Origin: Pyrinomonadaceae bacterium
GTDB lineage: Bacteria > Acidobacteriota > Blastocatellia > Pyrinomonadales > Pyrinomonadaceae
NCBI GenBank assembly: GCA_025923035.1
Contig: JAICGQ010000001.1
Location: forward strand, 1 to 53,764
Length of the DNA: 53,764 bases
Direction: 5' to 3'
Shown here: positions 1-53,764 of the stretch, piece after piece
How positions within the stretch are numbered: position 1 is the stretch's first letter
Layout: the number at the start of each line of letters is the position of its first letter
Position numbers and translations under genes: made by a program
The notes under the pieces: generated by a model
Told to the model about the DNA's origin: nothing
Seen by the model: the letters and a program-made list of their open reading frames with translations, nothing else
The model's database searches: none

Positions 1-2
1 AC

Positions 3-1256
3 CGCACGCATCTTCGCAACCTCAGCGCCGGCGCAAACTTCGAGACCACGGATCTTGGCAATTTCAGCGCGCGCGTTTACAGCGGAACGCAATTGTTCGA
101 TCAAAACTTCACGGCCGTCGCAGCAAATCGCAATAGCGAAACGCTGACTCGCGTGCAACGCGTGCCGTCGCAAGCGGTGGGTGGAATGTTTCAATGGTCG
201 CGTGCCGTGGGTGGGAACCACACGCTGGTCGCAGGTATCGACGCACGCGAGGTGCGCGGCGCCAGCGACGAGCTCGCGTTCGTGCAAAGCCGGCCGTCAT
301 TCTTTGTCGGCGCCGGAGGACGCGAGCGAACGATCGGCGTCTTCGCCGAAGACTTCTTTCATTTCAATCAACGGTTCTTCGTCACAGCGGGCGCGCGCTT
401 CGATCGCTGGCGTGAATTCGGTGCTCTCTCGACTACGACTCCTGTTAACACCACCCCGTCAGTCACGCAAACATTCCGCGATCGCACAGAGACTGCCTTC
501 AGCCCGCAAGTCTCGCTGATGTTCACGCCTTCGGATCGCGCGTCGTTCACCGCGCTGTTCACCCGCGCGTTTCGTCCGGCAACGCTTAACGAACTGTATC
601 GATCGTTCCGCGTCGGTGACGTGATCACGCTGGCTAACGAGAACCTGCGCGCCGAACGGCAAACCGGCGGTGAAGCCGGCGCGCGTTTCTATTTTTTCAA
701 CCAGCGACTCGAATCGCGCGTCACGATGTTTTGGACGGAAATCGCGCGGCCCGTCGCAAACGTCACCCTCAGCGTCACGCCTGCTCTGATTACACGTCAG
801 CGGCAGAATCTCGGACGTACGCGCTCACGTGGCATTGAAGTTGAAACTGAAGCGCGTTTGAGCCGGTATTGGACCATCAGCGCCGGCTATCTTTTCGCCG
901 ATGCGACGGTGCTGGAGTTTCCGGCAAATACAACACTGGAAGGTTTGCGCATCCCGCAGGTGCCTAAACATCAGGCAACGTTTCAGGTCCGGTACACGGA
1001 TCCGAAATGGTTCACGCTCGGAGTGCAGGCGCGCGCCGGTGGCGAACAGTTCGACGACGATCAGAACCGGTTTCCATTAGGTCGCTACTTCACGCTCGAC
1101 GCAATCGCTTCGCGCCGACTCAACCGAAACTTCGCCGTTTTCGTCGCTGCAGAAAACCTTTTCGATCAGCGTTATCTGATCGGTCGTACTCCCGTAACCA
1201 CCATTGGACCACCGCTACTGATCCGCGGCGGCATTCGCTTTCGCCTGCGCGGCTGA
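3..1256 (+). CDS. TonB-dependent receptor, C-terminal beta-barrel portion (5' end outside window)
   Basis: The frame is open from base 3 with no stop before the listed TTG at 93. The product has alternating beta-strand-like composition and a typical C-terminal barrel region (AAENLFDQRYLIGRTP...IRGGIRFRL). Confidence 0.8.
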   Translation, partial: RTHLRNLSAGANFETTDLGNFSARVYSGTQLFDQNFTAVAANRNSETLTRVQRVPSQAVGGMFQWSRAVGGNHTLVAGIDAREVRGASDELAFVQSRPSFFVGAGGRERTIGVFAEDFFHFNQRFFVTAGARFDRWREFGALSTTTPVNTTPSVTQTFRDRTETAFSPQVSLMFTPSDRASFTALFTRAFRPATLNELYRSFRVGDVITLANENLRAERQTGGEAGARFYFFNQRLESRVTMFWTEIARPVANVTLSVTPALITRQRQNLGRTRSRGIEVETEARLSRYWTISAGYLFADATVLEFPANTTLEGLRIPQVPKHQATFQVRYTDPKWFTLGVQARAGGEQFDDDQNRFPLGRYFTLDAIASRRLNRNFAVFVAAENLFDQRYLIGRTPVTTIGPPLLIRGGIRFRLRG

Positions 1257-1268
1257 GAAAACAAAGGT

Positions 1269-1607
1269 TTATCCGCAACACGCGGGAGACATGAAGATCG
1301 GATCGCGTTTGGCGGCCAAGGTGAGATCTGTGATCTTCGACGTCGTCAGCAGGTTCACGCTTTCCTCAACCGCGACGTAGAACAGTGCGCACCCACCAAT
1401 CTCCAGCTTCGCCGTCAACTGAGTTTCGAGATCTGCCGGCAGCGGCGCTCCGGTCAGGACGGCGTCGTGTTCCTTCTCACCGAACCATCCGCCAGTCAAC
1501 AAACCGCGGCACAGATGTGGATCCGTGATGCGGAACCGGTATTCGCTGTTCCTGGTTCGGATTGAGACCTCGTCCATCGCATTCAAGTCTCTCACTGTGA
1601 TGTCCAT
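1269..1607 (-). CDS. hypothetical protein (112 aa)
   Basis: ORF with protein-like, non-Arg-biased composition. It lies in tandem with the next small ORF. No family recognised. Confidence 0.45.
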   Translation of the reverse strand: MDITVRDLNAMDEVSIRTRNSEYRFRITDPHLCRGLLTGGWFGEKEHDAVLTGAPLPADLETQLTAKLEIGGCALFYVAVEESVNLLTTSKITDLTLAAKRDPIFMSPACCG

Positions 1608-1675
1608 CTCCTCGCCTCCTCCAAAACGGTTCTGCTTTGGGTGGCGAAATGATCGAAAACATCACAGCGACAGAG

Positions 1676-1939
1676 TCACAGCTTCGGACGCGCGCGCTGG
1701 AAAGCGCCCTCGAAATAGACCGGTTCGAGGCCTGTTGCCCAGTATTCCAGATCCATCTGGTTGGGTTGCGAAGTCTCCTGGTCGGTTTTCAATACAGGCT
1801 CGCTCGGATCGTCGGGATGAAACTCGATCCAACCGATCCACGTGCCGTCAACGCGTTCATCTCCGTAGCTACGAACGTGATACTCCGTTCCGTCCGGGTC
1901 TACCAGCACCGTCGTGTATTCCTGTAACAGCTTGCTCAT
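1676..1939 (-). CDS. hypothetical protein (87 aa)
   Basis: ATG-initiated ORF with balanced acidic composition, in the same orientation as 1269..1607. No family recognised. Confidence 0.45.
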   Translation of the reverse strand: MSKLLQEYTTVLVDPDGTEYHVRSYGDERVDGTWIGWIEFHPDDPSEPVLKTDQETSQPNQMDLEYWATGLEPVYFEGAFQRARPKL

Positions 1940-2055
1940 ACTTTCTCCCGTGCCGGAGTATTACCATTGACGTGTCTCGAAATTGTAGTATTCACAACAC
2001 GATGAGTACGTTGGAAGAAGCAAAGAAGAAAGCCGCGGCGACAAGCCCTGAAGCA

Positions 2056-2820
2056 CTATTGCATCTTTCCGGTTGACAGAAAACGCCAACGCTTAGTGTT
2101 CCGGCAGCTCGCCTGGTAGTTGTCGATTTGCAGCTTCGGCATCTTTCCCGGTGCGAACTCCGACATCGTCAGCACCGACGCTTTTGACGAGCTGCCCGGA
2201 AACCCCGACGCGCACGAGTCTTCGACTACCGTGCCGAACTCTTCAATCGCATGCCGGCGGCCGTTTTTAAACTCGACGAGCGTCGCCATCTGGATGAGAG
2301 TTCCCTGGGCCATGTCGCCGCTCGTCATCAACAACTCGTCAATGCCGTCGCTATTCAGATCCGTTTTGCGAACGATCGCGCTCATGAAATCGGAGTCGAC
2401 GTCGGCCACGAGTTGCTGGCCCGAGAAGATCGCGACGCGTTTGCTGCCGTAGTTGTCCGCATGCGACGCACCACACTCGTTGGTGTAGATCACGTACGCA
2501 GTCTGCGTCTGCCCCGGAGCCGTGAAACTTCCAGTCACCGCTTCGGACACCAGCGGCGCGATCTGACCGGCTTTGCGAGCAGCGCTGAGGTAATCGTCGC
2601 CACCGCCCGCGAAGTCCTGGCTGCATTTGTTTGAGTCACTCAGATACTTGCGAAAGACTTTCGCCAACACCATTCGCTGCGTCGCCGCCGTGATGCGTAG
2701 CGGTTTGCCCGAGCGATCCTGATTGCGAAAGTCGAACAGCACTTGTTTTCCTTTTTGCATCGCGGGCTGCTGCTGGCCCAACAAAACAGCACAGGTCATC
2801 AGAATAAACAGGCTTTTCAT
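2056..2820 (-). CDS. secreted hypothetical protein
   Basis: The likely true start is the internal Met giving MKSLFILMTCAVLLGQQ (signal-peptide-like). A DLNSDGIDELL motif resembles an FG-GAP/Ca-binding loop. The ORF-track start at 2871 would overlap the divergent gene. Confidence 0.6.
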   Translation of the reverse strand: MKSLFILMTCAVLLGQQQPAMQKGKQVLFDFRNQDRSGKPLRITAATQRMVLAKVFRKYLSDSNKCSQDFAGGGDDYLSAARKAGQIAPLVSEAVTGSFTAPGQTQTAYVIYTNECGASHADNYGSKRVAIFSGQQLVADVDSDFMSAIVRKTDLNSDGIDELLMTSGDMAQGTLIQMATLVEFKNGRRHAIEEFGTVVEDSCASGFPGSSSKASVLTMSEFAPGKMPKLQIDNYQASCRNTKRWRFLSTGKMQ

Positions 2821-2862
2821 GAGTTCACAGATTACACCCATTAGGAGTAATCTGTCCGCATT

Positions 2863-4308
2863 ATGAAACACAATCTGTGCGTAATACTGGCCGTCTTATT
2901 AATTTCTTTCTCAACCGCCAAGGCAGCAGCGGAAGACTGGTCGCAGTTTCGCGGACCGAACGGCACCGGCGTTTCCGCAACCACGGGCGTCCCGGAGACG
3001 TTTGGACCAGGCAAAAACGTCCTCTGGAAAACGGCACTTCCGCCGGGACATTCGTCACCGGTGCTGACTAACGACCGCATCTTCGTGACGGCGCACAACA
3101 ACCAGCAGTTGCTCGTGATCTGTCTCGATCGAAAGACCGGAAAGATTCTCTGGCAACGCGAAGCGCCGCGTTCGCACACCGGCCGCTTGCAGAACGTCAA
3201 CGGACCTGCGTCGCCGAGTCCGGTGACTGACGGCACGAATGTTTACGTCTTCTTCCAGGACTTCGGATTGCTGTCGTACGACGGTAAGGGCAAGGAACGT
3301 TGGCGGCTTCAGCTCGGGCCTTTCAACATGTTCTACGGCTTCGGCGCGTCGCCGATACTCGTCGACGACAAAGTGATCCTGCCGGTGGACCAGGACTATC
3401 CGGCGTCGTTTCTGATCGCCGTCAATAAGAACACGGGAAAAGTAAGCTGGAAAGTCGATCGTCCGATCGTGATCTCCGGCTACTCGACGCCAATCATTTA
3501 CGAACCCAAAGATGGACCAAAGCAGATCGTCGTCCCCGAGTCGTTTCAACTCTCGGCGTATTCGGTTGCCGACGGAAAACGCGTGTGGTGGGTGCGTGGG
3601 CTTGCGTGCGAGATGAAGTCGATTGCGAGTCACGATTCGGAGTATCTCTACATCAACGGTTGGGGCTTTCCGCAGAATCAACCCGACAAGAAGGTAGCGA
3701 CGATTGCCTTCGACGAAGCGCTCAAGCGTTACGACAAGGACAACGATCGCATGATCGCCAAGGCGGAGGCCGTCGGCGGAGCAGACCCGATGGACCGCAT
3801 GGTCAAAGGAGCGTTTGAAGCGTTCGACATGAATCGCGACGATAAACTCGACGATAAAGATTGGGACGTGTTCCGCGCGATGATGGCTTCGGACAATGGT
3901 CTGCTCGCGATCAAAATGGGCGGCAAGGGCGATCAAACAGCGACGGCGATCCGTTGGCGTTATCAAAAGCCGGTGCCGCAAGTGCCGTCGACGCTGCTCT
4001 ACAAAGGGGTGCTCTACATGATCAACGACAGCGGCATTCTCATCTCGTTCGATCCGCAAACCGGAAACGTGTTGAAGCAAGGTCGTCTGCACGGAGCGAT
4101 CGACAAATACTTCTCGTCGCCTGTTGCCGCGGACGACAAAGTGTTCCTCATCGGACAGGGCGGACAAGTCTCGGTGGTAAAAGCGCAGGGCGAATGGGAA
4201 GTCATGACTGTGAACGAGTTGGACGACGAATGTTTTGCGACGCCTGCGATCTCCGATGGTCACATTTACATCCGCACACGCAGCGCGCTGTACAGTTTCG
4301 GCAAATAG
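2863..4308 (+). CDS. PQQ-like beta-propeller repeat protein with inserted EF-hand pair
   Basis: Signal peptide MKHNLCVILAVLLISFSTAKA. DWSQFRGPNGTG opening typical of PQQ-like/BamB-like propellers. Two EF-hand loops (DKDNDRMIAKAE, DMNRDDKLDDKD). Confidence 0.8.
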   Translation: MKHNLCVILAVLLISFSTAKAAAEDWSQFRGPNGTGVSATTGVPETFGPGKNVLWKTALPPGHSSPVLTNDRIFVTAHNNQQLLVICLDRKTGKILWQREAPRSHTGRLQNVNGPASPSPVTDGTNVYVFFQDFGLLSYDGKGKERWRLQLGPFNMFYGFGASPILVDDKVILPVDQDYPASFLIAVNKNTGKVSWKVDRPIVISGYSTPIIYEPKDGPKQIVVPESFQLSAYSVADGKRVWWVRGLACEMKSIASHDSEYLYINGWGFPQNQPDKKVATIAFDEALKRYDKDNDRMIAKAEAVGGADPMDRMVKGAFEAFDMNRDDKLDDKDWDVFRAMMASDNGLLAIKMGGKGDQTATAIRWRYQKPVPQVPSTLLYKGVLYMINDSGILISFDPQTGNVLKQGRLHGAIDKYFSSPVAADDKVFLIGQGGQVSVVKAQGEWEVMTVNELDDECFATPAISDGHIYIRTRSALYSFGK

Positions 4309-4465
4309 ATCCGCGGCTTCGAACACAAGAACGAAGGTCCGTTCCTCACCAAAACTTTCCTGTCACAAAGGCAAAAGCGTGCGGTGTTTACTCACTTGAG
4401 CGCCTAAACCGGCTGATTTGAGCGGAATCAGTTGCGGATAAATCGCATAAAACTAAAGGGAAGAA

Positions 4466-5497
4466 ATGAGAAAGCTTTGCAGCACACGTCTGCTGTGCGT
4501 GTTTGCTCTGCTCGCGAGCACGTCTGTCCTGACGGCACAAACCACCGCCCCAAATCCCGATCCCGCGATCACCTCACTGAGCGTGACGGGCGTCGTCACT
4601 GATCTAAAAACCGATACACGCCAGGTAATCGTCAAGACCGCTGCCGGTAACGAAGTCGCGGTCACGCTGAGCGACCGCACGACGTTCATGCGCATTCCGC
4701 CGGGCGAAAAAACGAAAGACAAGTTTGTCCCCATCACCGCAACGGATTTCGGTGTCGGCGACAGCGTCTTTGCTCGCGGTCGAATGGCGGCGGATCTCAA
4801 GAGCATGCCGGCGCTCGAGTTTTACGTGATGAGCAAGACAGAGATCGCGCAGAAGCGGGAACGCGAACGCGATGAATGGACCAAGCGGGGAGTTGCGGGA
4901 ACGGTGAGCAGTCTTAATGCGGAGAAGAACGAGATCTCGATCGACACGCGCACACCCGAAGGACCAAAACCGATCGTCGTCGCCACCGGCGCGCAAACAA
5001 AGTTTCGCCGTTACGCGCCTGACTCGGTGCGCTTCAGCGATGCCGTGCCAAGCTCATTTGGTGAGTTGAGGGTCGGTGATCAGCTTCGCGCACTGGGCAC
5101 GAAAAGCCCGGACGGTACGCGCTTCACGCCGGAAGAAATCGTAGCCGGATCGTTTCAAACGATCGGCGGCGCGATCACTGAAATCAACGTCGAGAAGCGT
5201 GAGATCAAGCTCAACGACATTCAAAGTAAGCAGGCAGTCACGGTGGTGGTGACGAAAGATTCGTCGATGCGCAAGTTCACAGGAACTGGTGACTTGCAGG
5301 AGGTGTTCGATCAACTTCCGACATTCACACTCCAGGAATTGAAGCCCGGTGACTCGATTCTGATCTCCAGCACCAGGGGAGCTGACCCTACGCGCATAAC
5401 GGCGATTGCGATCGTAAGCGGAGTCGCGCCGCTGCTGCAGAAAGCTCAAGGAAATCGCGGTATTTCGCTCGGTGCAATGAGTCTCGGCGGACCGTAA
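4466..5497 (+). CDS. secreted hypothetical protein, repetitive beta-rich
   Basis: Signal peptide (LLCVFALLASTSVLTAQ), followed by repeated V-x-V-x-T/K-rich segments. The gene ends 27 nt before the downstream TonB-dependent receptor, so it is probably co-transcribed. Confidence 0.65.
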   Translation: MRKLCSTRLLCVFALLASTSVLTAQTTAPNPDPAITSLSVTGVVTDLKTDTRQVIVKTAAGNEVAVTLSDRTTFMRIPPGEKTKDKFVPITATDFGVGDSVFARGRMAADLKSMPALEFYVMSKTEIAQKRERERDEWTKRGVAGTVSSLNAEKNEISIDTRTPEGPKPIVVATGAQTKFRRYAPDSVRFSDAVPSSFGELRVGDQLRALGTKSPDGTRFTPEEIVAGSFQTIGGAITEINVEKREIKLNDIQSKQAVTVVVTKDSSMRKFTGTGDLQEVFDQLPTFTLQELKPGDSILISSTRGADPTRITAIAIVSGVAPLLQKAQGNRGISLGAMSLGGP

Positions 5498-5523
5498 CAC
5501 GAATTTTAAAACAAGGATCGATC

Positions 5524-8520
5524 ATGAAAAGTCTCCTGTGTGTTCTTCTGTTGTGTATTTCCGTGACGGCGCAGCAGCGCGTCGGATCTCTGCGCGGGCA
5601 GGTCACGGACGAACTCGGGGCGCTGGTTGTGGGCGCAACGGTCACACTCGTGGGCGCCGATGGATCGCAAAAGACTGCGACGACAAACGCCGACGGTGTT
5701 TACACCATCAACTCGCTCGCGCCCGGTGCATACACGTTGCGCATCGTCGCGCCTGGCTTCACTGCGTATGAGCAGACCGAGATCGCAATCGCTGCCGGAT
5801 CGCGTACGACCCACGACGCTCGCCTCGTCGTGACACTCGAAAAGCAGGTGATCACAGTTACCGAAGAACGCGGCCTCGATACTGATCCGGCCAGCAACGC
5901 CGACGCCGTTGTGCTGAGAGGTCAGGAGCTCGACGTTTTGCCTGACGATCCCGACGCGCTCGCTTCCGCGGTGCAGGCGATGGCTGGTCCATCCGCTGGT
6001 CCAAACGGCGGCCAAATCTTTATCGACGGTTTCACCGGCGGACGCATGCCGCCGAAGGAATCGATTCGCGAAGTCCGCATCAATCAAAACCCGTTCAACG
6101 CCGAAAACAACAACATCGGCTTCGGTCAGATCGAGATCTTCACCAAACCGGGCGCGGACAAGTTGCGCGCAAGCAGTTTCTTCAACTTCAGCGACGAGAG
6201 CCTGAATTCACGCAATCCGTTTGCGCCGCGGCGCGCGCCTTTCCAGGTGCGTTACTACGGCGGCAGCGTCAGCGGTCCAATCACGCGTGGCAAGTCGTCG
6301 TTCTTTCTCGACGTCCAGCGACGTATCACCGACGACAACGCGATCATCAACGCGCAGGTTCTCAACTCGAACCTGATCCCAACGCCGTTCAACGTCGCGT
6401 TGCTCGTGCCGAATCGCTTCTTCTCCGTCAGTCCTCGCTTTGACTATCAACTGAACCAGGCCAATACGCTCGTAGTCCGCTATTCGTATACAAACACCAG
6501 GGCCGACAACGTGGGCGCGTCAGACTTCTCGCTGCCGGAGCGCGCGTTCAGTCGTTCAAACACGACGCAGACGTTTCAGGTAACGGAGACGGCGATCCTG
6601 AGTCCGGCGCTGATGAACGAAACGCGGTTCCAGTACATCCGCACTCGCGGCGACCAGAACGGCAACAACGTGATTCCAACGATCGTGGTCCAGGACGCGT
6701 TCATCGCCGGTGGCTCGCAGGTCGGATTGGCCCACAACAACGAAGACCGTTGGGAAGTACAGAACTATTCGACGTGGACCAAAGATCGGCACATTCTGCG
6801 TTTCGGCGCGCGCGTGCGCGGCGTCAGCATCACCGATTTCTCGCCGCAGAACTTCGGCGGCACGTTTACGTTCGCCGGAGGCGACGCGCCACTGCTGGAT
6901 GCCAACAACCAGATTGTTCTCGGCGCGAATGGCCAGCCCGTGTTGATTCCGATCACCAGTCTGGAACGTTATCGCCGGACGCTGTTGTTCCAGGGCAATC
7001 CGAACATGCGGTCACTTGGCGGCGGCGTCACTCAGTTTTCGATCGCGGGTGGAAATCCCGAAGCGTCAGTGACACAAAGAGATTTGGGAATCTTCATTCA
7101 GGACGAGTGGCGCGTTCGTCCGAACCTGACGTTCACGGCGGGGTTCCGTTACGAGCGCCAGACGAACATCAGCAGCAACTACAACTTTGCGCCGCGGTTG
7201 TTCTTCGCGTGGGCGCCGGGTGGCACGAGCGTCGGCGGTGGTCCAGGTGGTTCGTCGAGCTCCTCGCCGAAGATGGTGATTCGCGGCGGCATCGGTGTCT
7301 TTTACGATCGTTTCGGCGAGCGCGCGACGCTGCTGGCGAACCGTTTCGACGGCGAGAACCAACTCGATTTCCGCGTTTTCGATCCGCAGATCCTCGACGC
7401 GTCCACGTTCTCACTGAACGGCGTGACTAACGTCCCCACGGCCGCGGCACTCGCCGCTTTTGCAGCGCCGCAAATCACGCGACACATCGCCGGCGATTTT
7501 CAGGCGCCGACGTTCGTCATGACCGCAGTGAACTTCGAACGACAATTGCCGTCGAAGTTCACGTTCTTCGCCGTCTTTTTCAACTACCGCGGCAAGCACC
7601 TGCTGCGCGTGCGCAACATCAACGCGCCCCTGTCCGGCACTTACGATCCTGCGAATCCCGACACCGCGATCCGGCCGCAGGGCAACATCGGCGACACTTA
7701 CTACTACGAGTCGAGCGCAACCTTTAACGACTATCGCTTCTTCGGCGGATTGCGTCGTCAGATGAGCAAAGGGTTTTCAGTCTTCGCAAACTTCGGCACC
7801 GGCCGAGGCAGGACCGATACTGATTGCATCTTCGGAGGCATTAACAATTGCTTTCCGGCCGACAGTTACGACACGAGTAGTGAGTATTCGCGAGTCGCGT
7901 TTATTCCGACCGCCAGCTTCTTCGTTGGCGGCTCGCTTGTGTTGCCGAAGCTGAAGATCAACATGAATCCATTCATCGTGTATTCAAGTGGCCGTCCATT
8001 CAACATCGTTACCGGCCGCGATACGAACGGTGATGGATTGTTTACCGAGCGTCCGGCATTCGCGACGTCGCAAACTGATTCGCAGAACTTGAGACGCACA
8101 ACTTTTGGAGACTTTGATTTGGCGCCTGCGCCGGGTCAGGAATTGATTCCGCGAAACTACGGTCTGGGCCCGAGTTTCTTCTCGGTGAATCTGGGCATCA
8201 ACCGATCGTTTGCGTTTGGCAACATTCCGTCAGCACCCGCGCCCGCGGGAGCAGCCGCGAAGCCGCCAGGCAATGCCGCGGCTCCGGCGAACGCCGCTCC
8301 GGCGAGTGGTCCAAGTCCGGAAAAGCGATACACGCTGACGCTTTCAGTAAACATTCAAAACCTGCTGAACACCACCAACCTGCAAAACCCGATCGGGAAC
8401 TTGAGTTCGCCGCGATTCGGCGAATCGTTTTCTACGGCGGGCGGCTTTGGGTTTGGACCAAGCGGCAGTCCCGCTGCCGGCAACCGCCGCATCCAGGTCC
8501 AGGTTCGGTTGGGTTTCTAA
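5524..8520 (+). CDS. TonB-dependent receptor with carboxypeptidase-regulatory-like N-terminal domain
   Basis: Signal peptide, then the LRGQVTDELGALVVGATVTLVG...YTLRIVAPGF CarboxypepD_reg-like fold. A long beta-barrel follows and the C-terminus ends ...VQVRLGF with terminal Phe. Confidence 0.9.
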   Translation: MKSLLCVLLLCISVTAQQRVGSLRGQVTDELGALVVGATVTLVGADGSQKTATTNADGVYTINSLAPGAYTLRIVAPGFTAYEQTEIAIAAGSRTTHDARLVVTLEKQVITVTEERGLDTDPASNADAVVLRGQELDVLPDDPDALASAVQAMAGPSAGPNGGQIFIDGFTGGRMPPKESIREVRINQNPFNAENNNIGFGQIEIFTKPGADKLRASSFFNFSDESLNSRNPFAPRRAPFQVRYYGGSVSGPITRGKSSFFLDVQRRITDDNAIINAQVLNSNLIPTPFNVALLVPNRFFSVSPRFDYQLNQANTLVVRYSYTNTRADNVGASDFSLPERAFSRSNTTQTFQVTETAILSPALMNETRFQYIRTRGDQNGNNVIPTIVVQDAFIAGGSQVGLAHNNEDRWEVQNYSTWTKDRHILRFGARVRGVSITDFSPQNFGGTFTFAGGDAPLLDANNQIVLGANGQPVLIPITSLERYRRTLLFQGNPNMRSLGGGVTQFSIAGGNPEASVTQRDLGIFIQDEWRVRPNLTFTAGFRYERQTNISSNYNFAPRLFFAWAPGGTSVGGGPGGSSSSSPKMVIRGGIGVFYDRFGERATLLANRFDGENQLDFRVFDPQILDASTFSLNGVTNVPTAAALAAFAAPQITRHIAGDFQAPTFVMTAVNFERQLPSKFTFFAVFFNYRGKHLLRVRNINAPLSGTYDPANPDTAIRPQGNIGDTYYYESSATFNDYRFFGGLRRQMSKGFSVFANFGTGRGRTDTDCIFGGINNCFPADSYDTSSEYSRVAFIPTASFFVGGSLVLPKLKINMNPFIVYSSGRPFNIVTGRDTNGDGLFTERPAFATSQTDSQNLRRTTFGDFDLAPAPGQELIPRNYGLGPSFFSVNLGINRSFAFGNIPSAPAPAGAAAKPPGNAAAPANAAPASGPSPEKRYTLTLSVNIQNLLNTTNLQNPIGNLSSPRFGESFSTAGGFGFGPSGSPAAGNRRIQVQVRLGF

Positions 8521-8524
8521 CACC

Positions 8525-8965
8525 TTACGAGTTCTTCTGCTTCTCGAGCTCGGCGCGCAGGCGTTCTTCCTGCGCGCGAGCTTCGGGTGTGAGCTCGGCG
8601 CCAAAATCCTCGATCTCACCCACCTGACGAATCTCGATCTCGGTGTTGTCAGGCGAACTCGCCGGATCGAAGGGAATGCGTTTGACCCATTCGACGGCTT
8701 CGTCGAGTGAATTCACCTTCCACAGCCAGAAACCCGCGACGAGCTCCTTCGTCTCCGCGAATGGACCATCGGTGACGATTCTCTTGTCGCCGGAAAACTT
8801 CACGCGTTTCCCTTTCGAGCTCGGGCGAAGACCCTCGCCCGCGAGCATGACGCCCGCTTTCACCAACTCCTCGTTGAAATTACCCATGTCAGTGAGCAGT
8901 TTCTCGCTCGGCATCACTCCCGCTTCTGATTGCTCGTTAGCCTTGATAATGACCATCACTCTCAT
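8525..8965 (-). CDS. YCII-related (YciI-like) domain protein
   Basis: VTDGPFAETKELVAGFWLW motif and a size typical of the YCII/DGPF family. Confidence 0.8.
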   Translation of the reverse strand: MRVMVIIKANEQSEAGVMPSEKLLTDMGNFNEELVKAGVMLAGEGLRPSSKGKRVKFSGDKRIVTDGPFAETKELVAGFWLWKVNSLDEAVEWVKRIPFDPASSPDNTEIEIRQVGEIEDFGAELTPEARAQEERLRAELEKQKNS

Positions 8966-9081
8966 TTTTATCTCTCCTGAATTGGTTTATTTCCGCTTCT
9001 CAATGGTTAATCGAACGAGGGAATTGGGGATCGACATTTCGGGCAATAAATTTTTTGGGGGCCTAATGCTAACATCTTCAC

Positions 9082-9933
9082 ATGATCGTCCACCTGCTCG
9101 ACGGAACGTACGAACTGTTCCGCCACTTCTACGGACTCCGGCGCTTTAAGAAAACTGATCCTCCCTTTGGCGCGGTTTCCGGTGTGCTCTCCACAGTGCT
9201 GCAGTTGATCGACGAGGGCGCCACGCACGTCGGTGTCGCGACGGACCACGTGATCGAGTCGTTTCGTAACAAACTGTGGCCGGGTTATAAAACGAGCGCC
9301 GGTATGGAACGCGCGTTGTTGGCGCAGTTTGTTCCCCTTGAAGAAGCGCTGCTGGCGATGGGTGTGGTCGTTTGGCCGATGATCGATCTCGAAGCTGACG
9401 ATGCGCTCGCTTCAGCGGCGCACTTGGCCGAACAGGACGAGCGGGTCGAGAAGATTTGCATCTGGACACCCGACAAGGATCTCGCGCAATGCGTGCGCGA
9501 TGATCGTGTGGTACAAGTGGACCGGCGATCAGGCGTCATCAGAAATGCTGAAGGGGTGCAGGCGAAGTTTGGCGTTCAGCCCGAGTTTATTCCCGACTAT
9601 CTGGCGCTCGTCGGCGACTCAGCGGATGGTTATCCCGGAATTACGGGGTATGGACCAAAGACCGCGGCGCAGTTCATCAACCGTTATGGACCAATTGAAA
9701 GCTTTCCCCCCGACACATTGAACGAAGACAATCGCACACACGCGTTGCTGTTCAAGGATCTCGCAACCTTGCGCATCGATGCGCCGCTGTTTGACGACGT
9801 CGAGGAGTTGCGGTGGCGTGGTCCAACCAGCGAGTTCGCTGCGTACGCTGAGAAGATCGGAAGTGCGAGACTGCTGCAACGAGTGCGTAAACTCGAGAAG
9901 CGTCTGGCATCGACCGAAGCCTCTGGCGCGTGA
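9082..9933 (+). CDS. 5'-3' exonuclease / flap endonuclease (Pol I N-terminal-domain-like)
   Basis: MIVHLLDGTYELFRHFY opening, DKDLAQCV acidic motif, and an H3TH-like segment DGYPGITGYGPKTAAQFI. Confidence 0.85.
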   Translation: MIVHLLDGTYELFRHFYGLRRFKKTDPPFGAVSGVLSTVLQLIDEGATHVGVATDHVIESFRNKLWPGYKTSAGMERALLAQFVPLEEALLAMGVVVWPMIDLEADDALASAAHLAEQDERVEKICIWTPDKDLAQCVRDDRVVQVDRRSGVIRNAEGVQAKFGVQPEFIPDYLALVGDSADGYPGITGYGPKTAAQFINRYGPIESFPPDTLNEDNRTHALLFKDLATLRIDAPLFDDVEELRWRGPTSEFAAYAEKIGSARLLQRVRKLEKRLASTEASGA

Positions 9934-10014
9934 CACATGTTGAATAAAAACATGAACGTTTCGTCTGCGCCTCAGCAGGGCCTCTGGCGGGAGATACATT
10001 TTTAACTAACCGGG

Positions 10015-11463
10015 ATGGCACAAAGTACAACCGCGACAGCTCCGGCAGCGTCCACCAAACCCACCAAACCTCGTTACGATCGATCGATCGTTGAAGGCCC
10101 GCTGCGTCCGGCGATTTGGAAGATCGCCTGGCCGTCGATGCTGACGAACGTCATCGGCGGCTTACAGGGAATCGTCGATCACGCGCTGGTGGGCCGTCTC
10201 GTCGGGTTTCAAGGAAACGCCGCGATTGGCGTGAGCTGGCAGATTTTCCTCGTCGTGATTGTGTTCATCTCGTCGTTGTTCACCGGAATGAGCGTACTCG
10301 TCGCACGCTTCGCCGGCGCGGGTGACGAAGAAAAAGTGAACCGCACCGTTTACCAGGCGTTCCTCACAGCGATCTTCATCTCGCTCGGAGTGATGGCGCC
10401 GATCGGTTACTTCGTCTCGCCGCTGTTACTCAAGCTGGTGAACGCAGCCCCTGAAGTACGCGCGGAAGCACTTCCCTTCCTTCGCATCATGTTCGTATTC
10501 AGCATCGGCATGATGATCTTCTTCATGCTCAGCGGTGCGCTTCGTTCGGCCGGCGACGCGCGCACGCCGATGATTCTCGGCATCTCCATGACGGTGCTGA
10601 ACCTCGTGCTGAACATCGTCCTCATCCGCGGCCTTGGTCCAATTCCCGCGTTTGGCACAACCGGTTCAGCGATGGGCACTTGTATCGCGTCCGGTCTCGT
10701 CGCGATTTATGCGCTGTCGAGGCTGTGGAGTGGCAAGTGGGTAGTTTCGATTCCACGCGGAGAGGGTTACGGGTTTGGTCCCGACTGGGCAATCATCAAG
10801 TCGATCTTCAAGTTTGGTCTGCCGACGGGGATTCAGGGAATCGCGATGAATATCGGCGGCGTGTTCATGCTCGCGTTCATCGGATCGCTCGCCCAAAGCG
10901 CGGCGGCACAGGCGGCGTTTACGGTCTCGTACACCGAACTGTTCTCGCTGATCACCTGGACGTCGGTTGGTTTGATGGGTGCAGCGGCGGCGGTCGCCGG
11001 GCAGAATCTTGGCGCGGGTAATCCGGATCGCGCTGACGCCGCGGTCCACCTCGCCGCACGATTCGGTTTCGCGGGCGCGGCGTTCGTCGGGTTGTTCTTC
11101 CTGTTACTTCCGCGTCAGTTACTGGCGATATTCGGTATGCACGACCCGACAGTCGTGGAGATTGGCGTACAGCTTCTACGCGTACTCAGTTTTTCCGGTC
11201 TCTTGATCTCGGTGGCACTCACGTTCACCGGCGGACTACAAGGTACGGGCGACACAAAGAGTCCACTCTATATTTCGATCATCTCGCAGATCGTCGTACC
11301 GCTCGGGTTGTGCTTTGTTATTAAACAGACCAGTACGCTCGATCCGATCGACATTTGGGCGGCCATACTCGCCGGTCACGCAACGCGCTGTGTGCTGAGT
11401 GTGGTTCGCTTCAAACAGGGTAAGTGGCGACACATCGCCGTGGACATCGGTACAAAGCGCTGA
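10015..11463 (+). CDS. MATE family efflux transporter
   Basis: 482 aa and about 12 hydrophobic segments, with an N-terminal IWKIAWPSMLTNVIGGLQGIVDHALVGRL pattern typical of MATE proteins. Confidence 0.85.
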   Translation: MAQSTTATAPAASTKPTKPRYDRSIVEGPLRPAIWKIAWPSMLTNVIGGLQGIVDHALVGRLVGFQGNAAIGVSWQIFLVVIVFISSLFTGMSVLVARFAGAGDEEKVNRTVYQAFLTAIFISLGVMAPIGYFVSPLLLKLVNAAPEVRAEALPFLRIMFVFSIGMMIFFMLSGALRSAGDARTPMILGISMTVLNLVLNIVLIRGLGPIPAFGTTGSAMGTCIASGLVAIYALSRLWSGKWVVSIPRGEGYGFGPDWAIIKSIFKFGLPTGIQGIAMNIGGVFMLAFIGSLAQSAAAQAAFTVSYTELFSLITWTSVGLMGAAAAVAGQNLGAGNPDRADAAVHLAARFGFAGAAFVGLFFLLLPRQLLAIFGMHDPTVVEIGVQLLRVLSFSGLLISVALTFTGGLQGTGDTKSPLYISIISQIVVPLGLCFVIKQTSTLDPIDIWAAILAGHATRCVLSVVRFKQGKWRHIAVDIGTKR

Positions 11464-12219
11464 TTATTTTGATTTACCCGCCAGACTCTTTTTCAATACC
11501 TGGACCAGATCGATCACTTTGCGATCCGTGTTCGCTTCGCTTTCGACCTCAACGACGTTGCTGCGTTTCTTCTCTTTCTTCTTCACCAGTTTCAGCAAAT
11601 CGTCAGTCTGCTTATCGGCGAGCTCTTTCGACGGTGAGAATTGCTTCTTCGATTTGTTCTTGATCAGCTTTTCAAACCTGGTAACTGTCGCTTTCGGAAC
11701 GTCTTTCTTCTTCGGTAAACCGATATCGGAGGGCGAGCGCAGTTCGTCGGCAAACCGCATCGTCTCGGCCCGCAGAATTCCGTTGTCAGAAAATATCGCC
11801 ACGAGATATTCCTTGCCGCGCATCACGAACGTCGCCACACCCGCCAGCTCGTTCTGGTCCATCGTCTCCGCGAGCAGCTTGTAAGCCTTTTGCGAACCTG
11901 CGGCTGGCGTCAGGAAGTAACCTCGTTCGAAATACAACGGCGGTATCGAATCCGCCGGCACGAACTGTTTGAGGTCGATGTCGCGCGTCTTTTCAGGTTG
12001 AAGTCGTTCGAGTTCCTCGTCCGTTACGACGACGTACTTGTTCTTGTCGACTTGATAACCACGCACAACCTCGTCGGCGTCGAGATCTTTCCCGGTCTTC
12101 TCAGCAAAATACTTGCGGGCCAGTGGCTGACCGTCCGGTCCCAGCATTCTCAAGGACGCGCGATTCGATCGCGCCGCGGGAAAGAGGCTCACCGGCACGC
12201 TTACGAGTCCGAACGTCAA
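11464..12219 (-). CDS. ku: Ku protein (NHEJ DNA-end-binding), paralog 2; true 5' end probably upstream of the listed TTG
   Basis: Ku core similarity (FGLVSVPVSLFPA..., YFERGYFLTP). The in-frame upstream sequence encodes the conserved Ku N-terminus RPFWSGT, but there is no ATG/GTG/TTG before the stop at 12310-12312. Confidence 0.85.
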   Translation of the reverse strand: MTFGLVSVPVSLFPAARSNRASLRMLGPDGQPLARKYFAEKTGKDLDADEVVRGYQVDKNKYVVVTDEELERLQPEKTRDIDLKQFVPADSIPPLYFERGYFLTPAAGSQKAYKLLAETMDQNELAGVATFVMRGKEYLVAIFSDNGILRAETMRFADELRSPSDIGLPKKKDVPKATVTRFEKLIKNKSKKQFSPSKELADKQTDDLLKLVKKKEKKRSNVVEVESEANTDRKVIDLVQVLKKSLAGKSK

Positions 12220-12286
12220 CGTTCCCGACCAGAATGGTCTACCGCCTGCGTTCTCCTCTTCGGGCTCTTCAGTTTTTCGTTGCGTT

Positions 12287-13072
12287 CTAGGCAGCGCGTT
12301 TTCCTTTCTTCAATGCCGCGATGCTCTTCTCCAGTGCGGAGCCGAGCGCATCCGTTCTGCGTTTTGTCTTCACCGCCTGCAGACGCGGCGCGCGTCCTCT
12401 TGCTTTCTGTTCGATAAACTTCTCGACACGCTCGCGATACTCGTCTTTGTAATCAGCCGCGTTGAAATCTCCACGCAGCATTTCAATTAGCTGCTTCGCC
12501 ATCGCCAATTCTTTCTGCGTTGGCGCTGCGCCGGTCGGCTTCGCCAGGTCATTCGCCGAGATGACTTCCTTCGCGTCGCGTAGCGTGAAGAGATACAGGT
12601 AATCGTCGATGGATCGGAGCACTCCCGCGTAATACTTGTTCCGCATCACCCAGTGCGCGATGCCCTCTTTCTCCTGATTGCTCAGAGCTTCGGCAAGGGC
12701 GAAATATTCTTTGTCGCCGTCGTCTGGTCCAAGGTAATAAGGTCGCTCGAACCACTGCTGGCTGATCTTGTCCTGGTCCACAAACTCTTCGATCTCGATG
12801 TCGCGTGACGGCGGTGGTTGCAGGGCTTCAAGATCTTCGGCGGTCAATATTACAAACCTGCCTGGCTCGATCTCATAACCTTTCCGGATTTCTTCCGTCG
12901 GAACTTCTTCGCCGGAATCGGGATCGATCATGTGCTGTTTGACGCGCATTTTGTGACGATCGTCGAGGATGTTGAAACGGACAGTGCGATCCTGGATCGC
13001 CGAATAGAGCTTGACTGGCACTTTGGTCGTGCCGATCTTCAGTTGGCCTTTCCACATCGCTCGCGCTGCCAT
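12287..13072 (-). CDS. ku: Ku protein (NHEJ DNA-end-binding), paralog 1
   Basis: MAARAMWKGQLKIGTTKVPVKLYSA N-terminus, the YEIEPGRFV and YYLGPD motifs, and a basic C-terminal tail. Confidence 0.9.
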   Translation of the reverse strand: MAARAMWKGQLKIGTTKVPVKLYSAIQDRTVRFNILDDRHKMRVKQHMIDPDSGEEVPTEEIRKGYEIEPGRFVILTAEDLEALQPPPSRDIEIEEFVDQDKISQQWFERPYYLGPDDGDKEYFALAEALSNQEKEGIAHWVMRNKYYAGVLRSIDDYLYLFTLRDAKEVISANDLAKPTGAAPTQKELAMAKQLIEMLRGDFNAADYKDEYRERVEKFIEQKARGRAPRLQAVKTKRRTDALGSALEKSIAALKKGKRAA

Positions 13073-13073
13073 C

Positions 13074-13343
13074 TCACACCGCCTCTTCCGATTCGCGCGC
13101 TGTCACACAACCGGGACAAAGCAATTCCATCGTCACCGTTTCCTGTACGCATAGTGAACAGACGGTACCATCGCAATCGAGACAGTATCCGCCCGTTTGA
13201 TATGCATACGAATGACTGCACACCGAACAAGTTTCGGTGCCGCCTTCAAACCACCACCACGGAGCAGAACCGTTCGGTTTCGCTTTAACCTTTGAACGGC
13301 TGCCGGCGCCTCCACGCGCCGATTTATTCGACTTCGACGCCAC
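13074..13343 (-). CDS. small zinc-ribbon protein (four CxxC pairs) with basic N-terminal tail
   Basis: CSVC...CLDC...CSLC...CPGC motifs. The stop codon lies 1 nt from the Ku start codon, consistent with translational coupling. GTG start. Confidence 0.6.
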   Translation of the reverse strand: MASKSNKSARGGAGSRSKVKAKPNGSAPWWWFEGGTETCSVCSHSYAYQTGGYCLDCDGTVCSLCVQETVTMELLCPGCVTARESEEAV

Positions 13344-13554
13344 GGTTTATGGCAATCCCTCGCGCCTTCATCACTAAATCATCGTCAGCGGGCTCCGCAC
13401 CGCCAAGTACCGCCTGCACATGCTCCGTCGAGCGGCCCAGCGCGACTGCCAGTTTGTCCGCATCGCCGTCGAACGCGCCATCGCACAGGTTTTGGATTAT
13501 TTCTCTAGCCTCGGCTTGATCGGTGCCTTTGTCGTCAACTTGCTGGTCGAGCAT
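13324..13554 (-). CDS. hypothetical acidic protein (76 aa)
   Basis: ATG ORF overlapping the downstream zinc-ribbon gene by 20 nt. Protein-like composition. No family recognised. Confidence 0.4.
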   Translation of the reverse strand: MLDQQVDDKGTDQAEAREIIQNLCDGAFDGDADKLAVALGRSTEHVQAVLGGAEPADDDLVMKARGIAINRGVEVE

Positions 13555-13906
13555 CGTCGTCCCTTCCCTCTGTTCTGTTCCAGATCACTTCGCTATGCGA
13601 ATTAGAAAAGTGGCAAGTGAAATGCCAAAGAGACGAATCCGGTCAGCGGCAAGCGAGATGGAATCGCGCCTCCGTGTTTTATCTACTGATCGTGCGAGGA
13701 AGGACGCAATCTATACGAGTGGGGAAAAATGACCCCGTTCTCAAACGAATTAAGATCGTGTAAGATCCCGTTCACTCCCAACCGCCCGGAACTCCTTTCA
13801 AGTTCGATCGCCCTGCACTCACATGCCCAGTTCATTTTTGTGATGACGACGCGTTCGTGCGTTGCGTCGGACCTCCCTGAACGCGGTCTAGGAGAATCTC
13901 TGTCTA

Positions 13907-14710
13907 ATGAGCCAGGAAAATCGGTCGCGCCGGGGTCGACCACGCCACGAAACTACCTCACCACTCGGACGACTGATTCTGGCGGCGATGAAACTTCTCG
14001 GACTGAGTTACAAAGACATCGTCCGCGAAAGTGAGCGACTGGCCCACGTCAATAACAATCCCGACATGCGAATCGGTAAGTCGACTCTCGGCAACATCAT
14101 CAGCGGCAGTATTCATCAACCCGGCACAGCAAAACTCGACAGTCTCACAATCATCCTGAACCTTTCGCGTACGGAGACCGACGCGGCTATCGGTCTGCAA
14201 CCGCAGCGTCGTTTGCGAGAACAATTGAAAACTCTGCGTGCACGAACTCGCGAGATCAATCCCGACGCAGTGACGCGCCATCGCAGCATCATGGTGCCGA
14301 TCCTGCGCGACGATGCAAAGCTTTCGGAGTCACAGTTTCTCGAAGGCGCGTTGCAGGAATGGACCAGTGTCGAGGTGGAATATTTGAGTTCGCTGTACCC
14401 GCCTTATCTCGGCTATGTCGTTATAGGAGAACAGGATACGAACGCAGTACCGGTTGCTCCGCCGGGCAGTCGGGTGCTGGTGAACAAGCTCCTGACGAAG
14501 GTGCTGCCGCCGGAGAACGTCAGCTTTCACGAGCGCGAGTTGTTTTATGTGCTAACGCCGCGTGGACCAACCTGCGTGTATCTCGAGTACGCGCCCGGTG
14601 ACAAGATTGTGCTGGTCCCGCATCCGCTGTCCGGCAATCTGCGCGAAGAGTTTGCGGCCAACGACGTGACCATCGTGGGCCAGGTGGTCGGGGTGCTCTA
14701 TCCGGAATGA
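13907..14710 (+). CDS. XRE-family HTH regulator with C-terminal LexA/S24-like (apparently non-catalytic) domain
   Basis: N-terminal HTH-like segment (LGLSYKDIVRESERLAHV...STLGNIISG). The C-terminal beta-rich segment ends ...VTIVGQVVGVLYPE, like CI/LexA C-terminal domains. No G-D-S-M nucleophile motif was seen. Confidence 0.6.
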   Translation: MSQENRSRRGRPRHETTSPLGRLILAAMKLLGLSYKDIVRESERLAHVNNNPDMRIGKSTLGNIISGSIHQPGTAKLDSLTIILNLSRTETDAAIGLQPQRRLREQLKTLRARTREINPDAVTRHRSIMVPILRDDAKLSESQFLEGALQEWTSVEVEYLSSLYPPYLGYVVIGEQDTNAVPVAPPGSRVLVNKLLTKVLPPENVSFHERELFYVLTPRGPTCVYLEYAPGDKIVLVPHPLSGNLREEFAANDVTIVGQVVGVLYPE

Positions 14711-14997
14711 CCGTTTTATTTGTCCGGGATGCTGAACAGAGTCGTAACGGGCGCGTGCAAGGCGTCAGTTATTCGTGGCCAATAAAAATCGTGCGGAGTC
14801 GTGTGAATATTCCCTGATGCCGTACGAAAAACTTTAACCAGCGTGGATACGCGAGCGAACGTGATAACGTGCGCCGCTTTTCAACCTCCCGTGAGTTCAT
14901 CTAGCCCGCGGCAAAATATCGGAACTCGCCCAAGTTTATTAACCTGAGTCGAAGCTGTTCTCGCGGCAACGAACAGTTCTACGTTTGGGTTTTTACC

Positions 14998-15765
14998 GTG
15001 GCGGCCGGTAGTACACTGAAGTCCCTTCGCAACAAGTGCAATATCACTGTGCGACAGGTCGAACAAGCAAGCGTCAGGATCGCCGACGCTAAAGGCGACA
15101 AGCGCTTCCGCATCTCGAATGGCTGGTTGGCCCAACTCGAAAACGGCAAATCCGAACCAAGCATCTGCAAACTTTTCACGCTAAGCGTGATCTATCACGC
15201 AAACTTTCACGACCTCGCGCGGCTTTACAAGGTCGACATCGATGAGATCGAGAGCTACGAGTCGATTGCCAATCCCGACGTCACGCAGTTGCGTCCCGAG
15301 ACGCGCGACGAAAGAGTGTTCAATGTCGCGCGCGGGTCAACGGGTCTCGTGCCGCAGCTCACAACGCCGGAAGTGAAAGAACGGTCTCACATTCGGCATG
15401 CCTACGTAGGCCTGACGGATTACATGATGTACCCATTGATCAGGCCGGGTGCGCTGGTGGAGATCGATACCACTCAGAACAGCATCCGCAACGCCGCTGC
15501 CTGGCATAACGAATTCGACCGCCCGATATTCTTCATTGAATTGCACGAGGGATACGCGTGCGGCTGGTGCGAGCTGCAGGGCAATCAACTGCTGATCCTG
15601 CCACATCACTCGTCGCCATCGAGTGTTCGCCGTTTCATTTATCCGCGAGAAGCGGAGATCTTCGGCCGTGTTGTCGGCTACACCACTCGCTGTGTCGATC
15701 CGGAACCGCACGTGCTGGAACGTGCTTCGGATTCCAAGCAGCGGTTGCGATCGTCAAGCCGGTGA
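14998..15765 (+). CDS. XRE-family HTH regulator with C-terminal degenerate S24-like domain
   Basis: HTH segment (ITVRQVEQASVRIA...ISNGWLAQLENGKSEP). The C-terminal VGLTDYMMYPLIRPGALVEID...IFGRVVGY resembles the LexA GDSM region with Tyr in place of the nucleophilic Ser. GTG start. Confidence 0.65.
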   Translation: MAAGSTLKSLRNKCNITVRQVEQASVRIADAKGDKRFRISNGWLAQLENGKSEPSICKLFTLSVIYHANFHDLARLYKVDIDEIESYESIANPDVTQLRPETRDERVFNVARGSTGLVPQLTTPEVKERSHIRHAYVGLTDYMMYPLIRPGALVEIDTTQNSIRNAAAWHNEFDRPIFFIELHEGYACGWCELQGNQLLILPHHSSPSSVRRFIYPREAEIFGRVVGYTTRCVDPEPHVLERASDSKQRLRSSSR

Positions 15766-15795
15766 CTGAATCAAAAACGATAACGAAACTCGCGT

Positions 15796-15815
15796 CTGCT
15801 TGGAATACCAAGCAG
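15796..15815. promoter_or_regulatory. operator-like palindrome, copy 1 (CTGCTTGGAATACCAAGCAG)
   Basis: Perfect 8-bp inverted repeat with a 4-bp spacer, about 70 nt upstream of the exporter ATG. Near-identical copies lie at 17547 and 17621. Confidence 0.55.
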
Positions 15816-15886
15816 ATTCACGTTTTTGTGTAGCGTGTGCCGAAATCTTCGTAGAGTCGCCGAGGTTCATAACCGGGACGAAACTG

Positions 15887-17542
15887 ATGCGACCGCAGCC
15901 GTATCGCGAACTCTCGTGGCTTGCGTCTGAAGTCAGACCATTTTTGCGTCTTCACGCCGGCAGTTACGTGTGCATTGTTGCCGGCTCGTTTCTCGTTCTT
16001 CTCGATCCACTGATCATCCGCCTCCTGATCGACGACGTAATTCCGCAGCGGCGCTTTAGTTGGCTGCCACTCGTCGCCGTCGCGCTGTTTCTTACCTACA
16101 TGGGCCGTCTTGGACTCGATGCTCTCGCGGGACTGCTGAACGTCTGCGCAGTGCAGAAGATGTCGTTTCACGCGCGCTTGAAACTGCTGCGTCATGTGCA
16201 ACGACTCTCGGCCAATTACCACGACAACACACCGGTGGGCGACACATTGCATCGTTTGCAAATCGACGTCGATCAGGCAGCGACCCTCACGGGAGAGGTG
16301 ATCCCAACGGTGTTACGAATGTTGACAATGTTCGTGGTCGTACTATCGGCAATGCTCGTTCTGAATTATCGTCTCGCGCTTGTCGTGATACCGCTGGTTC
16401 CGGTCTTCATTCTGGTCCGGCGGCGGTTTCACCATCAGCTACGGTCTGCTTCCGATTCCGTGCAGCGGGAATCGAGCAAAGTGATCGGGTTTCTCGACGA
16501 ACATCTGGCCGCGATTCTTCAGATCCAACTGCTTTCGTGCGAACAAAGAGAGGCGCGACGGTTTGCTCGTCTTTCGGCGGCCGCAGTTCGCGCGCAGGTC
16601 AAACGACGCGGCACGGAGATGTTCTTCAGCGTGGTGCTCTACTTGATTATCGTTATGGGCATCGCGAGTGTGCTGTGTTACGGCGGTTACCAGGTGATGG
16701 TGGGGACGTTAACCGCGGGAAGTCTGGTGGCGTTTTATGGCTATACGCTTCAATTGTTCTCGCCCTTGTATGGCGCGATCGAGATCTATTCGAAGTTGCA
16801 GCGCGCGGCAGCGAGTGTGCGGCGTCTTATTGAGATTGCCGATGCTGAAGTCGCCGTGAATGATAAACCGGCAGCCGTCGTTCTGCGACCGGGCACGCCT
16901 GCCGCTGTCGAGTTGAAGAATGTTTGTTTCGGTTACCACAGCGACCGACCCGTGCTGAATGCTTTGAGCATGCAGGTGAATCGCGGGGAACGAGTCGCGG
17001 TCGCCGGCAGCAGTGGCATTGGCAAAAGCACAATCGGACGGTTGGTCGCGCGACTGTACGACGCTCAGGATGGGACTGTTTTCGTCGCCGGCAGTGACAT
17101 TCGCGACATCAAACTCAAGAGCCTGCGATCGTCAGTAATTCTCGTGCCTCAGGATCCCGTTTTGTTCGATTTGACCCTGCGTGAGAATTTGCTCTATGGA
17201 AACGCAACCGCCACGGTCGACGAGCTTGAACGCGTGAGCGAGGTGGCGCAGTTGAGACAGGTGATCGACCGTCTGCCGAAAGGTTGGGACGAACCACTTG
17301 GTCCGCGCGGCAACCGCCTCTCCGGCGGCGAACGTCAACGAGTAGCGCTCGCACGCGCGCTACTGCAACGCCCGAGCGTCTTAATTCTTGACGAGTGTAC
17401 CTCCGCACTCGACGCGCTGACCGAAACACGTTTACTCGCGAGTCTGAACGACTTCCTGCACGACGTCACAACCATCATGATCTCGCATCGGCCGCTGCCG
17501 ACTAGTTGGGCCGACCGCGTCGTAAACATCGAACTCCAATAG
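15887..17542 (+). CDS. ABC transporter, fused permease/ATPase exporter (lasso-peptide D-type candidate)
   Basis: N-terminal 6-TM-type domain. Walker A GSSGIGKST, signature LSGGERQ, Walker B LILDE. ATG 15887 is preferred because the listed TTG at 15800 lies inside the palindrome. Confidence 0.85.
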   Translation: MRPQPYRELSWLASEVRPFLRLHAGSYVCIVAGSFLVLLDPLIIRLLIDDVIPQRRFSWLPLVAVALFLTYMGRLGLDALAGLLNVCAVQKMSFHARLKLLRHVQRLSANYHDNTPVGDTLHRLQIDVDQAATLTGEVIPTVLRMLTMFVVVLSAMLVLNYRLALVVIPLVPVFILVRRRFHHQLRSASDSVQRESSKVIGFLDEHLAAILQIQLLSCEQREARRFARLSAAAVRAQVKRRGTEMFFSVVLYLIIVMGIASVLCYGGYQVMVGTLTAGSLVAFYGYTLQLFSPLYGAIEIYSKLQRAAASVRRLIEIADAEVAVNDKPAAVVLRPGTPAAVELKNVCFGYHSDRPVLNALSMQVNRGERVAVAGSSGIGKSTIGRLVARLYDAQDGTVFVAGSDIRDIKLKSLRSSVILVPQDPVLFDLTLRENLLYGNATATVDELERVSEVAQLRQVIDRLPKGWDEPLGPRGNRLSGGERQRVALARALLQRPSVLILDECTSALDALTETRLLASLNDFLHDVTTIMISHRPLPTSWADRVVNIELQ

Positions 17543-17546
17543 CACC

Positions 17547-17568
17547 TTGCTTGGAATTACAAGCAAGC
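17547..17568. promoter_or_regulatory. operator-like palindrome, copy 2 (CTTGCTTGGAATTACAAGCAAG)
   Basis: 8-bp inverted repeat with a 6-bp spacer. It shares the GCTTGGAAT...AAGCA core with copies 1 and 3 and starts 5 nt after the exporter stop codon. Confidence 0.5.
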
Positions 17569-17620
17569 GCACTCACTTCTCGACGACACGATGGTCCGGA
17601 ATGCCCAGAAAAATCGAAGT

Positions 17621-17640
17621 CGCTTGGAATACTAAGCAGA
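17621..17640. promoter_or_regulatory. operator-like palindrome, copy 3 (TCGCTTGGAATACTAAGCAG)
   Basis: Matches copy 1 at 17 of 18 positions across the core GCTTGGAATAC[C/T]AAGCAG. It lies about 150 nt upstream of the first cyclase ATG. Confidence 0.5.
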
Positions 17641-17786
17641 GCGAAATTTTTTTCACCCGCTTCTTGTAACACGCGTACAGTGTCGCGCGAATCGTCAACC
17701 AATCGGTTGTGCGCGGCGTCAGGCTTTCCCCCAAAGCTCACGAACAAACCTACAGAGTTTCAACTGAACGCTTCGGATTAACGTCG

Positions 17787-19484
17787 ATGAGTGCACTTGC
17801 GGGGATACTCAATTTTGATCGAGCGCCTGGCGAATGTCACGCACTTGTTTGGGACGGGCGGTTGGATAATCGCGCCGAGTTGATTTCGCAACTTGGAAAT
17901 CGCGTCGAGCAGTCGTCAACCGACGTCGACATTGTGATGGCGTCGTACTTGAACTGGGGCATAGATTTTCTCCCTCATTTGATCGGCGACTTCGCCCTTT
18001 CCTTGTGGGACCAAACCACACGGACGTTGATCCTGGCGCGCGACGCATTCGGAACACGACCGATCTACTACCGCGCGAATCCGCACGGCATCACGTGGTC
18101 GTCGGATCTCGCTTCTCTGCTGGACGTTGAGAAACTCGAAATCGATCGTGAATACGTCGCTTCCTATCTGAACGGCGCTCCCGATCTGGAGCGGACGGCT
18201 TACAAGAACATCCACTCTGTGCGACCCGGATCAGCGTTGATCATTCGCGACCATCGAATCGAGAAGCACGAGTTCTGGCGGCCCCATGTCAAACGAGAGG
18301 TTCGTTACCGTTCCGATTCAGAATACGAAGAACACTTTTGCGATCTGTTTCGCGATGCGGTTCGTTGTCGGCTGCGATCGGATGGTCCTGTTTGGGCGGA
18401 GCTGAGTGGCGGTCTCGACTCGTCGGCGATCGTGTGCATAGCCGATCAGATCGCCGGATCGTCGCAGATCGAAACCGTTTCTTACGTCTACGACAATTCT
18501 CGCGCCTCAGACGAGCGGCGTTTCATTGCAGCAGTCGAAGCACAGAGAGGCCGCGCGGGACATCATTTTCACGAGGACGATTCCGTAGGACGGTTTGTGA
18601 ATTTAGACGTCGCCTCGATCGTTAGACCAAACCCCACTTACCGCTTTACCGCACGACACGATTGGGTGCGACGGCAGATGCAGGAAACCGGCAGTAGCGT
18701 GTTGCTCTCCGGAATCGGCGGCGACAACTTACTGTGGAGCGGCGCTGAAACCTCGCCGGAACTCGCGGACCTGCTGGTCCAGCTAAAGCTGCCGTCGCTA
18801 CATCGCGCGGTCAAGCTGTGGAGCCGTGCAACGCGAGATTCGTACGCCGCGACGTTGTGGCGCGGCGCGGTGTTGCCCTGTGTGAAACCCTCACTGCCAG
18901 GCACATCCGCGCTAATCGACCGCGATTTTGCGAAACAGATGCAGCTTCAGGAGCGCAAAACACAGGCGATTGACGCGCAGGGTTTCAAGCTGCCGAGCGC
19001 ACGTGCGCAGGCTTGCTTGTTGGCGTCGGTGGTTCGTGCGGTTGCGAGTTGCTACTACCTGGATCGCGTTGCCACTGAGTATCGCTTCCCGTTCCTGCAC
19101 CGGCCGCTCGTCGAGTTCCTCCTTGCCGTTCCGATCGAACAGAAGCTACGGCCCGGCGAAAACCGATCGCTGCAGCGACGTGCGTTGAGGCATGTGTTGC
19201 CGGCGGCGATCCTGAGGCGGCAAAGCAAGCGGTGTTCGACCGAAGCGCTGTGTCGCACGCTTGCGGCCAACTGGCGCGAAGTCGAGCCGTTGTTCAAAGC
19301 GCCGCTGGTGTGCGAGTACGGCTTCGTCGATCCAAAAGCGTTTGCCGACGCCGCGAGGTTGATCCGGCACGGCTTGCAGAATCCCGGCGGAGAACTGGTG
19401 GGCGTACTTTCGGTCGAGCTTTGGTTACGAGGGCTCGAGTCGAACAGAGCATCGTCGTTGCGAGAGGTGAAATTGGCAAGCTGA
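17787..19484 (+). CDS. lasso peptide cyclase candidate 1 (asparagine synthetase B-like, C-type)
   Basis: AsnB-like fold lacking the N-terminal catalytic Cys (starts MSALAGIL). PP-loop SGGLDSS present. Located directly upstream of the B protein. ATG 17787 preferred over the listed 17709. Confidence 0.85.
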   Translation: MSALAGILNFDRAPGECHALVWDGRLDNRAELISQLGNRVEQSSTDVDIVMASYLNWGIDFLPHLIGDFALSLWDQTTRTLILARDAFGTRPIYYRANPHGITWSSDLASLLDVEKLEIDREYVASYLNGAPDLERTAYKNIHSVRPGSALIIRDHRIEKHEFWRPHVKREVRYRSDSEYEEHFCDLFRDAVRCRLRSDGPVWAELSGGLDSSAIVCIADQIAGSSQIETVSYVYDNSRASDERRFIAAVEAQRGRAGHHFHEDDSVGRFVNLDVASIVRPNPTYRFTARHDWVRRQMQETGSSVLLSGIGGDNLLWSGAETSPELADLLVQLKLPSLHRAVKLWSRATRDSYAATLWRGAVLPCVKPSLPGTSALIDRDFAKQMQLQERKTQAIDAQGFKLPSARAQACLLASVVRAVASCYYLDRVATEYRFPFLHRPLVEFLLAVPIEQKLRPGENRSLQRRALRHVLPAAILRRQSKRCSTEALCRTLAANWREVEPLFKAPLVCEYGFVDPKAFADAARLIRHGLQNPGGELVGVLSVELWLRGLESNRASSLREVKLAS

Positions 19485-19500
19485 GAGAAGGAGCACGTCA

Positions 19501-20271
19501 ATGACCAATAGTGATGGACCGTCTTACCGTGTCGCCTCCGATGTTTGTTTCAGCACAGACGCCGAGGGAACGATCATTCTCGACGTCCAGGGCGGGAAGT
19601 TTCACAGCTTGATTCAGGGCGGGAGCAAGGCGTGGTCCATTCTCACTGCACACCGCCAGGGAATCACGCAGAAAGAACTCGTCGATCAGTTGATGGTCCA
19701 TGACGAAGAGTGCGCGCAGGAGCCACGCGACAAAGTCGATTCAGCCATCCAGCGCATCCTGCAACAACTCATGCGCGACGGATTGCTCACGACGGACCAG
19801 TCATACAATCGTTCAACCCTGGAAACTCTCAAGTGTCGCTTGTGTGAAGCCGGCGCGACTGCCGTTCGCCACACGAGCAACACGTTGATCCGTTTTCGGA
19901 GTGTGCCGGCGGCCGCGTTCATTGAATTTGTGTTCTACGAGGTGATCCGCAGATTCGGCGGCTTCTATGCGCGGCACAAGATCATTCGTCAGTGGCCCAT
20001 CGCGAACGCGCGCCGGAACGACGACATTGACCTGCCTGGACTGTGCGAGGCGGTGCACACGGCGGCCGTCTGGTATCCAAAACAAACATTGTGTTTGCAG
20101 AAGGCTTCGGTGACGACGAGCCTGTTGCGCCAGCACGGCTTTCAGGCCGACATGAAGATCGGTGTGCGCAAACAACCGTTTCATGCTCACGCCTGGGTCG
20201 AAGTTGATGGCCAGGTTGTGGGCGACCATCAAAACGTCCGCAAGTATTTCAAAGAAATTGCAAGCTGGTAA
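19501..20271 (+). CDS. fused lasso peptide B1-B2 protein (PqqD-like RRE + transglutaminase-like leader peptidase)
   Basis: The N-terminus resembles PqqD/RRE (GTIILDVQGGKFHSLIQGGSKAWSIL...ITQKELVDQL). The C-terminus has Cys/His/Asp peptidase elements (TLCLQKA...HAHAWVEVDGQVVGD). AAGGAG RBS upstream. Confidence 0.85.
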   Translation: MTNSDGPSYRVASDVCFSTDAEGTIILDVQGGKFHSLIQGGSKAWSILTAHRQGITQKELVDQLMVHDEECAQEPRDKVDSAIQRILQQLMRDGLLTTDQSYNRSTLETLKCRLCEAGATAVRHTSNTLIRFRSVPAAAFIEFVFYEVIRRFGGFYARHKIIRQWPIANARRNDDIDLPGLCEAVHTAAVWYPKQTLCLQKASVTTSLLRQHGFQADMKIGVRKQPFHAHAWVEVDGQVVGDHQNVRKYFKEIASW

Positions 20272-20299
20272 GGCAAAAGCACGAAGCACGAGGATCGCC

Positions 20300-22234
20300 A
20301 TGAGTGGGATCGGAACAATATTCAGCTTTGACGACGCACCTGTCAGTAAAGAACGGTTGCAGTTACTGAGCGAGAGCCTGTCGGCTCGTGGGTCGGACGG
20401 CATCTTCTCGTTTTGCGCGGCAACGGTCGGCATGTGTTTCAGCGCCCTGCACACTACGCGCGAATCGTGGTCCGAGAAGCAGCCGTTGATCACCGCTGAC
20501 GGGAACGTGCTCGTGATGGACGGAATCCTGTTCAATCGCGAGGAGCTGATTGATTTGCTGCGCCTCGCGCCCGACGACGATCGGACGGATGCGGGCATTG
20601 TGAGTGCGGGACTGCGAAAGCATGGCGCCGGCTTCCTGGCGAAAATCGCCGGCGACTTCGCGATCGTTCACTACGATCGCAGATCTAACAGTCTGCTGCT
20701 CGCGCGAGATCCATTCGGGATGCGGCAGTTGTATTACCACCAGCAGCGAGACGAGCTGTTGGTCGCGTCAGATCTCGCCGCACTAATCAAAGTTGCCGGC
20801 AGGCCTGCCGAATTGGACCAGGAATACATTTGCACTTACCTGGTGACGGTTCCCGAGGTCGGAAGAACACCATATCGCGGCTTCTATCCCGTACAACCCG
20901 GACACCTGATCCTGGCGCGTAATCGACAACTCACCACGAGCCGGTTCTGGCACCCTGAGTCGATCAAGGAGATTGTTTACCAAACAGACAGTGAGTACGA
21001 GGAACACTGTCGCCACCTGATGACGGAGGGAGTGCGTCAGTGTCTGCGGACCGACGATCGTCCGATCTGGTCAACGTTGAGTGGCGGTCTCGACTCTAGC
21101 ACTGTCGTTTGTCTCGCCCATAAATTGATTCGGAGCGGTAAGGCGGAGACCAGGGAGCTGCAAAGCGTTTCGATTGTGTTTGACGAAGCGCGGTCCGCCG
21201 ACGAGCGACGATTCATTCGCGCGGTAGAAGAGCAGGTGGGCCACGCCGGGATTCACCTGAGCGATGATTCCTACTGGCTGGCGATCCCGTCGCCTGAGAG
21301 CGCGTTTCTGCGCGTGCCGACGCCGCTGCTTTGCGTTCCGGGACGGCAGGATCGAATCCGGGAACTAATGATCGAACAAGGCGCGCGCGTGTTGCTCAAC
21401 GGGTTGGGAGGCGACCAGATCTTCTGGAACATGCCGATACCGTCGCCGCAGATGTCAACCCAGCTACTGAACCTCGAGTTCACCGCGCTGCATCAAGCCA
21501 CGAAAGCGTGGAGCCGCGCGTTCAAACAACCTTACCTGCACACGCTATGGAAGATGTCGTTCCTGCCATTCATGCCGGACGTGGTAAAGGCTTTGTTTCA
21601 GCCCAAACTGTTGATTCCGGAGTGGCTCGATCGAGACTTTGCGCGCCGGATGCGGTTACGCGAGCGAACGCTCGAACCTCGCGATCCATACGGGTTCGAC
21701 GGTCCCGGCAAGCAAATCCAATCCGGTGTTTTCCAGCAGCTCATTCGCATGATCGCGAGTGGAGAATTCGCGGAACGAGACGGCATCGAATGGAGAGCGC
21801 CACTGCTGTACCGTCCTCTCGTCGAATTCGCTTTCGCAATCCCGTTCGAACAGAAGTTGCGGCCCGGCGAGATCCGGTCGCTGATGCGGAGAGCATTGCG
21901 GAACGACTTGCCTGAAAGAGTCCTCCATCGCCCGGGCAAGGGAGAGATCAGCGAAGCGATGCACAAAGGATTGCTGAGGCAAAGCAGCACAATCGATCAA
22001 CTGCTTGCCGATCCACTGGTTTGTTCACTTGGCTATGTAGATCGAGAACGACTGCGGTCAGCCGTCAGCCTGGCAAAACACGGCGCGAAACTGAATGTTG
22101 GCGCACTACTCAACACAATATCGCTGGAGATCTGGCTGCAGTCGTTTCGACACCACGGTGGGATCCTGAACTCGACCAGCAACGCAAACGCGGGTTCGAT
22201 CTTGCCGCTGTTGTCACAACCTGCAAACGCCTGA
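20300..22234 (+). CDS. lasso peptide cyclase candidate 2 (asparagine synthetase B-like, C-type)
   Basis: Second AsnB-like ORF (starts MSGIGTIF, no Cys2) with PP-loop SGGLDSS. Colinear with cyclase 1 along its length. ATG 20300 has a GAGGA RBS and is preferred over the listed 20162. Confidence 0.85.
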   Translation: MSGIGTIFSFDDAPVSKERLQLLSESLSARGSDGIFSFCAATVGMCFSALHTTRESWSEKQPLITADGNVLVMDGILFNREELIDLLRLAPDDDRTDAGIVSAGLRKHGAGFLAKIAGDFAIVHYDRRSNSLLLARDPFGMRQLYYHQQRDELLVASDLAALIKVAGRPAELDQEYICTYLVTVPEVGRTPYRGFYPVQPGHLILARNRQLTTSRFWHPESIKEIVYQTDSEYEEHCRHLMTEGVRQCLRTDDRPIWSTLSGGLDSSTVVCLAHKLIRSGKAETRELQSVSIVFDEARSADERRFIRAVEEQVGHAGIHLSDDSYWLAIPSPESAFLRVPTPLLCVPGRQDRIRELMIEQGARVLLNGLGGDQIFWNMPIPSPQMSTQLLNLEFTALHQATKAWSRAFKQPYLHTLWKMSFLPFMPDVVKALFQPKLLIPEWLDRDFARRMRLRERTLEPRDPYGFDGPGKQIQSGVFQQLIRMIASGEFAERDGIEWRAPLLYRPLVEFAFAIPFEQKLRPGEIRSLMRRALRNDLPERVLHRPGKGEISEAMHKGLLRQSSTIDQLLADPLVCSLGYVDRERLRSAVSLAKHGAKLNVGALLNTISLEIWLQSFRHHGGILNSTSNANAGSILPLLSQPANA

Positions 22235-22264
22235 GTTGATTCTTGAAGAAAGGAGGAAGCGGCC

Positions 22265-22399
22265 ATGACTCACGAAGCATTTGAAGCGGTCGACCTCGGT
22301 CACGCGGAAGAATTGATCGAAATCGGCATGCATGAAACGGACGAAGAAATGTGGCTGAAGTTTACGCCGGGAGCGACGCCTTACGTCGAGTTTGAGTAG
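22265..22399 (+). CDS. lasso peptide precursor candidate A1 (44 aa): MTHEAFEAVDLGHAEELIEIGMHETDEEMWLKFTPGATPYVEFE
   Basis: Hand-translated. AAAGGAGG RBS 7 nt upstream. Paralogous to the next small ORF. The leader-like V-x-LG-x-A-x6-G pattern resembles proteobacterial lasso leaders. Putative core has Gly1 and Glu7/Glu8. Confidence 0.7.
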   Translation: MTHEAFEAVDLGHAEELIEIGMHETDEEMWLKFTPGATPYVEFE

Positions 22400-22470
22400 A
22401 TACAACGAAACATCAAATTGGCTTCATGAAGCGGATCCGTCAGAACAATCTGAGAAAGGAGACCAGGCAG

Positions 22471-22608
22471 ATGACTTACGAATCTTTCGAAGTGGTGGAG
22501 TTGGGCAAGGCCGAGGTCGAAATCGAAATCGGCAACTTGAACGCGCCCGAGGAAGTCGATCGAAAATTCCTCGATTCCGTCGCGCCATACGTTGAATTCG
22601 ACGAGTAA
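22471..22608 (+). CDS. lasso peptide precursor candidate A2 (45 aa): MTYESFEVVELGKAEVEIEIGNLNAPEEVDRKFLDSVAPYVEFDE
   Basis: An internal ATG of the listed 60-aa ORF is preceded by an AAAGGAG RBS. Aligns with A1 without gaps through the predicted core, conserving G1, E7, E8, K12, F13 and P19-Y-V-E-F23. Confidence 0.7.
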   Translation: MTYESFEVVELGKAEVEIEIGNLNAPEEVDRKFLDSVAPYVEFDE

Positions 22609-22626
22609 CGCGAGAACAAGTGATGA

Positions 22627-22652
22627 GCAGGAGACAGTCATCTGTCTCCTGC
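22627..22652. terminator. perfect 11-bp stem / 4-nt loop hairpin between convergent operons
   Basis: GCAGGAGACAG-TCAT-CTGTCTCCTGC lies between the A2 stop (22608) and the peptidase stop (22679). No clear U-tract follows. Confidence 0.55.
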
Positions 22653-22678
22653 CTGTCACGGGATCAGTTGCGCGGTGG

Positions 22679-25297
22679 TCACTTCGTTTTTGCTGACTGG
22701 TTTGGTTGCCGGTTCAGCAGAAACTCATCAAACCAGTTGAATATGTGTTCGTACATGTCGAGCACATTTCCCGGAGATTCGATGGAGTGGCCTTCGGCGA
22801 GATAACGGACGAGCTTTGCGCGTTTTCCCAGGCGATTCAACGCAACAAAGAACTGTTCGGCCTCGGAAAGCGGATGAGCGTCGAGCTCTCCGTGGATCAT
22901 TAGCAGTGGCGTCGTGACTTTATCGACGTGAACGTATGGACTGTTTCGCAAGTACCGATCGAGGTCTTTCCATGGAGGCACACCCATACGCATTTGGTGC
23001 GCTTCCACAAGAAACGGCGCCCACAGCGGATTGGGTACATCGCTAAAGCGATACCGGATGTCAAGTCGGCCATAAGCACTCAGCAGATCGTTGACGCCGG
23101 CTAATGCTACAGCAGCTTTGAAGCGTCCGGTCTGCGTTACCAGGGCGTAAACGCTATAACCACCGTAGCTAAAGCCCATGAGACCGGTGCGATCGGGATC
23201 GGCAATCCCCATTTCCACAACCTTCTCGACGGCTGGTTTTACACCCTTATCAAGTTCCAGCATGGGATCACTTTGCACTCCCATTGGTGCAAGAGGAACG
23301 CTCGGATAGAGCACGGCGTAACCATGGCCCGCGAGAACCAATGGATCCGGGTAATCGCGCGACCTCCATTTATACGGATTCGCCCAATCGCCCGTCGGCG
23401 GTACACTGCCGCCGTAAACAGAAACTACTAACGGGTATCGATGTCCGGCCGTGTAACCATAGGGCAGGAGTAGAGCTCCGGAAAGCTGTTTACCCTCCGC
23501 TGTTTGATATTGAATGGTGCGATATTGAGGCTTTGCGATGGCGTCGAGTTGCCGGTTCAAAGAAACCAATGTGATCGACTTGGGACCATGTGCGCGCGCG
23601 TCGAGTAAACGAAGCTCTGTGTTCTCGCTTTCGTAAGCGAGCAATCGGCGTTTAGGTGAATAGCCCGCGAAGACGCTTCCGGCCGGCATCGTACCGAGCT
23701 TAACGGGTGCACCGCCGATAAGGTCCAACCGTAGAAGTTCAGAGCCGCCGGCACTTGACTGCGTAATGACGAGATGATCGGTAGGTCGATGGGCATCGGC
23801 AGGACGCGGCGAAACGATCGATGCTGCATCACTCAGGGCTTTTGCTGTTCGCGCTGCCGGATCTATGGCCCACACGCGTCCGGTGCTCGCACCGGCCATC
23901 AGATTTGAGTTTTGAATCTTGAAGAGTGACCGCGGAGACTGGGCCATCTCGCCCGTTAGCTTGTGATAAGAACCGGCGGAAGAGACGATCCACCAGTCGC
24001 GCTTCGCGGTCTCGCGGCTGTTGTCCAGAGCAAAGCCTCGCACGTCCTTAAGAGAGACTTCCGCGTCCAGGCTGGATCTGTCTCCCGCGTAGCCGTAAAC
24101 CAGAAGGTCTCCGCTGGCGGACCATTGGACGTCCTCCGCGGTCAGGAACTGCTTATCGCCTGGGTCGTATTTGACTGCCGCCACTGCTTCCGGTTTTTCC
24201 TGATCTCCGCGCACGTTGAAAACGGCGGGCGCGACGTCGTTGACTGACGTTCCGATGAAAGCGAAGGTAGAACCCGACGGCGCCCATCGCATTGACGTTG
24301 GTATCACTGCCAACGAGAAAGTCGCCGGTCGCACGTTCGGCACCCATGCCGGGACCGTATTTGTTTTAGTCAGATTTGCGACGCCGAGTCTTAACCTCGT
24401 GATGTCTTCGGTGCGTGGCGGTCTGTCCGGATCTACTGTGCTCGGATAATCCGTTGCGAGAATTGCGGCTGATTTATGGTCCGGCGAGATTGAAACGATG
24501 CGTTGCGAGAGACGCGTCTCGATAAGCGGGATACGCGTTACGATCCGCGTCTTGTTCGTGGCCAGGTCAATCAAACTCAGGCTCACATTCTTCTGTTGAG
24601 CTGATGGGTGCTCCACTTGCTCCGTATCGAGAATGCTGGCAGTGACACCGCGGCCGCGCTTCACATCAGCCATCGCTTTAGCGGCGATGCGGAACGTTCG
24701 TTCACTCTCGTCCATGGCGAGAGAGCGTATGCCCGGAGGCAGGACTCCCAGTAGCAGTTGATTCGATCCGAGCCACGCGATCGTCGACGTTTTGTTTTCG
24801 AGCGTCTCGATCGAGAGGCCAAGATCCACGCCATCGGTCGTACAGGCGCGCAGGCGTTGAGTGCTGAGATCGTAAACGTACGCGCGCACGTTATCGCCGC
24901 GCGTGGAGACCATAGCCAGCCGCTTGCCATCAGGTGACCATAGAGGGTTCCAGTAACCCGCGTGAACTGCTTCGCCACGCGTAACATTGATTAGTGTCTT
25001 GCCGTCAGTTGATGCGAGCCAAACATCGCTGCGTTCCAGTCCTCCCAGATATCCGGGTTCATACGACTCCCCCACCTTCTTGGGTCTCTGGATAACGATG
25101 GCCGCCCACATGCCATCGGGCGAGAACGCTGTTGCTTTGATGGCGTGCACCGTGAGCAGATCCTGAGGAACCATTGCGCGGCCGGGCGCGTTGGGTTGTG
25201 ATCTCGCGACATCACCTGGCCTGATGAGAACCAGTGCGACACAAAGAACCGGCAGCAGCAGATGATGGCGCGCGCGCGCGCTTGGTTTGCGGTACAT
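22679..25297 (-). CDS. S9 (prolyl oligopeptidase family) serine peptidase with N-terminal beta-propeller; lasso isopeptidase-like candidate
   Basis: Signal peptide, then a long TolB/WD40-like propeller region. The C-terminal alpha/beta hydrolase domain has GFSYGG (GxSxGG), HGELDAH and EGHSI triad elements. Convergent with the lasso operon. Confidence 0.8.
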   Translation of the reverse strand: MYRKPSARARHHLLLPVLCVALVLIRPGDVARSQPNAPGRAMVPQDLLTVHAIKATAFSPDGMWAAIVIQRPKKVGESYEPGYLGGLERSDVWLASTDGKTLINVTRGEAVHAGYWNPLWSPDGKRLAMVSTRGDNVRAYVYDLSTQRLRACTTDGVDLGLSIETLENKTSTIAWLGSNQLLLGVLPPGIRSLAMDESERTFRIAAKAMADVKRGRGVTASILDTEQVEHPSAQQKNVSLSLIDLATNKTRIVTRIPLIETRLSQRIVSISPDHKSAAILATDYPSTVDPDRPPRTEDITRLRLGVANLTKTNTVPAWVPNVRPATFSLAVIPTSMRWAPSGSTFAFIGTSVNDVAPAVFNVRGDQEKPEAVAAVKYDPGDKQFLTAEDVQWSASGDLLVYGYAGDRSSLDAEVSLKDVRGFALDNSRETAKRDWWIVSSAGSYHKLTGEMAQSPRSLFKIQNSNLMAGASTGRVWAIDPAARTAKALSDAASIVSPRPADAHRPTDHLVITQSSAGGSELLRLDLIGGAPVKLGTMPAGSVFAGYSPKRRLLAYESENTELRLLDARAHGPKSITLVSLNRQLDAIAKPQYRTIQYQTAEGKQLSGALLLPYGYTAGHRYPLVVSVYGGSVPPTGDWANPYKWRSRDYPDPLVLAGHGYAVLYPSVPLAPMGVQSDPMLELDKGVKPAVEKVVEMGIADPDRTGLMGFSYGGYSVYALVTQTGRFKAAVALAGVNDLLSAYGRLDIRYRFSDVPNPLWAPFLVEAHQMRMGVPPWKDLDRYLRNSPYVHVDKVTTPLLMIHGELDAHPLSEAEQFFVALNRLGKRAKLVRYLAEGHSIESPGNVLDMYEHIFNWFDEFLLNRQPNQSAKTK

Positions 25298-25311
25298 GGT
25301 CGTCTTTGTCC

Positions 25312-28300
25312 TCAGAACATGAGCTTCAAAGCGAACTGCATCGAGCGTGGTCCACCAATCTGATACAGCGGATTGAATCCGCCGGTCGCGCCGCCGCTTC
25401 CAAGACTGCGCCCAAACATGGTTTGAGAGAACCCGAATGCCGTGTTCAAACTATTGCCTGAATAAACCGTGCCGACGGGATCCGCGAAGTTTGGGTGATT
25501 AAAAATATTGAATGCTTCGGTACGAAACTGAAGCCGCAGCCGATCTTTCAAACGAAAGTCGCGGCGGAAGGCGAGATCGAGTTGGTAGACCGGGAACCCT
25601 CTCAGGAAATTGCGCGGAAGATTACCTTGTCGATTCTCCACGGGCGCCAGAAACGGACCAACTTGCGGACGTGGGTTGCCGGGGATCGTTACCGTCTGAT
25701 TGTTAAATCGCATTCCACCCGGAGCTTTCGGATCTTCGAGGTAGAGCGGTATTCCTTCGATAAGATCCGGCCGAAAGCTGAAAGTACCAAACCCGATATT
25801 GCGCGAGTAGACAATGTTTACGGGACCAGCAGATCGGCCGGTGAAGATCGTGTCGACCGACCAATCCTTCAACAGTTCACGGCCGACGCCTCCGAAAGCT
25901 GGAGCGGGAATGTTGTACGTAAGGGCGGCGGAAAACTGGTGCCGGATGTCGAAGTCCGATGGTCCTCTATCGATCTGCGGATCGAGCTTGTCACTTGGCG
26001 TCAGGAAGGCTGCATCACTTGATACGTTGTCGAGCGACTCGGAAAACGTGTATGAGACCAGCGCCTGGAAACCTCGAGAAAGTCGACGACGAAACTGAAG
26101 CTGCAGTGAGTTGTAATCCGACGTAGCCGCATTCCTGCTGACGTCCACTATCTGGAACTTCGGGTTCGGATTGAAGTAACGCTCCATCCGCAGTAGCTCC
26201 CGTCCTTTGGCGGCGACGTAAGCCACGCTGGCTACCTGACTGGCCCCGAGAGACTGATCTACCGTGACGTTCCATTGATAAGTGCGTGGCAACTTCAGAT
26301 GCGGATCAGCGACAAAGATAGTGCTGGTAAACGGTTGATCGAGACTGAACGGTGGAGGCGTGGCCGCCGCTGCATTCAGCGGGTATGGCGTTAATGACGA
26401 GCCGCGCGAGCGGGAATAAGGAAAACTGGTGAACGCGTTGCCCAGGAAACCCGAGCCGAGATCGTAGAAGATACCCCAGCCGCCGCGAATGACGGTCGCT
26501 GAGTTTGTGTGCTCTCTCAGGTGATAGGCAATGCCGATGCGTGGTCCAAAGTTTCCATACGTCGTCTCATAGAGCGGCGTGCCGAGAGGTGCGATCGCAA
26601 ACGTCGCCGGATTATCCAAACCCGTACCGCTTATAAGCTCCTTCTCTCCTTTCGGCGCGGGGTTAATTTCCCATCGCACGCCGTACGTCAGCGTTAATTG
26701 TCGCGACAGCTTCCATGTGTCCTGGAAGTAGGTGGAGATGTTGTGAAAGATGGCTGAGTTGGGATCGGCGGCGGTTGCACTTGCAGCCAACGTGATTCCG
26801 GAAGCAGCCGTACCCGGAGTAGCAGCCCCGTTCGCGTCCAGCACTGACAAGAACGTGATGGTTTGACCATAGACTCGACTTCCCCAGTAAGGTGACATCC
26901 TGCGGTAATCGCCGCCGAACTTGAACTGATGATTGCCCTTACTCATCGAAGCGTTACCAACCACGTTATGTTGGCGCTGCAAGTTGTCGTTGAGTCTGCC
27001 GATCGTGAGCACGGGGTTGCGGCCGCCAAGCGCGACAAGAAAGAACAACAAACTATCGTTCGAAGAGAAAGGCGCCGGAAATAAAGCACTCTCGGGCGGC
27101 GGCGTTGCTCCGCCCAGACCGTCAATCAGAAACGCGCTGGTGCCACGGTTTCTGCTGTAGTTGTATCGAAAGTCCGCGGTCACCGCCGGTGAAGCAATGA
27201 ATGTCACGCCTGACGTCAGCGTAAGCGTCTTGCTGCCGACGACGTTGACGTTATTCAACGGTGAGAGATTCGCGCCGCGTTGCTCCAATTCAGAAGGTGC
27301 ATAGTTGAACCTGCCGAAGGCAGTCACTTTGCTGCTCAACACGTGGTCCATTCGCAGGCTGGTTGCGTCGAGCCGCGATGGATCGGAATAGCTTGCAACA
27401 AAGTCCGCCAGACCATTCACGCGGTCAGGCCCGGTCGGAAGCGGGTAGCCGTTCAGGATCGGTTTGACTCCGGCTGAAGCTACTTGCCGCGCCGCTCGCG
27501 ACGGCACATCCGTCGCCGCGAAAAACGGTTGGCGGAGACGCAATGCTTCATACGAGAAAAAGAAGAAGGTGCGGTCGTGCCCGTCGTACCAAACCGGTCG
27601 GGTGCCTTCGCCCAAGCCCGGCAGTAGCAATGGACCACCAAACACACCGCCATAATTGTTCTGCCGCAACGCCGCCTTTCTGAGGCCGGGATTCGCATTT
27701 ACAAACCAGTCAGTGGCATCGAGCACGTCATTGCGCAGGTACTCGAACAGCGTTCCGTTGTAAGAGTTGGTACCGGACCGGCTCGCAATCGTGACTTGCG
27801 CCCCCGGAGTTCGGCCAAACTCAGGCGCAAAGGTAGAAGTCAGAATCTTGAACTCCTGCACTGCATCAACGGACACCAGGTTGCTCGTGCCGCCCGAGAC
27901 GCTGAAACCCGGTAACGAACCCGTACTGCTTTGACCGATGTTGCCGGCGGGAATGATGCCGATGTTTGCGCTTACGCCATCGACCGTAAAGTAGTTTGCG
28001 TTGGCACGTTGACCGTTGACGCTGAACTGCCCCTGGTCAGTCACGGACGTCTTCGTCAACACAACTCCCGGCGAGAGCGTGATCAGCGACTGAAAACTCC
28101 GGCCATTCAGCGGCAGGTTTCCGACAAACTGCTGGTCCACTATCGTGCCGACCGCGGGCGATTGATCGAGTAGCGGCGGCGTGGACAGTACGTCCACTGA
28201 TGAGCTGCTCAACGAACCGACTTTAAGAGCAATGTTGATCTTCACCTGGTCGTTGACGTTTAGAACGACGTCCGGAACTTCCGCAGTCGTGAATCCCTCG

Positions 28301-28653
28301 CGCTCGGCCTTGACGGTGTAAATGCCCGGCGGCAGTAACGGCACGACAAACTCGCCTTCTCGATTTGTGATCGCGGATCGTTGGAAGCCCTGCGCGATGC
28401 TGATCACGGCGACGTTGGCGCCCGGCACGACCGCGTCGTTTTGATCCGTAACCGTACCGCTAAGCGTAGCGGTCGCGCCTTGTCCATAAACAGTGATCGA
28501 TACCGATTGAAATGCGACGAAGAGGAGGAGAACTAAAACGCCGGTGAGCAGACGCAGAGCGGAGCATGGCGAGGTAAGTACCGGCGTTTCGTCATTTGTT
28601 TCGTGATAACGAGGACAGAAGGCAGACGAGCAGACTTCTGGGGTTCTGGGCAT
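25312..28653 (-). CDS. TonB-dependent receptor with carboxypeptidase-regulatory-like N-terminal domain
   Basis: LSGTVTDQNDAVVPGANVAV...YTVKAEREGF N-domain and a 1113-aa barrel. The C-terminus is ...MQFALKLMF. The gene lies 14 nt upstream of the S9 peptidase start. Confidence 0.9.
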   Translation of the reverse strand: MPRTPEVCSSAFCPRYHETNDETPVLTSPCSALRLLTGVLVLLLFVAFQSVSITVYGQGATATLSGTVTDQNDAVVPGANVAVISIAQGFQRSAITNREGEFVVPLLPPGIYTVKAEREGFTTAEVPDVVLNVNDQVKINIALKVGSLSSSSVDVLSTPPLLDQSPAVGTIVDQQFVGNLPLNGRSFQSLITLSPGVVLTKTSVTDQGQFSVNGQRANANYFTVDGVSANIGIIPAGNIGQSSTGSLPGFSVSGGTSNLVSVDAVQEFKILTSTFAPEFGRTPGAQVTIASRSGTNSYNGTLFEYLRNDVLDATDWFVNANPGLRKAALRQNNYGGVFGGPLLLPGLGEGTRPVWYDGHDRTFFFFSYEALRLRQPFFAATDVPSRAARQVASAGVKPILNGYPLPTGPDRVNGLADFVASYSDPSRLDATSLRMDHVLSSKVTAFGRFNYAPSELEQRGANLSPLNNVNVVGSKTLTLTSGVTFIASPAVTADFRYNYSRNRGTSAFLIDGLGGATPPPESALFPAPFSSNDSLLFFLVALGGRNPVLTIGRLNDNLQRQHNVVGNASMSKGNHQFKFGGDYRRMSPYWGSRVYGQTITFLSVLDANGAATPGTAASGITLAASATAADPNSAIFHNISTYFQDTWKLSRQLTLTYGVRWEINPAPKGEKELISGTGLDNPATFAIAPLGTPLYETTYGNFGPRIGIAYHLREHTNSATVIRGGWGIFYDLGSGFLGNAFTSFPYSRSRGSSLTPYPLNAAAATPPPFSLDQPFTSTIFVADPHLKLPRTYQWNVTVDQSLGASQVASVAYVAAKGRELLRMERYFNPNPKFQIVDVSRNAATSDYNSLQLQFRRRLSRGFQALVSYTFSESLDNVSSDAAFLTPSDKLDPQIDRGPSDFDIRHQFSAALTYNIPAPAFGGVGRELLKDWSVDTIFTGRSAGPVNIVYSRNIGFGTFSFRPDLIEGIPLYLEDPKAPGGMRFNNQTVTIPGNPRPQVGPFLAPVENRQGNLPRNFLRGFPVYQLDLAFRRDFRLKDRLRLQFRTEAFNIFNHPNFADPVGTVYSGNSLNTAFGFSQTMFGRSLGSGGATGGFNPLYQIGGPRSMQFALKLMF

Positions 28654-28822
28654 CGCGAGTTTCTCCTGTGGTCAAGACGCTTCCGGGCAGAGCGTGTTTG
28701 AGATTCGCTTTCGTCTGTCCCGGAATCCGCACTGACGAAAACGCTACTGGGCTCTCCGCAAAACCAATCCTCACTCAACCGGGAGCTTCACAGGGCCAGA
28801 TGCGAACCAAGACTCGCGGCAT

Positions 28823-31800
28823 TCACTTGCCGTAAGTCTCGATTCGCTGGGCCAACCCTGTTGCACTTGCCGACGATCGCCAGAACGACGATTTCAGCTC
28901 CGTGGCAGAACTTCTCGACGAGATCGTGAAAGCGCTTCGCACCGCGTCGTTGTTCGCGAGTGCCAGCTTGTGCAACCTCTCGACCGCCAGCGCCAGATCT
29001 CCGTCGCTTCCGATCACCATACTGTCCATAACTTCCGATTCCGCGCCGGCGAAAAAGATCGGCTGCAGTTCGCGGCGCAACAATGCCGTCTCGCGTTCAA
29101 AGGCTGCCGCCTGCTCGCGCACCATTGCCAGCCACTTTGCGCGTGCATCCGGCGCAACGGTGCGCATGTCGACATTCGCAAACCTGTTGATGAGCTGCTT
29201 TAAAGCGATGGCGTGAAAAAGCGCGTCGTAAGCACGCTTCACTACGCGTGAAGAGAACAACCGCACGGCCTCGTCTACATCACCGCCGGACGTTGAACTG
29301 TTTCTCGATAAGTAGTAGCGCAGCTCGCGGTCTACGGCGACAGTGCTCGCCGTCGCTTCTGATGGATGTATCGAGATCGCACCGGGCTTCGCGGCGCGTT
29401 GTAGCGCCTCGTCCACCGTGCGGACGTCGATCGTCACCGCCGGGTTCTGGCTCACCGGCGCCAGCGCGCGCAGCAGCTCATTCTTTCGTTGCTCGGTCTC
29501 AACAATCCCCTCAACGCGCAACGACCCACCTGCGTTGCGCGTGAGGGCAACTTGCTCATTCCGGTCGGCCTTCGCCTGATTGAGCAAGTAAGCTACGTCG
29601 ACTTCCAGCTCGGCCGAGGCTACGGCTGGGGTCGACGCGCTCGTCAGCGGAAGGACACGGCTAGAGGTGAGGTCCCGGTGCGCCCAGTCGCCGGTCCTGC
29701 TCGTTGGTCTTGCCCCTCCTGTCAGTTCCGGTTCCACCTCAAACACGGCTTTGTTCACAGCCTTGCTGGGCACGAGCTCGAAGCTCGCCTCGGCGAACCG
29801 GTATTCACGCAAGTCTCCGCCGCGCTGGACCAGCAACGTCTGCTCGATCGGACGCAGATCAGACTGGTTCAAGGTGAGCGTGGCTTTCAGCAGACGACTG
29901 GCCCCAATCGCCCGCTCTTTTTCATAAGTCAGAACGTAACTCGTCGACCGGCGCTCGACCATCACCGCCGATGGTTCGGCAATCAGACTGGCGAAAACTC
30001 GCGCAGACGGATCGAGCAGCCACACGTTGTCCAAAGAGACCAACAGATCCGCGGGGTCCGCGGGCGCGACTTGCGGTTGTGGCTTGGCGCCGTGGTGATA
30101 AACGACGCGCGCGCCATCCGCCTTTTGCCATGTGCCGGCGACGAGATGGTTTGTTTCATCGTAGAGTCTCTGCGCGCGATCGCCCGTGGCATGGTTCTGC
30201 CAGATCTCGATCCGTCGTCGCGACACAACTGCTCCTTCCGGCGAACGACGCTCTTCCAGATTGATCAGGCGATGACTGGCGCGATCGCTTGGCTGGGCAA
30301 CTGTCTGCTCGGCCACCGCTGCACGTTCCAACAAAATCCCGGCCGTCATTGCGGGCTCAGACCGGTTGTTCCAAATCAGAAAACCGGCAAGCAACAGCGC
30401 GACAACCATGACGGCCACAAAACCAGGCCGCGTCCATATCCGACGCCGATCGAATGGTCCTGACAACAGCGAGAGACCCGCACCAACCGTCGTGTCGCTT
30501 TCCGCTGTATCAACCGCGCGAGTCCGCTTGAATCCAGGCCAAAGTTTTTTGGTCCATGACCGGAGAAGATCGACCGCACGATGAGTCGTCACCGTTGACT
30601 CAACCGTTTCGTCGACGGTCTGGACCAAAGCAAGGGGTGAGGACAAGCCGCTGGCGTTGATCATTTCTTCGTCAGAAATCTCTACGGGCAAAGGATCCTT
30701 ATAAATAACCCGAAGACTCGATCCGTTCAGTCGCAAAAATGCCGCCAATGTGCGGCCCTCGCTCAATGCGATCCAGGCCCACTGTTCGGATTCAGATCCC
30801 TTGCCACTGCTGAAGAAAAGCAGTTGCACGCCTTGCTCGCTGGTTATCTCGATAAACTCAACCGGCTCGTCCGGGTTCAGGTTGAGATCCACTTCCGTCC
30901 GTTCCGAAGAGACCGGCAACGAACTCAACGGCAAACCGTTTACGGCGATGCGCAACTCCTGCGGTTTGTGTTCGCTGATCGCTCGCAGGTGACGTCCGAG
31001 CTTCTTGCGCACATCCACCGGGCCGCCGCCCGACGCACCGCCGCCGCTGCCGCTGAAAGGTGGTTCATCACTGTCAGAGGAATCAGACGACACTTCCGTC
31101 TGACCACGCTGCGCGAGCAGCGGCAGACCCAACACGCTGTTCACTGCATCCAGACACGATCGACAACTGACGATATGAGCGAGTGTCGGCGTGGTCAGGC
31201 AGTCCGTATTGCCGAACGAGTAAATCCCGTGCAGTTGATGCGGAGTCAGACATGGTCCCTTACAGGAAAGAAAGATCATCTGCCGCAACTCACTCAACGG
31301 TTCGCCGCTCGAACCAAAACTCCTAATCGCGGCGCGTTCAGCAAGGCGTCTCGCATCGACGAAACGCAAACGTCCAGGCTCGTTCATGAACAACTTCACC
31401 TCACGACGCGCCAGTCGTTGCCACTGGTCCACACAGTGACGCGAGCTGCACAACACGCCGGCGATTTCGGTCGGGAAGTAATCATGAAAGAACCGCAGTA
31501 TAAGGACGCTGCCGGCGCGCGAGGATTCCTTGCGCGCGCAGGCGTACGAGCAGATCTGCTGCAACTCTTCGAAGGCCTGCATGCGGCGCGGGGGTTCAAT
31601 TGCCGTCCAACCCAACGTGAGCGAGTCGAAATCGGCAACCGAGAGCGCCGTGTCCTGCAGGCGTTGCGCTTGGCGACTCATTCGCGAGGTATGCATGTAG
31701 CGCAACATTCGTCTCAGGTATCCGTCGATGTTCTCAATCTGTTCCAGACCGGTGCGCCCGAGCATGAATTGGACAAACGCATCCTGCACCAGATCTTCGG

Positions 31801-31921
31801 CGGCCTCGTGATTCTGGTTGGTCAGGCGCAGGGCCCACGCGAGCAAACTTTCGTATCGCTCGGTGAACAACTGCTCTCGTCTATCTTCTGGTCGTATCGC
31901 CGCTCGGCGCTGATCCAGCAT
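28823..31921 (-). CDS. single-polypeptide ECF sigma factor / transmembrane anti-sigma-like protein (1032 aa)
   Basis: Sigma region 2 (EDLVQDAFVQFML) and region 4 HTH (VLILRFFHDYFPTEIAGVLCSSRHCVDQW). These are followed by a Cys/His patch (HIVSCRSCLDAV), a Gly-rich linker, one TM helix (GFVAVMVVALLLAGFLIW) and an extracytoplasmic domain of about 500 aa. Confidence 0.7.
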   Translation of the reverse strand: MLDQRRAAIRPEDRREQLFTERYESLLAWALRLTNQNHEAAEDLVQDAFVQFMLGRTGLEQIENIDGYLRRMLRYMHTSRMSRQAQRLQDTALSVADFDSLTLGWTAIEPPRRMQAFEELQQICSYACARKESSRAGSVLILRFFHDYFPTEIAGVLCSSRHCVDQWQRLARREVKLFMNEPGRLRFVDARRLAERAAIRSFGSSGEPLSELRQMIFLSCKGPCLTPHQLHGIYSFGNTDCLTTPTLAHIVSCRSCLDAVNSVLGLPLLAQRGQTEVSSDSSDSDEPPFSGSGGGASGGGPVDVRKKLGRHLRAISEHKPQELRIAVNGLPLSSLPVSSERTEVDLNLNPDEPVEFIEITSEQGVQLLFFSSGKGSESEQWAWIALSEGRTLAAFLRLNGSSLRVIYKDPLPVEISDEEMINASGLSSPLALVQTVDETVESTVTTHRAVDLLRSWTKKLWPGFKRTRAVDTAESDTTVGAGLSLLSGPFDRRRIWTRPGFVAVMVVALLLAGFLIWNNRSEPAMTAGILLERAAVAEQTVAQPSDRASHRLINLEERRSPEGAVVSRRRIEIWQNHATGDRAQRLYDETNHLVAGTWQKADGARVVYHHGAKPQPQVAPADPADLLVSLDNVWLLDPSARVFASLIAEPSAVMVERRSTSYVLTYEKERAIGASRLLKATLTLNQSDLRPIEQTLLVQRGGDLREYRFAEASFELVPSKAVNKAVFEVEPELTGGARPTSRTGDWAHRDLTSSRVLPLTSASTPAVASAELEVDVAYLLNQAKADRNEQVALTRNAGGSLRVEGIVETEQRKNELLRALAPVSQNPAVTIDVRTVDEALQRAAKPGAISIHPSEATASTVAVDRELRYYLSRNSSTSGGDVDEAVRLFSSRVVKRAYDALFHAIALKQLINRFANVDMRTVAPDARAKWLAMVREQAAAFERETALLRRELQPIFFAGAESEVMDSMVIGSDGDLALAVERLHKLALANNDAVRSAFTISSRSSATELKSSFWRSSASATGLAQRIETYGK

Positions 31922-32575
31922 TCGTGTTCTGGGCTTTCTGGATTAGTCCGTCAGGGCTACTGGACTGGAACCCGTTTTTGTTCTCAACCGTTACGTCGAC
32001 TGTGTAGCTTCCGAAAGAGCGAGTGAAAGTTACATGTCACTTACAATGTGTGGTTTGGGGGGCCGGATCTCAAAAATTATTTTGTGGGTAACATGAACAG
32101 GTGCAAGGATTTACGTGAGATGCGGACACACCAACGCCCTCGGAATCGCTGCCTCAAAAAATCAGTGCGCCCCGACGGATATCACACCAACTTTTAGGTG
32201 AAAAGAACGGCATCAGAAGCCGGGCGAGTGACAACTTCTTTCGGTGGTCTAGGCCACTGGTCTCGTTCTTTTCAGCCGCGATCACCTCACACCGAGACGT
32301 CAAGCATCCCGAGTGATCGCATAGACTACCTAAGCGTTCGCTAATACTTCCGGTGGACCACAATCCACCTTTGCCAGCAATGCTATACCCAACAGAGTAT
32401 AGCGTGCAAGGATAAACTTTTGAGGGCTTTTAAGAATGAACGGCGAGACCCGACAACGACCCCACGTGAATCCGGCCGATTTGGCGGCGCACATTATCGC
32501 AGCCACTTATCCCTGTCAAGGCAGAACTCAGCCAGGCGTGTTAGAATTCACCAGCACCCAACCGGACCTCAAGCC

Positions 32576-33052
32576 ATGGCGAAGATCGATCTGAGAGAAC
32601 TAGTCTTTCTGCTGCGCGACAGGGAGAGCCCTACGCATAGACTCCTGAGCGCGTGGGCGAGTGTGCCGATGTTGTTGATGCTCGAGGAGGATTGGGAAAA
32701 GGGCCCACTGGTGATGGTTGGGTTTTCAGACCGGATGATGTGGCCGCTGCTTCCGCCCGGCACTTTGCTCCGACTGAATTCGCAGGCGCGAAAGATCGAG
32801 GATGGTCCGTGGCTGGAGTTTGAGCGTCCCATCTACCTGATCGAATGCAGAGACAGGTTCTACTGTTGTCACGCGCAGCGAAGAGGCGACACGTTGCGTT
32901 TGATCTCGCATCTCGAGTCGCCTGCTCCGCCGTCGATTACTGTTCCTATCAAAGAAGCGCGCGTACGTGGTCAACTCAAACCGGTATTCCGGCCATTGCC
33001 GACGCGCGGCACGCCCGCCGGCCGTCTACAACGCACCAATCAGACCAACTAA
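32576..33052 (+). CDS. stand-alone degenerate LexA/S24-like domain protein (no HTH)
   Basis: From MAKIDL. The VGFSDRMMWPLLPPGTLLRLN...ERPIYLIEC...RVRGQL segment is colinear with the C-terminal domain of 14998..15765, with Arg at the Ser-nucleophile position. The upstream part of the listed ORF (from 32420) is Arg-rich and unlikely to be coding. Confidence 0.5.
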   Translation: MAKIDLRELVFLLRDRESPTHRLLSAWASVPMLLMLEEDWEKGPLVMVGFSDRMMWPLLPPGTLLRLNSQARKIEDGPWLEFERPIYLIECRDRFYCCHAQRRGDTLRLISHLESPAPPSITVPIKEARVRGQLKPVFRPLPTRGTPAGRLQRTNQTN

Positions 33053-33056
33053 GAGA

Positions 33057-33668
33057 CTAGCGCCACGAGTACGTCGGCACTCTTGCTGCTCGTACGCCAT
33101 AGATCTCTTCAAACTTGCGCCACGTCTTGATCGTCGTCAACGAACGCGACGGCGCGTACCCCAGCCGTTCCGCTTTGATCGCCAGTCCGGCATAACTCAG
33201 TGTGGTCCTGGTCTTCTGTTTCAAGCGCACGAGCGTGCGCGGCAGACATTGATTCCTGCCGATGCGCATCAATCTCATCTGCGTCATGAAATCCTTGTCG
33301 GGGAATAGTAACTCCGCCGCAAAGATCTCGGCTCCGATCTCGAGCGTTTTACCGAGGTTCGACTGATCGCAATATGAGATGCCCAGGTGTCGATCGCGAT
33401 AGAAATGTTTCAACTCATGCGCCATCGTAAACACTTTCGGATCCTGCGGCAGACCGCTCGCGAGCATCACCGTCGTTCCGAGCTCATCGCAGATAAACGC
33501 GCCGCGGAGATTCCGCAGGCGATAGGGCCAGTCGTCGATCACGATTCCATTCTTTTCATAAATGCGGCGCAGGTCACTTTCGACGACGCGCGGCGACTGC
33601 AAACCGAATTCGGCGCGTACTTGCCGGGCAAGTTGTTTTAGATCTTCGTAATAAGCTTGTTGGTTCAC
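33057..33668 (-). CDS. ImmA/IrrE family metallo-endopeptidase
   Basis: HEXXH motif in MAHELKHFYRD. Size and 4-nt overlap with the upstream XRE gene are typical of XRE-COG2856 pairs. Confidence 0.8.
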   Translation of the reverse strand: MNQQAYYEDLKQLARQVRAEFGLQSPRVVESDLRRIYEKNGIVIDDWPYRLRNLRGAFICDELGTTVMLASGLPQDPKVFTMAHELKHFYRDRHLGISYCDQSNLGKTLEIGAEIFAAELLFPDKDFMTQMRLMRIGRNQCLPRTLVRLKQKTRTTLSYAGLAIKAERLGYAPSRSLTTIKTWRKFEEIYGVRAARVPTYSWR

Positions 33669-34057
33669 TTGTGTTTGCCTCCTTTCCTTCCGGCGCGTGG
33701 TCGAGTTTTTCCTTGATAGATCCCGCGCGCCTTTCGGAACTCGGCGTACTTTCTCAACTCTTCCACATCGGAAGGATGCAGTTGTCTGGCTGTGCGCAGT
33801 AGTGCTTTGAGGTTTTCGTCTTCATCGTCGTCGATCATGTCTTCAGGGAAGAACGACATCATCGAGACGCCGAAGAAGCGTGAGATTCTTTCGAGGTCTT
33901 TGAGACTGGGCCGGTACGTTCCAGTTTCCCATCTGGAGATGGTATTCGACGCGACTTTCAGATGCGCGGCAAGTGCTTCCTGGGAGAGTCCTTCGCCGCT
34001 GTTGTAGTTAACGCGCAGATCTTTAATTCGTGCTGCGACGTGGTCGAGCAGGTCCAT
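33665..34057 (-). CDS. XRE-family HTH transcriptional regulator
   Basis: LSQEALAAHLKVASNTISRWETGTYRPSLKDLERISRFFGVS is a canonical Cro/C1-type HTH. Confidence 0.85.
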   Translation of the reverse strand: MDLLDHVAARIKDLRVNYNSGEGLSQEALAAHLKVASNTISRWETGTYRPSLKDLERISRFFGVSMMSFFPEDMIDDDEDENLKALLRTARQLHPSDVEELRKYAEFRKARGIYQGKTRPRAGRKGGKHK

Positions 34058-34108
34058 TGCGGTTCCTCTTTTCTCATCCTGAATGAGGACGACATTTAAC
34101 TAATATCG

Positions 34109-34137
34109 TTGACAAGGAGAGAAGGCCTGCGTATTAT
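34109..34137 (+). promoter_or_regulatory. sigma-70-type promoter (TTGACA-17 nt-TATTAT)
   Basis: Consensus -35 element and near-consensus -10 element with 17-nt spacing, in the divergent intergenic region about 115 nt upstream of the 34253 ORF. Confidence 0.5.
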
Positions 34138-34252
34138 ACGCGAGCAGCAAATTAATTCAATCGGTTTCGATCAAAGGGTGGCCCGGAAACAATTCTCATC
34201 GTTGTGGTGAGACGTGGCTCTAAACGATTTAACTTAGACCAGTACCTCACAA

Positions 34253-34594
34253 ATGAATAATCCGTTCTACCGAAAACGCACCTTTCTCGCATCCGTTTCA
34301 ACCGGTCATACGTCTTACATACTCACGGAAGTCGAATCCAGTCGTGGTGGTGAGTACAAGTGGGGCACTTGCATGGTGACGATCGCTGATTGTCGCCGGC
34401 GGATACAACTCGAATTCTTTCTCGGCACCGTACGCGCGCGGCGCGAGAGTTTACGAAAACTCGACCTGCTGCTGAAAGTGCTCAGCTCGTTTCGCAAAGT
34501 GCTGCTCGCCGAGGCGCAGTTGATCAGCGAGTACGAACGAGCCGAGCGGCGCGGCAAAACGGTCAACAAACCAAAACAAGACAACAAGGATTAA
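34253..34594 (+). CDS. hypothetical protein (113 aa)
   Basis: ATG ORF downstream of the consensus promoter, with a helical basic C-terminus. No family recognised. Confidence 0.45.
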   Translation: MNNPFYRKRTFLASVSTGHTSYILTEVESSRGGEYKWGTCMVTIADCRRRIQLEFFLGTVRARRESLRKLDLLLKVLSSFRKVLLAEAQLISEYERAERRGKTVNKPKQDNKD

Positions 34595-34744
34595 GCGAAA
34601 TCTCGCAGCCGCCGTGGTGTAACCAAACCCACCCCCACGGTGTCTTATAGATAGGTCGGGCTCTCCCTCGAAAACGCGGGAGTTGCCCGGCCGAGTTTTT
34701 CTGTAATGACACGTGTCACGCACGTGCAAGTTCAAGGAGGTTGA

Positions 34745-35218
34745 ATGAAAGGAAAGTACATGCGAAGGATCGGCGGCATCGTTCTCGGTGCGGTCATGCT
34801 GTTTGGTGTCATGCTCGCTACGGCGGCCGATACCCAGGCACAGAGCCGCCGTCGACGAGTGGTGATCGTTCGCCCTAACCCCTATCGCATCTACCGTCCG
34901 TTTGGTTGGTGGAACTACGGGTACCCATGGGGATACGACCGGTTTGGTTACGATCCATGGTCACCATATGGCTTCCGCTATCGCCAGTACGTCTTCGACA
35001 ACAGCGAGGAAGCTGTTGAGAAGGGCTACGAACGTGGCTTCAAGACTGGCAAAGACGATGGTAAGAAGGCGAAGAGCTACAGTCCTCAACGTTCGGACTA
35101 CTTCAAGGACGCCGGGTTCGGCAACTTTGCAGAGTATTACCGCAACGGCTTCTCGCGAGGTTATGGCGAGGGGTACAAAGTAGGGGCTGATGAACGCGCC
35201 CGCAAGAACGCTGGATAA
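34745..35218 (+). CDS. secreted/anchored hypothetical protein rich in aromatic-Gly repeats
   Basis: AAGGAGG RBS. Signal/TM segment IGGIVLGAVMLFGVMLATAADTQA. W/Y/G/R-rich repeats (WWNYGYPWGYDRFGYDPW). Confidence 0.65.
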   Translation: MKGKYMRRIGGIVLGAVMLFGVMLATAADTQAQSRRRRVVIVRPNPYRIYRPFGWWNYGYPWGYDRFGYDPWSPYGFRYRQYVFDNSEEAVEKGYERGFKTGKDDGKKAKSYSPQRSDYFKDAGFGNFAEYYRNGFSRGYGEGYKVGADERARKNAG

Positions 35219-35238
35219 CAATTTAATCGTCAATAAAC

Positions 35239-35270
35239 AAATGCCGCGGCAGAAACGTCGCGGCATTTTT
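35239..35270. terminator. rho-independent terminator hairpin
   Basis: AAATGCCGCG-10 nt-CGCGGCATTT followed by TTGTTT, located between convergent genes. Confidence 0.65.
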
Positions 35271-35289
35271 GTTTACTTCCCGTTTCCCG

Positions 35290-35649
35290 CTATGTTTTCG
35301 GTAAGCCTTCGATCGCTCTCACCGGTCGAACTTCAACCGTCCCGATACGCGCGCTGGGAAGCCGGCCCGCAATCTCGACTGCTTCTTCCATGCTCCTGGC
35401 TTCGACCATGAAATAACCGCCGATCTGTTCACGCGTCTCCGCAAACGGACCATCGGTAACGAGTCTCTTGCCGTCGCGCACCGTGACGCTGATCGTCTCT
35501 GAACTCGGATGCAGCGGCGACGCGTCGATGTACTGCCCGTTCTTATTCAGCTCGTGACAATACTGAATCGACTCGTTCAGCAACTGCACACGATAACCTT
35601 CCTCGATCTCGCTCTCATCAACGTGATGAATCAACAGCAGATATTTCAT
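35290..35649 (-). CDS. YCII-related domain protein
   Basis: MKYLLLIHH... opening and the VTDGPFAETREQIGGYFMVEA motif. Confidence 0.8.
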   Translation of the reverse strand: MKYLLLIHHVDESEIEEGYRVQLLNESIQYCHELNKNGQYIDASPLHPSSETISVTVRDGKRLVTDGPFAETREQIGGYFMVEARSMEEAVEIAGRLPSARIGTVEVRPVRAIEGLPKT

Positions 35650-35658
35650 TCGTCGTTC

Positions 35659-36462
35659 CTATTTCAGTAGTTTCGAAACGTCCAGCACTTGTTCGGGACG
35701 CGCGCGTACCCAGTAGTTCTCCGTCAGGTGGACCCAACGCACCGTTCCCGTCGTATCGATCAAAAACTCCGCGGGCCGCGAGATGTCGTGTCCGCCTTCA
35801 CCGGCGCCGGCATGAACCAGGTCGTAACGCCGGATCGCCTCGACATTCGGATCGGAAAGAATCGGAAACGTATAACCCTGCTGCTGTGCGAGGTTGCGCG
35901 ACGCTTCCGGAGTATCGACGCTGATCGCCACCGGACGAATTCCCTGCGCGTTCAACTGCTCGATGTTCTGTTGAATACCCCGCAACTCGGAGTTGCAGGA
36001 TGGTCACCAGTAACCACGATAAAAAACCAGCAACACGCCTTTCGGCGGAGTTCCATTGATCGGCGTCGAAAGCAGCTCGTTCAATGAAACAGCTTTTCCG
36101 CCGGTATCATTGAGCGTAAAGTCCGGCGCCTTCTGTCCGACTTGCGGCGCGCCTTTCGATGCCGGCAGCGCACGCCCGCCGACAAAGAAACCAACCAGAA
36201 ACAGCGCAATCACGACGACGCCCAAAGTCGTGACAATCGCAGCCACGACCTTCGAGCGCCGTCGATCACTCGCGAACGCGCGTCGCACGCCGAGGAACAG
36301 CAACCCTGCCGCGACGGCGAAGATCAACAGGTTCGCCCAGGGGAAGTCGCGCGTCACCGGATACCAAACAAAGACAGCGAGGTAACTAAAAACTCCTACC
36401 ACGCTCAACACGAAACCGAGCCACAACGGCCAGTTGAATCGTCGTACATTCATAAGTCGCAC
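35659..36462 (-). CDS. membrane-anchored AhpC/TSA (peroxiredoxin/redoxin)-like protein with in-frame TGA at the catalytic Cys position (candidate selenoprotein, U153)
   Basis: The two listed ORFs (36004..36462 and 35659..35985) are in the same frame, separated only by TGA 36004-36006. The joined sequence reads ...GQKAPDFTL...VLLVFYRGYW-U-PSCNSELRGIQ..., which matches the W-C-P-x-C redox motif. Confidence 0.6.
35977..36001 (-). ncRNA. candidate bacterial SECIS-like hairpin
   Basis: The mRNA reads UGA CC AUCCUGCAAC-UCCGA-GUUGCGGGGU, giving a 10-bp stem (3 G-U pairs) that starts 3 nt after the UGA. The apical loop lies about 16-20 nt downstream. Confidence 0.4.
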
Positions 36463-36465
36463 GCC

Positions 36466-36825
36466 TTATAAATCGACCAGTCCCTTGAAACCGCCGTACG
36501 CCATTCGCTTGACGTCGAACGGCATCGGTCCCCCTTTCATCATCTTTTCCAGGCGCGAATCGGCCATCACCTTCTTGTTCACTTTGTCGCGGTGAGCGCG
36601 GGATTTAAAGACGATGAATGAGAAGAGCACGACTTCACCCGGTTTCGGTTTCGCCAACTTGGTAAAAGGGACACCGAACTTCACGTCGAGGTCGTCGCCA
36701 ATTGCCTCGACGTATTCAAGCGCACCATGCTCTTTCCAGACCTTTCCGGCTTTCTGAGCCATGCTGCGATATGCCGTGAGGTTTTTCTCGGGAACGGAAA
36801 GTACAAATCCATCAACGTATCTCAT
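36466..36825 (-). CDS. DUF1428 family protein
   Basis: MRYVDGFVLSVPEKNLTAYRSMAQKAGKVWKEHGALEYVE is typical of DUF1428. Confidence 0.7.
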   Translation of the reverse strand: MRYVDGFVLSVPEKNLTAYRSMAQKAGKVWKEHGALEYVEAIGDDLDVKFGVPFTKLAKPKPGEVVLFSFIVFKSRAHRDKVNKKVMADSRLEKMMKGGPMPFDVKRMAYGGFKGLVDL

Positions 36826-36852
36826 GTGTTGTCCTCGTCAGATGATTTTGGT

Positions 36853-37278
36853 TTACGCGGAACCGTGCGCGCCTGCCTGCTCGACGTTGACCATCCAGGG
36901 GATGCCGAAACGATCGACGCACATGCCAAAGCCTGCGGCCCAGAACGTCGGTTGATACGGCATTTGCACCTGTCCGTTCTCCGAGAGCGCGTTGAAGATC
37001 TGTTCGCCCTTGGCCGGGTCCTGGAGTGATAACGAAACGGAAATCCCCTGAGGTTGTTGATAGTGTCCCGGAGGTGCGTCAGAGGCCATCACTCTCGTCT
37101 CGCCGATCAGCAGACTTGCGTGAAGGACTTTCTGCGCCCATTCCGCCGGAACTGTATCGCAGGCGGGGCTGCCTTCGAACGGCATACTCATTTCGATCTT
37201 GGCGCCCAATGCCTGTTCGTAAAACTTCAGGGCTTCGGCACAGTTGCCATTGAACATCAGGTACGGGTTTACGAGCAT
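36853..37278 (-). CDS. VOC/glyoxalase-fold protein (PhnB/YjdN-like)
   Basis: PYLMFNGNCAEALKFYEQALGA opening and FGIPWMVN near the C-terminus. Confidence 0.75.
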   Translation of the reverse strand: MLVNPYLMFNGNCAEALKFYEQALGAKIEMSMPFEGSPACDTVPAEWAQKVLHASLLIGETRVMASDAPPGHYQQPQGISVSLSLQDPAKGEQIFNALSENGQVQMPYQPTFWAAGFGMCVDRFGIPWMVNVEQAGAHGSA

Positions 37279-37314
37279 TGTCTTTCTCCTTTCAAATTCG
37301 GACGTGATAATTGC

Positions 37315-37692
37315 TTAGCGATGCGGATACACACGCCACCGCTCATATGCGATACACAGCAACAACAGAAGAATTACGAACGGCGCTATCGCCATTCGCA
37401 CGCCGTCGCCCATTATCGTTACGACAACGGCGCCGACCATGACGATCGCCAATCCCAACGCGGCAAGTGGCGTTAAATACTGTCTGTTCTTTAAAAGGCC
37501 AGGCAGGATCAGCCCGAGTGCGCCCAGCACTTCGACGACGCCAATGAAGCGAATGAACCAGCCGGGCAACATCACCTGGTTAGGCGAGCCCTGCTGTATC
37601 AGGACGTCGAGCGGCATGATCAACTTTGTGCCGCCCGCGAACAGGAACAACAGCGCGAGCAACACCTGGAGGATCCAAAGTACGACATTCAT
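37315..37692 (-). CDS. DoxX family membrane protein
   Basis: Four hydrophobic helices and an LQVLLALLFLFAGGTKL opening typical of DoxX. Confidence 0.7.
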   Translation of the reverse strand: MNVVLWILQVLLALLFLFAGGTKLIMPLDVLIQQGSPNQVMLPGWFIRFIGVVEVLGALGLILPGLLKNRQYLTPLAALGLAIVMVGAVVVTIMGDGVRMAIAPFVILLLLLCIAYERWRVYPHR

Positions 37693-37717
37693 CTCGATTC
37701 GTTTCCTTTACTAGAAA

Positions 37718-38131
37718 CTAACTTCGCAATGGGAGCAGCTCGCGCAGTCGAGCATCGCGCAAGTAAAGTCCGAGCCAGATCAGAACGCCGAACGTCACGG
37801 CGAAGACGACGCCAAATGCACCATCGCCCAAACGTCCCACGTGAGTGGCGACGGCGCCGCCGAGATATCCGGTCAGCAGAATTGCGCCCAGCATCGCAGT
37901 CCGTGGAACCAGGTAGAGCACGGTGCAGGCAATCAAGATTATTCCGAGAGGTATGATTACGCTCTCAGAATAACCGAGTTTGACCGTCCCTTCTACAACC
38001 GGCGCGGGCTTGAACAACTTCGCCACGCCGTCCACTAACAAAAACAGTGCGGGGAGCCAACTCACAATCCGTCCGGCCCAAACACCCTTCGCGGGCACTG
38101 GACCTGCCTGAACATTCGCTACCATAAACAT
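37718..38131 (-). CDS. DoxX-like membrane protein
   Basis: Four predicted TM helices with LFLLVDGVAKLFKP and LLTGYLGGAVATHV segments. Confidence 0.6.
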   Translation of the reverse strand: MFMVANVQAGPVPAKGVWAGRIVSWLPALFLLVDGVAKLFKPAPVVEGTVKLGYSESVIIPLGIILIACTVLYLVPRTAMLGAILLTGYLGGAVATHVGRLGDGAFGVVFAVTFGVLIWLGLYLRDARLRELLPLRS

Positions 38132-38167
38132 CTCTCCTTACATGCGCCTGAATCAGACGCTCTAACG

Positions 38168-38623
38168 TCAAGGCGTTAAATCAAGGGCCGCCCTGAAACT
38201 GCCGTCCATGTAAAAAGGCACTGACACGTGCTCGTGATCGACGAGCCATTTGCCCTCCGTTCTCTGAAAACCGATCGTCACACGGACCCAGTGATCGTTC
38301 TTCTGACCCTGCTTGCTGGTACCGCTGATATGGTTCATGCAGTAAGCGAAGGCCGCGTCAGTGCCCGCTAGTATTTTCAATCCGGTGATCTCAACGCCGA
38401 TTGGACCATCGAACGTCTTGAACCATTCTGCGAGGTTCTGTCTCGCCGTCTCTTTGCCGCGATTCTCCAGCGGCGGCGCGAGATCGAATTGCACGACGTC
38501 GTCAGCGTAATGCGATACACACCGATCGGCGTCTTTATTTCGGAGCCCCTCGCCGTAGTCTTCTATGATTGCGCGAATCTCCGCCTCGTCGGTTGTTCTG
38601 TCTGTACCTTGGGCCGCTTTCAT
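38168..38623 (-). CDS. SnoaL-like / NTF2-fold (DUF4440-type) protein
   Basis: The EIRAIIEDYGEGLRNKDADRCVSHYADDVV pattern and a length of about 150 aa. Confidence 0.6.
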   Translation of the reverse strand: MKAAQGTDRTTDEAEIRAIIEDYGEGLRNKDADRCVSHYADDVVQFDLAPPLENRGKETARQNLAEWFKTFDGPIGVEITGLKILAGTDAAFAYCMNHISGTSKQGQKNDHWVRVTIGFQRTEGKWLVDHEHVSVPFYMDGSFRAALDLTP

Positions 38624-38642
38624 ATCTTCTCCCCTCTTGAAG

Positions 38643-39005
38643 CTAATTTGCGGACGTTGGCAGACCGTTAATCTCGAGCACCGGGCGGATTTCGATCGTG
38701 CCCACTTTGGCTACCGGAATTCGTTCGGCGATGCTCATTGCCTCGTCCAGGTTGGGGGCTTCAATCAAGTAATAACCACCGAGTTGTTCGCGCGTCTCTG
38801 CAAACGGACCATCGGTTACCAACCGTTTGCCGTTGCGCACACGAACGCTCGTCGCAGTCGCTACCGGATGCAGCGGACCGGCGGAAACGTAGTTGCCGCG
38901 TTCGCTGAGATCGCGCGCGAGTTGCGCCGACTCGACATAGCAGTGTTCCCGTTCGCTGTCGCTCAGCGCCTGTTCGTCGAGATAAACCAGCAACATGTAT
39001 CTCAT
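38643..39005 (-). CDS. YCII-related domain protein
   Basis: MRYMLLVYLDE opening and the VTDGPFAETREQLGGYYLIEA motif. Divergent from the ECF sigma gene. Confidence 0.8.
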   Translation of the reverse strand: MRYMLLVYLDEQALSDSEREHCYVESAQLARDLSERGNYVSAGPLHPVATATSVRVRNGKRLVTDGPFAETREQLGGYYLIEAPNLDEAMSIAERIPVAKVGTIEIRPVLEINGLPTSAN

Positions 39006-39083
39006 GATTGTGTGCCTCCAATGATAAATCGAACGGGAAGGCCCAGGATCGACACTTCAATGTAGTTTTTTTTATTATCAAAC

Positions 39084-40340
39084 ATGCCTCCGAACCCCAA
39101 CGTTGCTGTCGACGCTGTGTATCGTTCTGATTGGGGACGGATTGTTGCGACCCTCATACGCCAATTTGGAGATTTCGAACTCGCCGAAGACGCTGCCCAG
39201 GAAGCATTCACAGCCGCCGTCGACCAATGGCGCACCGAAGGCGTACCCGATTCTCCGCGCGCCTGGATTATTCAAACAGCCAAACACAAAGCCATCGATC
39301 GGCTGCGGCGTCAGACCCGTCTACAAGAAAAGCTCGAGGAGTTTCCGGAGCTTACCATTGAGCCGACCGTCGATGGTCCAGATCTCGACTTCGCGGAGAT
39401 TCCTGACGATCGTCTGCGGCTGATATTCACATGCTGCCATCCGGCAATTTCACTGGAAGCCCAGGTCGCGCTGACGCTGCGCACTTTAGGCGGACTCCAG
39501 ACCGACGAGATCGCCCGCGCCTTTCTGGTGCCCACCGCGACGATGGCCCAACGTCTCGTCCGTGCGAAACGAAAGATCCGCGACGCTGGAATTCCCTTTT
39601 CCATTCCCGACACGAGCGACATGCCGGAGCGGCTCGACGCCGTGCTCACCGCCATCTACCTGATCTTCAACGAAGGTTACGCGCCAACACGGGGCAAACC
39701 GCTCGTCAGGGCAGATCTCTGCGCTGAGGCAATCCGTCTTGCGCGCTTAGTCACAACCCTGTTGGAACCAAATCCGCCGGTTGAAGCAACTGCGCTACTC
39801 GCTCTGATGTTGCTGCACGATTCACGACGCGAAGCACGTCTCGACGATGAGGGGGATCTCGTCATTCTTGAAGAACAGGACCGCAGCCGTTGGAACAGGC
39901 CGCAGATCGATGAGGCGTTATCGCTTGTCAATCACAAGTTGAGCGGCGCGTCCGGTCCATATGCAATCGAAGCCGCGATCTCTGCCGAACACTGCAAAGC
40001 CGCTCGTGCCGAGGACACCGACTGGCGCAGAATCGTCAGACTCTACGATCTGCTCCACGAACTACTGCCGTCGCCAATCATCGCGCTCAACCGCGCGGTC
40101 GCGATCGGCATGGCTAATGGTCCATCATCGGCGCTTGCGCTGATAGACAACCTGTCAGCGTCAGGTGAACTCGACGGCTATCACCTTCTGCATGCCGCGC
40201 GCGCCGACATGCTGCGAAGACTGGGCGCGAACCGCGAAGCGGCCGAGAGCTATGACGTCGCCCTCGGCCTCGTCAGTAACGACGGCGAGCGCCGCTTCCT
40301 CGAGCGACGCCTGCGCGAAGTCACCTCGAGCACTCACTAG
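39084..40340 (+). CDS. ECF-type RNA polymerase sigma factor with long C-terminal helical extension
   Basis: Sigma-2 (EDAAQEAFTAAVDQW...AWIIQTAKHKAIDRLRR) and sigma-4 (LRTLGGLQTDEIARAFLVPTATMAQRLVRAKRKI) regions, plus a C-terminal domain of about 220 aa. This is the architecture usually found next to YCII genes. Confidence 0.8.
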   Translation: MPPNPNVAVDAVYRSDWGRIVATLIRQFGDFELAEDAAQEAFTAAVDQWRTEGVPDSPRAWIIQTAKHKAIDRLRRQTRLQEKLEEFPELTIEPTVDGPDLDFAEIPDDRLRLIFTCCHPAISLEAQVALTLRTLGGLQTDEIARAFLVPTATMAQRLVRAKRKIRDAGIPFSIPDTSDMPERLDAVLTAIYLIFNEGYAPTRGKPLVRADLCAEAIRLARLVTTLLEPNPPVEATALLALMLLHDSRREARLDDEGDLVILEEQDRSRWNRPQIDEALSLVNHKLSGASGPYAIEAAISAEHCKAARAEDTDWRRIVRLYDLLHELLPSPIIALNRAVAIGMANGPSSALALIDNLSASGELDGYHLLHAARADMLRRLGANREAAESYDVALGLVSNDGERRFLERRLREVTSSTH

Positions 40341-40380
40341 ATAGGTGGGCTCCCAAACTAGTTAAGCTCGCTCCGCGTTT

Positions 40381-40854
40381 CTAACCTTGTCCGCCGCCGG
40401 CGGCCATGGCCGCGAGGCGCTTGTCGATCTCTTCCGGCGTCACGTCTTCCTTGTGTGTGGCGACGGTCCAGATGTGACCGAAGGGATCTTCGAGGGTCCC
40501 GGATCGGTCACCGTAGAATTGATCCTGCAAGGCTTTCTTTTCGGTGCCGCCGGCCTCGAGTGCCTGCTTGAACATCGCGTCGCAGTCGTCGGTGTAAATC
40601 ATCAGCCCGACTGCCGAACCGCCGATCGACTTCGGTCCCCTGTAACCCATTTCCGGATGTTCGTCGGAAAGCATGAACGCCGAGTCGCCGATCTTCATTT
40701 CGGCGTGCGCGATCTTTCCTTCATGTTCCATGCGAAACAGTTCGGTCGCGCCAAACGCTGCCTTGTAGTAATCGAGCGCCCTTGCGCCGTCATCGACAAC
40801 CAAGTAAGGAGTTAACGAGTGATATCCCTCGGGAATCGGTTTTACGTCCGCCAT
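40381..40854 (-). CDS. VOC/glyoxalase-fold protein (PhnB-like)
   Basis: The internal Met gives MADVKPIPEGYHSLTPYLVVDD...FGHIWTV. The listed upstream extension to 40989 is Arg-rich and would overlap the preceding gene. Confidence 0.75.
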   Translation of the reverse strand: MADVKPIPEGYHSLTPYLVVDDGARALDYYKAAFGATELFRMEHEGKIAHAEMKIGDSAFMLSDEHPEMGYRGPKSIGGSAVGLMIYTDDCDAMFKQALEAGGTEKKALQDQFYGDRSGTLEDPFGHIWTVATHKEDVTPEEIDKRLAAMAAGGGQG

Positions 40855-40889
40855 GGTTATTTCCCTTTCGTCTGAATGTGTCTGTAGTA

Positions 40890-41756
40890 CTACTTCAACA
40901 GTTTCTTCTTGTCGACAAACGCGATGACCGCGTCGTTGAATTCCTTGCTCTTTTCGAGGTGCAGAAAGTGGTCCACACCTTCCATCCACTGCAGCTCAAG
41001 ATCGGGTGCCAGCCCTCTCAGAAACTGTTCGGTGTCAGGTGGCCAGAATGGCGATTTCGCGAGGATCGCCAACACTGGCACGTTGATCTTGTCTGAAGTG
41101 TAAAGCGAGTCGTCGTTCATCCTTTCCATCGCACTCACAAGCACATTCTGCGGAGTATTGGTGAACGACACCCAGATACGTTCCCGCTCATCAGCCGGAA
41201 GCAGCCCGGCCATCTGATCAAACATCGGCTTCGCAGCTTCTTTGTAACCGGGTGAGCGAAACGCGTTTAAGTATTGATCCCGCATCGCCTTGTCACCAAA
41301 CGGACGTAACCCGCCGTCCACGATCACGATTGCGAGCGTCTTCTTTGGATACTTGCGATAGAACTGCCGGGCCACCGGCGTGCCCATGCTGTGACCGAGG
41401 ATAACTCCCCGTTCGACTTTCGCATCTTTCATCACCGCGTCGATCGCCGCGGCGAAATGGTCCATCGTGTAGGCGAGTTCCGGTTTGTCACTCTTACCGT
41501 GTCCCGGCAAGTCGAGCGCGATCACTCTGCCGCGTTTTGCGAGGACTGGAATCTGCTTGCCCCAAGCCTCGAGATTCGAGCTCCATCCATGGACCAGCAC
41601 AAACGCATCGCTTCCCTGTCCGTAACTCTGATAATGAATCTTCGCTCCGTTGAGCGTCGCAAACTTCGACTCACCGTCTTTCGCCGAAACCACCGCCGGC
41701 ATCGCCACGAACAAAAGCAACAGTATGGGTAAGGTCTGTCTGAATTTACTACTCAT
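40890..41756 (-). CDS. secreted alpha/beta hydrolase
   Basis: Signal peptide, HGWSS oxyanion region, GHSMG nucleophile elbow, and a C-terminal His (VDHFLHLE). Confidence 0.85.
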   Translation of the reverse strand: MSSKFRQTLPILLLLFVAMPAVVSAKDGESKFATLNGAKIHYQSYGQGSDAFVLVHGWSSNLEAWGKQIPVLAKRGRVIALDLPGHGKSDKPELAYTMDHFAAAIDAVMKDAKVERGVILGHSMGTPVARQFYRKYPKKTLAIVIVDGGLRPFGDKAMRDQYLNAFRSPGYKEAAKPMFDQMAGLLPADERERIWVSFTNTPQNVLVSAMERMNDDSLYTSDKINVPVLAILAKSPFWPPDTEQFLRGLAPDLELQWMEGVDHFLHLEKSKEFNDAVIAFVDKKKLLK

Positions 41757-42568
41757 TACATCTTCTCCCTGGTCGTATTTCTGACAATGACAAGCGTCAT
41801 GTCGTCTGTGAGTGGACGCGGCGCCGCGAAGTCCTGCACCGCACCCAGAACTGAAAAGAGTACCGCCTCGGCCGAACCGCCTTGCGCGCGTCGAAACTCA
41901 GCCTCGAGACGTTCCCCGCCAAACTCCCGCTCGGCTTCATCAAACGATTCAAGAATGCCGTCCGAACAAACGAGCATCACGTCTTCAGATCGCAGTTGCA
42001 CTGATCCACAAGCGAACGAAGCTGACGGCACGACGCCAAGCACGGGCCCGCCTTCGGAAAGCGATTCGAGCCGCGCATCCGCTCGTAACAACAATGCTGA
42101 CGGGTGTCCTGCGCTGCAATAATCGAGCGTCCCGGTGCTGGAATCAAGTCGTCCGATGAACATCGTGCTCAACGGCTCGACTTCCGACAGACTGGCGACG
42201 TCGCGATTAACTGCGGCGGCAATCGCATGCGGCTCGCTGTTGACCGCGGTGTGCGTGCGAATCAGACCGATCAGATGCGTCACCCACATTCCCGCCGCAA
42301 GTCCTTTGCCGCCGATATCGCCGAGCGCAAACACCAGACCGCGATCGGTTTCTGCGACCGTGAAGAAATCGCCGGGCAAGTGACGCACGGCGAAAACTTC
42401 ACTGGCGATGTCAAACGGTCCGTAATGAATCAAACTCGGCGCACACAAACGACGATGCACCTGCGCGGCCTCAAAGATCGCGGCGTTCAAATCAGCGTAA
42501 TCCCTTTGTAGTGTCTCGAGCCGCTGCTCCAATTCGTTGCGCGGACTCAGCGCTGCCGCTGCGGACAT
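41756..42568 (-). CDS. PP2C/SpoIIE-family serine phosphatase
   Basis: GDFF...GDIGGKGLAAGMW...CSAGHP...DGILE...TDDMTLV motifs. The stop overlaps the hydrolase start by 1 nt. Confidence 0.8.
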   Translation of the reverse strand: MSAAAALSPRNELEQRLETLQRDYADLNAAIFEAAQVHRRLCAPSLIHYGPFDIASEVFAVRHLPGDFFTVAETDRGLVFALGDIGGKGLAAGMWVTHLIGLIRTHTAVNSEPHAIAAAVNRDVASLSEVEPLSTMFIGRLDSSTGTLDYCSAGHPSALLLRADARLESLSEGGPVLGVVPSASFACGSVQLRSEDVMLVCSDGILESFDEAEREFGGERLEAEFRRAQGGSAEAVLFSVLGAVQDFAAPRPLTDDMTLVIVRNTTREKM

Positions 42569-42580
42569 ATCTCGAAGTCC

Positions 42581-43264
42581 TCATCCAACAAATTTGTAGC
42601 CACTGCCATGAACGGTAAGAATGAAACGCGGCTCTTCCGGATTTGGTTCCAGCTTCTGCCTGAGATGAACGATGTGTGTGTCGACAGTACGTGTGGACGG
42701 ATAATTCTCATATCCCCACACCGCATCGAGCAGTCGATCGCGACTCAACGTTTCCACCGGATGAGCGATGAAGTACGCCAGCAACGCAAACTCTTTCGCC
42801 GAGAGATCAACCAGATTTCCATTGCGCCTGACTTCGTTGCTGCGAACGTTGACCTCGATATCACTGAACTTGTAAACCTCCGGCGCCGCCGCCGGTGCTG
42901 AAACTCGACGCAACACGGCTTTGACGCGCGCCATCAGCTCCCGCACGGAAAACGGTTTAGTGACGTAATCATCAGCACCCAACTCCAGACCGACAACTTT
43001 GTCGATCTCCTGGCCGCGTGCGGTCAACATGATGATGGGCGTCGAGGGACGTTTTGCTTTCAGTTGTTTGCAAACGTCGAGGCCGCTCATGCGCGGCATC
43101 ATGACGTCGAGCACGACGAGATCCGGGTTCTCAGATAACGCGCGTTCGAGTCCGCTGGCGCCGTCTTCCGCGCTGATGACTTCGTAACCTTCGTATTCGA
43201 AGTTGTCGCGCAGTCCGGCAACCATTGCGGGTTCATCTTCGACGATCAGAATCTTGCTTTTCAT
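42581..43264 (-). CDS. OmpR/PhoB-family response regulator
   Basis: Receiver domain (ILIVEDEP...VLDVMMP...MLTA) plus a winged-helix output domain (RTVDTHIVHLRQKLE...GSGYKF). Confidence 0.9.
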   Translation of the reverse strand: MKSKILIVEDEPAMVAGLRDNFEYEGYEVISAEDGASGLERALSENPDLVVLDVMMPRMSGLDVCKQLKAKRPSTPIIMLTARGQEIDKVVGLELGADDYVTKPFSVRELMARVKAVLRRVSAPAAAPEVYKFSDIEVNVRSNEVRRNGNLVDLSAKEFALLAYFIAHPVETLSRDRLLDAVWGYENYPSTRTVDTHIVHLRQKLEPNPEEPRFILTVHGSGYKFVG

Positions 43265-43283
43265 GACCTGCCCCCTTTGGCTT

Positions 43284-43378
43284 ATTGGCGATTGTCGATT
43301 GCCAATTGCCGATTTTAAGACCCTGGAAGTTCAACCAGCACTGCAACAATCGGCAATCGGCAATTGCAAATCGGCAAT
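43284..43378. repeat. imperfect 31-nt inverted repeat built from tandem heptamers (ATTGCCG / CAATCGG)
   Basis: The arms at 43284-43314 and 43348-43378 match at 26 of 31 positions as reverse complements. Each arm contains about 4 copies of a 7-mer. Located between the kinase stop and the regulator start. Confidence 0.7.
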
Positions 43379-43388
43379 CCTCAATCCC

Positions 43389-45143
43389 TCACGCAGCGCT
43401 GGTTCCCGGCTGCGGCCCTGCCAGCGGCAACGTCATCGTGAACTTACTTCCGCGTCCGGGCGCGCTTTCAACTTCGACATGACCGCCGTGAGCGTGCGTG
43501 ATGTGTTGGACCAGCGACAAACCGAGTCCGCTTCCCTTCGTGTTGTGTACCAGCGGATCGCCGGTGCGATAAAACTTCTCGAAGATGCGCGCCTGATCGT
43601 TGCGATCGATCCCGATCCCTCGATCGACGACTTCGAGCTTCAGCACGGCGTTAACGCGATACAGCTTCACGCCCAGGAATTTGTCATGGTCGGAATATTT
43701 CAACGCGTTGTTGACCAGATTGACAAGCGCTCGCGCGATCGCTTCGCGGTCGACCCGAACCGGCGGAATGCTCGTGTCGATCTGTTGTTCCAGCGCGAAA
43801 CCCTGTTGCTCGATCTGGTAGCGATACGAGTCGAGCGTATTGCGCACCAACTCGGCGATATCAGTTTCGCGAAAGTCGTACTCCTTGCGGCCCGCTTCGA
43901 TACGCGAGAAGTCGAGGATGTTATTGATTAAGGCACTGAGCCGTTCACTTTCTTTGCGAATGATGCCGTAGTACTCGAGCTTCTTTTCCTGCGTTGTGAT
44001 GCGCCCGAGTTCCAGCGTCTCCGCGTACAAGCGAATCAACGCCAACGGTGTGCGCAACTCGTGCGACACGTTCGATACGAAGTCAGACTTCAAGCGCGCC
44101 AGCGCCATCTGTTTGTTGACGCTGCGATACGTCAGCACCAGTCCGCCGGCCATGAAAATCGACAACACGCCGAGAATCAGCATGCTCTCCCGAACAAACC
44201 GGTTGCCGATCGCTTCCGCCGTTGTGCCCTGAAACTTGATGCCCATCGCCAGCCCGCGAAACGGATCGTCGAGCGTTTGCGAGACTTCAGGTTTACCCGT
44301 TCCCCATCCAGTTGACATTGCAAGAGGACGATCAGGTTCTGATTTTTGCGCGTCACCCGGATAGATCTTCATGGCCAGACGCTGATCCTTCTGCTCGTTC
44401 ACTTGCCGTGCCGTTAGCTCGTGAAACATCGGTCCGCCGCGGTCGCCCTGATAGTCGTCAAATTTTTGCGACGTGAAGGCATCCAGAAACTCCGGAAAGA
44501 ATTTGTCTTTCAGATAATCGGCGCCGAAGCGCGCGCCCCCCAGCACCATGCGTCCTTCAGATGAAGCCATTTTCGGAACCGTAAAGATCGCCGTAGTGGA
44601 ATAACGCGGGGTGCCTGGTTCATGTCCTTCCCCGGCAAACCAGATTATCGGTTTTGGTTTCCGCTCGATCTGCTCGCCGAGGTACGAGCCTTCCAGGCTG
44701 AACCAGCCGTTGTACATATCGGCGAAGTCTTTAAGCTCGTCCTCTTTTCCGGGTTGGACCTCGACAATTGCTCCCTTTTTGGTCTCTTTGAAAACTTTGG
44801 AGTCGAAAAGGAAAACGTGATCGAACCAGGGGCTTTTCTGCAGGATGAGTCTGAGTTTAGCTCGTTTCTCCTCTTCTGAATCGGCGTCATTCGGGAAGGC
44901 GTTGCGTGCGTCTTCCGTCATGCGGTACGTCTCGCCGTTCAACTCTTTGATGCCGGTGTAAAGCAGGTACTGGAAATCGCGATGGATGAGCGCCTGAATC
45001 TTTCTGTCGCGCTTGATCGATTTGACGTGTTGAAAACTGACGTAAATGAGAGCCAGCGCCGGGAGCACCACAGCGAGTCCGAGCGTCAGGACAAGCCGGA
45101 ACCGGGTGTTGCCTCCCAGGAACGCTCGTCGTTTTGACTTCAT
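43389..45143 (-). CDS. sensor histidine kinase
   Basis: N-terminal TM helix, a periplasmic region, a second TM helix, H-box SHELRTPL, N-box NLVNNALKYS, and G-box GSGLGLSLV. ATG 45143 has a GGAGG RBS and is preferred over the listed 45215. Confidence 0.9.
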   Translation of the reverse strand: MKSKRRAFLGGNTRFRLVLTLGLAVVLPALALIYVSFQHVKSIKRDRKIQALIHRDFQYLLYTGIKELNGETYRMTEDARNAFPNDADSEEEKRAKLRLILQKSPWFDHVFLFDSKVFKETKKGAIVEVQPGKEDELKDFADMYNGWFSLEGSYLGEQIERKPKPIIWFAGEGHEPGTPRYSTTAIFTVPKMASSEGRMVLGGARFGADYLKDKFFPEFLDAFTSQKFDDYQGDRGGPMFHELTARQVNEQKDQRLAMKIYPGDAQKSEPDRPLAMSTGWGTGKPEVSQTLDDPFRGLAMGIKFQGTTAEAIGNRFVRESMLILGVLSIFMAGGLVLTYRSVNKQMALARLKSDFVSNVSHELRTPLALIRLYAETLELGRITTQEKKLEYYGIIRKESERLSALINNILDFSRIEAGRKEYDFRETDIAELVRNTLDSYRYQIEQQGFALEQQIDTSIPPVRVDREAIARALVNLVNNALKYSDHDKFLGVKLYRVNAVLKLEVVDRGIGIDRNDQARIFEKFYRTGDPLVHNTKGSGLGLSLVQHITHAHGGHVEVESAPGRGSKFTMTLPLAGPQPGTSAA

Positions 45144-45393
45144 GTTCGCCTCCGTGAGATGTGACAAAGCGGGGCCGAGCATACGCTCAACGGCCGGGCG
45201 CTGTGTCAAGCTCAAGTAAAAATTTGTTAAGAGTTGTGAATTCGGCGGAGATTGTAATTCACAGCCTCTTGAGATCTTGAATCCGTTACCTTAAAGGCGT
45301 GACGCGCGCTGGCGGGAGGTACATGGAATACGGGATCCTGAAGCACGCGAATATTTCTTTGTTTATAGGCCGCCATGGTCTATAAACAGAGCG

Positions 45394-46455
45394 ATGCCGA
45401 TCGAAAGCCGCAACGTACGCTGGTGGCTGTTGTTAGGGGTCACTGCGATCGCCCTGTACCTCTGCTGGCGGATGGTTGAGCCGTTCCTCCGCGTTATCCT
45501 TTGGGCCACAGTCCTGGTCATCCTTTTTTACCCGGTGCACAGGCGGCTCGTGCAGCGAACCGGGCGACCGTGGCTGGCAGCGCTCATCTCGTGCGTTCTC
45601 GTCATTCTGATCATCCTCGTTCCCGTAACTCTGATCACGCTCGCGGTGATCAACGAACTCTCCGGCGCCGTCGACGCCCTACAGTCAGGCGTAAATTACA
45701 TTCTCGATCCAAACTCGCCTCGCAGCGGACCATTGCTGAACTTTCTGAGCCGCTACATCGACGTCAACGAACTCCGCTCGCAGGAATTTTTCGTCGAGCG
45801 AATCCGCGGCGTCAGCGGACAACTCGCCGAACGAACGCTCGGTTTTATCGGCGGACTCGTCGGCGGAATCATTCAAACGTTTTTTGTAATCTTCACCATG
45901 TACTACCTCTTCCGCGACGGCGAGAACATCTCACGCACCGTTCGCGACTCACTCCCACTCGACCGAGAGCAATCCGACAGCATCATGTCGCGCACGCGTG
46001 AAGTGATCGACGCCAGCGTGTACGGCGTGATCACGATCGCCGCCATCCAGGGCACGCTTGGCGGTTTGGCTTTCTGGGCGCTGGGTATTCGTTCGGCCAT
46101 CATCTGGGCAGTCGTGATGACGTTCTTGTCTATGGTGCCGATGCTCGGCGCGTTCATCGTTTGGGTCCCTGCCGCGCTCTATCTCGCACTCTCCGGCAAC
46201 TATGTGAAGGCCATCATACTCGCGGCCTGGGGAACACTCGTGATCGGAATGATCGACAATTTCCTGCGTCCAAAGCTGGTCGGCAGCCGCACTCGCCTGC
46301 ACGAATTGCTGATCTTTTTCTCCGTTTTGGGCGGATTGAATGTCTTCGGCGTGCTTGGCGTCGTGCTCGGACCAGTGGTGCTTGCGATCACGCTCGCTTT
46401 GATCGATGTTTACCGAACCGCCGGTCGATCCACAACTGCTGATAAGGCGTTGTGA
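45394..46455 (+). CDS. AI-2E family transporter (PerM/TqsA-like permease)
   Basis: About 8 TM helices and a conserved C-terminal ...FLRPKLVG...LHELLIFFSVLGG pattern. Confidence 0.8.
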   Translation: MPIESRNVRWWLLLGVTAIALYLCWRMVEPFLRVILWATVLVILFYPVHRRLVQRTGRPWLAALISCVLVILIILVPVTLITLAVINELSGAVDALQSGVNYILDPNSPRSGPLLNFLSRYIDVNELRSQEFFVERIRGVSGQLAERTLGFIGGLVGGIIQTFFVIFTMYYLFRDGENISRTVRDSLPLDREQSDSIMSRTREVIDASVYGVITIAAIQGTLGGLAFWALGIRSAIIWAVVMTFLSMVPMLGAFIVWVPAALYLALSGNYVKAIILAAWGTLVIGMIDNFLRPKLVGSRTRLHELLIFFSVLGGLNVFGVLGVVLGPVVLAITLALIDVYRTAGRSTTADKAL

Positions 46456-46542
46456 GCCGCCCGAATGAGTGATATAAAACGCCTGTTCCCCCTAAATAAC
46501 AGTTAGCCTCCGCTGTGAACACCGATCCAAAGGAGAGAGACT

Positions 46543-46818
46543 ATGGGTTTCTTTGGTTTCATCTGGTGGCTGGTTATCGGGCTAATCGCAGGACTGCTGG
46601 CGCGTCTGATCATGCCCGGTAGAGATCCGATGGGCTTGATCGCGACGATACTTCTGGGAATTGTCGGCTCCATTCTCGGTGGCCTCGTCAGTATAGCAAT
46701 CTGGGGCACCGAAAGAGGCGGCGGTATCCCTCGCGCCGGAATCATATTTTCGATCATCGGCGCGATCATCGTGCTCTGGATTTGGCGGATGATTAGAAGT
46801 CGCAGTGCGGTCACGTAA
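46543..46818 (+). CDS. GlsB/YeaQ/YmgE family stress-response membrane protein
   Basis: GFIWWLVIGLIAGLLARLIMPG...GLIATILLGIVGSILGG pattern. Confidence 0.85.
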   Translation: MGFFGFIWWLVIGLIAGLLARLIMPGRDPMGLIATILLGIVGSILGGLVSIAIWGTERGGGIPRAGIIFSIIGAIIVLWIWRMIRSRSAVT

Positions 46819-46835
46819 AAACTTCCACCGCCTAA

Positions 46836-47735
46836 GTGCCTGAACTGCCGGACATCGTCGTCTATATCGAGGCTCTCGAAAAACGCATTCAAGGCGCCAT
46901 TCTGGAACGCGTCCGCGTAGCAAGTCCGTTTCTGCTGCGCACGGCAGTGCCGCCGTTATCGAGTGTCGAAGGTAAGAAGGTTGTCGAACTGCGGCGGCTG
47001 GGCAAACGGATCTGTTTCGGGTTCGAAAGTGACCTGTGGCTCGTTCTGCACCTGATGATCGCAGGACGGTTGCACTGGTACGACGATCGGGCAAAGGCGG
47101 CGAAAGCACGCGGGCTCGCGGCGTTTGAGTTCAGCACCGGCACGTTGACGCTGACCGAAGCAGGCACCCAAAAACGCGCGTCGCTTCACGTGGTCCAGGG
47201 TGAGGCGGGACTGCAAACTCTGAATCCCGGCGGACTGGAAGTTTTCGACGCTACGGCGGCAGAGTTTGCAGCGGCGCTCCAGAAGACGAACCATACCCTG
47301 AAACGCGCGCTTACTGATCCGCGCATCCTCAGCGGCATCGGCAACGCCTATTCCGACGAGATTCTGTTCGCCGCCCAACTTTCCCCGTTCACACTCACAC
47401 AAAAACTCACTCCCGACGAGATTTCACGACTGTTCGACTCGGTGAAAACGACTCTCACGGACTGGGTAGACCGTTTGCGCGCGGATTATCGTGAGAAATT
47501 TCCGGAGAAAGTGACCGCGTTTCGGCCTGACATGGCCACGCACGGTCGTTACAAACAACCGTGTCCTCGCTGTGGCGCCAAAATCCAGCGCATTCGTTAC
47601 GGATCGAACGAAACCAACTATTGCCCAACGTGCCAAACCGGCGGACGACTGCTCGCAGACCGCGCCCTGTCACGTCTTCTAAAAGACGACTGGCCGCGTA
47701 CGCCCGAAGAGCTCGAAACTCTGACGAGATCTTGA
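46836..47735 (+). CDS. Fpg/Nei family DNA glycosylase/AP lyase
   Basis: (M)PELPD N-terminus, H2TH region, and a C-terminal zinc finger CPRCG...CPTCQ. GTG start. Confidence 0.85.
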   Translation: MPELPDIVVYIEALEKRIQGAILERVRVASPFLLRTAVPPLSSVEGKKVVELRRLGKRICFGFESDLWLVLHLMIAGRLHWYDDRAKAAKARGLAAFEFSTGTLTLTEAGTQKRASLHVVQGEAGLQTLNPGGLEVFDATAAEFAAALQKTNHTLKRALTDPRILSGIGNAYSDEILFAAQLSPFTLTQKLTPDEISRLFDSVKTTLTDWVDRLRADYREKFPEKVTAFRPDMATHGRYKQPCPRCGAKIQRIRYGSNETNYCPTCQTGGRLLADRALSRLLKDDWPRTPEELETLTRS

Positions 47736-47746
47736 GACCCGCACTT

Positions 47747-47828
47747 AGAACAAGTTAGGAAGGCGGCAAGTGAAACGCGCCCCCGCTGAAGCAAGAGCGG
47801 GGGCGTTGCCCCCTTCCTGACTTGTTCT
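47747..47828. terminator. nested inverted repeat / bidirectional terminator
   Basis: The inner perfect 10-bp GC-rich stem is CGCCCCCGCT-8 nt-AGCGGGGGCG (47778-47805). It is enclosed by 17-nt outer arms AGAACAAGTTAGGAAGG / CCTTCCTGACTTGTTCT with 1 mismatch. Located between convergent genes. Confidence 0.6.
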
Positions 47829-47846
47829 TAACTTGGTACCAACAGA

Positions 47847-48479
47847 TTATTCGTGAGTAGGTTCTTGTTCCACCTTCGAAAGGTGGCGAGTGGTCTGATC
47901 GGTGACGCTGAAAGGCGCCGGGATGAATTCGTTGGTTTCCGCCGGACGGAGGGTGCGGTGATTGGGGGCCGCATTCATTTCGGCGGCGGGGTTGGCTTCA
48001 AGGTTTTTAATGCGTCGCATCTCGCGTTCAATAAGCTCTGCCTGCTTCTTGCTAACGACCACGCCGTTGATGATCAACGCCACGCCCACGAAGAACGGAA
48101 TAAAACCAGCGACCCAAAGCCGGCTCACGATCTCCGCCTCGTTCGGCGCGACGTTGCTGGCGACTCCCTGCATGAAGATGGCCAGGAAGATCGTCAACGC
48201 GACGCCGATGCTGCTCACGATCACGCCGGCCTTGATCTCGTTATAGCGCTTTACTTCCGGTGTGATCCCCAACCGGCGTTCCATCTCGAGCTTTCGCTGT
48301 TGCGCAATCTCGCCGGACCGGAACATCTCAGCGACCCACGTCTCGCTCCAGTCAAACTTCCTGTCGCTGTCTTTCACCGCCAGCACTTCGCGAACCGCCT
48401 CGAGATTGGCCCCGCAAAACGTGCAGAACTTCACATTGTCACTCTGGTTGGACGCGCAGCGCGGACAGATCATATTCAC
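47847..48479 (-). CDS. zinc-ribbon domain membrane protein
   Basis: N-terminal CPRC...CTFCG zinc ribbon followed by two TM helices. Confidence 0.65.
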   Translation of the reverse strand: MNMICPRCASNQSDNVKFCTFCGANLEAVREVLAVKDSDRKFDWSETWVAEMFRSGEIAQQRKLEMERRLGITPEVKRYNEIKAGVIVSSIGVALTIFLAIFMQGVASNVAPNEAEIVSRLWVAGFIPFFVGVALIINGVVVSKKQAELIEREMRRIKNLEANPAAEMNAAPNHRTLRPAETNEFIPAPFSVTDQTTRHLSKVEQEPTHE

Positions 48480-48563
48480 CTCTTTCGTAGGCTGAAGATT
48501 CTATCTCATTCGTATAATACGTTTCGATCTCGGTTTCAGGTGCGTTAATCTGTAGCACTGCTC

Positions 48564-51455
48564 ATGAAGGCCATTCCCGCGGAAACCATCGCGCATTATC
48601 GCATCGTCGAACCCATCGGAGCCGGCGGTATGGGAATCGTCTATAAGGCGTTCGACAACAAGCTCCAGCGCGTCGTCGCACTGAAGGTCCTGCCGGCGGA
48701 GTACGTGTCACAACAGGATCGCCGCCGTCGTTTCTTCCAGGAAGCGCGCGCTGCGTCAGCGTTGAACCACCCTCACATCCTGACGATTTACGAAGTCGGC
48801 GAAGACGACGGCAAGCCATACATCGCGATGGAGTTCGTGGAAGGCGAAACGCTGCGCCAGAAGATCAAGGCCGCCAACGGCCTCCAGCTTCGCGAAACAA
48901 TCGACATCGCGATCCAGATCGCCGCCGGACTTTCGCGCGCCCATGAGTTCGGCATCATTCACCGCGATCTCAAGCCCGAGAACCTGATGCTGAGTCGCGA
49001 CGGCTACGCCAAGATTCTCGACTTCGGGCTCGCAAAACTGGTCGCCGAACGCGAACGCGCGCTCGCCGCCGACAGCGAACAGAAAACGCTGATTCGCGGA
49101 GTCGAAACCGAATCCGGCACATTGATGGGGACCGTGAACTACATGGCGCCCGAACAACTGCTGGGCCAACGAGTCGATCGTCGTTGCGACGTTTTCTCGT
49201 TTGGCGTGGTCCTGTGCGAAATGCTCACCGGCATGGCGCCGTTCGTTCACGACAATCGCATCGACACCATGCACGCGATCCTCCATCGCGATCCCCGGCT
49301 GCCGGGCTCAGGCGGAACCGAGCTTCCGATCGACGTCCAACGCATCCTCACGAAAGCGCTCGCAAAGACGCCGAAGGATCGTTATCAATCGGTCGACGAA
49401 TTCGCCGCCGAACTCAAGGCTCTCAAACGCGAACTCGAACTCGGCAAAACGCTACCCGTCGCTCCCAAAACCCGACTCGTGCTGAAGCGAGTCGTTGCCG
49501 GCGCGCAAGCGATCGACTACGAGAAAGAGCTCAACGAAGCGCAGTTCAAAGCCGTGACGACAACCGAAGGACCGCTGCTGATCGTCGCAGGCGCAGGCAC
49601 AGGCAAGACTCGCACGCTGGTCTATCGTGTGGCGCGTCTGGTCGAGATCGGCGCCAAACCCGAGTCGATCCTGTTGTTAACGTTCACGCGCCGGGCGGCC
49701 TCGAGCATGCTGACCCGCGCCGCCGCACTCGCCGACGCGCGCTGCCAGCGAGTTTCCGGCGGAACGTTTCACTCGTTGGGCCATTCCGTACTACGCAAGT
49801 ACCCGGAATTCGCGGGCGTACAACGCAACTTTACCGTGCTGGACCAGAGCGACACGGAAGATTTGATCGATCTCCTGCGCCGCCAAATCAAAATTACAAG
49901 CGATCGTCATTTTCCACGCAGACGCACCATCGCCGCAATCTTCAGCATGATGGTCAACAAGGTCCAGACGCTGAAGCAGGTGCTCAATAACGAATACCCG
50001 CAGTTCGCCGACGAGCGCCGCAACCTCGACACCCTCTTCAAGTCGTTCGAAGAGTACAAACGCGCGCGCCACATGTTGACCTACGACGATCTGCTCGTGC
50101 GCTTTCGTGAAGCGCTCGAATCGAGCCAGGAGCTGCGCGAGCGACTGTCAGACCAGTATCGCTACATCATGGTCGACGAGTACCAGGACACGAACAAACT
50201 CCAGGCGCAGATCGTGAAACTGATGACCGCACGGCACGAAAACGTCGCTGTCGTCGGCGACGAGTTTCAATCGATCTATTCGTTTCGCGGGGCGAGCCAT
50301 CGAAACATGCTCGAGTTTCCGAAGCTGTTCCCGGCGGCGCAAATCATCAAGCTGGAAGAGAACTTCCGCAGCACGCAACCGATACTCGACGTCGCCAATG
50401 CCATCATCGCGGACGTCAAGGAGAGCTACAAGAAACGCCTCTATTCGCGAATCGAAGGCGGGCAACCGCCGGTGGTGGTCAGCGCGCGCGACGAGAACGA
50501 ACAGTCGCGGTTCGTGGCCCAACGTATCGACGAGTTGCGTCAGGAAGGCGTGCCGCTGCGCGAGATCGCGGTGCTGTTTCGATCGAGCTCGCATTCGTTC
50601 GATCTCGAGATCGAACTCGGCAAGCACAACATTCCGTTCCGAAAATTCGGCGGGATGCGTTTTGCCGAGTCGGCGCACATCAAAGACGCGCTGGCGTTTT
50701 TACGCGTGGTAGTGAAACCTTCCGACACACTTTCGTGGTTCCGGTCGCTGAAGTTGATCGATCACATCGGCGACGCGACTGTGTATCAGATCCTCGAACA
50801 CCTCGGCGTCGATAAAAAAGAGTTCCGCTCGGCGCGAACCAAAGGCGCGCTTTTCAAGAAACTGCATCGCTTTCCCGGTCGCGCCGGCTATCAGGCGCAA
50901 CTAACGCGTCTCGCACGCGTATTCACTACTGTTTGCGAAAGCAAATCGCCGAGCGAACAACTCTCGGCCGTTTTACGTTTTTATCGTCCGTTGCTGAAGA
51001 ACAAGTACGACGACGTTCAGCGCCGCAGCCGCGATCTCGAACACCTGCAAACAATCGCGAAGCGCTACAAGACCGCCGCGAAGTTGCTCGAAGACGTCGC
51101 GCTCGATCCAACTGAAGCAGTCCAGGGAGGCGCGTCGCGAAACGGCGGCGGGTTTGTGACGCTCTCGACAGTGCATTCGGCGAAAGGTCTCGAATGGGAC
51201 AACCTGTTTGTGATTTGGATGACTGACGGCTGGTTTCCGGCAAATCGTTTTCAGGACGAGTTTGACGATTTTGAAGAGGAGCGGCGGTTGTTGTACGTCG
51301 CCACAACGCGCGCGAAACGCGAATTGCATTTTGTTTACCCGGCAGTAAACGTCTACTACGGCCCGGAAACAGACGGCTCGCCGACGTTGTCGCGATTTCT
51401 CGAACCGATTGCGCCGTCAATCCTGCAACACGCTTCGCTATTGGACGGAAACTAG
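48564..51455 (+). CDS. Hanks-type Ser/Thr protein kinase fused to UvrD/Rep-like superfamily-1 helicase
   Basis: Kinase motifs: GAGGMGIVYKA, VALKVL, HRDLKPEN, DFGLAK, YMAPEQ. Helicase motifs: GAGTGKTRT, TFTRRAA, DEYQDTN, YSFRGA, VHSAKGLEWD, YVATTRAKREL. All lie in one uninterrupted 963-aa ORF. Confidence 0.85.
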   Translation: MKAIPAETIAHYRIVEPIGAGGMGIVYKAFDNKLQRVVALKVLPAEYVSQQDRRRRFFQEARAASALNHPHILTIYEVGEDDGKPYIAMEFVEGETLRQKIKAANGLQLRETIDIAIQIAAGLSRAHEFGIIHRDLKPENLMLSRDGYAKILDFGLAKLVAERERALAADSEQKTLIRGVETESGTLMGTVNYMAPEQLLGQRVDRRCDVFSFGVVLCEMLTGMAPFVHDNRIDTMHAILHRDPRLPGSGGTELPIDVQRILTKALAKTPKDRYQSVDEFAAELKALKRELELGKTLPVAPKTRLVLKRVVAGAQAIDYEKELNEAQFKAVTTTEGPLLIVAGAGTGKTRTLVYRVARLVEIGAKPESILLLTFTRRAASSMLTRAAALADARCQRVSGGTFHSLGHSVLRKYPEFAGVQRNFTVLDQSDTEDLIDLLRRQIKITSDRHFPRRRTIAAIFSMMVNKVQTLKQVLNNEYPQFADERRNLDTLFKSFEEYKRARHMLTYDDLLVRFREALESSQELRERLSDQYRYIMVDEYQDTNKLQAQIVKLMTARHENVAVVGDEFQSIYSFRGASHRNMLEFPKLFPAAQIIKLEENFRSTQPILDVANAIIADVKESYKKRLYSRIEGGQPPVVVSARDENEQSRFVAQRIDELRQEGVPLREIAVLFRSSSHSFDLEIELGKHNIPFRKFGGMRFAESAHIKDALAFLRVVVKPSDTLSWFRSLKLIDHIGDATVYQILEHLGVDKKEFRSARTKGALFKKLHRFPGRAGYQAQLTRLARVFTTVCESKSPSEQLSAVLRFYRPLLKNKYDDVQRRSRDLEHLQTIAKRYKTAAKLLEDVALDPTEAVQGGASRNGGGFVTLSTVHSAKGLEWDNLFVIWMTDGWFPANRFQDEFDDFEEERRLLYVATTRAKRELHFVYPAVNVYYGPETDGSPTLSRFLEPIAPSILQHASLLDGN

Positions 51456-51494
51456 CTTTTACGTAAACTGTCCGCGGTCGCTAACACACTAAAG

Positions 51495-51863
51495 ATGACT
51501 CTCGGCACAGAATGGCTCATTGATGCAAGCGGTTGTGACCCAGCGGCGCTTGCAGACATCAATCGCTTACAGGCAGTTTTCACTCGGATCATCGACGATC
51601 TCGATCTGCACGTTCTCGGACAGATCGCGTGGCATAAGTTCGACTCGCCCGGCGGCGTCACCGGACTTGCGATGCTCTCGGAATCACATCTCGCCTGTCA
51701 TACGTACCCTGAGTTTCGCGCCGCGACCTTCAACCTCTATTGCTGTCGCGACCGCGCGAACTGGCCGTGGGAGCAGATGTTGAAGGAGATGCTGGGTGCG
51801 GTTGAAGTAGACGTTCGCACGTTCGAACGAACCGCCCTTCAAGCTGGAGGGGCTGCTCGATGA
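51495..51863 (+). CDS. S-adenosylmethionine decarboxylase proenzyme family protein (small prokaryotic type)
   Basis: LSESHLACHTYPE self-processing-site motif and a size of about 120 aa. Confidence 0.8.
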   Translation: MTLGTEWLIDASGCDPAALADINRLQAVFTRIIDDLDLHVLGQIAWHKFDSPGGVTGLAMLSESHLACHTYPEFRAATFNLYCCRDRANWPWEQMLKEMLGAVEVDVRTFERTALQAGGAAR

Positions 51864-53764
51864 GTGCCCTCGTCGCAAACTGCCCGTCGTGCGGCGGGCC
51901 GATTCAATTCAAGAGCGGCCAATCGATCGTCGTGATCTGCGAATACTGCCATTCGGCAGTCGCGCGCACGGATCGCGACCTGAAAGATCTCGGCAAAGTC
52001 GCGGAACTGGTCGAGACCGGATCGCCGCTCGACGTCGGCCTTCGCGGTAAATGGAAAGACATCAATTTCGAACTGACTGGCCGCGCGCAACTCGGTCACG
52101 AGATGGGCGGCCAGTGGGACGAGTGGTACGCGACGTTTTCAAACGGCTGGCTCGGCTGGCTCGCCGAAGCGCAGGGCCGCTTCTATCTCACGTTTCAGTA
52201 TCCGATTCCGGAAGGCGCGCAAGTTCCGCAGTTCGATCAGCTTCAACTCGGACAAAGCGTTCCCGGCCTTCCCTGGCCCACGCCGCTGATCGTCGCCGAA
52301 ACCGGACGCGCGACCGCGCGCGGCGCGAAAGGCGAGATTCCTTACCTGCTGACGCCCGGTGAAACGTACTACTACGCCGATCTTTCCGGCGTGAACGGCG
52401 CGTTCGGCACACTCGACTACAACCAATCACCGCCGCTGGTCTTCCTGGGCCAACAAGTCACGCTGGCGGAACTCGGAATCACCACCACACGTGCGCCCGA
52501 ACGTGAAGAGCGTCGCGTCGGCGCCGCGCAGGTGAGTTGTCCAAACTGCGCGGGACCGCTCGAACTCCGCGCGCCCGACAAAACAGAACGCGTTACCTGT
52601 CCGAACTGCAGTTCGTTACTCGACGTCAACCAGGGGCAGCTTCAATTTCTCAAAGCACTCGCAAAGCCGCGAGTGGAACCGCTCATTCCCATCGGCACAA
52701 CCGGCGACACGCCCGAAGGCCAGATGACGGTGATCGGAATGATGGAGCGCAGCGTGACGATCGACGGCATCCAGTACTTCTGGAGTGAGTACCTGCTCTA
52801 CAACCCGCAGATCGGTTTTCGCTGGTTGGTCCATAGCGACTATCACTGGAACTACGTGCAGGCTGTTCCCCCGGGTGAGGTCGACGAAGCAGGAAAGTAC
52901 GCCGGCTTTCGTGGCTCGAAATACAAGATCTTTCAGGACGCGCAGGCGAAAGTCGAAACTGTGCTCGGTGAGTTTTACTGGCGCGTTGAAGCCGGCGAGC
53001 AGGTGCGGGGCGTCGATTACGTCGCGCCGCCTTACATGCTTTCCAAAGAAGTATCGACTGTCTACGTCAGCGACCCGAACAATCCGGAGAAAACGCGACG
53101 CGCCACCGGCGAGATCAACTGGTCACTCGGAACGTATGTGCCGGTACAGCAGATCGAAAAAGCTTTCAATGTGACGGGACTGCCGCGTCCTTCGGGCATT
53201 GCGCCGAATCAACCTTACAAACATAAGTGGATTTACAAGTACTGGGTTCTGTTCATCGGCGTCCTGCTTTTGCTGGGCCTGCTCATGTTCGCTGTTTTCG
53301 GATCGGAGAAGGAAGTTTTCAAACAAACAGTGACGCTCGATGCGTTGCAGAATGCTGACGCCACCTCGGTCTTCTTCAGTGAGCCTTTCGAGTTAGCGGG
53401 CCGGCGAAACATTCGCATCATCGGCGAGTCGCCGGTGCAGAACACGTGGGTTTATCTCGAAGGCGATCTGATTAACGACGAAACCGGCGTGGTCCAGTCG
53501 TTTCCGATCGACATTTCTTATTACTCGGGAGTCGAAGACGGCGAGTCGTGGAGCGAAGGCGACCGCACTGATTCGGCGTACACGTCGGCGATGCCGGGCG
53601 GACGATACGTGCTGCGTCTCGAGGGACAGTGGGAGAAGTGGCAGGAGCCGGCGGTAGTTTCGCTCACGATCCAGCAAAACGTGACCCACGGGTTCAACTG
53701 GCTGCTCGCGCTGATCGCTATTTCGATTGGACCAATCGTGATGGGCATCTATCACATCAGTTTC
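51860..53764 (+). CDS. DUF4178-like zinc-ribbon/membrane protein (3' end outside window); absent from the ORF track
   Basis: Hand-translated: 635 codons without a stop, from an ATG that overlaps the upstream stop (ATGA). Two CPxC...CxxC ribbon-plus-beta modules and two TM helices (WVLFIGVLLLLGLLMFAVF, WLLALIAISIGPIVMGIY). Confidence 0.7.
   Translation, partial: MSALVANCPSCGGPIQFKSGQSIVVICEYCHSAVARTDRDLKDLGKVAELVETGSPLDVGLRGKWKDINFELTGRAQLGHEMGGQWDEWYATFSNGWLGWLAEAQGRFYLTFQYPIPEGAQVPQFDQLQLGQSVPGLPWPTPLIVAETGRATARGAKGEIPYLLTPGETYYYADLSGVNGAFGTLDYNQSPPLVFLGQQVTLAELGITTTRAPEREERRVGAAQVSCPNCAGPLELRAPDKTERVTCPNCSSLLDVNQGQLQFLKALAKPRVEPLIPIGTTGDTPEGQMTVIGMMERSVTIDGIQYFWSEYLLYNPQIGFRWLVHSDYHWNYVQAVPPGEVDEAGKYAGFRGSKYKIFQDAQAKVETVLGEFYWRVEAGEQVRGVDYVAPPYMLSKEVSTVYVSDPNNPEKTRRATGEINWSLGTYVPVQQIEKAFNVTGLPRPSGIAPNQPYKHKWIYKYWVLFIGVLLLLGLLMFAVFGSEKEVFKQTVTLDALQNADATSVFFSEPFELAGRRNIRIIGESPVQNTWVYLEGDLINDETGVVQSFPIDISYYSGVEDGESWSEGDRTDSAYTSAMPGGRYVLRLEGQWEKWQEPAVVSLTIQQNVTHGFNWLLALIAISIGPIVMGIYHISF

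Follow-up and report, generated by a model that had tools for sequence, protein, structure and literature searches.

The stretch of DNA analysed here (the window, 53,764 nucleotides) carries an as yet uncharacterised lasso-peptide gene cluster of a soil bacterium of the Pyrinomonadaceae (Acidobacteriota), in which a + strand series of biosynthetic genes with an ABC exporter faces a convergent operon for a secreted peptidase, an outer-membrane receptor and a sigma/anti-sigma protein. This raises the question of whether the two gene sets serve a single peptide. We put at about 0.6 the probability of the reading suggested by this layout, in which one island encodes the biosynthesis of the peptide together with its export, recapture and processing. 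An earlier note on this DNA had proposed that an exporter set coexists here with a peptidase/TonB receptor/sigma set, and both were found in the window. The cycle of export, re-import and linearisation that it read from this combination is plausible, but its suggestion that nothing of this form had been described overlooks the rubrinodin cluster of Rubrivivax (Xiu et al. 2022), which already combines an ABC transporter with an isopeptidase, a TonB receptor and FecI/FecR (PMC9266682).

Gene content, host and family

All of the genes listed in the earlier note are present where it had placed them. On the + strand, two regulators (reg1 and reg2) are followed by the exporter (D), a cyclase (C1), a leader peptidase (B), a second cyclase (C2), two precursors (A1 and A2) and a hairpin; on the - strand, the convergent operon runs from the fused sigma/anti-sigma gene through the receptor gene to that of an S9 peptidase. 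The biosynthetic unit most likely extends upstream to the two conserved regulators (13907-15765). Searches with Asn_synthase, GATase_7, Transglut_core3 and Peptidase_S9, which the note had called for, all gave matches, and PqqD matched weakly on the single sequence. The suspected acidobacterial host was corroborated: the closest loci come from MAGs of Pyrinomonadaceae or of other Acidobacteriota, and their Ku proteins are up to 93-94% identical.

Comparison with about 60 related loci places the cluster, on sequence grounds, in a widespread, uncharacterised Pyrinomonadaceae (Acidobacteriota) lasso family. The arrangement seen in the window is the standard layout of this large family and is not unique to the window. 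Between better-conserved flanks lies a hypervariable cassette made up of B, C, the precursors and the peptidase: relative to sister cassettes, S9 is 27-32% identical, B 24-36% and C 31-47%, against values of 65-73% in D and 77-80% in Ku. Most Pyrinomonadaceae loci lie at one chromosomal position, so that adjacency may partly reflect inherited synteny. An APH-type kinase was observed in the relatives L008 and L058.

Precursors, leader peptidase and cyclases

B (19501..20271, + strand) is a fused RRE (PqqD-like) and B2 leader peptidase, scoring 80.3 bits on NF033537 (cut-off 33) and matching Transglut_core3 (PF13471) at E = 7e-26; its triad of C198, H230 and D242 is invariant in 20 homologues. 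PqqD on the single sequence reaches E = 0.0047 and 17.7 bits, under the Pfam cut-off of 23.4. A profile built from the 20 homologues matches TbiB1 (7e-10), a lasso PqqD chaperone (4e-7) and TfuB1 (6e-5), and the RRE in B is confirmed, at the level of profile comparison, through the match to the TbiB1 structure. The RRE domain should bind the 19-residue leader, which the Cys-His-Asp domain should then cut off.

Both precursor genes, each with a Shine-Dalgarno sequence, lie at the 3' end of the + strand series. A1 (22265..22399, +) encodes 44 residues, with the leader MTHEAFEAVDLGHAEELIE and the predicted core IGMHETDEEMWLKFTPGATPYVEFE; A2 (22471..22608, +) encodes 45, with the leader MTYESFEVVELGKAEVEIE and the predicted core IGNLNAPEEVDRKFLDSVAPYVEFDE. 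The two are about 52% identical and fall within a family of 22 clade precursors; for A2, 10 representatives were found among 1.84 billion representative proteins. The leader is in canonical register, with Y/H(-17), F(-14), V(-12), G(-8) and Ile(-2). This register, with Ile/Val(-2), and Glu8 occur in all 22 clade precursors, and the cores share an invariant Lys (22/22) and a C-terminal motif with Pro (21/22). At position 1 the core would have Ile, Leu, Met or Phe, and Gly should the leader be cut one residue later; in sister clusters the same register gives a fully canonical pattern (YxxP, Ile(-2), Ala1 and Asp8). The predicted, putatively threaded product would have an 8-residue ring from Ile/Leu1 to Glu8 (or from Gly1 to Glu7, with the later cleavage) and a very acidic tail of about 17 residues ending PYVEF(D)E.

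Ile, Leu, Met or Phe as the predicted residue 1 is unusual among lasso peptides, although citrulassin reportedly has Leu1 and so offers a precedent. Another is the Asn1 of metanodin (PMC12670498). Leaders with Ile(-2), a known but rare variant, have been validated experimentally and noted in Acidobacteriaceae; the reported clusters (Bradymonas bsf; Acidobacteriaceae, Sphingomonadales) resemble the window in having Ile/Val for Thr and a Y(-17)/P(-14)/L(-12) register, but all have a kinase and split B1/B2, whereas the window is kinase-free and its B is fused (PMC10368454). Downstream of the precursors, between the convergent stop codons, lies a strong stem-loop (22620..22659; -39.3 kcal/mol, z = -3.99) that none of 200 shuffles equalled in folding and that is likely a bidirectional terminator.

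The AsnB-like proteins C1 (17787..19484, +) and C2 (20300..22234, +) each contain Asn_synthase and GATase_7 domains and are 40% identical over 548 residues. The lasso-cyclase model NF033535 is the best family for both, though they score under its narrow cut-off of 525. They fit asparagine synthetases far less well: C1 reaches 301 bits on the lasso-cyclase model but 172 on the AsnB model, C2 304 but 180, and the glutaminase Cys2 is absent from C1 (MSA...), from C2 (MSG...) and from every cyclase family member compared. Taken with the B2 score, RRE and catalytic triad of B, and with precursors that combine a lasso leader with an invariant Glu8, this preference for the lasso-cyclase model bears out the earlier claim of a lasso cluster. 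An AsnB-like cyclase without the glutaminase Cys would adenylate a Glu and couple this residue to the N-terminus freed by leader removal.

Both cyclases have an intact PP-loop, SGGLDS, and both are retained in all clade loci covering their positions. C2 is full-length and is probably the primary cyclase; it clusters with the cyclase of L008 and L027, relatives that have just one. C1 forms a separate deep clade in the tree, and its N-terminal domain is about 50 residues short; this domain has in-frame deletions of unequal size in the window, in L006 and in L054, and such variation points to relaxed constraint. Cyclases were duplicated on several occasions, as in the pair of L023 (62% identity). 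As an apparently old cyclase paralogue, C1 may be specialised for one precursor type or be decaying. The rubrinodin cluster is not known to have a second cyclase; the window differs from it in its two cyclases, 3'-end precursors, Ile(-2) leader and predicted hydrophobic residue 1.

The exporter and its probable regulatory sites

D is an ABC half-transporter (ABC_membrane and ABC_tran in Pfam) on the + strand at 15884..17542; the Pfam call gives an ORF of 15800-17542, and homologues favour the start at 15884. A Pfam search found no peptidase domain in D. Its identity is 89% to the D of L054, above the 65-73% seen with sister lasso cassettes, and its homologues adjoin lasso genes in at least 25 loci. 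McjD is absent from the best 60 PDB matches to D, which are led by ABCB1, TM287/288 and Sav1866. The cluster resembles that of microcin J25 (mcjABCD) in its fused RRE/B2 peptidase, AsnB-like cyclase and cluster ABC half-transporter lacking a peptidase domain, but it differs in having a generic ABCB-like D, in the order D-C1-B-C2-A-A and in a producer that also encodes the receptor. Among the nine closest relatives, D is present in two and missing from seven, and it is therefore dispensable within the clade. Where present, D would pump the peptide out of the cell.

Upstream of D, reg1 (13907..14710, +; 267 aa) is a regulator-like gene conserved at this position in relatives (65-88% identity); it has no Pfam match, and it aligns with residues 142-401 of a REC-domain regulator found downstream of a histidine kinase in L009. 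The product of reg2 (14998..15765, +; 255 aa) is a weak XRE-type HTH regulator (HTH_31 and HTH_19, E ~0.005), a homologue of which directly precedes either D or the biosynthetic genes in practically every related locus. The palindrome TGCTTGG-N5-CAAGCA occurs at four sites in the window, all flanking D (8 strand-matches, with 1.0 expected): one pair at 15723 and 15797 (15723..15814) precedes D, and another at 17548 and 17621 (17548..17638) precedes C1. The pair is kept across the family with a spacing of 72-76 nt. The first pair is a probable operator pair for D, and the paired palindromes before D and before the biosynthetic genes are probably sites for the adjacent HTH regulators. Lying in the cluster and sharing the paired palindrome with C1, D has the features predicted of a cluster-encoded, co-regulated exporter. 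In loci without D there is a single palindrome pair, whose left flank is like that of the first pair and whose right flank is like that of the second. We infer that D is gained or lost via recombination between the duplicated, operator-like palindrome pairs.

The convergent operon and its probable link to the lasso genes

The first gene of the convergent operon (28823..31921, - strand) encodes a fused protein of 1032 aa comprising ECF-sigma-like, zinc-type anti-sigma, transmembrane and periplasmic parts. An ECF sigma/anti-sigma protein had been proposed at this position; the fused protein is there, and its sigma assignment is borderline, with 42.7 bits on TIGR02937 over residues 14-176 (cut-off 42.9) and 23.6 on Sigma70_r2 (cut-off 24). 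HIVSCRSC, a zinc-type HxxxCxxC motif, stands at residue 249, and a single transmembrane helix (495-520) is followed by about 500 periplasmic residues. In L011 and L058 the same position is held by separate sigma and anti-sigma genes, the sigma with clear r2 and r4 matches. An inverted repeat, TTTCGTC...GACGAAA (28709..28740, -), occupies the spacer between the sigma and receptor genes; it folds at -16.7 kcal/mol and is kept in seven of eight clade loci. The receptor (25312..28653, -) is of TonB-dependent type (CarboxypepD_reg and OMP_b-brl_4), and its gene is separated from that of S9 by 14 nt. As the cognate TonB-dependent receptor, it would rebind the peptide outside the cell, signal via the fused sigma/anti-sigma protein and import the peptide into the periplasm. 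A comparable layout, in which a biosynthesis cluster for a secreted ligand adjoins a TonB-dependent receptor and an ECF sigma/anti-sigma pair, is found in FecA/FecR/FecI and FpvA/FpvR/PvdS; here, however, Pfam detected neither an STN domain in the receptor nor a FecR domain in the anti-sigma part (E <= 0.01), and the predicted ligand is a ribosomal lasso peptide.

The receptor is 39-53% identical to receptors beside distant lasso cassettes and 21% identical to another such receptor in the window. In L011, L058 and L059, where B is only 29-33% identical and the flanking genes differ from those of the window, B-C-A still converge on a receptor with 39-43% full-length identity, and in L011 and L058 this layout also includes genes for an anti-sigma protein and an ECF sigma factor. 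In a reverse test, two receptor homologues were picked by similarity and contig extent alone; in both, sigma - receptor - S9 converges on A-C-B-D-reg. This receptor subfamily, as judged from these loci, accompanies lasso genes even in other genomic contexts. It is unlikely that the sigma - receptor - S9 operon serves independent peptide or protein nutrient uptake and neighbours the lasso genes through inherited synteny only. Such a role would fit the abundance of receptors of this type (three in the window, 7750 homologues at < 1e-50), the shared flanks of most loci (Ku on one side, XRE/M78 on the other), the pairing of the distant S9 relatives P0133 and P0134 (45-49% identical) with receptors where no lasso genes are visible, and a motif search in the window that found no regulatory motif shared by the + strand and convergent operons. 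It fits poorly with the three differently flanked loci, with an S9 and receptor that diverge much faster than the flanks, at a pace like that of B, C and A, and with full-length S9 relatives that are confined to the clade of B, which gives the two proteins matching distributions.

Under the reading that the peptide is recaptured, the secreted S9 beta-propeller serine peptidase (22679..25297, -; 872 aa; Pfam Peptidase_S9, signal-like N-terminus, serine motif GFSYG) would cut the re-imported peptide in the periplasm, by isopeptide opening, C-terminal trimming or plain degradation. The earlier assignment of S9 as an isopeptidase was not sustained: on the AtxE2 isopeptidase model NF033523, nominally its best NCBIfam match, it reaches 104 bits where the cut-off is 400, so that 'isopeptidase' is only an analogy. 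That S9 nonetheless acts as a functional analogue of AtxE2/SpI-IsoP, reopening the macrolactam of the re-imported threaded peptide, is a tentative possibility. S9 has the same fold class (an S9 catalytic domain with a beta-propeller) and is a secreted enzyme, and its gene faces the lasso operon with a TonB receptor and sigma/anti-sigma alongside, as in isopeptidase clusters (PMC9266682); AtxE2 and SpI-IsoP are both among its fold matches, in a search that was not discriminating (poor model, TM-scores 0.25-0.36, AtxE2 9th). On the other side, the score is about equal to the 98 bits of the Dpp5 model, AtxE2 comes about 18th among PDB sequences (3e-7), behind S9 carboxypeptidases (8wt1 at 1e-26) and acyl-peptide hydrolases, no source attaches the name isopeptidase to any S9 homologue, and the peptidase slot is interchangeable, holding an S8 subtilase or a BNR propeller in sister cassettes and nothing in L011 and L058.

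Rather improbable is a role for S9 in maturation, through post-export trimming or transpeptidation of the conserved C-terminal PYVEF(D)E. The conserved Pro motif and Lys of the cores would suit it, as would the S9 carboxypeptidases 8wt1 and 7ep9 among the nearest solved relatives, the presence of PCY1 and POPB among the same low-scoring fold matches and the precedent of secreted peptidases that finish lasso maturation (PMC11451635, PMC13178200); but acidic C-termini also occur in the peptidase-less L011 and L058, and across cassettes the conserved Lys tracks neither peptidase presence nor cyclase number. We consider very unlikely a scheme in which both cyclases act on one peptide, C2 closing the lasso ring while C1 forms a further amide bond, perhaps between the conserved Lys and an acidic C-terminal residue, to give a bicyclic product. 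Figure-of-eight lasso peptides are known (class V), the Lys and acidic C-terminus are invariant, and the cyclases are kept together with intact PP-loops. Single-cyclase relatives also have the Lys, however, the variable C1 deletions and repeated cyclase duplication argue against the scheme, and the known class V rings (lariocidin B, gelatinamin A) are made by a clostripain-like secreted transpeptidase joining Lys to the C-terminus rather than by a second cyclase. The sole peptidase here is S9, and any resemblance to class V maturation peptidases is functional only and speculative.

The preferred reading, with export and recapture of one peptide, has partial counterparts. Astexin/sphingopyxin clusters (AtxE2, SpI-IsoP), for which siderophore-like recapture has likewise been proposed, share the convergent secreted S9 propeller peptidase, TonB receptor and sigma/anti-sigma. 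They occur mainly in alpha-proteobacteria and have GntR before the precursor, the order A-C-B, Thr(-2) and no ABC exporter, none of which applies to the window; its regulators are XRE-like or of unknown type, its order is D-C1-B-C2-A-A, it has an ABC exporter, and its peptidase falls outside the AtxE2 family by curated HMM. The rubrinodin cluster, compared by its description in a review, shares the ABC transporter, convergent S9-type peptidase, TonB-dependent receptor and sigma/anti-sigma, but is proteobacterial and has a true isopeptidase and FecI/FecR-like regulators (PMC9266682), whereas the S9 of the window falls short of the AtxE2 cut-off and a single 1032-aa protein without a FecR domain unites sigma and anti-sigma.

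Lasso genes and predicted peptides

An ORF map and Pfam scans of the window recovered each gene that the earlier note had listed. On the forward strand, an ABC half-transporter gene, D (ORF 15800-17542, with a start at 15884 supported by homologues), is followed by the AsnB-like gene C1 (17787-19484), by B (19501-20271), which encodes a 256-aa fused RRE and leader peptidase, by a second AsnB-like gene, C2 (20300-22234), and by two small precursor genes, A1 (22265-22399, 44 aa) and A2 (22471-22608, 45 aa), each with a good Shine-Dalgarno sequence. A strong stem-loop (22620-22659; -39 kcal/mol, z = -4) separates the convergent stop codons. The reverse strand carries genes for a secreted S9 peptidase (22679-25297), a TonB-type receptor (CarboxypepD_reg/OMP_b-brl_4; 25312-28653) and a single 1032-aa sigma/anti-sigma protein (28823-31921). 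The N-terminus of this last protein is a borderline ECF sigma factor (42.7 bits vs 42.9), after which come a zinc anti-sigma motif (HxxxCxxC), a single transmembrane helix and approximately 500 periplasmic residues. A scan for sigma-70 promoters and terminators gave no enrichment over shuffled sequence.

By all sequence-level tests, this is a lasso cluster, as the earlier note had proposed. B matches Transglut_core3 (E = 7e-26) and, weakly, PqqD; it scores 80 bits with the NCBI lasso B2 model (cut-off 33), and its Cys198, His230 and Asp242 show no variation among 20 aligned homologues with identities down to 24%. As a single sequence B had no match in the PDB; the profile search alone succeeded, the B family profile matching the lasso RRE structures TbiB1 (7e-10), a lasso PqqD chaperone (4e-7) and TfuB1 (6e-5). 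The alternative that C1 and C2 are genuine asparagine synthetases can be ruled out, as both score approximately 300 bits with the lasso-cyclase model (C1 301, C2 304) and approximately 175 with the asparagine synthase model (172 and 180), and adjoin the B2/RRE and precursor genes. Both keep the SGGLDS PP-loop, their N-termini read MSA... and MSG... rather than MC..., and none of 36 family cyclases has a Met-Cys start. The outcome that the earlier note had named as refuting a lasso cluster, true asparagine synthetases with neither RRE nor B2 domains, was thus not observed.

A 19-residue leader, M-T-x-E-x-F-E-x-V-E-L-G-x-A-E-x-x-I-E, is common to 22 precursors from 10 loci of the closest clade. 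The canonical lasso leader has Tyr(-17), Pro(-14), Leu(-12) and Gly(-8), then five residues before position -2 (PMC10368454). In this register, all 22 clade precursors have Ile or Val at position -2 and Ile, Leu, Met or Phe as the predicted first core residue, and the sole acidic ring position found in 22 of 22 is Glu8. The register is supported by sister clusters, whose peptides become fully canonical in it, with Y-x-x-P, Ile(-2), Ala1 and Asp8 in L058 and L059 and with Gly1 in L020, L025, L032 and L033. The predicted cores are IGMHETDEEMWLKFTPGATPYVEFE for A1 and IGNLNAPEEVDRKFLDSVAPYVEFDE for A2. Cleavage may instead fall one residue later, which would give most cores an initial Gly and a ring closed on Glu7. 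Leaders with Ile(-2) have been validated experimentally and noted in Acidobacteriaceae (PMC10368454), and Asn1 of metanodin is a precedent for a non-canonical first residue (PMC12670498). We also considered a core GATPYVEFE, produced by cutting after the Thr of FTPG, and dropped it, since both the alignment of the family and the canonical Y(-17)/G(-8) distance locate the cleavage site behind IE.

Clade cores carry a net charge between -4 and -7 and share an invariant Lys and an almost invariant C-terminal PYVEF(D/E); conservation of a Lys is not correlated with cyclase number. With A2 as query, a search of 1.84 billion representative proteins returned just 10 representatives, every one of this precursor type. 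In L008 (B 47% identical), a 79-aa ORF (3513-3752) consists of two in-frame fused precursor units, leader-core-leader-core, and an APH-type kinase gene (4100-5089) separates the precursors from the S9 gene. In L058, approximately 1.4 kb past the sigma gene of the first cluster, another lasso-type gene set begins (11993-13060), with a stand-alone PqqD/RRE gene and then an APH-like kinase gene.

A variable cassette between conserved flanks

Seven genome loci, all from MAGs of Pyrinomonadaceae or other Acidobacteriota and with protein identities of 62-93%, share the order Ku ... reg1 - reg2 - C1 - B - C2 - A(2-3), convergent with S9 - receptor - sigma, where reg1 and reg2 are the regulators upstream of D; none of the seven has D. 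A scan with D yielded 42 loci in which a D 65-77% identical lies downstream of a reg2 homologue and precedes lasso genes, with one or two cyclases and a B merely 24-50% identical. On contigs that reach far enough, genes for a secreted hydrolase and a receptor come next, in convergent orientation. The hydrolase is S9 in L019, L020, L023, L025, L027, L044 and L008 (two S9 genes in L019, 6551-10855), a 1129-aa S8 subtilase in L030 (13314-16703) and L031, and a BNR/sialidase-like propeller in L032 (7355-9271) and L036 (17355-19295); the slot is empty in L011 and L058. When proteins of the sister cassettes are compared with those of the window, identities are 24-36% for B, 31-47% for C, 27-32% for S9 (where not replaced), 43-53% for the receptor, 65-73% for D, 65-74% for reg1 and 77-80% for Ku. 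These identities reveal a hypervariable cassette inside better-conserved flanks. The conserved left flank of the island comprises two tandem Ku genes (11464-13072, reverse strand; 251 and 261 aa), with 5'-3' exonuclease and MatE genes upstream, likewise in L055 and L056.

C1 and C2 are 40% identical. In a neighbour-joining tree, C2 groups with the sole cyclase of the single-cyclase relatives L008 and L027 and C1 forms its own deep clade; cyclases have also been duplicated independently in other cassettes (the pair in L023 is 62% identical, that in L009 46%). The N-terminal, glutaminase-like domain of C1 has in-frame deletions of unequal size in three lineages (window 17787-17900), giving lengths of 565 aa in the window, 568 in L006 and 590 in L054, compared with 622-626 in L004, L007, L055 and L056, while the PP-loop domain is intact. 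This suggests relaxed constraint on the N-terminal domain, with the synthetase domain retained. We found no description of two-cyclase lasso clusters in the open-access literature.

D is flanked by a duplicated segment, each copy of which has two palindromes, TGCTTGG-N5-CAAGCA, 73-74 nt apart (sites 15723/15797, spanning 15723-15814, and 17548/17621, spanning 17548-17638). The palindrome has 8 strand-matches in the 53.7-kb window, against 1.0 expected, with no further sites found elsewhere in it. Relatives without D have exactly one pair, whose left flank matches the reg2-D spacer and whose right flank matches the D-C1 spacer; the junction is clean, with no D remnants found in these loci. D is thus gained or lost through recombination between the repeats, and its loss is the more parsimonious direction, because sister cassettes carry D at the same place. 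Among nine clade loci covering the site, two have D (of the metagenomic relatives, L054 has a D that is 89% identical and L055 and L056 are without it).

Family-wide, 26 palindrome pairs with a spacing of 72-76 nt and core bases 94-100% conserved always adjoin a reg2 homologue, D or the first biosynthetic gene (for example, L001 7059/7133 and L054 1361/1434/3210/3283, with approximately 30 other loci having such sites). The paired palindrome is probably an operator of the adjacent HTH regulators, in which case D and the biosynthetic genes would form one regulon. The regulator reg1 (13907-14710) is the counterpart of residues 142-401 of a response regulator with a REC domain, which in sister loci is encoded after a histidine kinase (L009 4981-6941); reg1 of the window has neither a REC domain nor a neighbouring kinase. 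An ORF just past the sigma gene (32420-33052) has a C-terminal domain like that of reg2 (31% identity).

Receptor, sigma and peptidase genes

Most of the Pyrinomonadaceae loci lie at the same chromosomal site, so the adjacency of the convergent operon to the lasso genes is there partly inherited synteny. Further results count against a functional link: the S9 relatives P0133 and P0134 are paired with receptors where no lasso genes are visible, no regulatory motif common to the two operons of the window was found (the palindrome is confined to the surroundings of D), and by Pfam the receptor and anti-sigma protein have no STN or FecR domains. Three results favour it. The receptor stays beside lasso genes in loci with other flanks: in L011, L058 and L059, where B is just 29-33% identical and the flanking genes are unrelated to those of the window, B-C-A is convergent with a receptor 39-43% identical along its full length, followed in L011 and L058 by genes for a zinc-type anti-sigma protein and an ECF sigma factor. 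A second receptor of the same type within the window has only 21% identity. In a reverse test, two receptor homologues (55-56% identical), chosen solely on similarity and the length of their contigs, were both found in the order fused sigma - receptor - S9, convergent with A - C - B - D - reg. Relatives of S9 over its full length are as narrowly distributed as B, with identities of 61-99%, then two proteins at 45-49%, beyond which similarity is to the catalytic domain alone. We consider a functional link of the receptor and sigma genes to the lasso genes probable, and a link of the S9 peptidase likely.

Upstream alignments of the sigma and receptor genes have conserved blocks. In the spacer between these two genes, an inverted repeat, TTTCGTC-N18-GACGAAA (28709-28740, reverse strand; folding energy -16.7 kcal/mol), is present in seven of eight clade loci and may be an attenuator or a binding site.

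By the curated model of the lasso isopeptidase AtxE2, S9 is not a member of that family: it scores 104 bits, far below the cut-off of 400 and close to its 98 bits with the Dpp5 model. A PDB sequence search with S9 gave S9 carboxypeptidases and acyl-peptide hydrolases as best matches (8wt1, 1e-26), with AtxE2 at 3e-7. With an AlphaFold model (mean pLDDT 62, catalytic domain <50), Foldseek ranked 8wt1 and DPP-IV at the top, AtxE2 9th, the isopeptidase SpI-IsoP 26th, and the macrocyclases PCY1 and POPB 43rd-45th; at TM-scores of 0.25-0.36 these matches are generic, and the search does not discriminate among them. S9 may act like an isopeptidase, a role these searches do not specifically favour. 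It could instead be a maturation enzyme, given the conserved C-terminal motif of the clade cores; in class V lasso peptides, a secreted peptidase of the cluster can have this role (PMC11451635, PMC13178200).

Known systems and possible role

Isopeptidase clusters are described as having a GntR regulator, a TonB transporter and sigma/anti-sigma pairs without an ABC transporter, the exception being the proteobacterial rubrinodin cluster, which has all of these plus an ABC transporter and is called an evolutionary intermediate (PMC9266682). As far as this published description goes, the rubrinodin cluster also unites an ABC transporter with isopeptidase, TonB and sigma/anti-sigma genes, so calling the union of the two gene sets undescribed is incorrect as stated. 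The observation of the earlier note stands, and its interpretation holds in part. Similarity linking D specifically to McjD, the microcin J25 exporter, was looked for among the 60 best PDB matches and not found. New here are the phylum; a peptidase outside the AtxE2 family, and its interchangeability; the fusion of sigma and anti-sigma in one protein; XRE-type regulators with a putative paired operator; the presence of a second cyclase; precursors at the 3' end; the combination of Ile(-2) with a hydrophobic first residue; an acidic C-terminus that is conserved; and cassette-like hypervariability at a fixed locus. A literature search found no paper linking lasso peptides with Pyrinomonadaceae or Blastocatellia. 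The window cluster belongs to a lasso family that is widespread in Acidobacteriota, uncharacterised so far and coupled to a module of receptor, sigma and peptidase genes; we infer its mechanism beyond biosynthesis.

To our knowledge, the native role of lasso peptides encoded beside TonB receptors and peptidases is still unknown and has been studied almost only in Proteobacteria. A tentative reading, to which we give as a whole a probability of roughly one in four, is that the island is a private ligand-receptor system. Precursors, B, cyclases and peptidase would form a hypervariable cassette at a single fixed position of the chromosome, and the receptor would partly co-diverge with it. A strain-specific acidic lasso peptide, to which the second cyclase may add another ring, would be made, secreted and recaptured by the matching TonB receptor only; the fused sigma/anti-sigma protein would sense this peptide, which would serve as a metallophore or self-signal, and a periplasmic, co-evolving peptidase would set the cargo free or terminate the signal. 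If true, receptor-coupled signalling or scavenging would be a physiological role of lasso peptides in a phylum dominant in soil.

In this family, the logic of the proteobacterial clusters recurs in Acidobacteriota with non-orthologous parts, namely an S9 peptidase of another lineage (or, in its stead, an S8 or BNR protein), a fused sigma/anti-sigma protein, and XRE-type regulators with a conserved paired operator, which suggests that the coupling of a lasso peptide to a dedicated receptor was selected for convergently. Natural experiments are available in the family, whose loci differ in the presence of the exporter, in cyclase number (one or two) and in the type of peptidase, and co-evolution of peptide, receptor and peptidase could be tested on its many divergent cassettes. 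It is also an untapped source of very acidic lasso scaffolds with unusual first residues.

Just past the sigma gene, a gene pair for an XRE-type HTH protein and an M78 (IrrE-like) peptidase (33057-34057, reverse strand) is syntenic in L060 and the P0260 locus. Further along the forward strand (48564-51455), a 963-aa protein combines an N-terminal Ser/Thr protein kinase domain with a full UvrD/REP helicase.

Follow-up and report, generated by a model that had tools for sequence, protein, structure and literature searches.

Lasso peptide biosynthesis is commonly taught as the work of one precursor set, one B protein and one cyclase (C). The locus described here lies in a stretch of 53,764 nucleotides (the window, meaning the whole of the DNA analysed) whose predicted host is a Pyrinomonadaceae-like acidobacterium from soil, and it raises the question of why a single B gene would be flanked by two different ring-closing enzymes. 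This arrangement of two AsnB-like cyclase genes around one B gene, noticed in the original prediction, was upheld by gene calls and by Pfam/NCBIfam matches. The need for the second cyclase is not obvious, because the two precursors A1 and A2 share their ring region and a set of invariant residues, and one cyclase normally handles several precursors. The best explanation, to which we give a probability of roughly 0.4, is that two self-sufficient cyclases act in parallel with one shared B protein, probably one per precursor type. Literature searches found no paper describing or explaining two-cyclase lasso clusters, and no characterised acidobacterial lasso peptide.

The operon has the order REG1-REG2-ABC-C1-B-C2-A1-A2 and is faced by the genes for an S9 peptidase and a TonB-dependent receptor. 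REG1 (13907..14710, + strand, 267 aa) is a conserved upstream gene without a family match in the Pfam and NCBIfam scans, and most related loci have an orthologue at the same place (81-88% identity in, for example, L002, L004, L006, and L007). REG2 (14998..15765, + strand, 255 aa), a putative helix-turn-helix regulator with weak HTH_31/HTH_19 matches (E ~0.005, under the Pfam cut-offs), keeps its place immediately before the biosynthetic genes across related loci. It is followed by an ABC exporter with fused permease and ATPase (15800..17542, + strand, 580 aa; ABC_membrane 5.9e-40, ABC_tran 2.3e-30), which is present in the window, L159, L162, and L163, and was not found between REG2 and C1 in L001, L002, L004, L036, L160, L161, and L165. 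The succession exonuclease, MatE, Ku, Ku, REG and cluster is common to the window, L160, L161, L163, and L165, and this shared synteny points to a gene order that is inherited rather than accidental.

The cluster is a lasso peptide operon, whose genes predict a threaded product. B (19501..20271, + strand, 256 aa), the single B gene in the whole window, fuses a putative PqqD-like leader recognition part to a transglutaminase-like leader peptidase (Transglut_core3, PF13471, 7e-26), and it scores as a B2 leader peptidase against NF033537 (lasso B2), with 80.3 bits for a cut-off of 33 bits. Its N-terminal 100 residues give a weak PF05402 (PqqD) match (E 0.0047; 17.7 bits, under the cut-off of 23.4) and a match to NF033536 (E 0.002). 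Both C1 and C2 are AsnB-like ATP-dependent macrolactam synthetases with a PP-loop, and both precursors are short leader-core peptides with Glu at core positions 7 and 8, within the 7-9 range of lasso acceptors. The cluster resembles the canonical class II clusters, with their leader-core precursors, transglutaminase-like B (its PqqD-like part being putative here), PP-loop AsnB cyclase, acidic acceptor at core 7-9 and several precursors per operon. Contrary to them, it has two cyclases of different subfamilies around a single B, the first core position is variable in its family, and leader position -2 appears to be Ile/Val or Glu instead of Thr. Caulosegnins and astexins come from other canonical class II clusters with several precursors and one cyclase. 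The felipeptin precursors FilA1 and FilA2 are likewise served by one cyclase, FilC (PMC7689547). The earlier statement that multi-precursor lasso clusters typically use one cyclase also holds in many of the single-cyclase loci compared here, such as L006 with three precursors and L103 with five.

A1 (22265..22399, + strand, 44 aa; MTHEAFEAVDLGHAEELIEI / GMHETDEEMWLKFTPGATPYVEFE) and A2 (22471..22608, + strand, 45 aa; MTYESFEVVELGKAEVEIEI / GNLNAPEEVDRKFLDSVAPYVEFDE) each have a Shine-Dalgarno-like motif upstream of their ATG, GGAGGA and AAGGAG, respectively. The two cores had been described as identical at G1, E7, E8, K12, F13, P19, Y20, V21, E22, and F23, which is exact. A homology search with the 44-aa A1 returned only two near-identical relatives, P0001 and P0002, and conservation was read from an alignment of 25 precursors from 12 independent C1-B-C2 loci. 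In it, E8, K12, Y20, and E22 are present in 25/25 peptides, E7 and V21 in 24/25, and P19 and F23 in 23/25, while positions 1-6, 9-10, and 14-17 vary freely; the residues shared by A1 and A2 are not a product of chance. The only exception to the acidic pair E7/E8 is the A1 of L162, with Asn at position 7. G1 is not conserved in the family, even though the A1 and A2 of the window share it: position 1 is G in 12 peptides, V in three, A in two, and F, I, C, or T in one each, and four more cores are one residue shorter in the alignment. To judge from the leader alignment, the boundary between leader and core could lie one residue earlier than originally drawn. Position 12 holds the only Lys of the cores and is never Arg in the 25 peptides, though Arg is one nucleotide change away; a pure recognition role would not require so strict a lysine.

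All 12 C1-B-C2 loci have at least two precursors, with A1-type orthologues in 12/12 and A2-type orthologues in the family loci. Both types are recognisable in 11; the remaining locus, L164, has one typical precursor and one divergent second precursor. The types differ in their tails, YVEFE in A1 and YVEFDE in A2. Since the MTYES start of the A2 leader and its tail length (Y plus five residues) match the precursors of L166, a locus with only a C2-type cyclase, A2 looks like the ancestral type.

C1 (17787..19484, + strand, 565 aa; Asn_synthase 2.3e-36, GATase_7) belongs to the canonical cyclase subtype. In NCBIfam it is matched best by NF033535, the model for lasso isopeptide cyclases, with 301 bits; this is under the curated cut-off (525 bits) of that model, whose definition is narrow and of cyanobacterial type. 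The SGGLDSS PP-loop, earlier predicted for both cyclases, is indeed present in both, at residues 207-213 of C1 and 261-267 of C2. The two had also been called full-length, which is not the case for C1, as the alignment shows 51 internal residues of its N-terminal domain, present in most orthologues, to be missing. Of the 41 positions with 93% conservation or more among 125 single cyclases, C1 nevertheless retains 40, and it departs from the general cyclase consensus at a single position. It clusters with the sole cyclases of L006, L007, and L014, and its dN/dS is 0.14-0.20. A protein of the same length and 99% identity (P0003) exists in public assemblies. Searches by sequence and by fold found no solved lasso cyclase structure; the AlphaFold2 model of C1 (mean pLDDT 87.8) predicts an AsnB / beta-lactam synthetase fold.

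The missing stretch could suggest redundancy, with one of the two cyclases, most likely the internally deleted C1 here, being expendable or already undergoing loss. Other deletions affect the same N-domain stretch in the close relatives P0004, P0005, P0006, and P0045, and the C1 of L004 is broken into two ORFs, although this split may be an assembly error in a metagenome-assembled genome. However, dN/dS stays at 0.15-0.20 even among the deletion-bearing pairs (window-L159 and L036-L160), the truncated C1 is still modelled confidently, and every sampled family locus keeps C1. Moreover, L011, L012, L087, and L094 have sole cyclases that lack this stretch as well, which would make it dispensable for function. 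We therefore give redundancy little credence. The narrower idea that the deletion reflects decay or a reliance on C2 was rejected, given its presence in sole cyclases, the low dN/dS and the confident model.

C2 (20300..22234, + strand, 644 aa; Asn_synthase 9.6e-36, GATase_7) represents a divergent subtype, also matched best by NF033535 (304.5 bits, cut-off 525). Its clade shows 14 departures at positions at least 85% conserved across all other cyclases, having lost several otherwise near-invariant Trp residues and the WDGRLDNR motif, which reads MDGILFNR in C2. These departures might be taken for a new function that arose by duplication, but this was ruled out, since the stand-alone cyclases P0183-P0185, the only cyclases of L166 and L168, show most of them, with the entire N-domain motif among these. 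The subtype, with its lost near-invariant residues, is in effect a natural experiment on the role of the cyclase N-domain.

Over 548 residues, C1 and C2 share 40% identity; they fall into different cyclase subfamilies and are not recent duplicates. Both look catalytically complete, as neither has lost any C-domain position with 93% conservation or more in the 125 single cyclases; SGGxDSS, GxxGD, and the conserved Lys are among the positions kept. Purifying selection acts on both domains of both enzymes (dN/dS 0.13-0.20; 0.13-0.18 for C2). Each subfamily is found as the sole cyclase in related clusters, and either type can therefore supply a cluster by itself. In a family conserved among uncultured soil Acidobacteriota, both of these distinct cyclases are retained under selection.

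Two-cyclase clusters account for about 29 of the 158 related acidobacterial loci sampled, roughly a fifth. Twelve loci, those noted for the precursors, combine the C1-B-C2 order with two precursor types, and a separate group with the order B-C-C includes at least nine loci with a single precursor, where the two cyclases cannot be divided by precursor. Across the superfamily, the number of precursors showed no correlation with the number of cyclases. A 2-kb gap between B2 and C in L010-type loci was considered as the site of a hidden second cyclase and discarded, as it encodes a prolyl oligopeptidase.

Gene content, residue conservation, purifying selection and the occurrence of each cyclase type alone are observations; from here on we infer the chemistry, the parallel action and the pairing of cyclases with precursors. 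B would bind and cut the leaders of both precursors. Each cyclase would then carry out an ordinary lasso reaction, in which the invariant Glu (E8, or E7) is adenylated on its side chain and then attacked by the freed N-terminal amine; this would close a single ring of 7 to 9 residues, with the tail threaded through it. The cyclases would work in parallel and not sequentially. The most likely pairing would put C2 with the ancestral A2 type and a later-recruited C1 with the A1 type. The invariant Lys12 and the PYVEF tail would answer the needs of a shared later step (export, uptake by the TonB-dependent receptor, or S9 processing) rather than being partners in a second crosslink. One cyclase per precursor was the first of two options in the original prediction; it fits the two precursor types and the two subfamilies, but the distance correlation between C1/C2 and A1/A2 gave no usable A1-C1 / A2-C2 pairing signal (partial r 0.30 for C1-A1, 0.50 for C1-A2, 0.22 for C2-A1, and -0.01 for C2-A2). 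Two-component lanthipeptides such as haloduracin and lichenicidin, made by two LanM synthetases from two precursors, offer a model for one enzyme per precursor, since they also combine two modifying enzymes with two conserved precursor types in one operon. They belong, however, to another RiPP class with another chemistry, and their precursors are very dissimilar, whereas A1 and A2 share most invariants.

Both cyclases might instead act on the same precursors, either as a mixed complex making one ring or with one closing on E7 and the other on E8, which would give two ring sizes per precursor. The B-C-C loci with one precursor and two cyclases agree with this, as does the shared ring region of A1 and A2. 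In several of these B-C-C loci (L018, L022, L025, L060, and L105), the cyclase genes overlap by one or four bases, suggesting coupled translation, but the cyclase genes of the window are split by B, without translational coupling. Nearly all peptides of the family have two neighbouring acidic residues where the ring closes; however, this pair is just as common in single-cyclase loci, and the Asn7 of the L162 A1 leaves only one acceptor available. A mixed complex is not required either, considering that each subtype works alone elsewhere, and we regard shared precursors as unlikely.

Contrary to parallel action, the second original option was sequential: one cyclase would make the N-terminal ring, and the other would activate a second carboxylate to be attacked by the amine of Lys12, yielding a bicyclic lasso. 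The proposed partner was E22; further candidates would be the spare E7, the C-terminus and the acidic residue in position 11. K12, E8, and E22 are invariant and E7 nearly so, in a fixed spacing (EE-x3-K-x7-Y-V-E-F) amid variable positions; Lys is never replaced by Arg here, yet both interchange in single-cyclase relatives (R13 in one L166 copy, and Arg at the equivalent position in the L168 cores). The apparently full adenylation machinery of both cyclases, their selection, and the single-precursor loci with two cyclases would also suit it. However, G1, E7/E8, the loop Lys/Arg, and the Y-x-E tail are already present in L166, so the supposed crosslink residues predate the second cyclase. Each subtype serves alone elsewhere, and no residue changes are linked to the two-cyclase state, given the one departure of C1 and the stand-alone relatives that share most of those of C2. 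What survives of the K12-E22 proposal is the strictness of Lys12 in 25 peptides, while its comparative support is lost, and sequential action seems distinctly improbable.

A bicyclic lasso topology was also thought to be undescribed, which is outdated. Second isopeptide bonds are known in natural lasso peptides, namely the class V peptides lariocidin B and gelatinamin A, whose Lys side-chain bond falls in the topology class of that proposal (PMC11451635, PMC13178200). There, ring Lys2 is joined to the C-terminal carboxylate after loss of Gly, in an extracellular reaction of the clostripain-like transpeptidases LrcF/GelP and not of a cyclase (PMC11451635, PMC13178200). A Pfam scan of the ten cluster proteins detected no clostripain-type (C11) peptidase, the only peptidases being the B2 domain and S9. 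The cores have neither Lys2 nor a C-terminal Gly, and the C-terminus is acidic. Any second bond here would need an ATP-dependent cyclase. If real, such a bond would represent a route unlike that of lariocidin B and gelatinamin A, and the same reasoning might extend to the many acidobacterial clusters with two cyclases and one precursor. Whichever outcome holds, be it a pairing of enzymes with precursors like that of two-component lanthipeptides, two ring sizes from one precursor, a mixed cyclase complex or a second crosslink, it would bring new information on how lasso enzymes are used.

Downstream and on the opposite strand lie a secreted S9-family serine peptidase (22679..25297, - strand, 872 aa; Peptidase_S9 3.8e-27), a candidate lasso isopeptidase or degrading enzyme, and a TonB-dependent outer-membrane receptor with a CarboxypepD_reg domain (25312..28653, - strand, 1113 aa; OMP_b-brl_4 5.8e-140, CarboxypepD_reg 7.5e-21). 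The peptidase adjoins the cluster in most related loci and the receptor is conserved next to it across the acidobacterial loci, which suggests peptide uptake and breakdown. In the proteobacterial astexin-2/3 clusters, the genes for the isopeptidase AtxE2 and a TonB-dependent receptor similarly adjoin the biosynthetic ones. Contrary to them, the window also has an ABC exporter, and its regulators are of the HTH type, not FecI/FecR. The S9 peptidase is about 170 residues longer than AtxE2 and reaches 104.2 bits against the AtxE2 isopeptidase model NF033523, under its cut-off of 400, through its C-terminal catalytic part only. The AtxE2 structures 5txc/5txe were matched with E 3e-7, ranking below generic S9 peptidases.

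Scans for consensus promoters and terminators gave signals at or below background. Between the convergent A2 and S9 genes, the sequence contains a perfect 11-bp inverted repeat (22627..22652; GCAGGAGACAG tcat CTGTCTCCTGC), a terminator-like hairpin without a T-run that the consensus terminator scan did not list. For expression, the operon would amount to 5 kb.

The lasso peptide genes of the window lie on the forward strand, where the conserved genes REG1 (13907-14710) and REG2 (14998-15765, with a weak HTH match) are found upstream of an ABC exporter (15800-17542), the cyclase C1 (17787-19484, 565 aa), B (19501-20271), a fusion protein that combines a weak PqqD match with a transglutaminase-like/lasso B2 domain, and the cyclase C2 (20300-22234, 644 aa). 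The precursor ORFs A1 (22265-22399, 44 aa) and A2 (22471-22608, 45 aa) come next, each with a Shine-Dalgarno-like sequence, and a perfect 11-bp inverted repeat (22627-22652) is found after A2. The opposite strand carries genes for an S9 peptidase (22679-25297) and for a TonB-dependent receptor (25312-28653), which converge on the operon. The window has no further lasso gene. REG1 and REG2, adjacent and of about 260 aa each, are conserved 5' of lasso clusters across Pyrinomonadaceae (identity up to 88%); neither has an above-threshold match to a curated family, and they may be a dedicated regulator pair.

Genome and metagenome collections were scanned and individual contigs looked up, which gave 168 related loci, nearly all from Pyrinomonadaceae and other Acidobacteriota. 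The widespread layout comprises the putative regulators, an optional ABC exporter, B, C, the precursors, and the convergent S9 peptidase and TonB-dependent receptor. Two cyclases are encoded in 16 of the 78 genome loci and in at least 13 of the 80 metagenome loci; literature searches turned up neither a description of two-cyclase lasso clusters nor a characterised lasso peptide from Acidobacteriota. More than 20 loci show a B-C-C arrangement, and the C1-B-C2 arrangement is present in the window and in loci L001, L002, L004, L005, L036, and L159-L164. The upstream synteny of the window (exonuclease, MatE, Ku, Ku) is common to this C1-B-C2 family, whose arrangement is therefore inherited vertically. 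Family members differ in whether an ABC exporter gene separates REG2 from C1: the window is among those that have it, L001, L002, L004, L036, L160, L161, and L165 lack it, and the remaining cluster is unchanged.

C1 and C2, which share 40% identity, both have Asn_synthase and GATase_7 matches, the SGGLDSS motif, and a lasso cyclase model as their top NCBIfam match. The original prediction of two full-length cyclases flanking B thus holds for the motif but not for the length of C1, from which an internal stretch of 51 residues, present in the N-terminal domain of most orthologues, is missing. P0003, a 565-aa homologue 99% identical to C1, is recorded in public assemblies, other deletions within the same stretch are seen in close relatives (P0004, P0005, P0006, and P0045), and the stretch is also missing from the sole cyclases of L011, L012, L087, and L094; judging from these sequences, it seems to be a deletion-prone, dispensable portion of the N-domain. 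All C-domain positions at least 93% conserved among 125 single cyclases are kept in C1 and C2, and dN/dS lies between 0.13 and 0.20 for both domains of both proteins, deletion-bearing C1 pairs included. AlphaFold2 predicts C1 confidently (pLDDT 87.8), with an AsnB/beta-lactam synthetase fold; no solved lasso cyclase structure was found. More generally, the stretch from the N-terminus to WDGRLDNR has been lost several times in lasso cyclases, with differing boundaries (40-52 residues) and in single- and two-cyclase clusters alike, the site in C1 being residues 16-18 (17787-17900). This stretch belongs to the vestigial glutaminase domain and seems dispensable. In L004, from a metagenome-assembled genome, C1 (9797-11675) is broken up into separate ORFs at 9797-10309 and 10389-11675, through either an assembly-error frameshift or a true disruption.

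In the cyclase phylogeny, built by neighbour joining only, C1 clusters with the sole cyclases of L006, L007, and L014, and C2 forms a separate clade. The C2 clade deviates at 14 positions at least 85% conserved across all other cyclases, including the change of WDGRLDNR to MDGILFNR, the loss of four Trp residues, and an R to C replacement; the C1 clade deviates at one position only. A new function for C2 was considered as the meaning of these deviations and rejected, since most of them, the whole N-domain motif included, recur in P0183-P0185, proteins 49-50% identical to C2 that are the sole cyclase in L166 and L168. C2 therefore falls within a subtype of stand-alone cyclases. Most simply, the canonical cyclase C1 would have joined an ancestral B-C2-precursor cluster at a later date, 5' of B.

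All 12 C1-B-C2 loci encode at least two precursors, of two recognisable types in 11 of them; L164 has one typical precursor and a divergent second one. A1-type leaders read MTHEAFE..ELGQAE.LIE- and their tails YVEFE, the A2 equivalents being MTYESFE..ELGKAE..IE- and YVEFDE. The ten core positions said to be identical between A1 and A2 were listed correctly. Across the family, E8, K12, Y20, and E22 are found in 25/25 peptides, E7 and V21 in 24/25, and P19 and F23 in 23/25, with a constant EE-x3-K-x7-YVEF spacing. Core position 1 is variable (G 12, V 3, A 2, and F, I, C, and T 1 each). Leader alignment with other acidobacterial precursors suggests position -2 for a conserved Ile/Val six residues past the LG motif, in which case the core may begin with the conserved hydrophobic residue, one position ahead of the start used in this numbering.

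Our preferred reading of this 5-kb operon, to which we give a probability of about 40%, is that C1 and C2 are each sufficient on their own and act side by side with a single B, precursors of the ancestral A2 type probably going to C2 and those of the A1 type to C1, even though a distance-correlation test allowed no assignment of cyclase-precursor pairs. At least nine B-C-C loci, L018 and L025 being examples, carry a single precursor beside two cyclases, so that either one cyclase must be redundant there or both must work on that precursor; in some of these loci the two cyclase genes overlap, by 1 or 4 bases. Joint action on the same peptides, as a mixed complex or by ring closure at E7 versus E8, is an unlikely alternative for the window, and redundancy of one cyclase a very improbable one.

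The same B-C-C loci would also suit a second isopeptide bond, proposed from the K12/E22 pattern, as would the absence of any Lys12 to Arg replacement among the 25 otherwise variable peptides. However, G1, E7/E8, Y-x-E, and a loop Lys (Arg in the third copy) are already found in the precursors of L166 (MTYESLEIVELGHAEDLIQS/GQEPIVEESGVLKTFPALAIYAEDAE among them), whose only cyclase is of the C2 type; the residues read as evidence for a second crosslink thus exist without a second cyclase. A conserved Lys and acidic tails are, moreover, common in single-cyclase acidobacterial precursors. Bicyclic lasso peptides, of which the original prediction knew no description, do exist: in lariocidin B and gelatinamin A, Lys2 is joined to the C-terminus by a clostripain-like transpeptidase (PMC11451635, PMC13178200), for which a Pfam scan of ten cluster proteins found no gene here. 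A second isopeptide bond is quite unlikely, and two parallel cyclases remain the preferred reading.

Many acidobacterial lasso precursors (loci L008-L158), from clusters with one cyclase as well as from those with two, have a leader that ends in VI-x-G, next x-K, and 5-7 residues on an acidic pair, so that core position 2 or 3 is a conserved Lys; Lys2 is the second-ring nucleophile of lariocidin-type peptides. In the single-cyclase clusters L010, L013, L054, and L057, whose cores begin G-x-K, an additional ORF separates the cyclase gene from a split B2 gene. In L010 (7789-9819, 676 aa) it reads, by eye, like a prolyl-oligopeptidase-type serine peptidase, which could be an extra processing enzyme; a BLAST screen gave no match to the S9 protein of the window. 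In L168, with its single C2-type cyclase, a 125-aa ORF (5602-5979) consists of a full leader and three tandem units, each pairing an MGDAEDLVE-like leader fragment with a nearly identical core (AGQPNGSIEADGTRTEALFPLYSE). This has the appearance of a lasso precursor with several cores, with apparent two-core versions in L014 (7909-8169) and L167 (3513-3752). The Thermoanaerobaculia clusters L027 (2582-2731) and L051 (11718-11867) encode a Cys-rich core of 24 residues (GGEGCCTDCCGCKKGCCDGDLSLE), with nine Cys inside a 14-residue stretch.

What the first reader, a model, noticed from the sequence alone, without database searches (positions are those of the whole stretch)
22265..22608. Two unannotated paralogous precursor peptides with atypical leader/core features
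Hand translation gives A1 MTHEAFEAVDLGHAEELIEI|GMHETDEEMWLKFTPGATPYVEFE and A2 MTYESFEVVELGKAEVEIEI|GNLNAPEEVDRKFLDSVAPYVEFDE. Each is preceded by an AAAGGAG(G) RBS. A1 is not in the ORF track because it is under 60 aa.

The leader pattern V-x-LG-x-A-x6-G resembles proteobacterial lasso leaders. The predicted cores start with Gly and carry Glu7-Glu8, which suits a 7- or 8-residue macrolactam.

Two features are unusual. The near-universal Thr at leader position -2 is Glu here (E-I-G). The peptides are also strongly acidic, with an invariant C-terminal P-Y-V-E-F.
Basis: partly seen in the sequence, partly recalled or inferred. Interest (0 to 1): 0.8.

Follow-up and report, generated by a model that had tools for sequence, protein, structure and literature searches.

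The report
Acidobacterial lasso peptide precursors, two cyclases
The two small genes are real and conserved: they encode precursors of knotted "lasso" peptides from a soil Acidobacteria lineage.

Summary
Both ORFs exist as described: A1 at 22265-22399 (44 aa) and A2 at 22471-22608 (45 aa), each behind an AAAGGAG(G) ribosome-binding site. They close an operon: ABC exporter, cyclase C1, fused RRE-protease B, cyclase C2, A1, A2. A convergent S9 peptidase, a TonB-type outer-membrane barrel and a sigma/anti-sigma fusion follow.

Every syntenic Pyrinomonadaceae locus that extends past C2 carries 2-3 such ORFs with the same RBS. A profile search finds 149 relatives, all unnamed. The leader and tail are under purifying selection, and residues 21-26 are close to neutral. 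They are genuine lasso precursors of a family absent from Pfam and NCBIfam.

- Gly21 occurs in only 53-62% of family members.
- Position 18 is always Ile or Val.
- A gapless alignment to a canonical relative (L053: ...ELGDVEDLTF|GGSGCWTD) puts its Thr(-2) on Ile18.
- The astexins share the register LG-x-A-x3-T-x|core.

The likelier product starts at Ile20 and closes on Glu28 (9-residue ring) or Glu27 (8-residue ring). Ile at -2 is already documented.

New points: two old cyclase lineages are conserved around one B. An invariant Glu-Glu pair may give each cyclase its own acceptor. Sister clusters carry multi-unit precursors. Verdict: a new variant of a known kind, of moderate interest.

The parts
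22265..22399 (+). Precursor A1 (44 aa, type I, ends ...PYVEFE). Probable leader is M1-E19 and probable core is I20-E44.
22471..22608 (+). Precursor A2 (45 aa, type II, ends ...APYVEFDE). Probable leader is M1-E19 and probable core is I20-E45.
22249..22256 (+). Ribosome-binding site AAAGGAGG of A1, 8 nt before the ATG
22455..22461 (+). Ribosome-binding site AAAGGAG of A2, 9 nt before the ATG
22627..22652 (.). 11-bp perfect stem (GCAGGAGACAG / CTGTCTCCTGC) with a 4-nt loop, between the convergent A2 and S9 genes. Probably a bidirectional terminator.
   Evidence: minimum free energy -37.6 kcal/mol, z = -4.1, 0 of 200 shuffles as stable
20300..22234 (+). Lasso cyclase C2 (Asn-synthetase homologue; SGGLDSS motif kept). 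The probable start is the ATG at 20300, not the GTG at 20162. It is the orthologue of the sole cyclase in sister clusters L012 and L013.
19501..20271 (+). B protein: a PqqD-like RRE fused to a transglutaminase-like leader peptidase (B1-B2 fusion). Conserved Cys198, His230 and Asp242.
17787..19484 (+). Lasso cyclase C1. It is 40% identical to C2, keeps SGGLDSS, and lacks about 50 aa of the N-terminal domain. It is a separate old lineage, and its probable start is the ATG at 17787.
15800..17542 (+). ABC exporter D (transmembrane plus ATPase domains). The true start may be the ATG at 15887.
13907..14710 (+). Conserved 267-aa protein upstream of the cluster, with no Pfam or NCBIfam hit. It is a putative regulator that is syntenic in related loci.
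14998..15765 (+). Conserved 255-aa protein with a weak HTH match, syntenic in related and distant loci. A putative regulator.
22679..25297 (-). S9-family serine peptidase with an N-terminal hydrophobic signal-like segment and PD40 propeller repeats. A candidate lasso isopeptidase or C-terminal trimming enzyme.
25312..28653 (-). Outer-membrane beta-barrel with a CarboxypepD_reg domain (TonB-dependent-receptor-like)
28823..31921 (-). 1032-aa protein with an N-terminal sigma-70 region 2 and a long C-terminal extension (sigma/anti-sigma-like fusion)

Best explanation
A1 and A2 are precursors of class II (disulfide-free) lasso peptides made by a Pyrinomonadaceae (Acidobacteriota) cluster.

Proposed steps (all inferred):
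1. The RRE half of B binds the leader motif E-L-G-x-A-E-x-x-I-E.
2. The protease half of B cuts after Glu19, so Ile18 is -2 and Glu19 is -1.
3. The new amino group of Ile20 is joined by an ATP-dependent cyclase to the side chain of Glu28 (9-residue ring, as in astexins) or Glu27 (8-residue ring).
4. The tail threads through the ring and is locked by the conserved Tyr40/Phe43 pair.

The two cyclases are old, independent lineages. I propose that they share the work, either by precursor type or by acceptor: C2 to Glu at core position 9, C1 to Glu at core position 8.

The exporter D secretes the peptide. The S9 peptidase, outer-membrane barrel and sigma/anti-sigma module sense, re-import and open or trim it, as proposed for proteobacterial isopeptidase-type clusters.

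Shown: gene reality, conservation, family membership of B and C, synteny, and the leader register in relatives. Inferred: the cut site, ring size, threading, division of labour, and the roles of S9 and the barrel.
For: Context:
- Two Asn_synthase / lasso cyclase hits, one B2 hit above its cut-off (80 bits against 33) with a PqqD region, and an ABC exporter.

Gene reality:
- RBS, synteny, 149 relatives and the pN/pS pattern.

Cut site after residue 19:
- Position 18 is Ile 156 / Val 12 of 169 units. Conservation collapses between residues 19 and 20: 0.40 to 2.61 bits of entropy.
- Position 19 also occurs as Q, K, G, D, A and F.
- L053 aligns without gaps and has Thr18, Gly20 and Asp27. It hits NF033521. 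Its cyclase is the next outgroup in the tree.
- L028 reads VIQ|G......D.
- The single pattern LG.[AV].{13}[DE] ends on the ring Asp9 of astexin-1, -2 and -3, and on Glu28 of A1 and A2.
- Ile or Val at -2 has precedent (PMC10368454).

Acceptor:
- Glu28 is invariant in the 106 long-form members (98 of 98 plus 8 of 8), and position 27 is acidic in 96 of 98.
- One enzyme set making both 8- and 9-residue rings has precedent in the caulosegnins (PMC13352647).

Cyclase lineages:
- C2 + L012 + L013 group in 200 of 200 bootstraps. C1 and C2 are never exclusive sisters (0 of 200).
- Clusters whose sole cyclase is C2-like have an invariant Glu at core position 9 and a variable position 8.
- L028, whose sole cyclase is nearer C1, has Asp at core position 8 only.
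- The two-cyclase clade has Glu at both positions.

Architecture:
- S9 + TonB-type barrel + sigma/anti-sigma follows the isopeptidase-cluster layout. Adding an exporter matches the rubrinodin type (PMC9266682).
- The S9/barrel pair is kept in loci whose B is only about 28-48% identical.
Against: - No experiment exists, so the cut site rests on homology and conservation.
- A cut after residue 19 makes core residue 1 hydrophobic and variable (I/L/F/V/M in 82%, 12 residue types), which is unusual for lasso peptides.
- A cut after residue 20 gives the classical Gly1 in a majority, including both window peptides.
- In an outgroup superfamily the acceptor acid tracks a Lys 2-8 residues beyond the (I/V)(Q/E) pair. 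That pair therefore need not mark the cut site everywhere.
- The grouping of C1 with L028 has weak support (109 of 200), and the C1-type precursor evidence is two peptides from one locus.
- The S9 protein is not an AtxE2-family member by score: 104 bits against a cut-off of 400. AtxE2 scores 32 bits against 96 bits for a generic S9 peptidase.
Confidence: 0.6

Rival explanations
1. One reading: B cuts after residue 20 (E-I|G), so Glu19 is at -2. The core starts at Gly21 and the ring closes on Glu28 (8 residues) or Glu27 (7 residues).
For: - Gly is the commonest residue at position 21: 64 of 98 long-form members, and both window peptides.
- With this start, the second Glu falls at core position 7, 8 or 9 in all length classes, which is exactly the allowed lasso range.
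- Glu19 is highly conserved in the close clade.
- Sister precursors often read S-G at positions 20-21.
Against: - Position 21 has 16 residue types, including W, F, Y, I, V, E, D and K.
- Position 19 is Q, K, A, G, D or F in relatives, so it cannot be a specific -2 determinant.
- Glu at -2 has no precedent in the papers read.
- The canonical relatives L053 and L028, and the astexin register, put the cut one residue earlier.
Confidence: 0.25
2. The second cyclase installs a second isopeptide bond, for example from the side-chain amine of the invariant Lys32 to Glu27/28 or to a C-terminal acid. The product would be a doubly cross-linked lasso.
For: - Lys32 and Glu28 are the only invariant core residues in 112 members of the two-cyclase clade.
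- Both cyclases keep the ATP-binding motif.
- In an outgroup superfamily a Lys sits 6-7 residues before the acceptor acid in 34 of 37 precursors. Lys-linked chemistry in this enzyme lineage is therefore not excluded.
Against: - C2-like cyclases act alone in sister clusters, and L028 has a sole cyclase nearer C1. The L028 precursors lack Lys altogether.
- The spacing from Glu-Glu to Lys varies between 3 and 5 residues.
- Lys is replaced by W, Y, R or P in single-cyclase relatives.
Confidence: 0.07
3. The ORFs are not lasso substrates. They could be small acidic regulatory, immunity or chaperone proteins, or substrates of the S9 peptidase alone.
For: - There is no Pfam or NCBIfam hit for A1 or A2.
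- The conserved C-terminal tail is unusual for a lasso core.
Against: - The ORFs always sit directly after the cyclase.
- They have a conserved leader, a hypervariable centre and an invariant acid at ring distance.
- They are homologous to a peptide that matches lasso_leader_L3.
- Relatives have leader-core cassettes in tandem, which is typical of RiPP precursors.
Confidence: 0.03

Closest known systems
Astexin-1, -2 and -3 precursors and their isopeptidase-type clusters (Asticcacaulis excentricus)
   Same: - The leader register L(-9)G(-8)x[A/V](-6)xxx(-2)x(-1) and the distance to the ring acid are the same: LG.[AV].{13}[DE] matches all five peptides.
- A 9-residue ring is possible.
- The B protein is a fusion.
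- An S9-type peptidase, a TonB-type receptor and sigma/anti-sigma genes lie downstream (PMC9266682).
   Different: - Ile, not Thr, at -2, and Ile, not Gly, at core position 1.
- Glu, not Asp, as acceptor.
- Two cyclases.
- The precursors lie at the end of the operon, not the start.
- The S9 protein is far below the AtxE2 family cut-off.
- The phylum is Acidobacteriota, whereas isopeptidases are known mainly from alpha-proteobacteria (PMC13352647).
Rubrinodin cluster (as described in review PMC9266682)
   Same: It combines an ABC exporter with an isopeptidase, a TonB-dependent receptor and a FecI/FecR-like pair. The window has the same combination.
   Different: - The rubrinodin sequences were not compared here.
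- The window has two cyclases, and its close relatives have lost the exporter.
Ile/Val(-2) lasso precursors (BsfA of Bradymonas; predicted Acidobacteriaceae and Sphingomonadales precursors; PMC10368454)
   Same: A beta-branched aliphatic residue replaces Thr at -2, and an acidobacterial occurrence has been noted before.
   Different: - Those carry a YxxPxL leader motif, split B1/B2 proteins and a kinase.
- The window has an ELGxAE leader and a fused B, with no kinase in the window. An APH-like kinase appears in the sister loci L011 and L012.
Caulosegnins I-III (Caulobacter segnis)
   Same: Several paralogous precursors lie in one cluster, and both 8- and 9-residue rings come from one locus (PMC13352647).
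   Different: There, one cyclase makes all of them. Here, two cyclases are conserved.
NCBIfam NF033521 lasso_leader_L3
   Same: The relative L053 (MTYEAPEMFELGDVEDLTF...) matches this model above its cut-off. It shares 9 of 19 leader residues with A2, without gaps.
   Different: A1 and A2 themselves do not match it.

Membership tests
Lasso peptide precursor (RiPP class) | Encoded beside an Asn-synthetase-like lasso cyclase (C) | tested here: met
   There are two cyclases. Each matches PF00733 (E about 1e-36) and NF033535 (301 and 304 bits). A1 starts 30 nt after the C2 stop codon.
Lasso peptide precursor (RiPP class) | Encoded beside a transglutaminase-like leader peptidase (B2) with a PqqD-like RRE (B1) | tested here: met
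   NF033537 scores 80 bits against a cut-off of 33, and PF13471 gives E = 7e-26. The PqqD match is weak in the window (E = 0.005) but clear in the L012 orthologue (E = 2e-7).
Lasso peptide precursor (RiPP class) | Asp or Glu at core position 7-9 | tested here: met
   Glu27/Glu28 are core positions 8/9 with a cut after residue 19, or 7/8 with a cut after residue 20. Glu28 is invariant in the 106 long-form members.
Lasso peptide precursor (RiPP class) | Thr at the penultimate leader position (-2) | tested here: not met
Ile or Val at -2 is a documented exception (PMC10368454).
Lasso peptide precursor (RiPP class) | Small residue (usually Gly; also Ala, Ser, Cys) at core position 1 | tested here: inconclusive
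At the probable site the residue is Ile20 (family: I/L/F/V/M in 82%).
Lasso peptide precursor (RiPP class) | Dehydrated (-18 Da), threaded product that resists carboxypeptidase | not testable with these tools
   This needs expression and mass spectrometry or NMR. Predicted masses are given.
NCBIfam NF033521 lasso_leader_L3 | Score above the model cut-off (19 bits) | tested here: not met
   A1 and A2 give no hit. The homologue L053 scores 23.3 bits.
AtxE2-family lasso isopeptidase (NF033523), for the S9 gene | Score above the equivalog cut-off (400 bits) | tested here: not met
   It scores 104 bits, with the best-matched stretch in the C-terminal hydrolase domain (3 stretches in all). DPP5 scores 98 bits. 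PDB AtxE2 scores 32 bits against 96 bits for a generic S9 peptidase.
Isopeptidase-type lasso cluster architecture | Peptidase followed by a TonB-dependent transporter and a sigma/anti-sigma pair, with a regulator upstream | tested here: met
   compared with the description in PMC9266682. The regulator type differs: two HTH-like proteins here, rather than GntR.
Isopeptidase-type lasso cluster architecture | Isopeptide-bond hydrolysis of the threaded peptide by the S9 enzyme | not testable with these tools
   This needs an enzyme assay: +18 Da linearisation against C-terminal trimming.

The most novel reading that the evidence does not exclude
The two conserved cyclases use the two adjacent invariant glutamates differently. 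C2 would close a 9-residue ring on Glu28, and C1 would close an 8-residue ring on Glu27 or use Glu27 for a second bond to the invariant Lys32. Each precursor gene would then yield two lasso topologies or a doubly linked lasso.

The sister clusters add tandem leader-core cassettes, which would be the first multi-unit lasso precursors.
Probability: 0.2. Interest if true: 0.75.

Novelty: new variant of a known kind. Interest (0 to 1): 0.55.

Why it matters
Lasso peptides are prized as very stable scaffolds. The biological role of the isopeptidase-type clade is an open question.

- **Reach.** This family extends that cluster architecture to Acidobacteriota, a dominant but little-cultured soil phylum.
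- **Selection pattern.** A hypervariable ring sits on a fixed leader and tail, which looks like selection for private signals or cargo carriers.
- **Testable system.** It gives a natural case for how two cyclases share one leader peptidase and one set of substrates.
- **Genome mining.** Patterns that require Thr at -2 and Gly at position 1 would miss the whole family.

Tried and rejected
- Pfam and NCBIfam scans of A1 and A2 gave no hit.
- The PDB sequence search with B gave nothing.
- Literature searches for acidobacterial lasso peptides, two-cyclase lasso clusters and multi-core lasso precursors found nothing specific.
- The paper of Kretsch et al. 2023 (PMC10126823) is not held.
- The motif search for AYDLDE was swamped by an ill-chosen extra term. 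The motif itself has zero hits.
- The family HMMs did not detect precursors in loci beyond the close clade. A motif and RBS scan was needed instead.
- An alternative cut before GATPYVEFE is rejected, because Gly36 is present in only 7 of 18 aligned sequences.
- A Thr-based site at Thr16 (LGQAET) is rejected, because position 16 varies (E, V, A, T).
- I first read VEFE / VEFDE as a follower peptide cut after Tyr40. I dropped this once the aromatic-x-x-aromatic pair (Y40..F43) was seen to align with F/Y-x-x-Y at the ends of units in distant relatives.
- I first read the exporter D as an insertion peculiar to the window. It is ancestral: 73% identical in L013 and present in many distant loci. The close relatives lost it.
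- Structure prediction of S9 or B was not attempted. No admissible alignment was available, and single-sequence models would be unreliable.

Full report
**Observation**

The window holds the two ORFs exactly as described. A1 is 22265-22399 and translates to MTHEAFEAVDLGHAEELIEIGMHETDEEMWLKFTPGATPYVEFE. A2 is 22471-22608 and translates to MTYESFEVVELGKAEVEIEIGNLNAPEEVDRKFLDSVAPYVEFDE. AAAGGAGG lies 8 nt before the A1 ATG, and AAAGGAG lies 9 nt before the A2 ATG. A perfect 11-bp hairpin at 22627-22652 follows A2 (z = -4.1).

**Context**

On the + strand:
- two conserved putative regulators (13907-14710 and 14998-15765);
- an ABC exporter D (15800-17542);
- cyclase C1 (probable start 17787, end 19484);
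- a fused PqqD-like RRE plus transglutaminase-like peptidase B (19501-20271);
- cyclase C2 (probable start 20300, end 22234);
- A1 and A2.

C1 and C2 are 40% identical, and both keep the SGGLDSS ATP-binding motif. C1 lacks about 50 residues of the N-terminal domain.

Convergent on the - strand:
- an S9 serine peptidase (22679-25297);
- a CarboxypepD_reg plus outer-membrane barrel protein (25312-28653);
- a 1032-aa protein that begins with sigma-70 region 2 (28823-31921).

**Are the ORFs real genes?**

Yes.
- A genome scan with B returned seven Pyrinomonadaceae loci with the same gene order.
- Every one of them that extends past C2 carries 2-3 homologous 42-45 aa ORFs there, each behind a GAAAGGAG(G)-type site.
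- A profile of these found 149 relatives among 5.8 billion proteins. All are short and unnamed, or labelled "hypothetical protein" from Pyrinomonadaceae.
- An exhaustive HMM scan of 1.84 billion cluster representatives found only 31, so the family is narrow.
- Among orthologues, pN/pS is 0.16-0.35 in residues 1-20, 0.35-0.38 from residue 27 onward, and 0.66-0.93 in residues 21-26.

This is the signature of a RiPP precursor: a conserved leader, a hypervariable core segment and a conserved tail.

Two subtypes co-occur in every complete locus. Type I ends ...PYVEFE, and type II ends ...APYVEFDE.

**Where is the leader cut?**

The family data argue against this.

Over 169 units:
- position 18 is Ile 156 / Val 12;
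- position 19 is Glu 160, and otherwise Q, K, G or D;
- position 20 has 12 residue types, 82% of them hydrophobic;
- position 21 has 16 residue types, with Gly at 53%.

Conservation therefore ends between residues 19 and 20.

A metagenome scan with an alignment of B proteins brought in more distant clusters whose precursors fix the register.
- L053/L055 read MTYEAPEMFELGDVEDLTF|GGSGCWTD. This is fully canonical (Thr at -2, Gly1, Asp8), matches NCBIfam lasso_leader_L3, and aligns to A2 without gaps, so that its Thr falls on Ile18.
- L028 has the same regulators, B, one cyclase, two precursors, S9 and the barrel. Its precursors read ...AEDVIQ|GVAGQGSD and ...AEDVIQ|GSIGEGTD.
- The L013 precursors have Q, A or E at position 19, and L053 has F.

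I also verified astexin-1, -2 and -3 by exact look-up. All three have L(-9)G(-8)K(-7)[A/V](-6)xxxT(-2)x(-1) and a Gly1-Asp9 ring. One pattern, LG.[AV].{13}[DE], ends on their ring Asp and on Glu28 of A1 and A2.

Residues restricted to Thr, Ile and Val are what is known for the -2 position (PMC10368454).

I conclude that the cut most likely follows Glu19. The leader is then M1-E19 and core residue 1 is Ile20.

**Which acid closes the ring?**

Glu28 is invariant in the 106 long-form members, and position 27 is acidic in 96 of 98. A short form (15 members here, 23 units in the wider set) has lost one ring residue and carries Glu-Glu at positions 26-27.

With the core starting at residue 20, the possible rings are 9 residues (Glu28) or 8 residues (Glu27). 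Production of 8- and 9-residue rings from one locus is known for the caulosegnins.

**The two cyclases**

A neighbour-joining tree shows:
- C2 groups with the sole cyclase of the sister clusters L012 and L013 in 200 of 200 bootstraps;
- C1 and C2 are never exclusive sisters (0 of 200);
- C1 groups with the L028 cyclase only weakly (109 of 200);
- L053 is the next outgroup.

The pair is therefore old and not a recent tandem duplication, and C2-like cyclases work alone elsewhere. L028 has a sole cyclase nearer C1.

The acceptor positions follow the cyclase content:

| Cluster type | Core position 8 | Core position 9 |
|---|---|---|
| Sole cyclase C2-like (L012/L013 type) | variable | invariant Glu |
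| L028 (sole cyclase nearer C1) | Asp | not acidic |
| Two-cyclase clade (window) | Glu | Glu |

This suggests that each cyclase uses its own acceptor, or its own precursor type. The evidence on the C1 side is thin: one locus and two peptides.

A second isopeptide bond to the invariant Lys32 is not excluded, but it is unlikely. The L028 precursors have no Lys, and the Glu-to-Lys spacing varies.

**The S9 peptidase and its neighbours**

The order S9, outer-membrane barrel, sigma/anti-sigma is the layout described for isopeptidase-containing lasso clusters. The combination with an exporter is described for rubrinodin (PMC9266682). The S9/barrel pair is retained in loci whose B protein is only about 28-48% identical.

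By sequence, however, S9 is not an AtxE2-family member. It scores 104 bits against a cut-off of 400. AtxE2 ranks well below generic S9 peptidases in the PDB search.

Its role, whether isopeptidase or C-terminal trimming, is inferred from context only.

**Relatives with tandem units**

Five distant family members are leader-core-leader-core cassettes. An example is P0138: MTYELETVELGHAEGLIE|SGDPPIADEAGVFKTFPDVAIY|AELGDAEDLIE|SGGPPLVDEYGTEKTYPDVAIY|AEE.
- P0138 was found in two samples, and the other four come from separate samples or datasets.
- Where the neighbourhood is known, they sit in a B-C-A-(kinase)-S9-barrel cluster.
- They show that the eleven residues xELGxAExL(I/V)E suffice as a recognition unit.
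- They show that units end at an aromatic-x-x-aromatic pair followed by acids. This aligns with Y40-V-E-F43 plus E or DE in the window.
- I found no report of multi-unit lasso precursors.

**Comparison with what is known, and verdict**

This is a lasso system. B and C pass their family tests, and an acid lies at ring distance. It fails the classical precursor rules: Thr at -2 and, probably, Gly at position 1. It also matches no curated precursor model.

What is new:
- the family itself, in Pyrinomonadaceae;
- two ancient cyclases around one B protein;
- the invariant Glu-Glu pair;
- the hypervariable ring, including residue 1, on a fixed acidic tail;
- the multi-unit relatives.

I rate it a new variant of a known kind, with interest 0.55.

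**Limits**
- All mechanistic steps are inferred.
- Family counts come from related sequences and are not independent.
- The tree is a simple distance tree.

Noticed in passing
L008 1058-1288, L009 774-1004, L010 538-876, L011 751-1020, L012 3513-3752 (proteins P0138, P0136, P0145, P0140; also P0137): These are tandem leader-core-leader-core precursors (2-3 units) in sister lasso clusters, each unit starting with xELGxAExL(I/V)E. Units within one protein differ from each other, so they are not assembly duplications. I found no report of multi-unit lasso precursors in the papers searched.
   Followed up: partly
L030-L094 (e.g. L034 10358-10498, L041 10279-10428, L037 10370-10507): This is an outgroup superfamily of 37 precursors in B-C-A-S9-barrel clusters, with the leader M.Y.KPE(V/I)..LG.A..(V/I)(Q/E) and the ending (P)AYDLDE or AYEPEE. 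The first Lys of the core lies at position 3-9, and the next acid gives a 7-9 residue span in 34 of 37 precursors (shuffles give 7.2 +/- 2.5). Counted from the leader end, the first acid mostly lies at position 10-12. Either the cut lies just before Lys after a variable spacer, or the Lys side chain forms the ring. There is no NCBIfam hit, and the motif is absent from the papers searched.
   Followed up: partly
window 15800-17542: The ABC exporter gene is present in the window and in distant relatives (73% identical in L013; also L034, L037-L039, L041 and others). It is absent from every close-clade locus that covers the region (for example L002, L004, L006, L007, L018). The close relatives therefore appear to have lost it.
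   Followed up: yes
L012 4100-5089; L011 1144-1779: An APH-family (aminoglycoside-phosphotransferase-like) kinase gene follows the precursors in the sister clusters. It is a possible tailoring kinase, different from the HPr-kinase type known for phosphorylated lasso peptides.
   Followed up: no
L013 6542-7051: In this single-cyclase relative, the slot occupied by C1 in the window holds a 169-aa protein with a weak response-regulator receiver match.
   Followed up: no
window 11464-12219 and 12287-13072 (- strand); 9082-9933; 10015-11463: Upstream of the cluster lie two adjacent Ku-domain genes, a 5'-3' exonuclease and a MatE transporter. They are syntenic in related MAGs at 81-95% identity. No link to the lasso cluster is apparent.
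   Followed up: no
window 22426-22470: An in-frame upstream ATG makes A2 appear as a 60-aa ORF, and one database entry (P0035) was called that way. In other loci this extension is interrupted by stop codons, so the 45-aa form is the conserved one.
   Followed up: yes

Follow-up and report, generated by a model that had tools for sequence, protein, structure and literature searches.

The window analysed here (53,764 nucleotides of a Pyrinomonadaceae bacterium; GenBank assembly GCA_025923035.1, contig JAICGQ010000001.1) raises the question of whether an in-frame TGA ends a short membrane protein or is read as an amino acid. Two minus-strand ORFs (36004..36462 and 35659..35985) lie in one frame, and the sequence, the ORF list and the translation agree with the preliminary description of this locus that they are separated only by TGA 36006..36004. 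The joined product proposed there is likewise borne out by translation (...KGVLLVFYRGYW*PSCNSELRGIQQNIEQL). Around the TGA the protein reads FYRGYW-U150-P-S-C153-NSELRG, and it aligns end to end with full-length homologues of approximately 260 amino acids. Given that these homologues open with MN/MT..RR.NWPLW, the start is probably ATG 36453, from which residues are counted throughout. Thus, the TGA is codon 150 of a gene of 264 codons (36453..35659) that specifies three transmembrane helices and an AhpC/TSA domain, and the motif is U150-P-S-C153 (Table 1). In the public records inspected, the gene is either split into a "hypothetical" or misnamed membrane fragment and a shortened AhpC/TSA ORF, or the TGA is rendered as Trp. 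Judged from sequence comparison, UGA codon 150 very probably encodes selenocysteine (Sec), which would make the product an overlooked membrane-anchored peroxiredoxin-like selenoprotein. The earlier proposal of a candidate selenoprotein is supported by a conserved TGA, a Cys/Sec pair, selection downstream of the codon, a frozen hairpin that fits the bacterial SECIS (bSECIS) rules and the lack of codon reassignment.

Table 1. Positions of the proposed selenoprotein gene, its elements and its neighbours in the window.
Feature	Position	Strand	Basis or details
Selenoprotein gene, complete	35659..36453	-	ATG 36453, proposed Sec-TGA 36006..36004, stop TAG 35661..35659
In-frame TGA, codon 150, proposed selenocysteine	36004..36006	-	TGA column in 161/161 related loci
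Redox motif U150-P-S-C153 (UxxC), Sec proposed	35995..36006	-	C153 invariant; aligns with ResA CPHC and A. pernix Bcp S-P-V-C (peroxidatic)
AhpC/TSA (peroxiredoxin-fold) domain, residues 105-240	35734..36141	-	Pfam PF00578; Foldseek
N-terminal membrane anchor, three hydrophobic helices	36175..36426	-	Hydropathy, residues ~10-30, 38-57, 68-93
Conserved 17-nt hairpin ACUCCG-AGUUG-CGGGGU, candidate bacterial SECIS	35977..35993	-	Frozen synonymous sites, kept pairs, RNAalifold
Hairpin of the preliminary description, AUCCUGCAAC / GUUGCGGGGU	35977..36001	-	ViennaRNA; overlaps the conserved hairpin
Tightly packed eight-gene cluster holding the gene	35290..39005	-	YCII, SnoaL, DoxX_2, DoxX, glyoxalase/PhnB-like, DUF1428, Sec-Prx (putative), YCII
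ECF-type sigma factor, divergent (Sigma70_r2/r4 + DUF6596)	39084..40340	+	Synteny conserved; adjoins the cluster

The joined protein matches the Pfam model AhpC-TSA (PF00578) with an E-value of 1.1e-30 (106.6 bits; cut-off 26) and the Redoxin model with 2e-17. The curated NCBIfam models all score below their cut-offs, including the best of them, ResA (NF002854; 57.2 against 170 bits), as well as SelL_rel_redox (NF040769; 53.5 against 120), PrxU (NF040737; 27 against 270) and WAxxUGC_long (NF041054; 17.5 against 300). The closest relatives in sequence are the A. pernix Bcp (2cx3; E 2.3e-15), followed by ResA. Structure was predicted with AlphaFold for the syntenic Cys-containing orthologue P0001 (pLDDT 94.4, pTM 0.88), and the model comprises three long helices followed by an alpha/beta domain. 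Foldseek returned Bcp4 (3hjp) and AhpE (1xxu) as the best matches for the soluble domain, with a target TM-score of 0.90, an rmsd of 1.7-1.8 Å and 28-32% identity.

Canonical peroxiredoxins such as Bcp and AhpE carry a T/SxxC motif, in which Thr or Ser occupies the column of the TGA and the second-Cys position is peroxidatic. Sec150 aligns both with the first Cys of the ResA CxxC and with the Ser/Thr of the peroxiredoxin T/SxxC, and the invariant C153 and R226 occupy the columns of the peroxiredoxin peroxidatic Cys and catalytic Arg. The canonical PxxxT/SxxC is replaced by R-G-Y-W-U-P-S-C, with Arg in place of Pro and Sec in place of Thr/Ser. Alignment to ResA (WCPHC) and to Cys-form homologues confirmed the earlier assignment of the TGA to the first Cys of a W-C-P-x-C motif. 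The accompanying term "catalytic cysteine" holds in the thioredoxin/ResA sense only; in peroxiredoxin terms the column is Thr/Ser and the peroxidatic position is C153. The alignments of Sec150 and C153 thus describe a peroxiredoxin-fold enzyme with a thioredoxin-style U-x-x-C centre, and not one of the PrxU type.

An N-terminal anchor of three to four transmembrane segments had been suggested, and hydropathy together with the AlphaFold model of P0001 settles the number at three hydrophobic helices, not four. In P0001, which has a three-residue insertion ahead of helix 3, the helices span residues 8-26, 39-59 and 68-97. Helices 1 and 2 are joined by a loop with a nearly invariant PxTRDFPW motif (P32, T34, R35, D36, P38 and W39 are invariant), and helices 2 and 3 by the strongly basic loop RRAFASDRRRSK. 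Under the positive-inside rule, this basic loop predicts that the N-terminus is inside and the catalytic domain periplasmic. An exhaustive profile-free search with the anchor alone matched 295 cluster representatives. Among the matches listed, most are shorter than about 200 residues, many of them at approximately 145-157 residues, the length expected of calls shortened by the TGA, and a few are full-length (approximately 260-270 residues); no other domain partner of the anchor occurs among them.

Conservation of the TGA was examined in 161 related loci, comprising 80 metagenome loci, 80 GTDB species-representative genomes and one long JGI contig. The 80 genomes are the best-matching ones, and all are MAGs of Pyrinomonadaceae, Blastocatellia or Acidobacteriota. 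Two complete MAG chromosomes, OY970193.1 (locus L103) and OY969701.1 (locus L160), carry the TGA gene. The TGA is present at codon 150 in all 161 loci, which derive from soil Acidobacteria and share 58-92% protein identity, and the frame across it is intact in every one, with zero shifts. A protein search retrieved dozens of fragments of 147-154 residues (81-100% identity), all of which stop at the same Trp. It also retrieved full-length proteins of approximately 260 residues (48-66% identity) in which the TGA column is Cys, or Trp in JGI gene calls. Since the 161 loci, the metagenome loci included, all carry TGA, the Trp in the JGI proteins appears to result from the gene caller translating the TGA wrongly on short contigs.

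Full-length Cys homologues (CxxC) are rarer than the TGA form. Seven Cys-form genes were confirmed in DNA, with TGC or TGT at the TGA column. The Cys form P0001 (locus L165) lies within the same operon as the window gene (DUF1428 - Prx - YCII), a position that marks it as a true orthologue, one in which Cys has replaced the proposed Sec. Comparison with Cys-containing orthologues, which the preliminary description had proposed as a check, confirmed the Cys/Sec column, with CxxC in the full-length homologues. Furthermore, the part preceding the TGA has a pairwise dN/dS of 0.156 and the part following it (residues 160-264) one of 0.121, at a dS of about 1.7 (1.65 downstream), and the downstream value indicates that the region past the TGA is translated and selected. 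TGA is also the commonest true stop codon in the window, where 14 of 30 long ORFs end with it (e.g., that of an OmpR-type regulator ending ...GYKFVG). As TGA is an ordinary stop elsewhere, the codon is not reassigned in this organism.

The nucleotide sequence just past C153 is constrained beyond its coding role. Among 159 unique gene sequences, the synonymous sites are frozen as AAC-TCC-GAG-TTN-CGG. Ser155, Glu156 and Arg158 are encoded by TCC, GAG and CGG, respectively, in 159/159, Asn154 by AAC in 149/151, and Leu157 by TTG or TTA. Elsewhere in the gene, all six codons occur at Arg columns (1.7-2.3 bits), and codon choice varies freely at columns of Pro, Gly, Val and Leu. The nine codons past the TGA have a dS of 0.54, against about 1.7 otherwise. 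The frozen bases form a 17-nt hairpin with the family sequence ACUCCG-AGUUN-CGGRGY, which begins 10 nt past the UGA; its 5-nt loop, AGUUN, starts 16 nt past the UGA and has G at the second position, followed by U. Five base pairs are intact in 141/141 sequences and the sixth, A-U, is present in 61. The RNAalifold consensus fold is the same stem-loop with 5 bp, the outer A-U pair being absent. The exact 13-nt core occurs in 158 of 162 TGA genes, and the four departures are all C-to-U changes that retain a G-U pair, two of them at the cost of a Ser-to-Phe replacement. An invariant core leaves no compensatory covariation.

The constraint is largely lost where the TGA is lost. Six of the seven Cys-form genes have at least one frozen base changed (CTT, CTG, TCG, CGC, AAT/TAT and one fully diverged stretch), whereas 4-5 of the 162 TGA genes deviate (Fisher p about 1e-7). 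Thus, the nucleotide constraint travels with the TGA, as a SECIS predicts. Bacterial SECIS elements are described by an apical loop of 3-9 nt, an upper stem of 4-16 bp, a distance of 16-37 nt from the UGA to the loop, a G as the first or second loop base, with G or U usually next, and a free energy of -7.5 kcal/mol or lower (PMC13188914). In the conserved hairpin, the 5-nt loop has its G at the second position, ahead of a U, the stem measures 5-6 bp, and the 16-nt spacing is at the lower bound of the range. Its energy is borderline against the -7.5 rule, at -6.6 kcal/mol for the 17-mer of the window and a family mean of -7.2 (range -5.8 to -8.7). Rfam gave zero matches, both for the whole window at gathering thresholds and for 35850-36100 in permissive mode.

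A different hairpin had been put forward in the preliminary description, with 10 bp and the loop UCCGA. A hairpin is present there (AUCCUGCAAC/GUUGCGGGGU), which ViennaRNA folds with 11 bp and the loop CCG at -16.7 kcal/mol (z -3.97; 1/200 shuffles equal), but it is not conserved in the family. The pair 18-30, which joins third positions of Cys and Leu codons, is broken in 34/141 sequences with no C/U-G/A covariation, and the outer pairs fail to form in 50-72% of relatives, the outer half being specific to the window; the observed scores are reached by shuffles. As a SECIS, the long hairpin has a loop that lacks an early G, and its spacing, described earlier as SECIS-compatible, is only 12-13 nt against the 16-37 nt of the rule. 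It also leaves the invariant third G of CGG unaccounted for. The two hairpins overlap and are therefore mutually exclusive, and the long one is thermodynamically favoured over the 17-nt one in this window only. Because the long hairpin is not conserved across the family, we take the 17-nt hairpin as the functional element and candidate SECIS.

The machinery for Sec insertion was sought in the available loci. A tblastn search with the E. coli SelA, SelB and SelD proteins gave no match, either in the window or across the 1.5 Mb of related loci, and ARAGORN detected no tRNA, and hence no tRNA-Sec, in the window or in any of the 161 loci. Given that all of these loci cover one neighbourhood, the absence says little. 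A plasmid search yielded no acidobacterial selA. A screen of all loci for other genes with a conserved in-frame TGA returned this family only, the other clusters being off-frame noise or true stops. Table S1 of Peng et al. (2016) credits Candidatus Chloracidobacterium thermophilum B, together with several other Acidobacteria, with SelD, SelA and SelB. Chloracidobacterium and the Pyrinomonadaceae both belong to the class Blastocatellia (NCBI taxonomy), which makes the Sec trait plausible for Pyrinomonadaceae genomes.

Three other readings of the codon were weighed against selenocysteine. That the gene is a pseudogene, or that the TGA is a strain-specific nonsense mutation or a TGC or TGT misread in sequencing, is scarcely conceivable. 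The stop codon itself speaks for such an error and nothing more, whereas 161 independent assemblies, drawn from many studies and 80 species, share this TGA, with dS near saturation and a downstream dN/dS of 0.12; these results exclude both of these refutations, which are among those named in the preliminary description. A second reading, very unlikely in our view, is that the UGA truly terminates translation, leaving a membrane protein of 149 residues and an AhpC/TSA part that is separately translated or untranslated, as in a split gene or a programmed truncation. Public gene callers annotate the locus in this way (fragments of 147-154 residues and a 108-residue AhpC-TSA ORF), and some termination at UGA is expected even in genuine selenoprotein genes. 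However, the first start codon past the TGA is TTG 35985, which lies beyond C153, so that a separate downstream product would miss the whole redox motif, and yet P-x-C-N-S-E is strongly conserved. The frame is kept in 161/161 relatives and the Cys-form homologues are single polypeptides, and termination leaves the frozen synonymous sites without explanation.

In a further reading, the UGA is recoded but not as Sec: a suppressor or near-cognate tRNA inserts Ser, Cys, Trp or Gly, and the hairpin acts as a read-through stimulator. Candidate decoders are acidobacterial allo-tRNAs or a tRNA-Sec-like tRNA-Cys. Acidobacteria have been reported with allo-tRNAs able to act as nonsense suppressors, the hairpin shows no covariation tying it to SelB, and Sec machinery was found neither in the window nor in the 1.5 Mb of loci. 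Against this, the UGA stands exactly at the redox-active first Cys of a CxxC whose homologues have Cys, which is a signature of Sec, and the hairpin fits the rules for SelB-type SECIS elements in its loop G-U and its spacing. Among Acidobacteria the Sec trait is common, and it occurs within the same class. In addition, TGA is the main ordinary stop codon here, and a general suppressor would for that reason be costly. The allo-tRNA reports come from other acidobacterial lineages, and the selC* tRNA-Cys has not been reported from Acidobacteria. Recoding other than as Sec is thus very unlikely, and its specific form, with the UGA decoded independently of SelA, SelB and SelC by a suppressor-type tRNA helped by the frozen 17-nt hairpin, is highly improbable. 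If true, suppressor-type decoding would mean that an abundant soil lineage possesses a new signal for site-specific recoding of a stop codon.

Under the preferred reading as a selenoprotein, the UGA at codon 150 would be read as selenocysteine during translation to give a protein of 264 residues and about 29 kDa. The mRNA hairpin 10 nt past the UGA, with its exposed loop G-U, would bring SelB and its Sec-tRNA(Sec) to the ribosome in the manner of the E. coli fdhF SECIS; this dependence on SelB is putative. The product would be held by three transmembrane helices, with the peroxiredoxin-fold domain predicted to face the periplasm. U150-x-x-C153 would then cycle between the selenol/thiol and selenenylsulfide states, and the enzyme may reduce peroxides or oxidised thiols of the cell envelope.

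Selenoproteins of the AhpC/TSA type with a UxxC motif have been recognised as a predicted family, "Prx-like thiol:disulfide oxidoreductase", since 2004 (Kryukov and Gladyshev, 2004; table in PMC13188914). The family is represented by WP_010940744.1 of Geobacter sulfurreducens (PF00578, UxxC/UxxU) and is listed as predicted, not experimentally verified; UxxC Redoxin and UxxS Prx-like entries are tabulated as well (PMC13188914). In a 2006 survey, the selenoprotein-rich organisms with the Prx-like UxxC family were anaerobic Deltaproteobacteria and a clostridium. The window gene is a well-supported candidate member of this known group on the basis of PF00578 and UxxC. Shared with the group are the AhpC/TSA fold, the proposed Sec as the first residue of UxxC and a candidate SECIS inside the coding region just past the UGA. 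Unlike the group, the window protein has a three-helix N-terminal anchor with its own conserved loop motif, and it comes from aerobic soil Blastocatellia and not from the anaerobes of the 2006 survey.

Among characterised proteins, the window protein resembles peroxiredoxins and PrxU (TxxU) in fold, and its Cys153 and Arg226 match their peroxidatic Cys and catalytic Arg. However, the Sec of PrxU replaces the peroxidatic Cys, whereas the one proposed here stands three residues upstream in place of the Thr, and the window protein has Arg where PxxxTxxC has Pro. BCP/PrxQ and AhpE (3hjp, 1xxu, 2cx3) are the best structural and sequence matches of the domain, but they are soluble and have neither CxxC/UxxC nor Sec. 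ResA, TlpA and CcmG align residue for residue in a W-C-P-x-C-type motif and are likewise membrane-tethered, with a catalytic domain predicted to be extracytoplasmic. They differ in being anchored by one helix or as lipoproteins and in adopting a thioredoxin-like (TlpA) fold, whereas the window protein has three helices and its nearest structures are true peroxiredoxins (Bcp4, AhpE).

The candidate SECIS can be compared with the minimal element of E. coli fdhF, a 17-nt upper stem-loop located 11 nt from the UGA with G23/U24 in its loop (PMC8659212). Both are 17-nt hairpins within the ORF (10 nt past the UGA in the window, against 11) and both present G-U in a small apical loop, at nucleotides 21-22 here and 23-24 in fdhF, counted from the U of the UGA. 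The window hairpin differs in that its 5' arm has no bulged U, its stem is 5-6 bp and it has no conserved lower stem. The two sequences are unrelated, and binding of SelB to the window hairpin is putative.

In the literature searched, no paper linked Pyrinomonadaceae or Blastocatellia to selenoproteins. The proposed mechanism does not depart from the bacterial standard, and knowledge of how selenocysteine is encoded is unchanged. What is new is modest and comprises the three-helix anchor, the very compact candidate SECIS, the occurrence of the TGA form throughout the 80 species-representative genomes that match best and the consistent mis-annotation. Pyrinomonadaceae and other Blastocatellia are abundant aerobic soil bacteria. 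If the gene is recognised as a selenoprotein gene, hundreds of genomes and metagenome contigs would be annotated correctly, and selenium would emerge as a family-wide requirement in a major soil clade. The UxxC Prx-like selenoproteins would gain an architecture that is membrane-anchored and probably faces the periplasm. Such recognition would also supply a compact, sharply defined 17-nt SECIS with natural Sec-to-Cys revertants as controls.

The putative Sec-Prx gene is the seventh of eight minus-strand genes in its cluster (Table 1), and the gene order recurs in loci L001 and L165. The divergent ECF sigma factor is likely the regulator of the cluster. The gene content of the cluster and its conserved order beside the ECF sigma factor suggest a stress or detoxification regulon, and the gene would accordingly form part of an ECF-sigma-associated stress and detoxification operon, with its regulation by the sigma factor being a prediction from this arrangement.

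The codon proposed to encode selenocysteine in the peroxiredoxin-like gene (Sec-Prx) is TGA in all 80 metagenome loci examined (L002-L081). Full-length JGI gene calls named 'peroxiredoxin' (P0002, P0003, P0004, P0006, P0009, P0014, P0019 and P0038) carry tryptophan at this position, giving the motif YWWPxC. These Trp-form proteins are calls made on short soil contigs, and their tryptophan is probably TGA read under a TGA=Trp code picked by the gene caller. Such calling would be a systematic artefact that conceals selenoprotein genes. For the N-terminal fragment of 149 residues, JGI uses the name 'predicted PurR-regulated permease PerM' (P0018, P0021, P0028 and other entries) and NCBI uses 'hypothetical protein'; both names are wrong because the gene has been split at the TGA.

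A cysteine-containing orthologue occupies the syntenic position in two loci (L165 and L166), with the active-site motif W-C-I-M-C. The stretch AAC TCC GAG CTT CGG is still present in this gene, with the U of the hairpin loop replaced by C, and is a 'fossil' of the conserved 17-nt hairpin that is the candidate SECIS element. The orthologue looks like a recent Sec-to-Cys conversion, an event described as rare in bacteria in a 2026 review.

Two TGA-bearing relatives (L050, 629-661; L150, 2776-2808) encode Phe in place of Ser155 through a TCC to TTC change that leaves the hairpin pair intact as G-U. RNA pairing here seems to have been kept at the expense of a residue change beside the active site. 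In the window genome, the 17-nt hairpin has a competitor, an 11-bp hairpin with a CCG loop, which at -16.7 kcal/mol is far more stable than the conserved structure (-6.6 kcal/mol) and would mask it.

The membrane anchor of Sec-Prx was seen in no other protein family, and gave no Pfam match above the cut-off, only a weak one to TgpA_N. Its P-x-T-R-D-F-P-W loop is nearly invariant, and the predicted topology would place this loop on the same membrane side as the catalytic domain.

Sec-Prx lies in a conserved cluster that begins with a divergently oriented, DUF6596-containing ECF sigma factor; after it come YCII, SnoaL, a pair of DoxX-family membrane proteins, one glyoxalase/PhnB-like protein, DUF1428, Sec-Prx and another YCII, in that order. 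Gene order is identical in a long JGI contig (L001) and in L165, and the cluster and its sigma factor probably form one stress regulon. Directly downstream of the last gene, a palindromic stem-loop with its T-run is likely the terminator closing the Sec-Prx operon; because the stem is palindromic, it may work bidirectionally. Further genes adjoin the cluster (see table). A Peptidase_M78 ORF in the window has an HTH_3/XRE regulator as its partner in L001 and L165, M78 and HTH_3/XRE being a common toxin-antitoxin-like or stress-switch pair.

Coordinates of Sec-Prx features and of neighbouring genes (window positions unless a locus is named)
Feature	Position	Strand	Remark
Competing 11-bp and 17-nt hairpins	35962-36006	-	
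P-x-T-R-D-F-P-W motif	36337-36360	-	Residues 32-39; in the short loop that joins TM helices 1 and 2
Conserved cluster including divergent ECF sigma factor	35290-40340		
Stem-loop, perfect 12-bp palindrome, then T-run	35239-35268		T-run called on plus strand
Syntenic Cys orthologue	L165 10001-10804 (NCBI JBJSWE010064495.1)		Also L166; Cys replaces Sec
Adjoining block	40381-45215	-	Syntenic also in L001, L165
Histidine kinase candidate	43389..45215	-	Assigned from L001 synteny
OmpR-type response regulator	42581..43264	-	
SpoIIE/PP2C phosphatase	41756..42568	-	
Alpha/beta hydrolase, then glyoxalase	within 40381-45215	-	Next in order after the phosphatase
Peptidase_M78 (ImmA/IrrE-like) ORF	33057..33668		Within region 32420-33668; scan of the M78 ORF alone in the window
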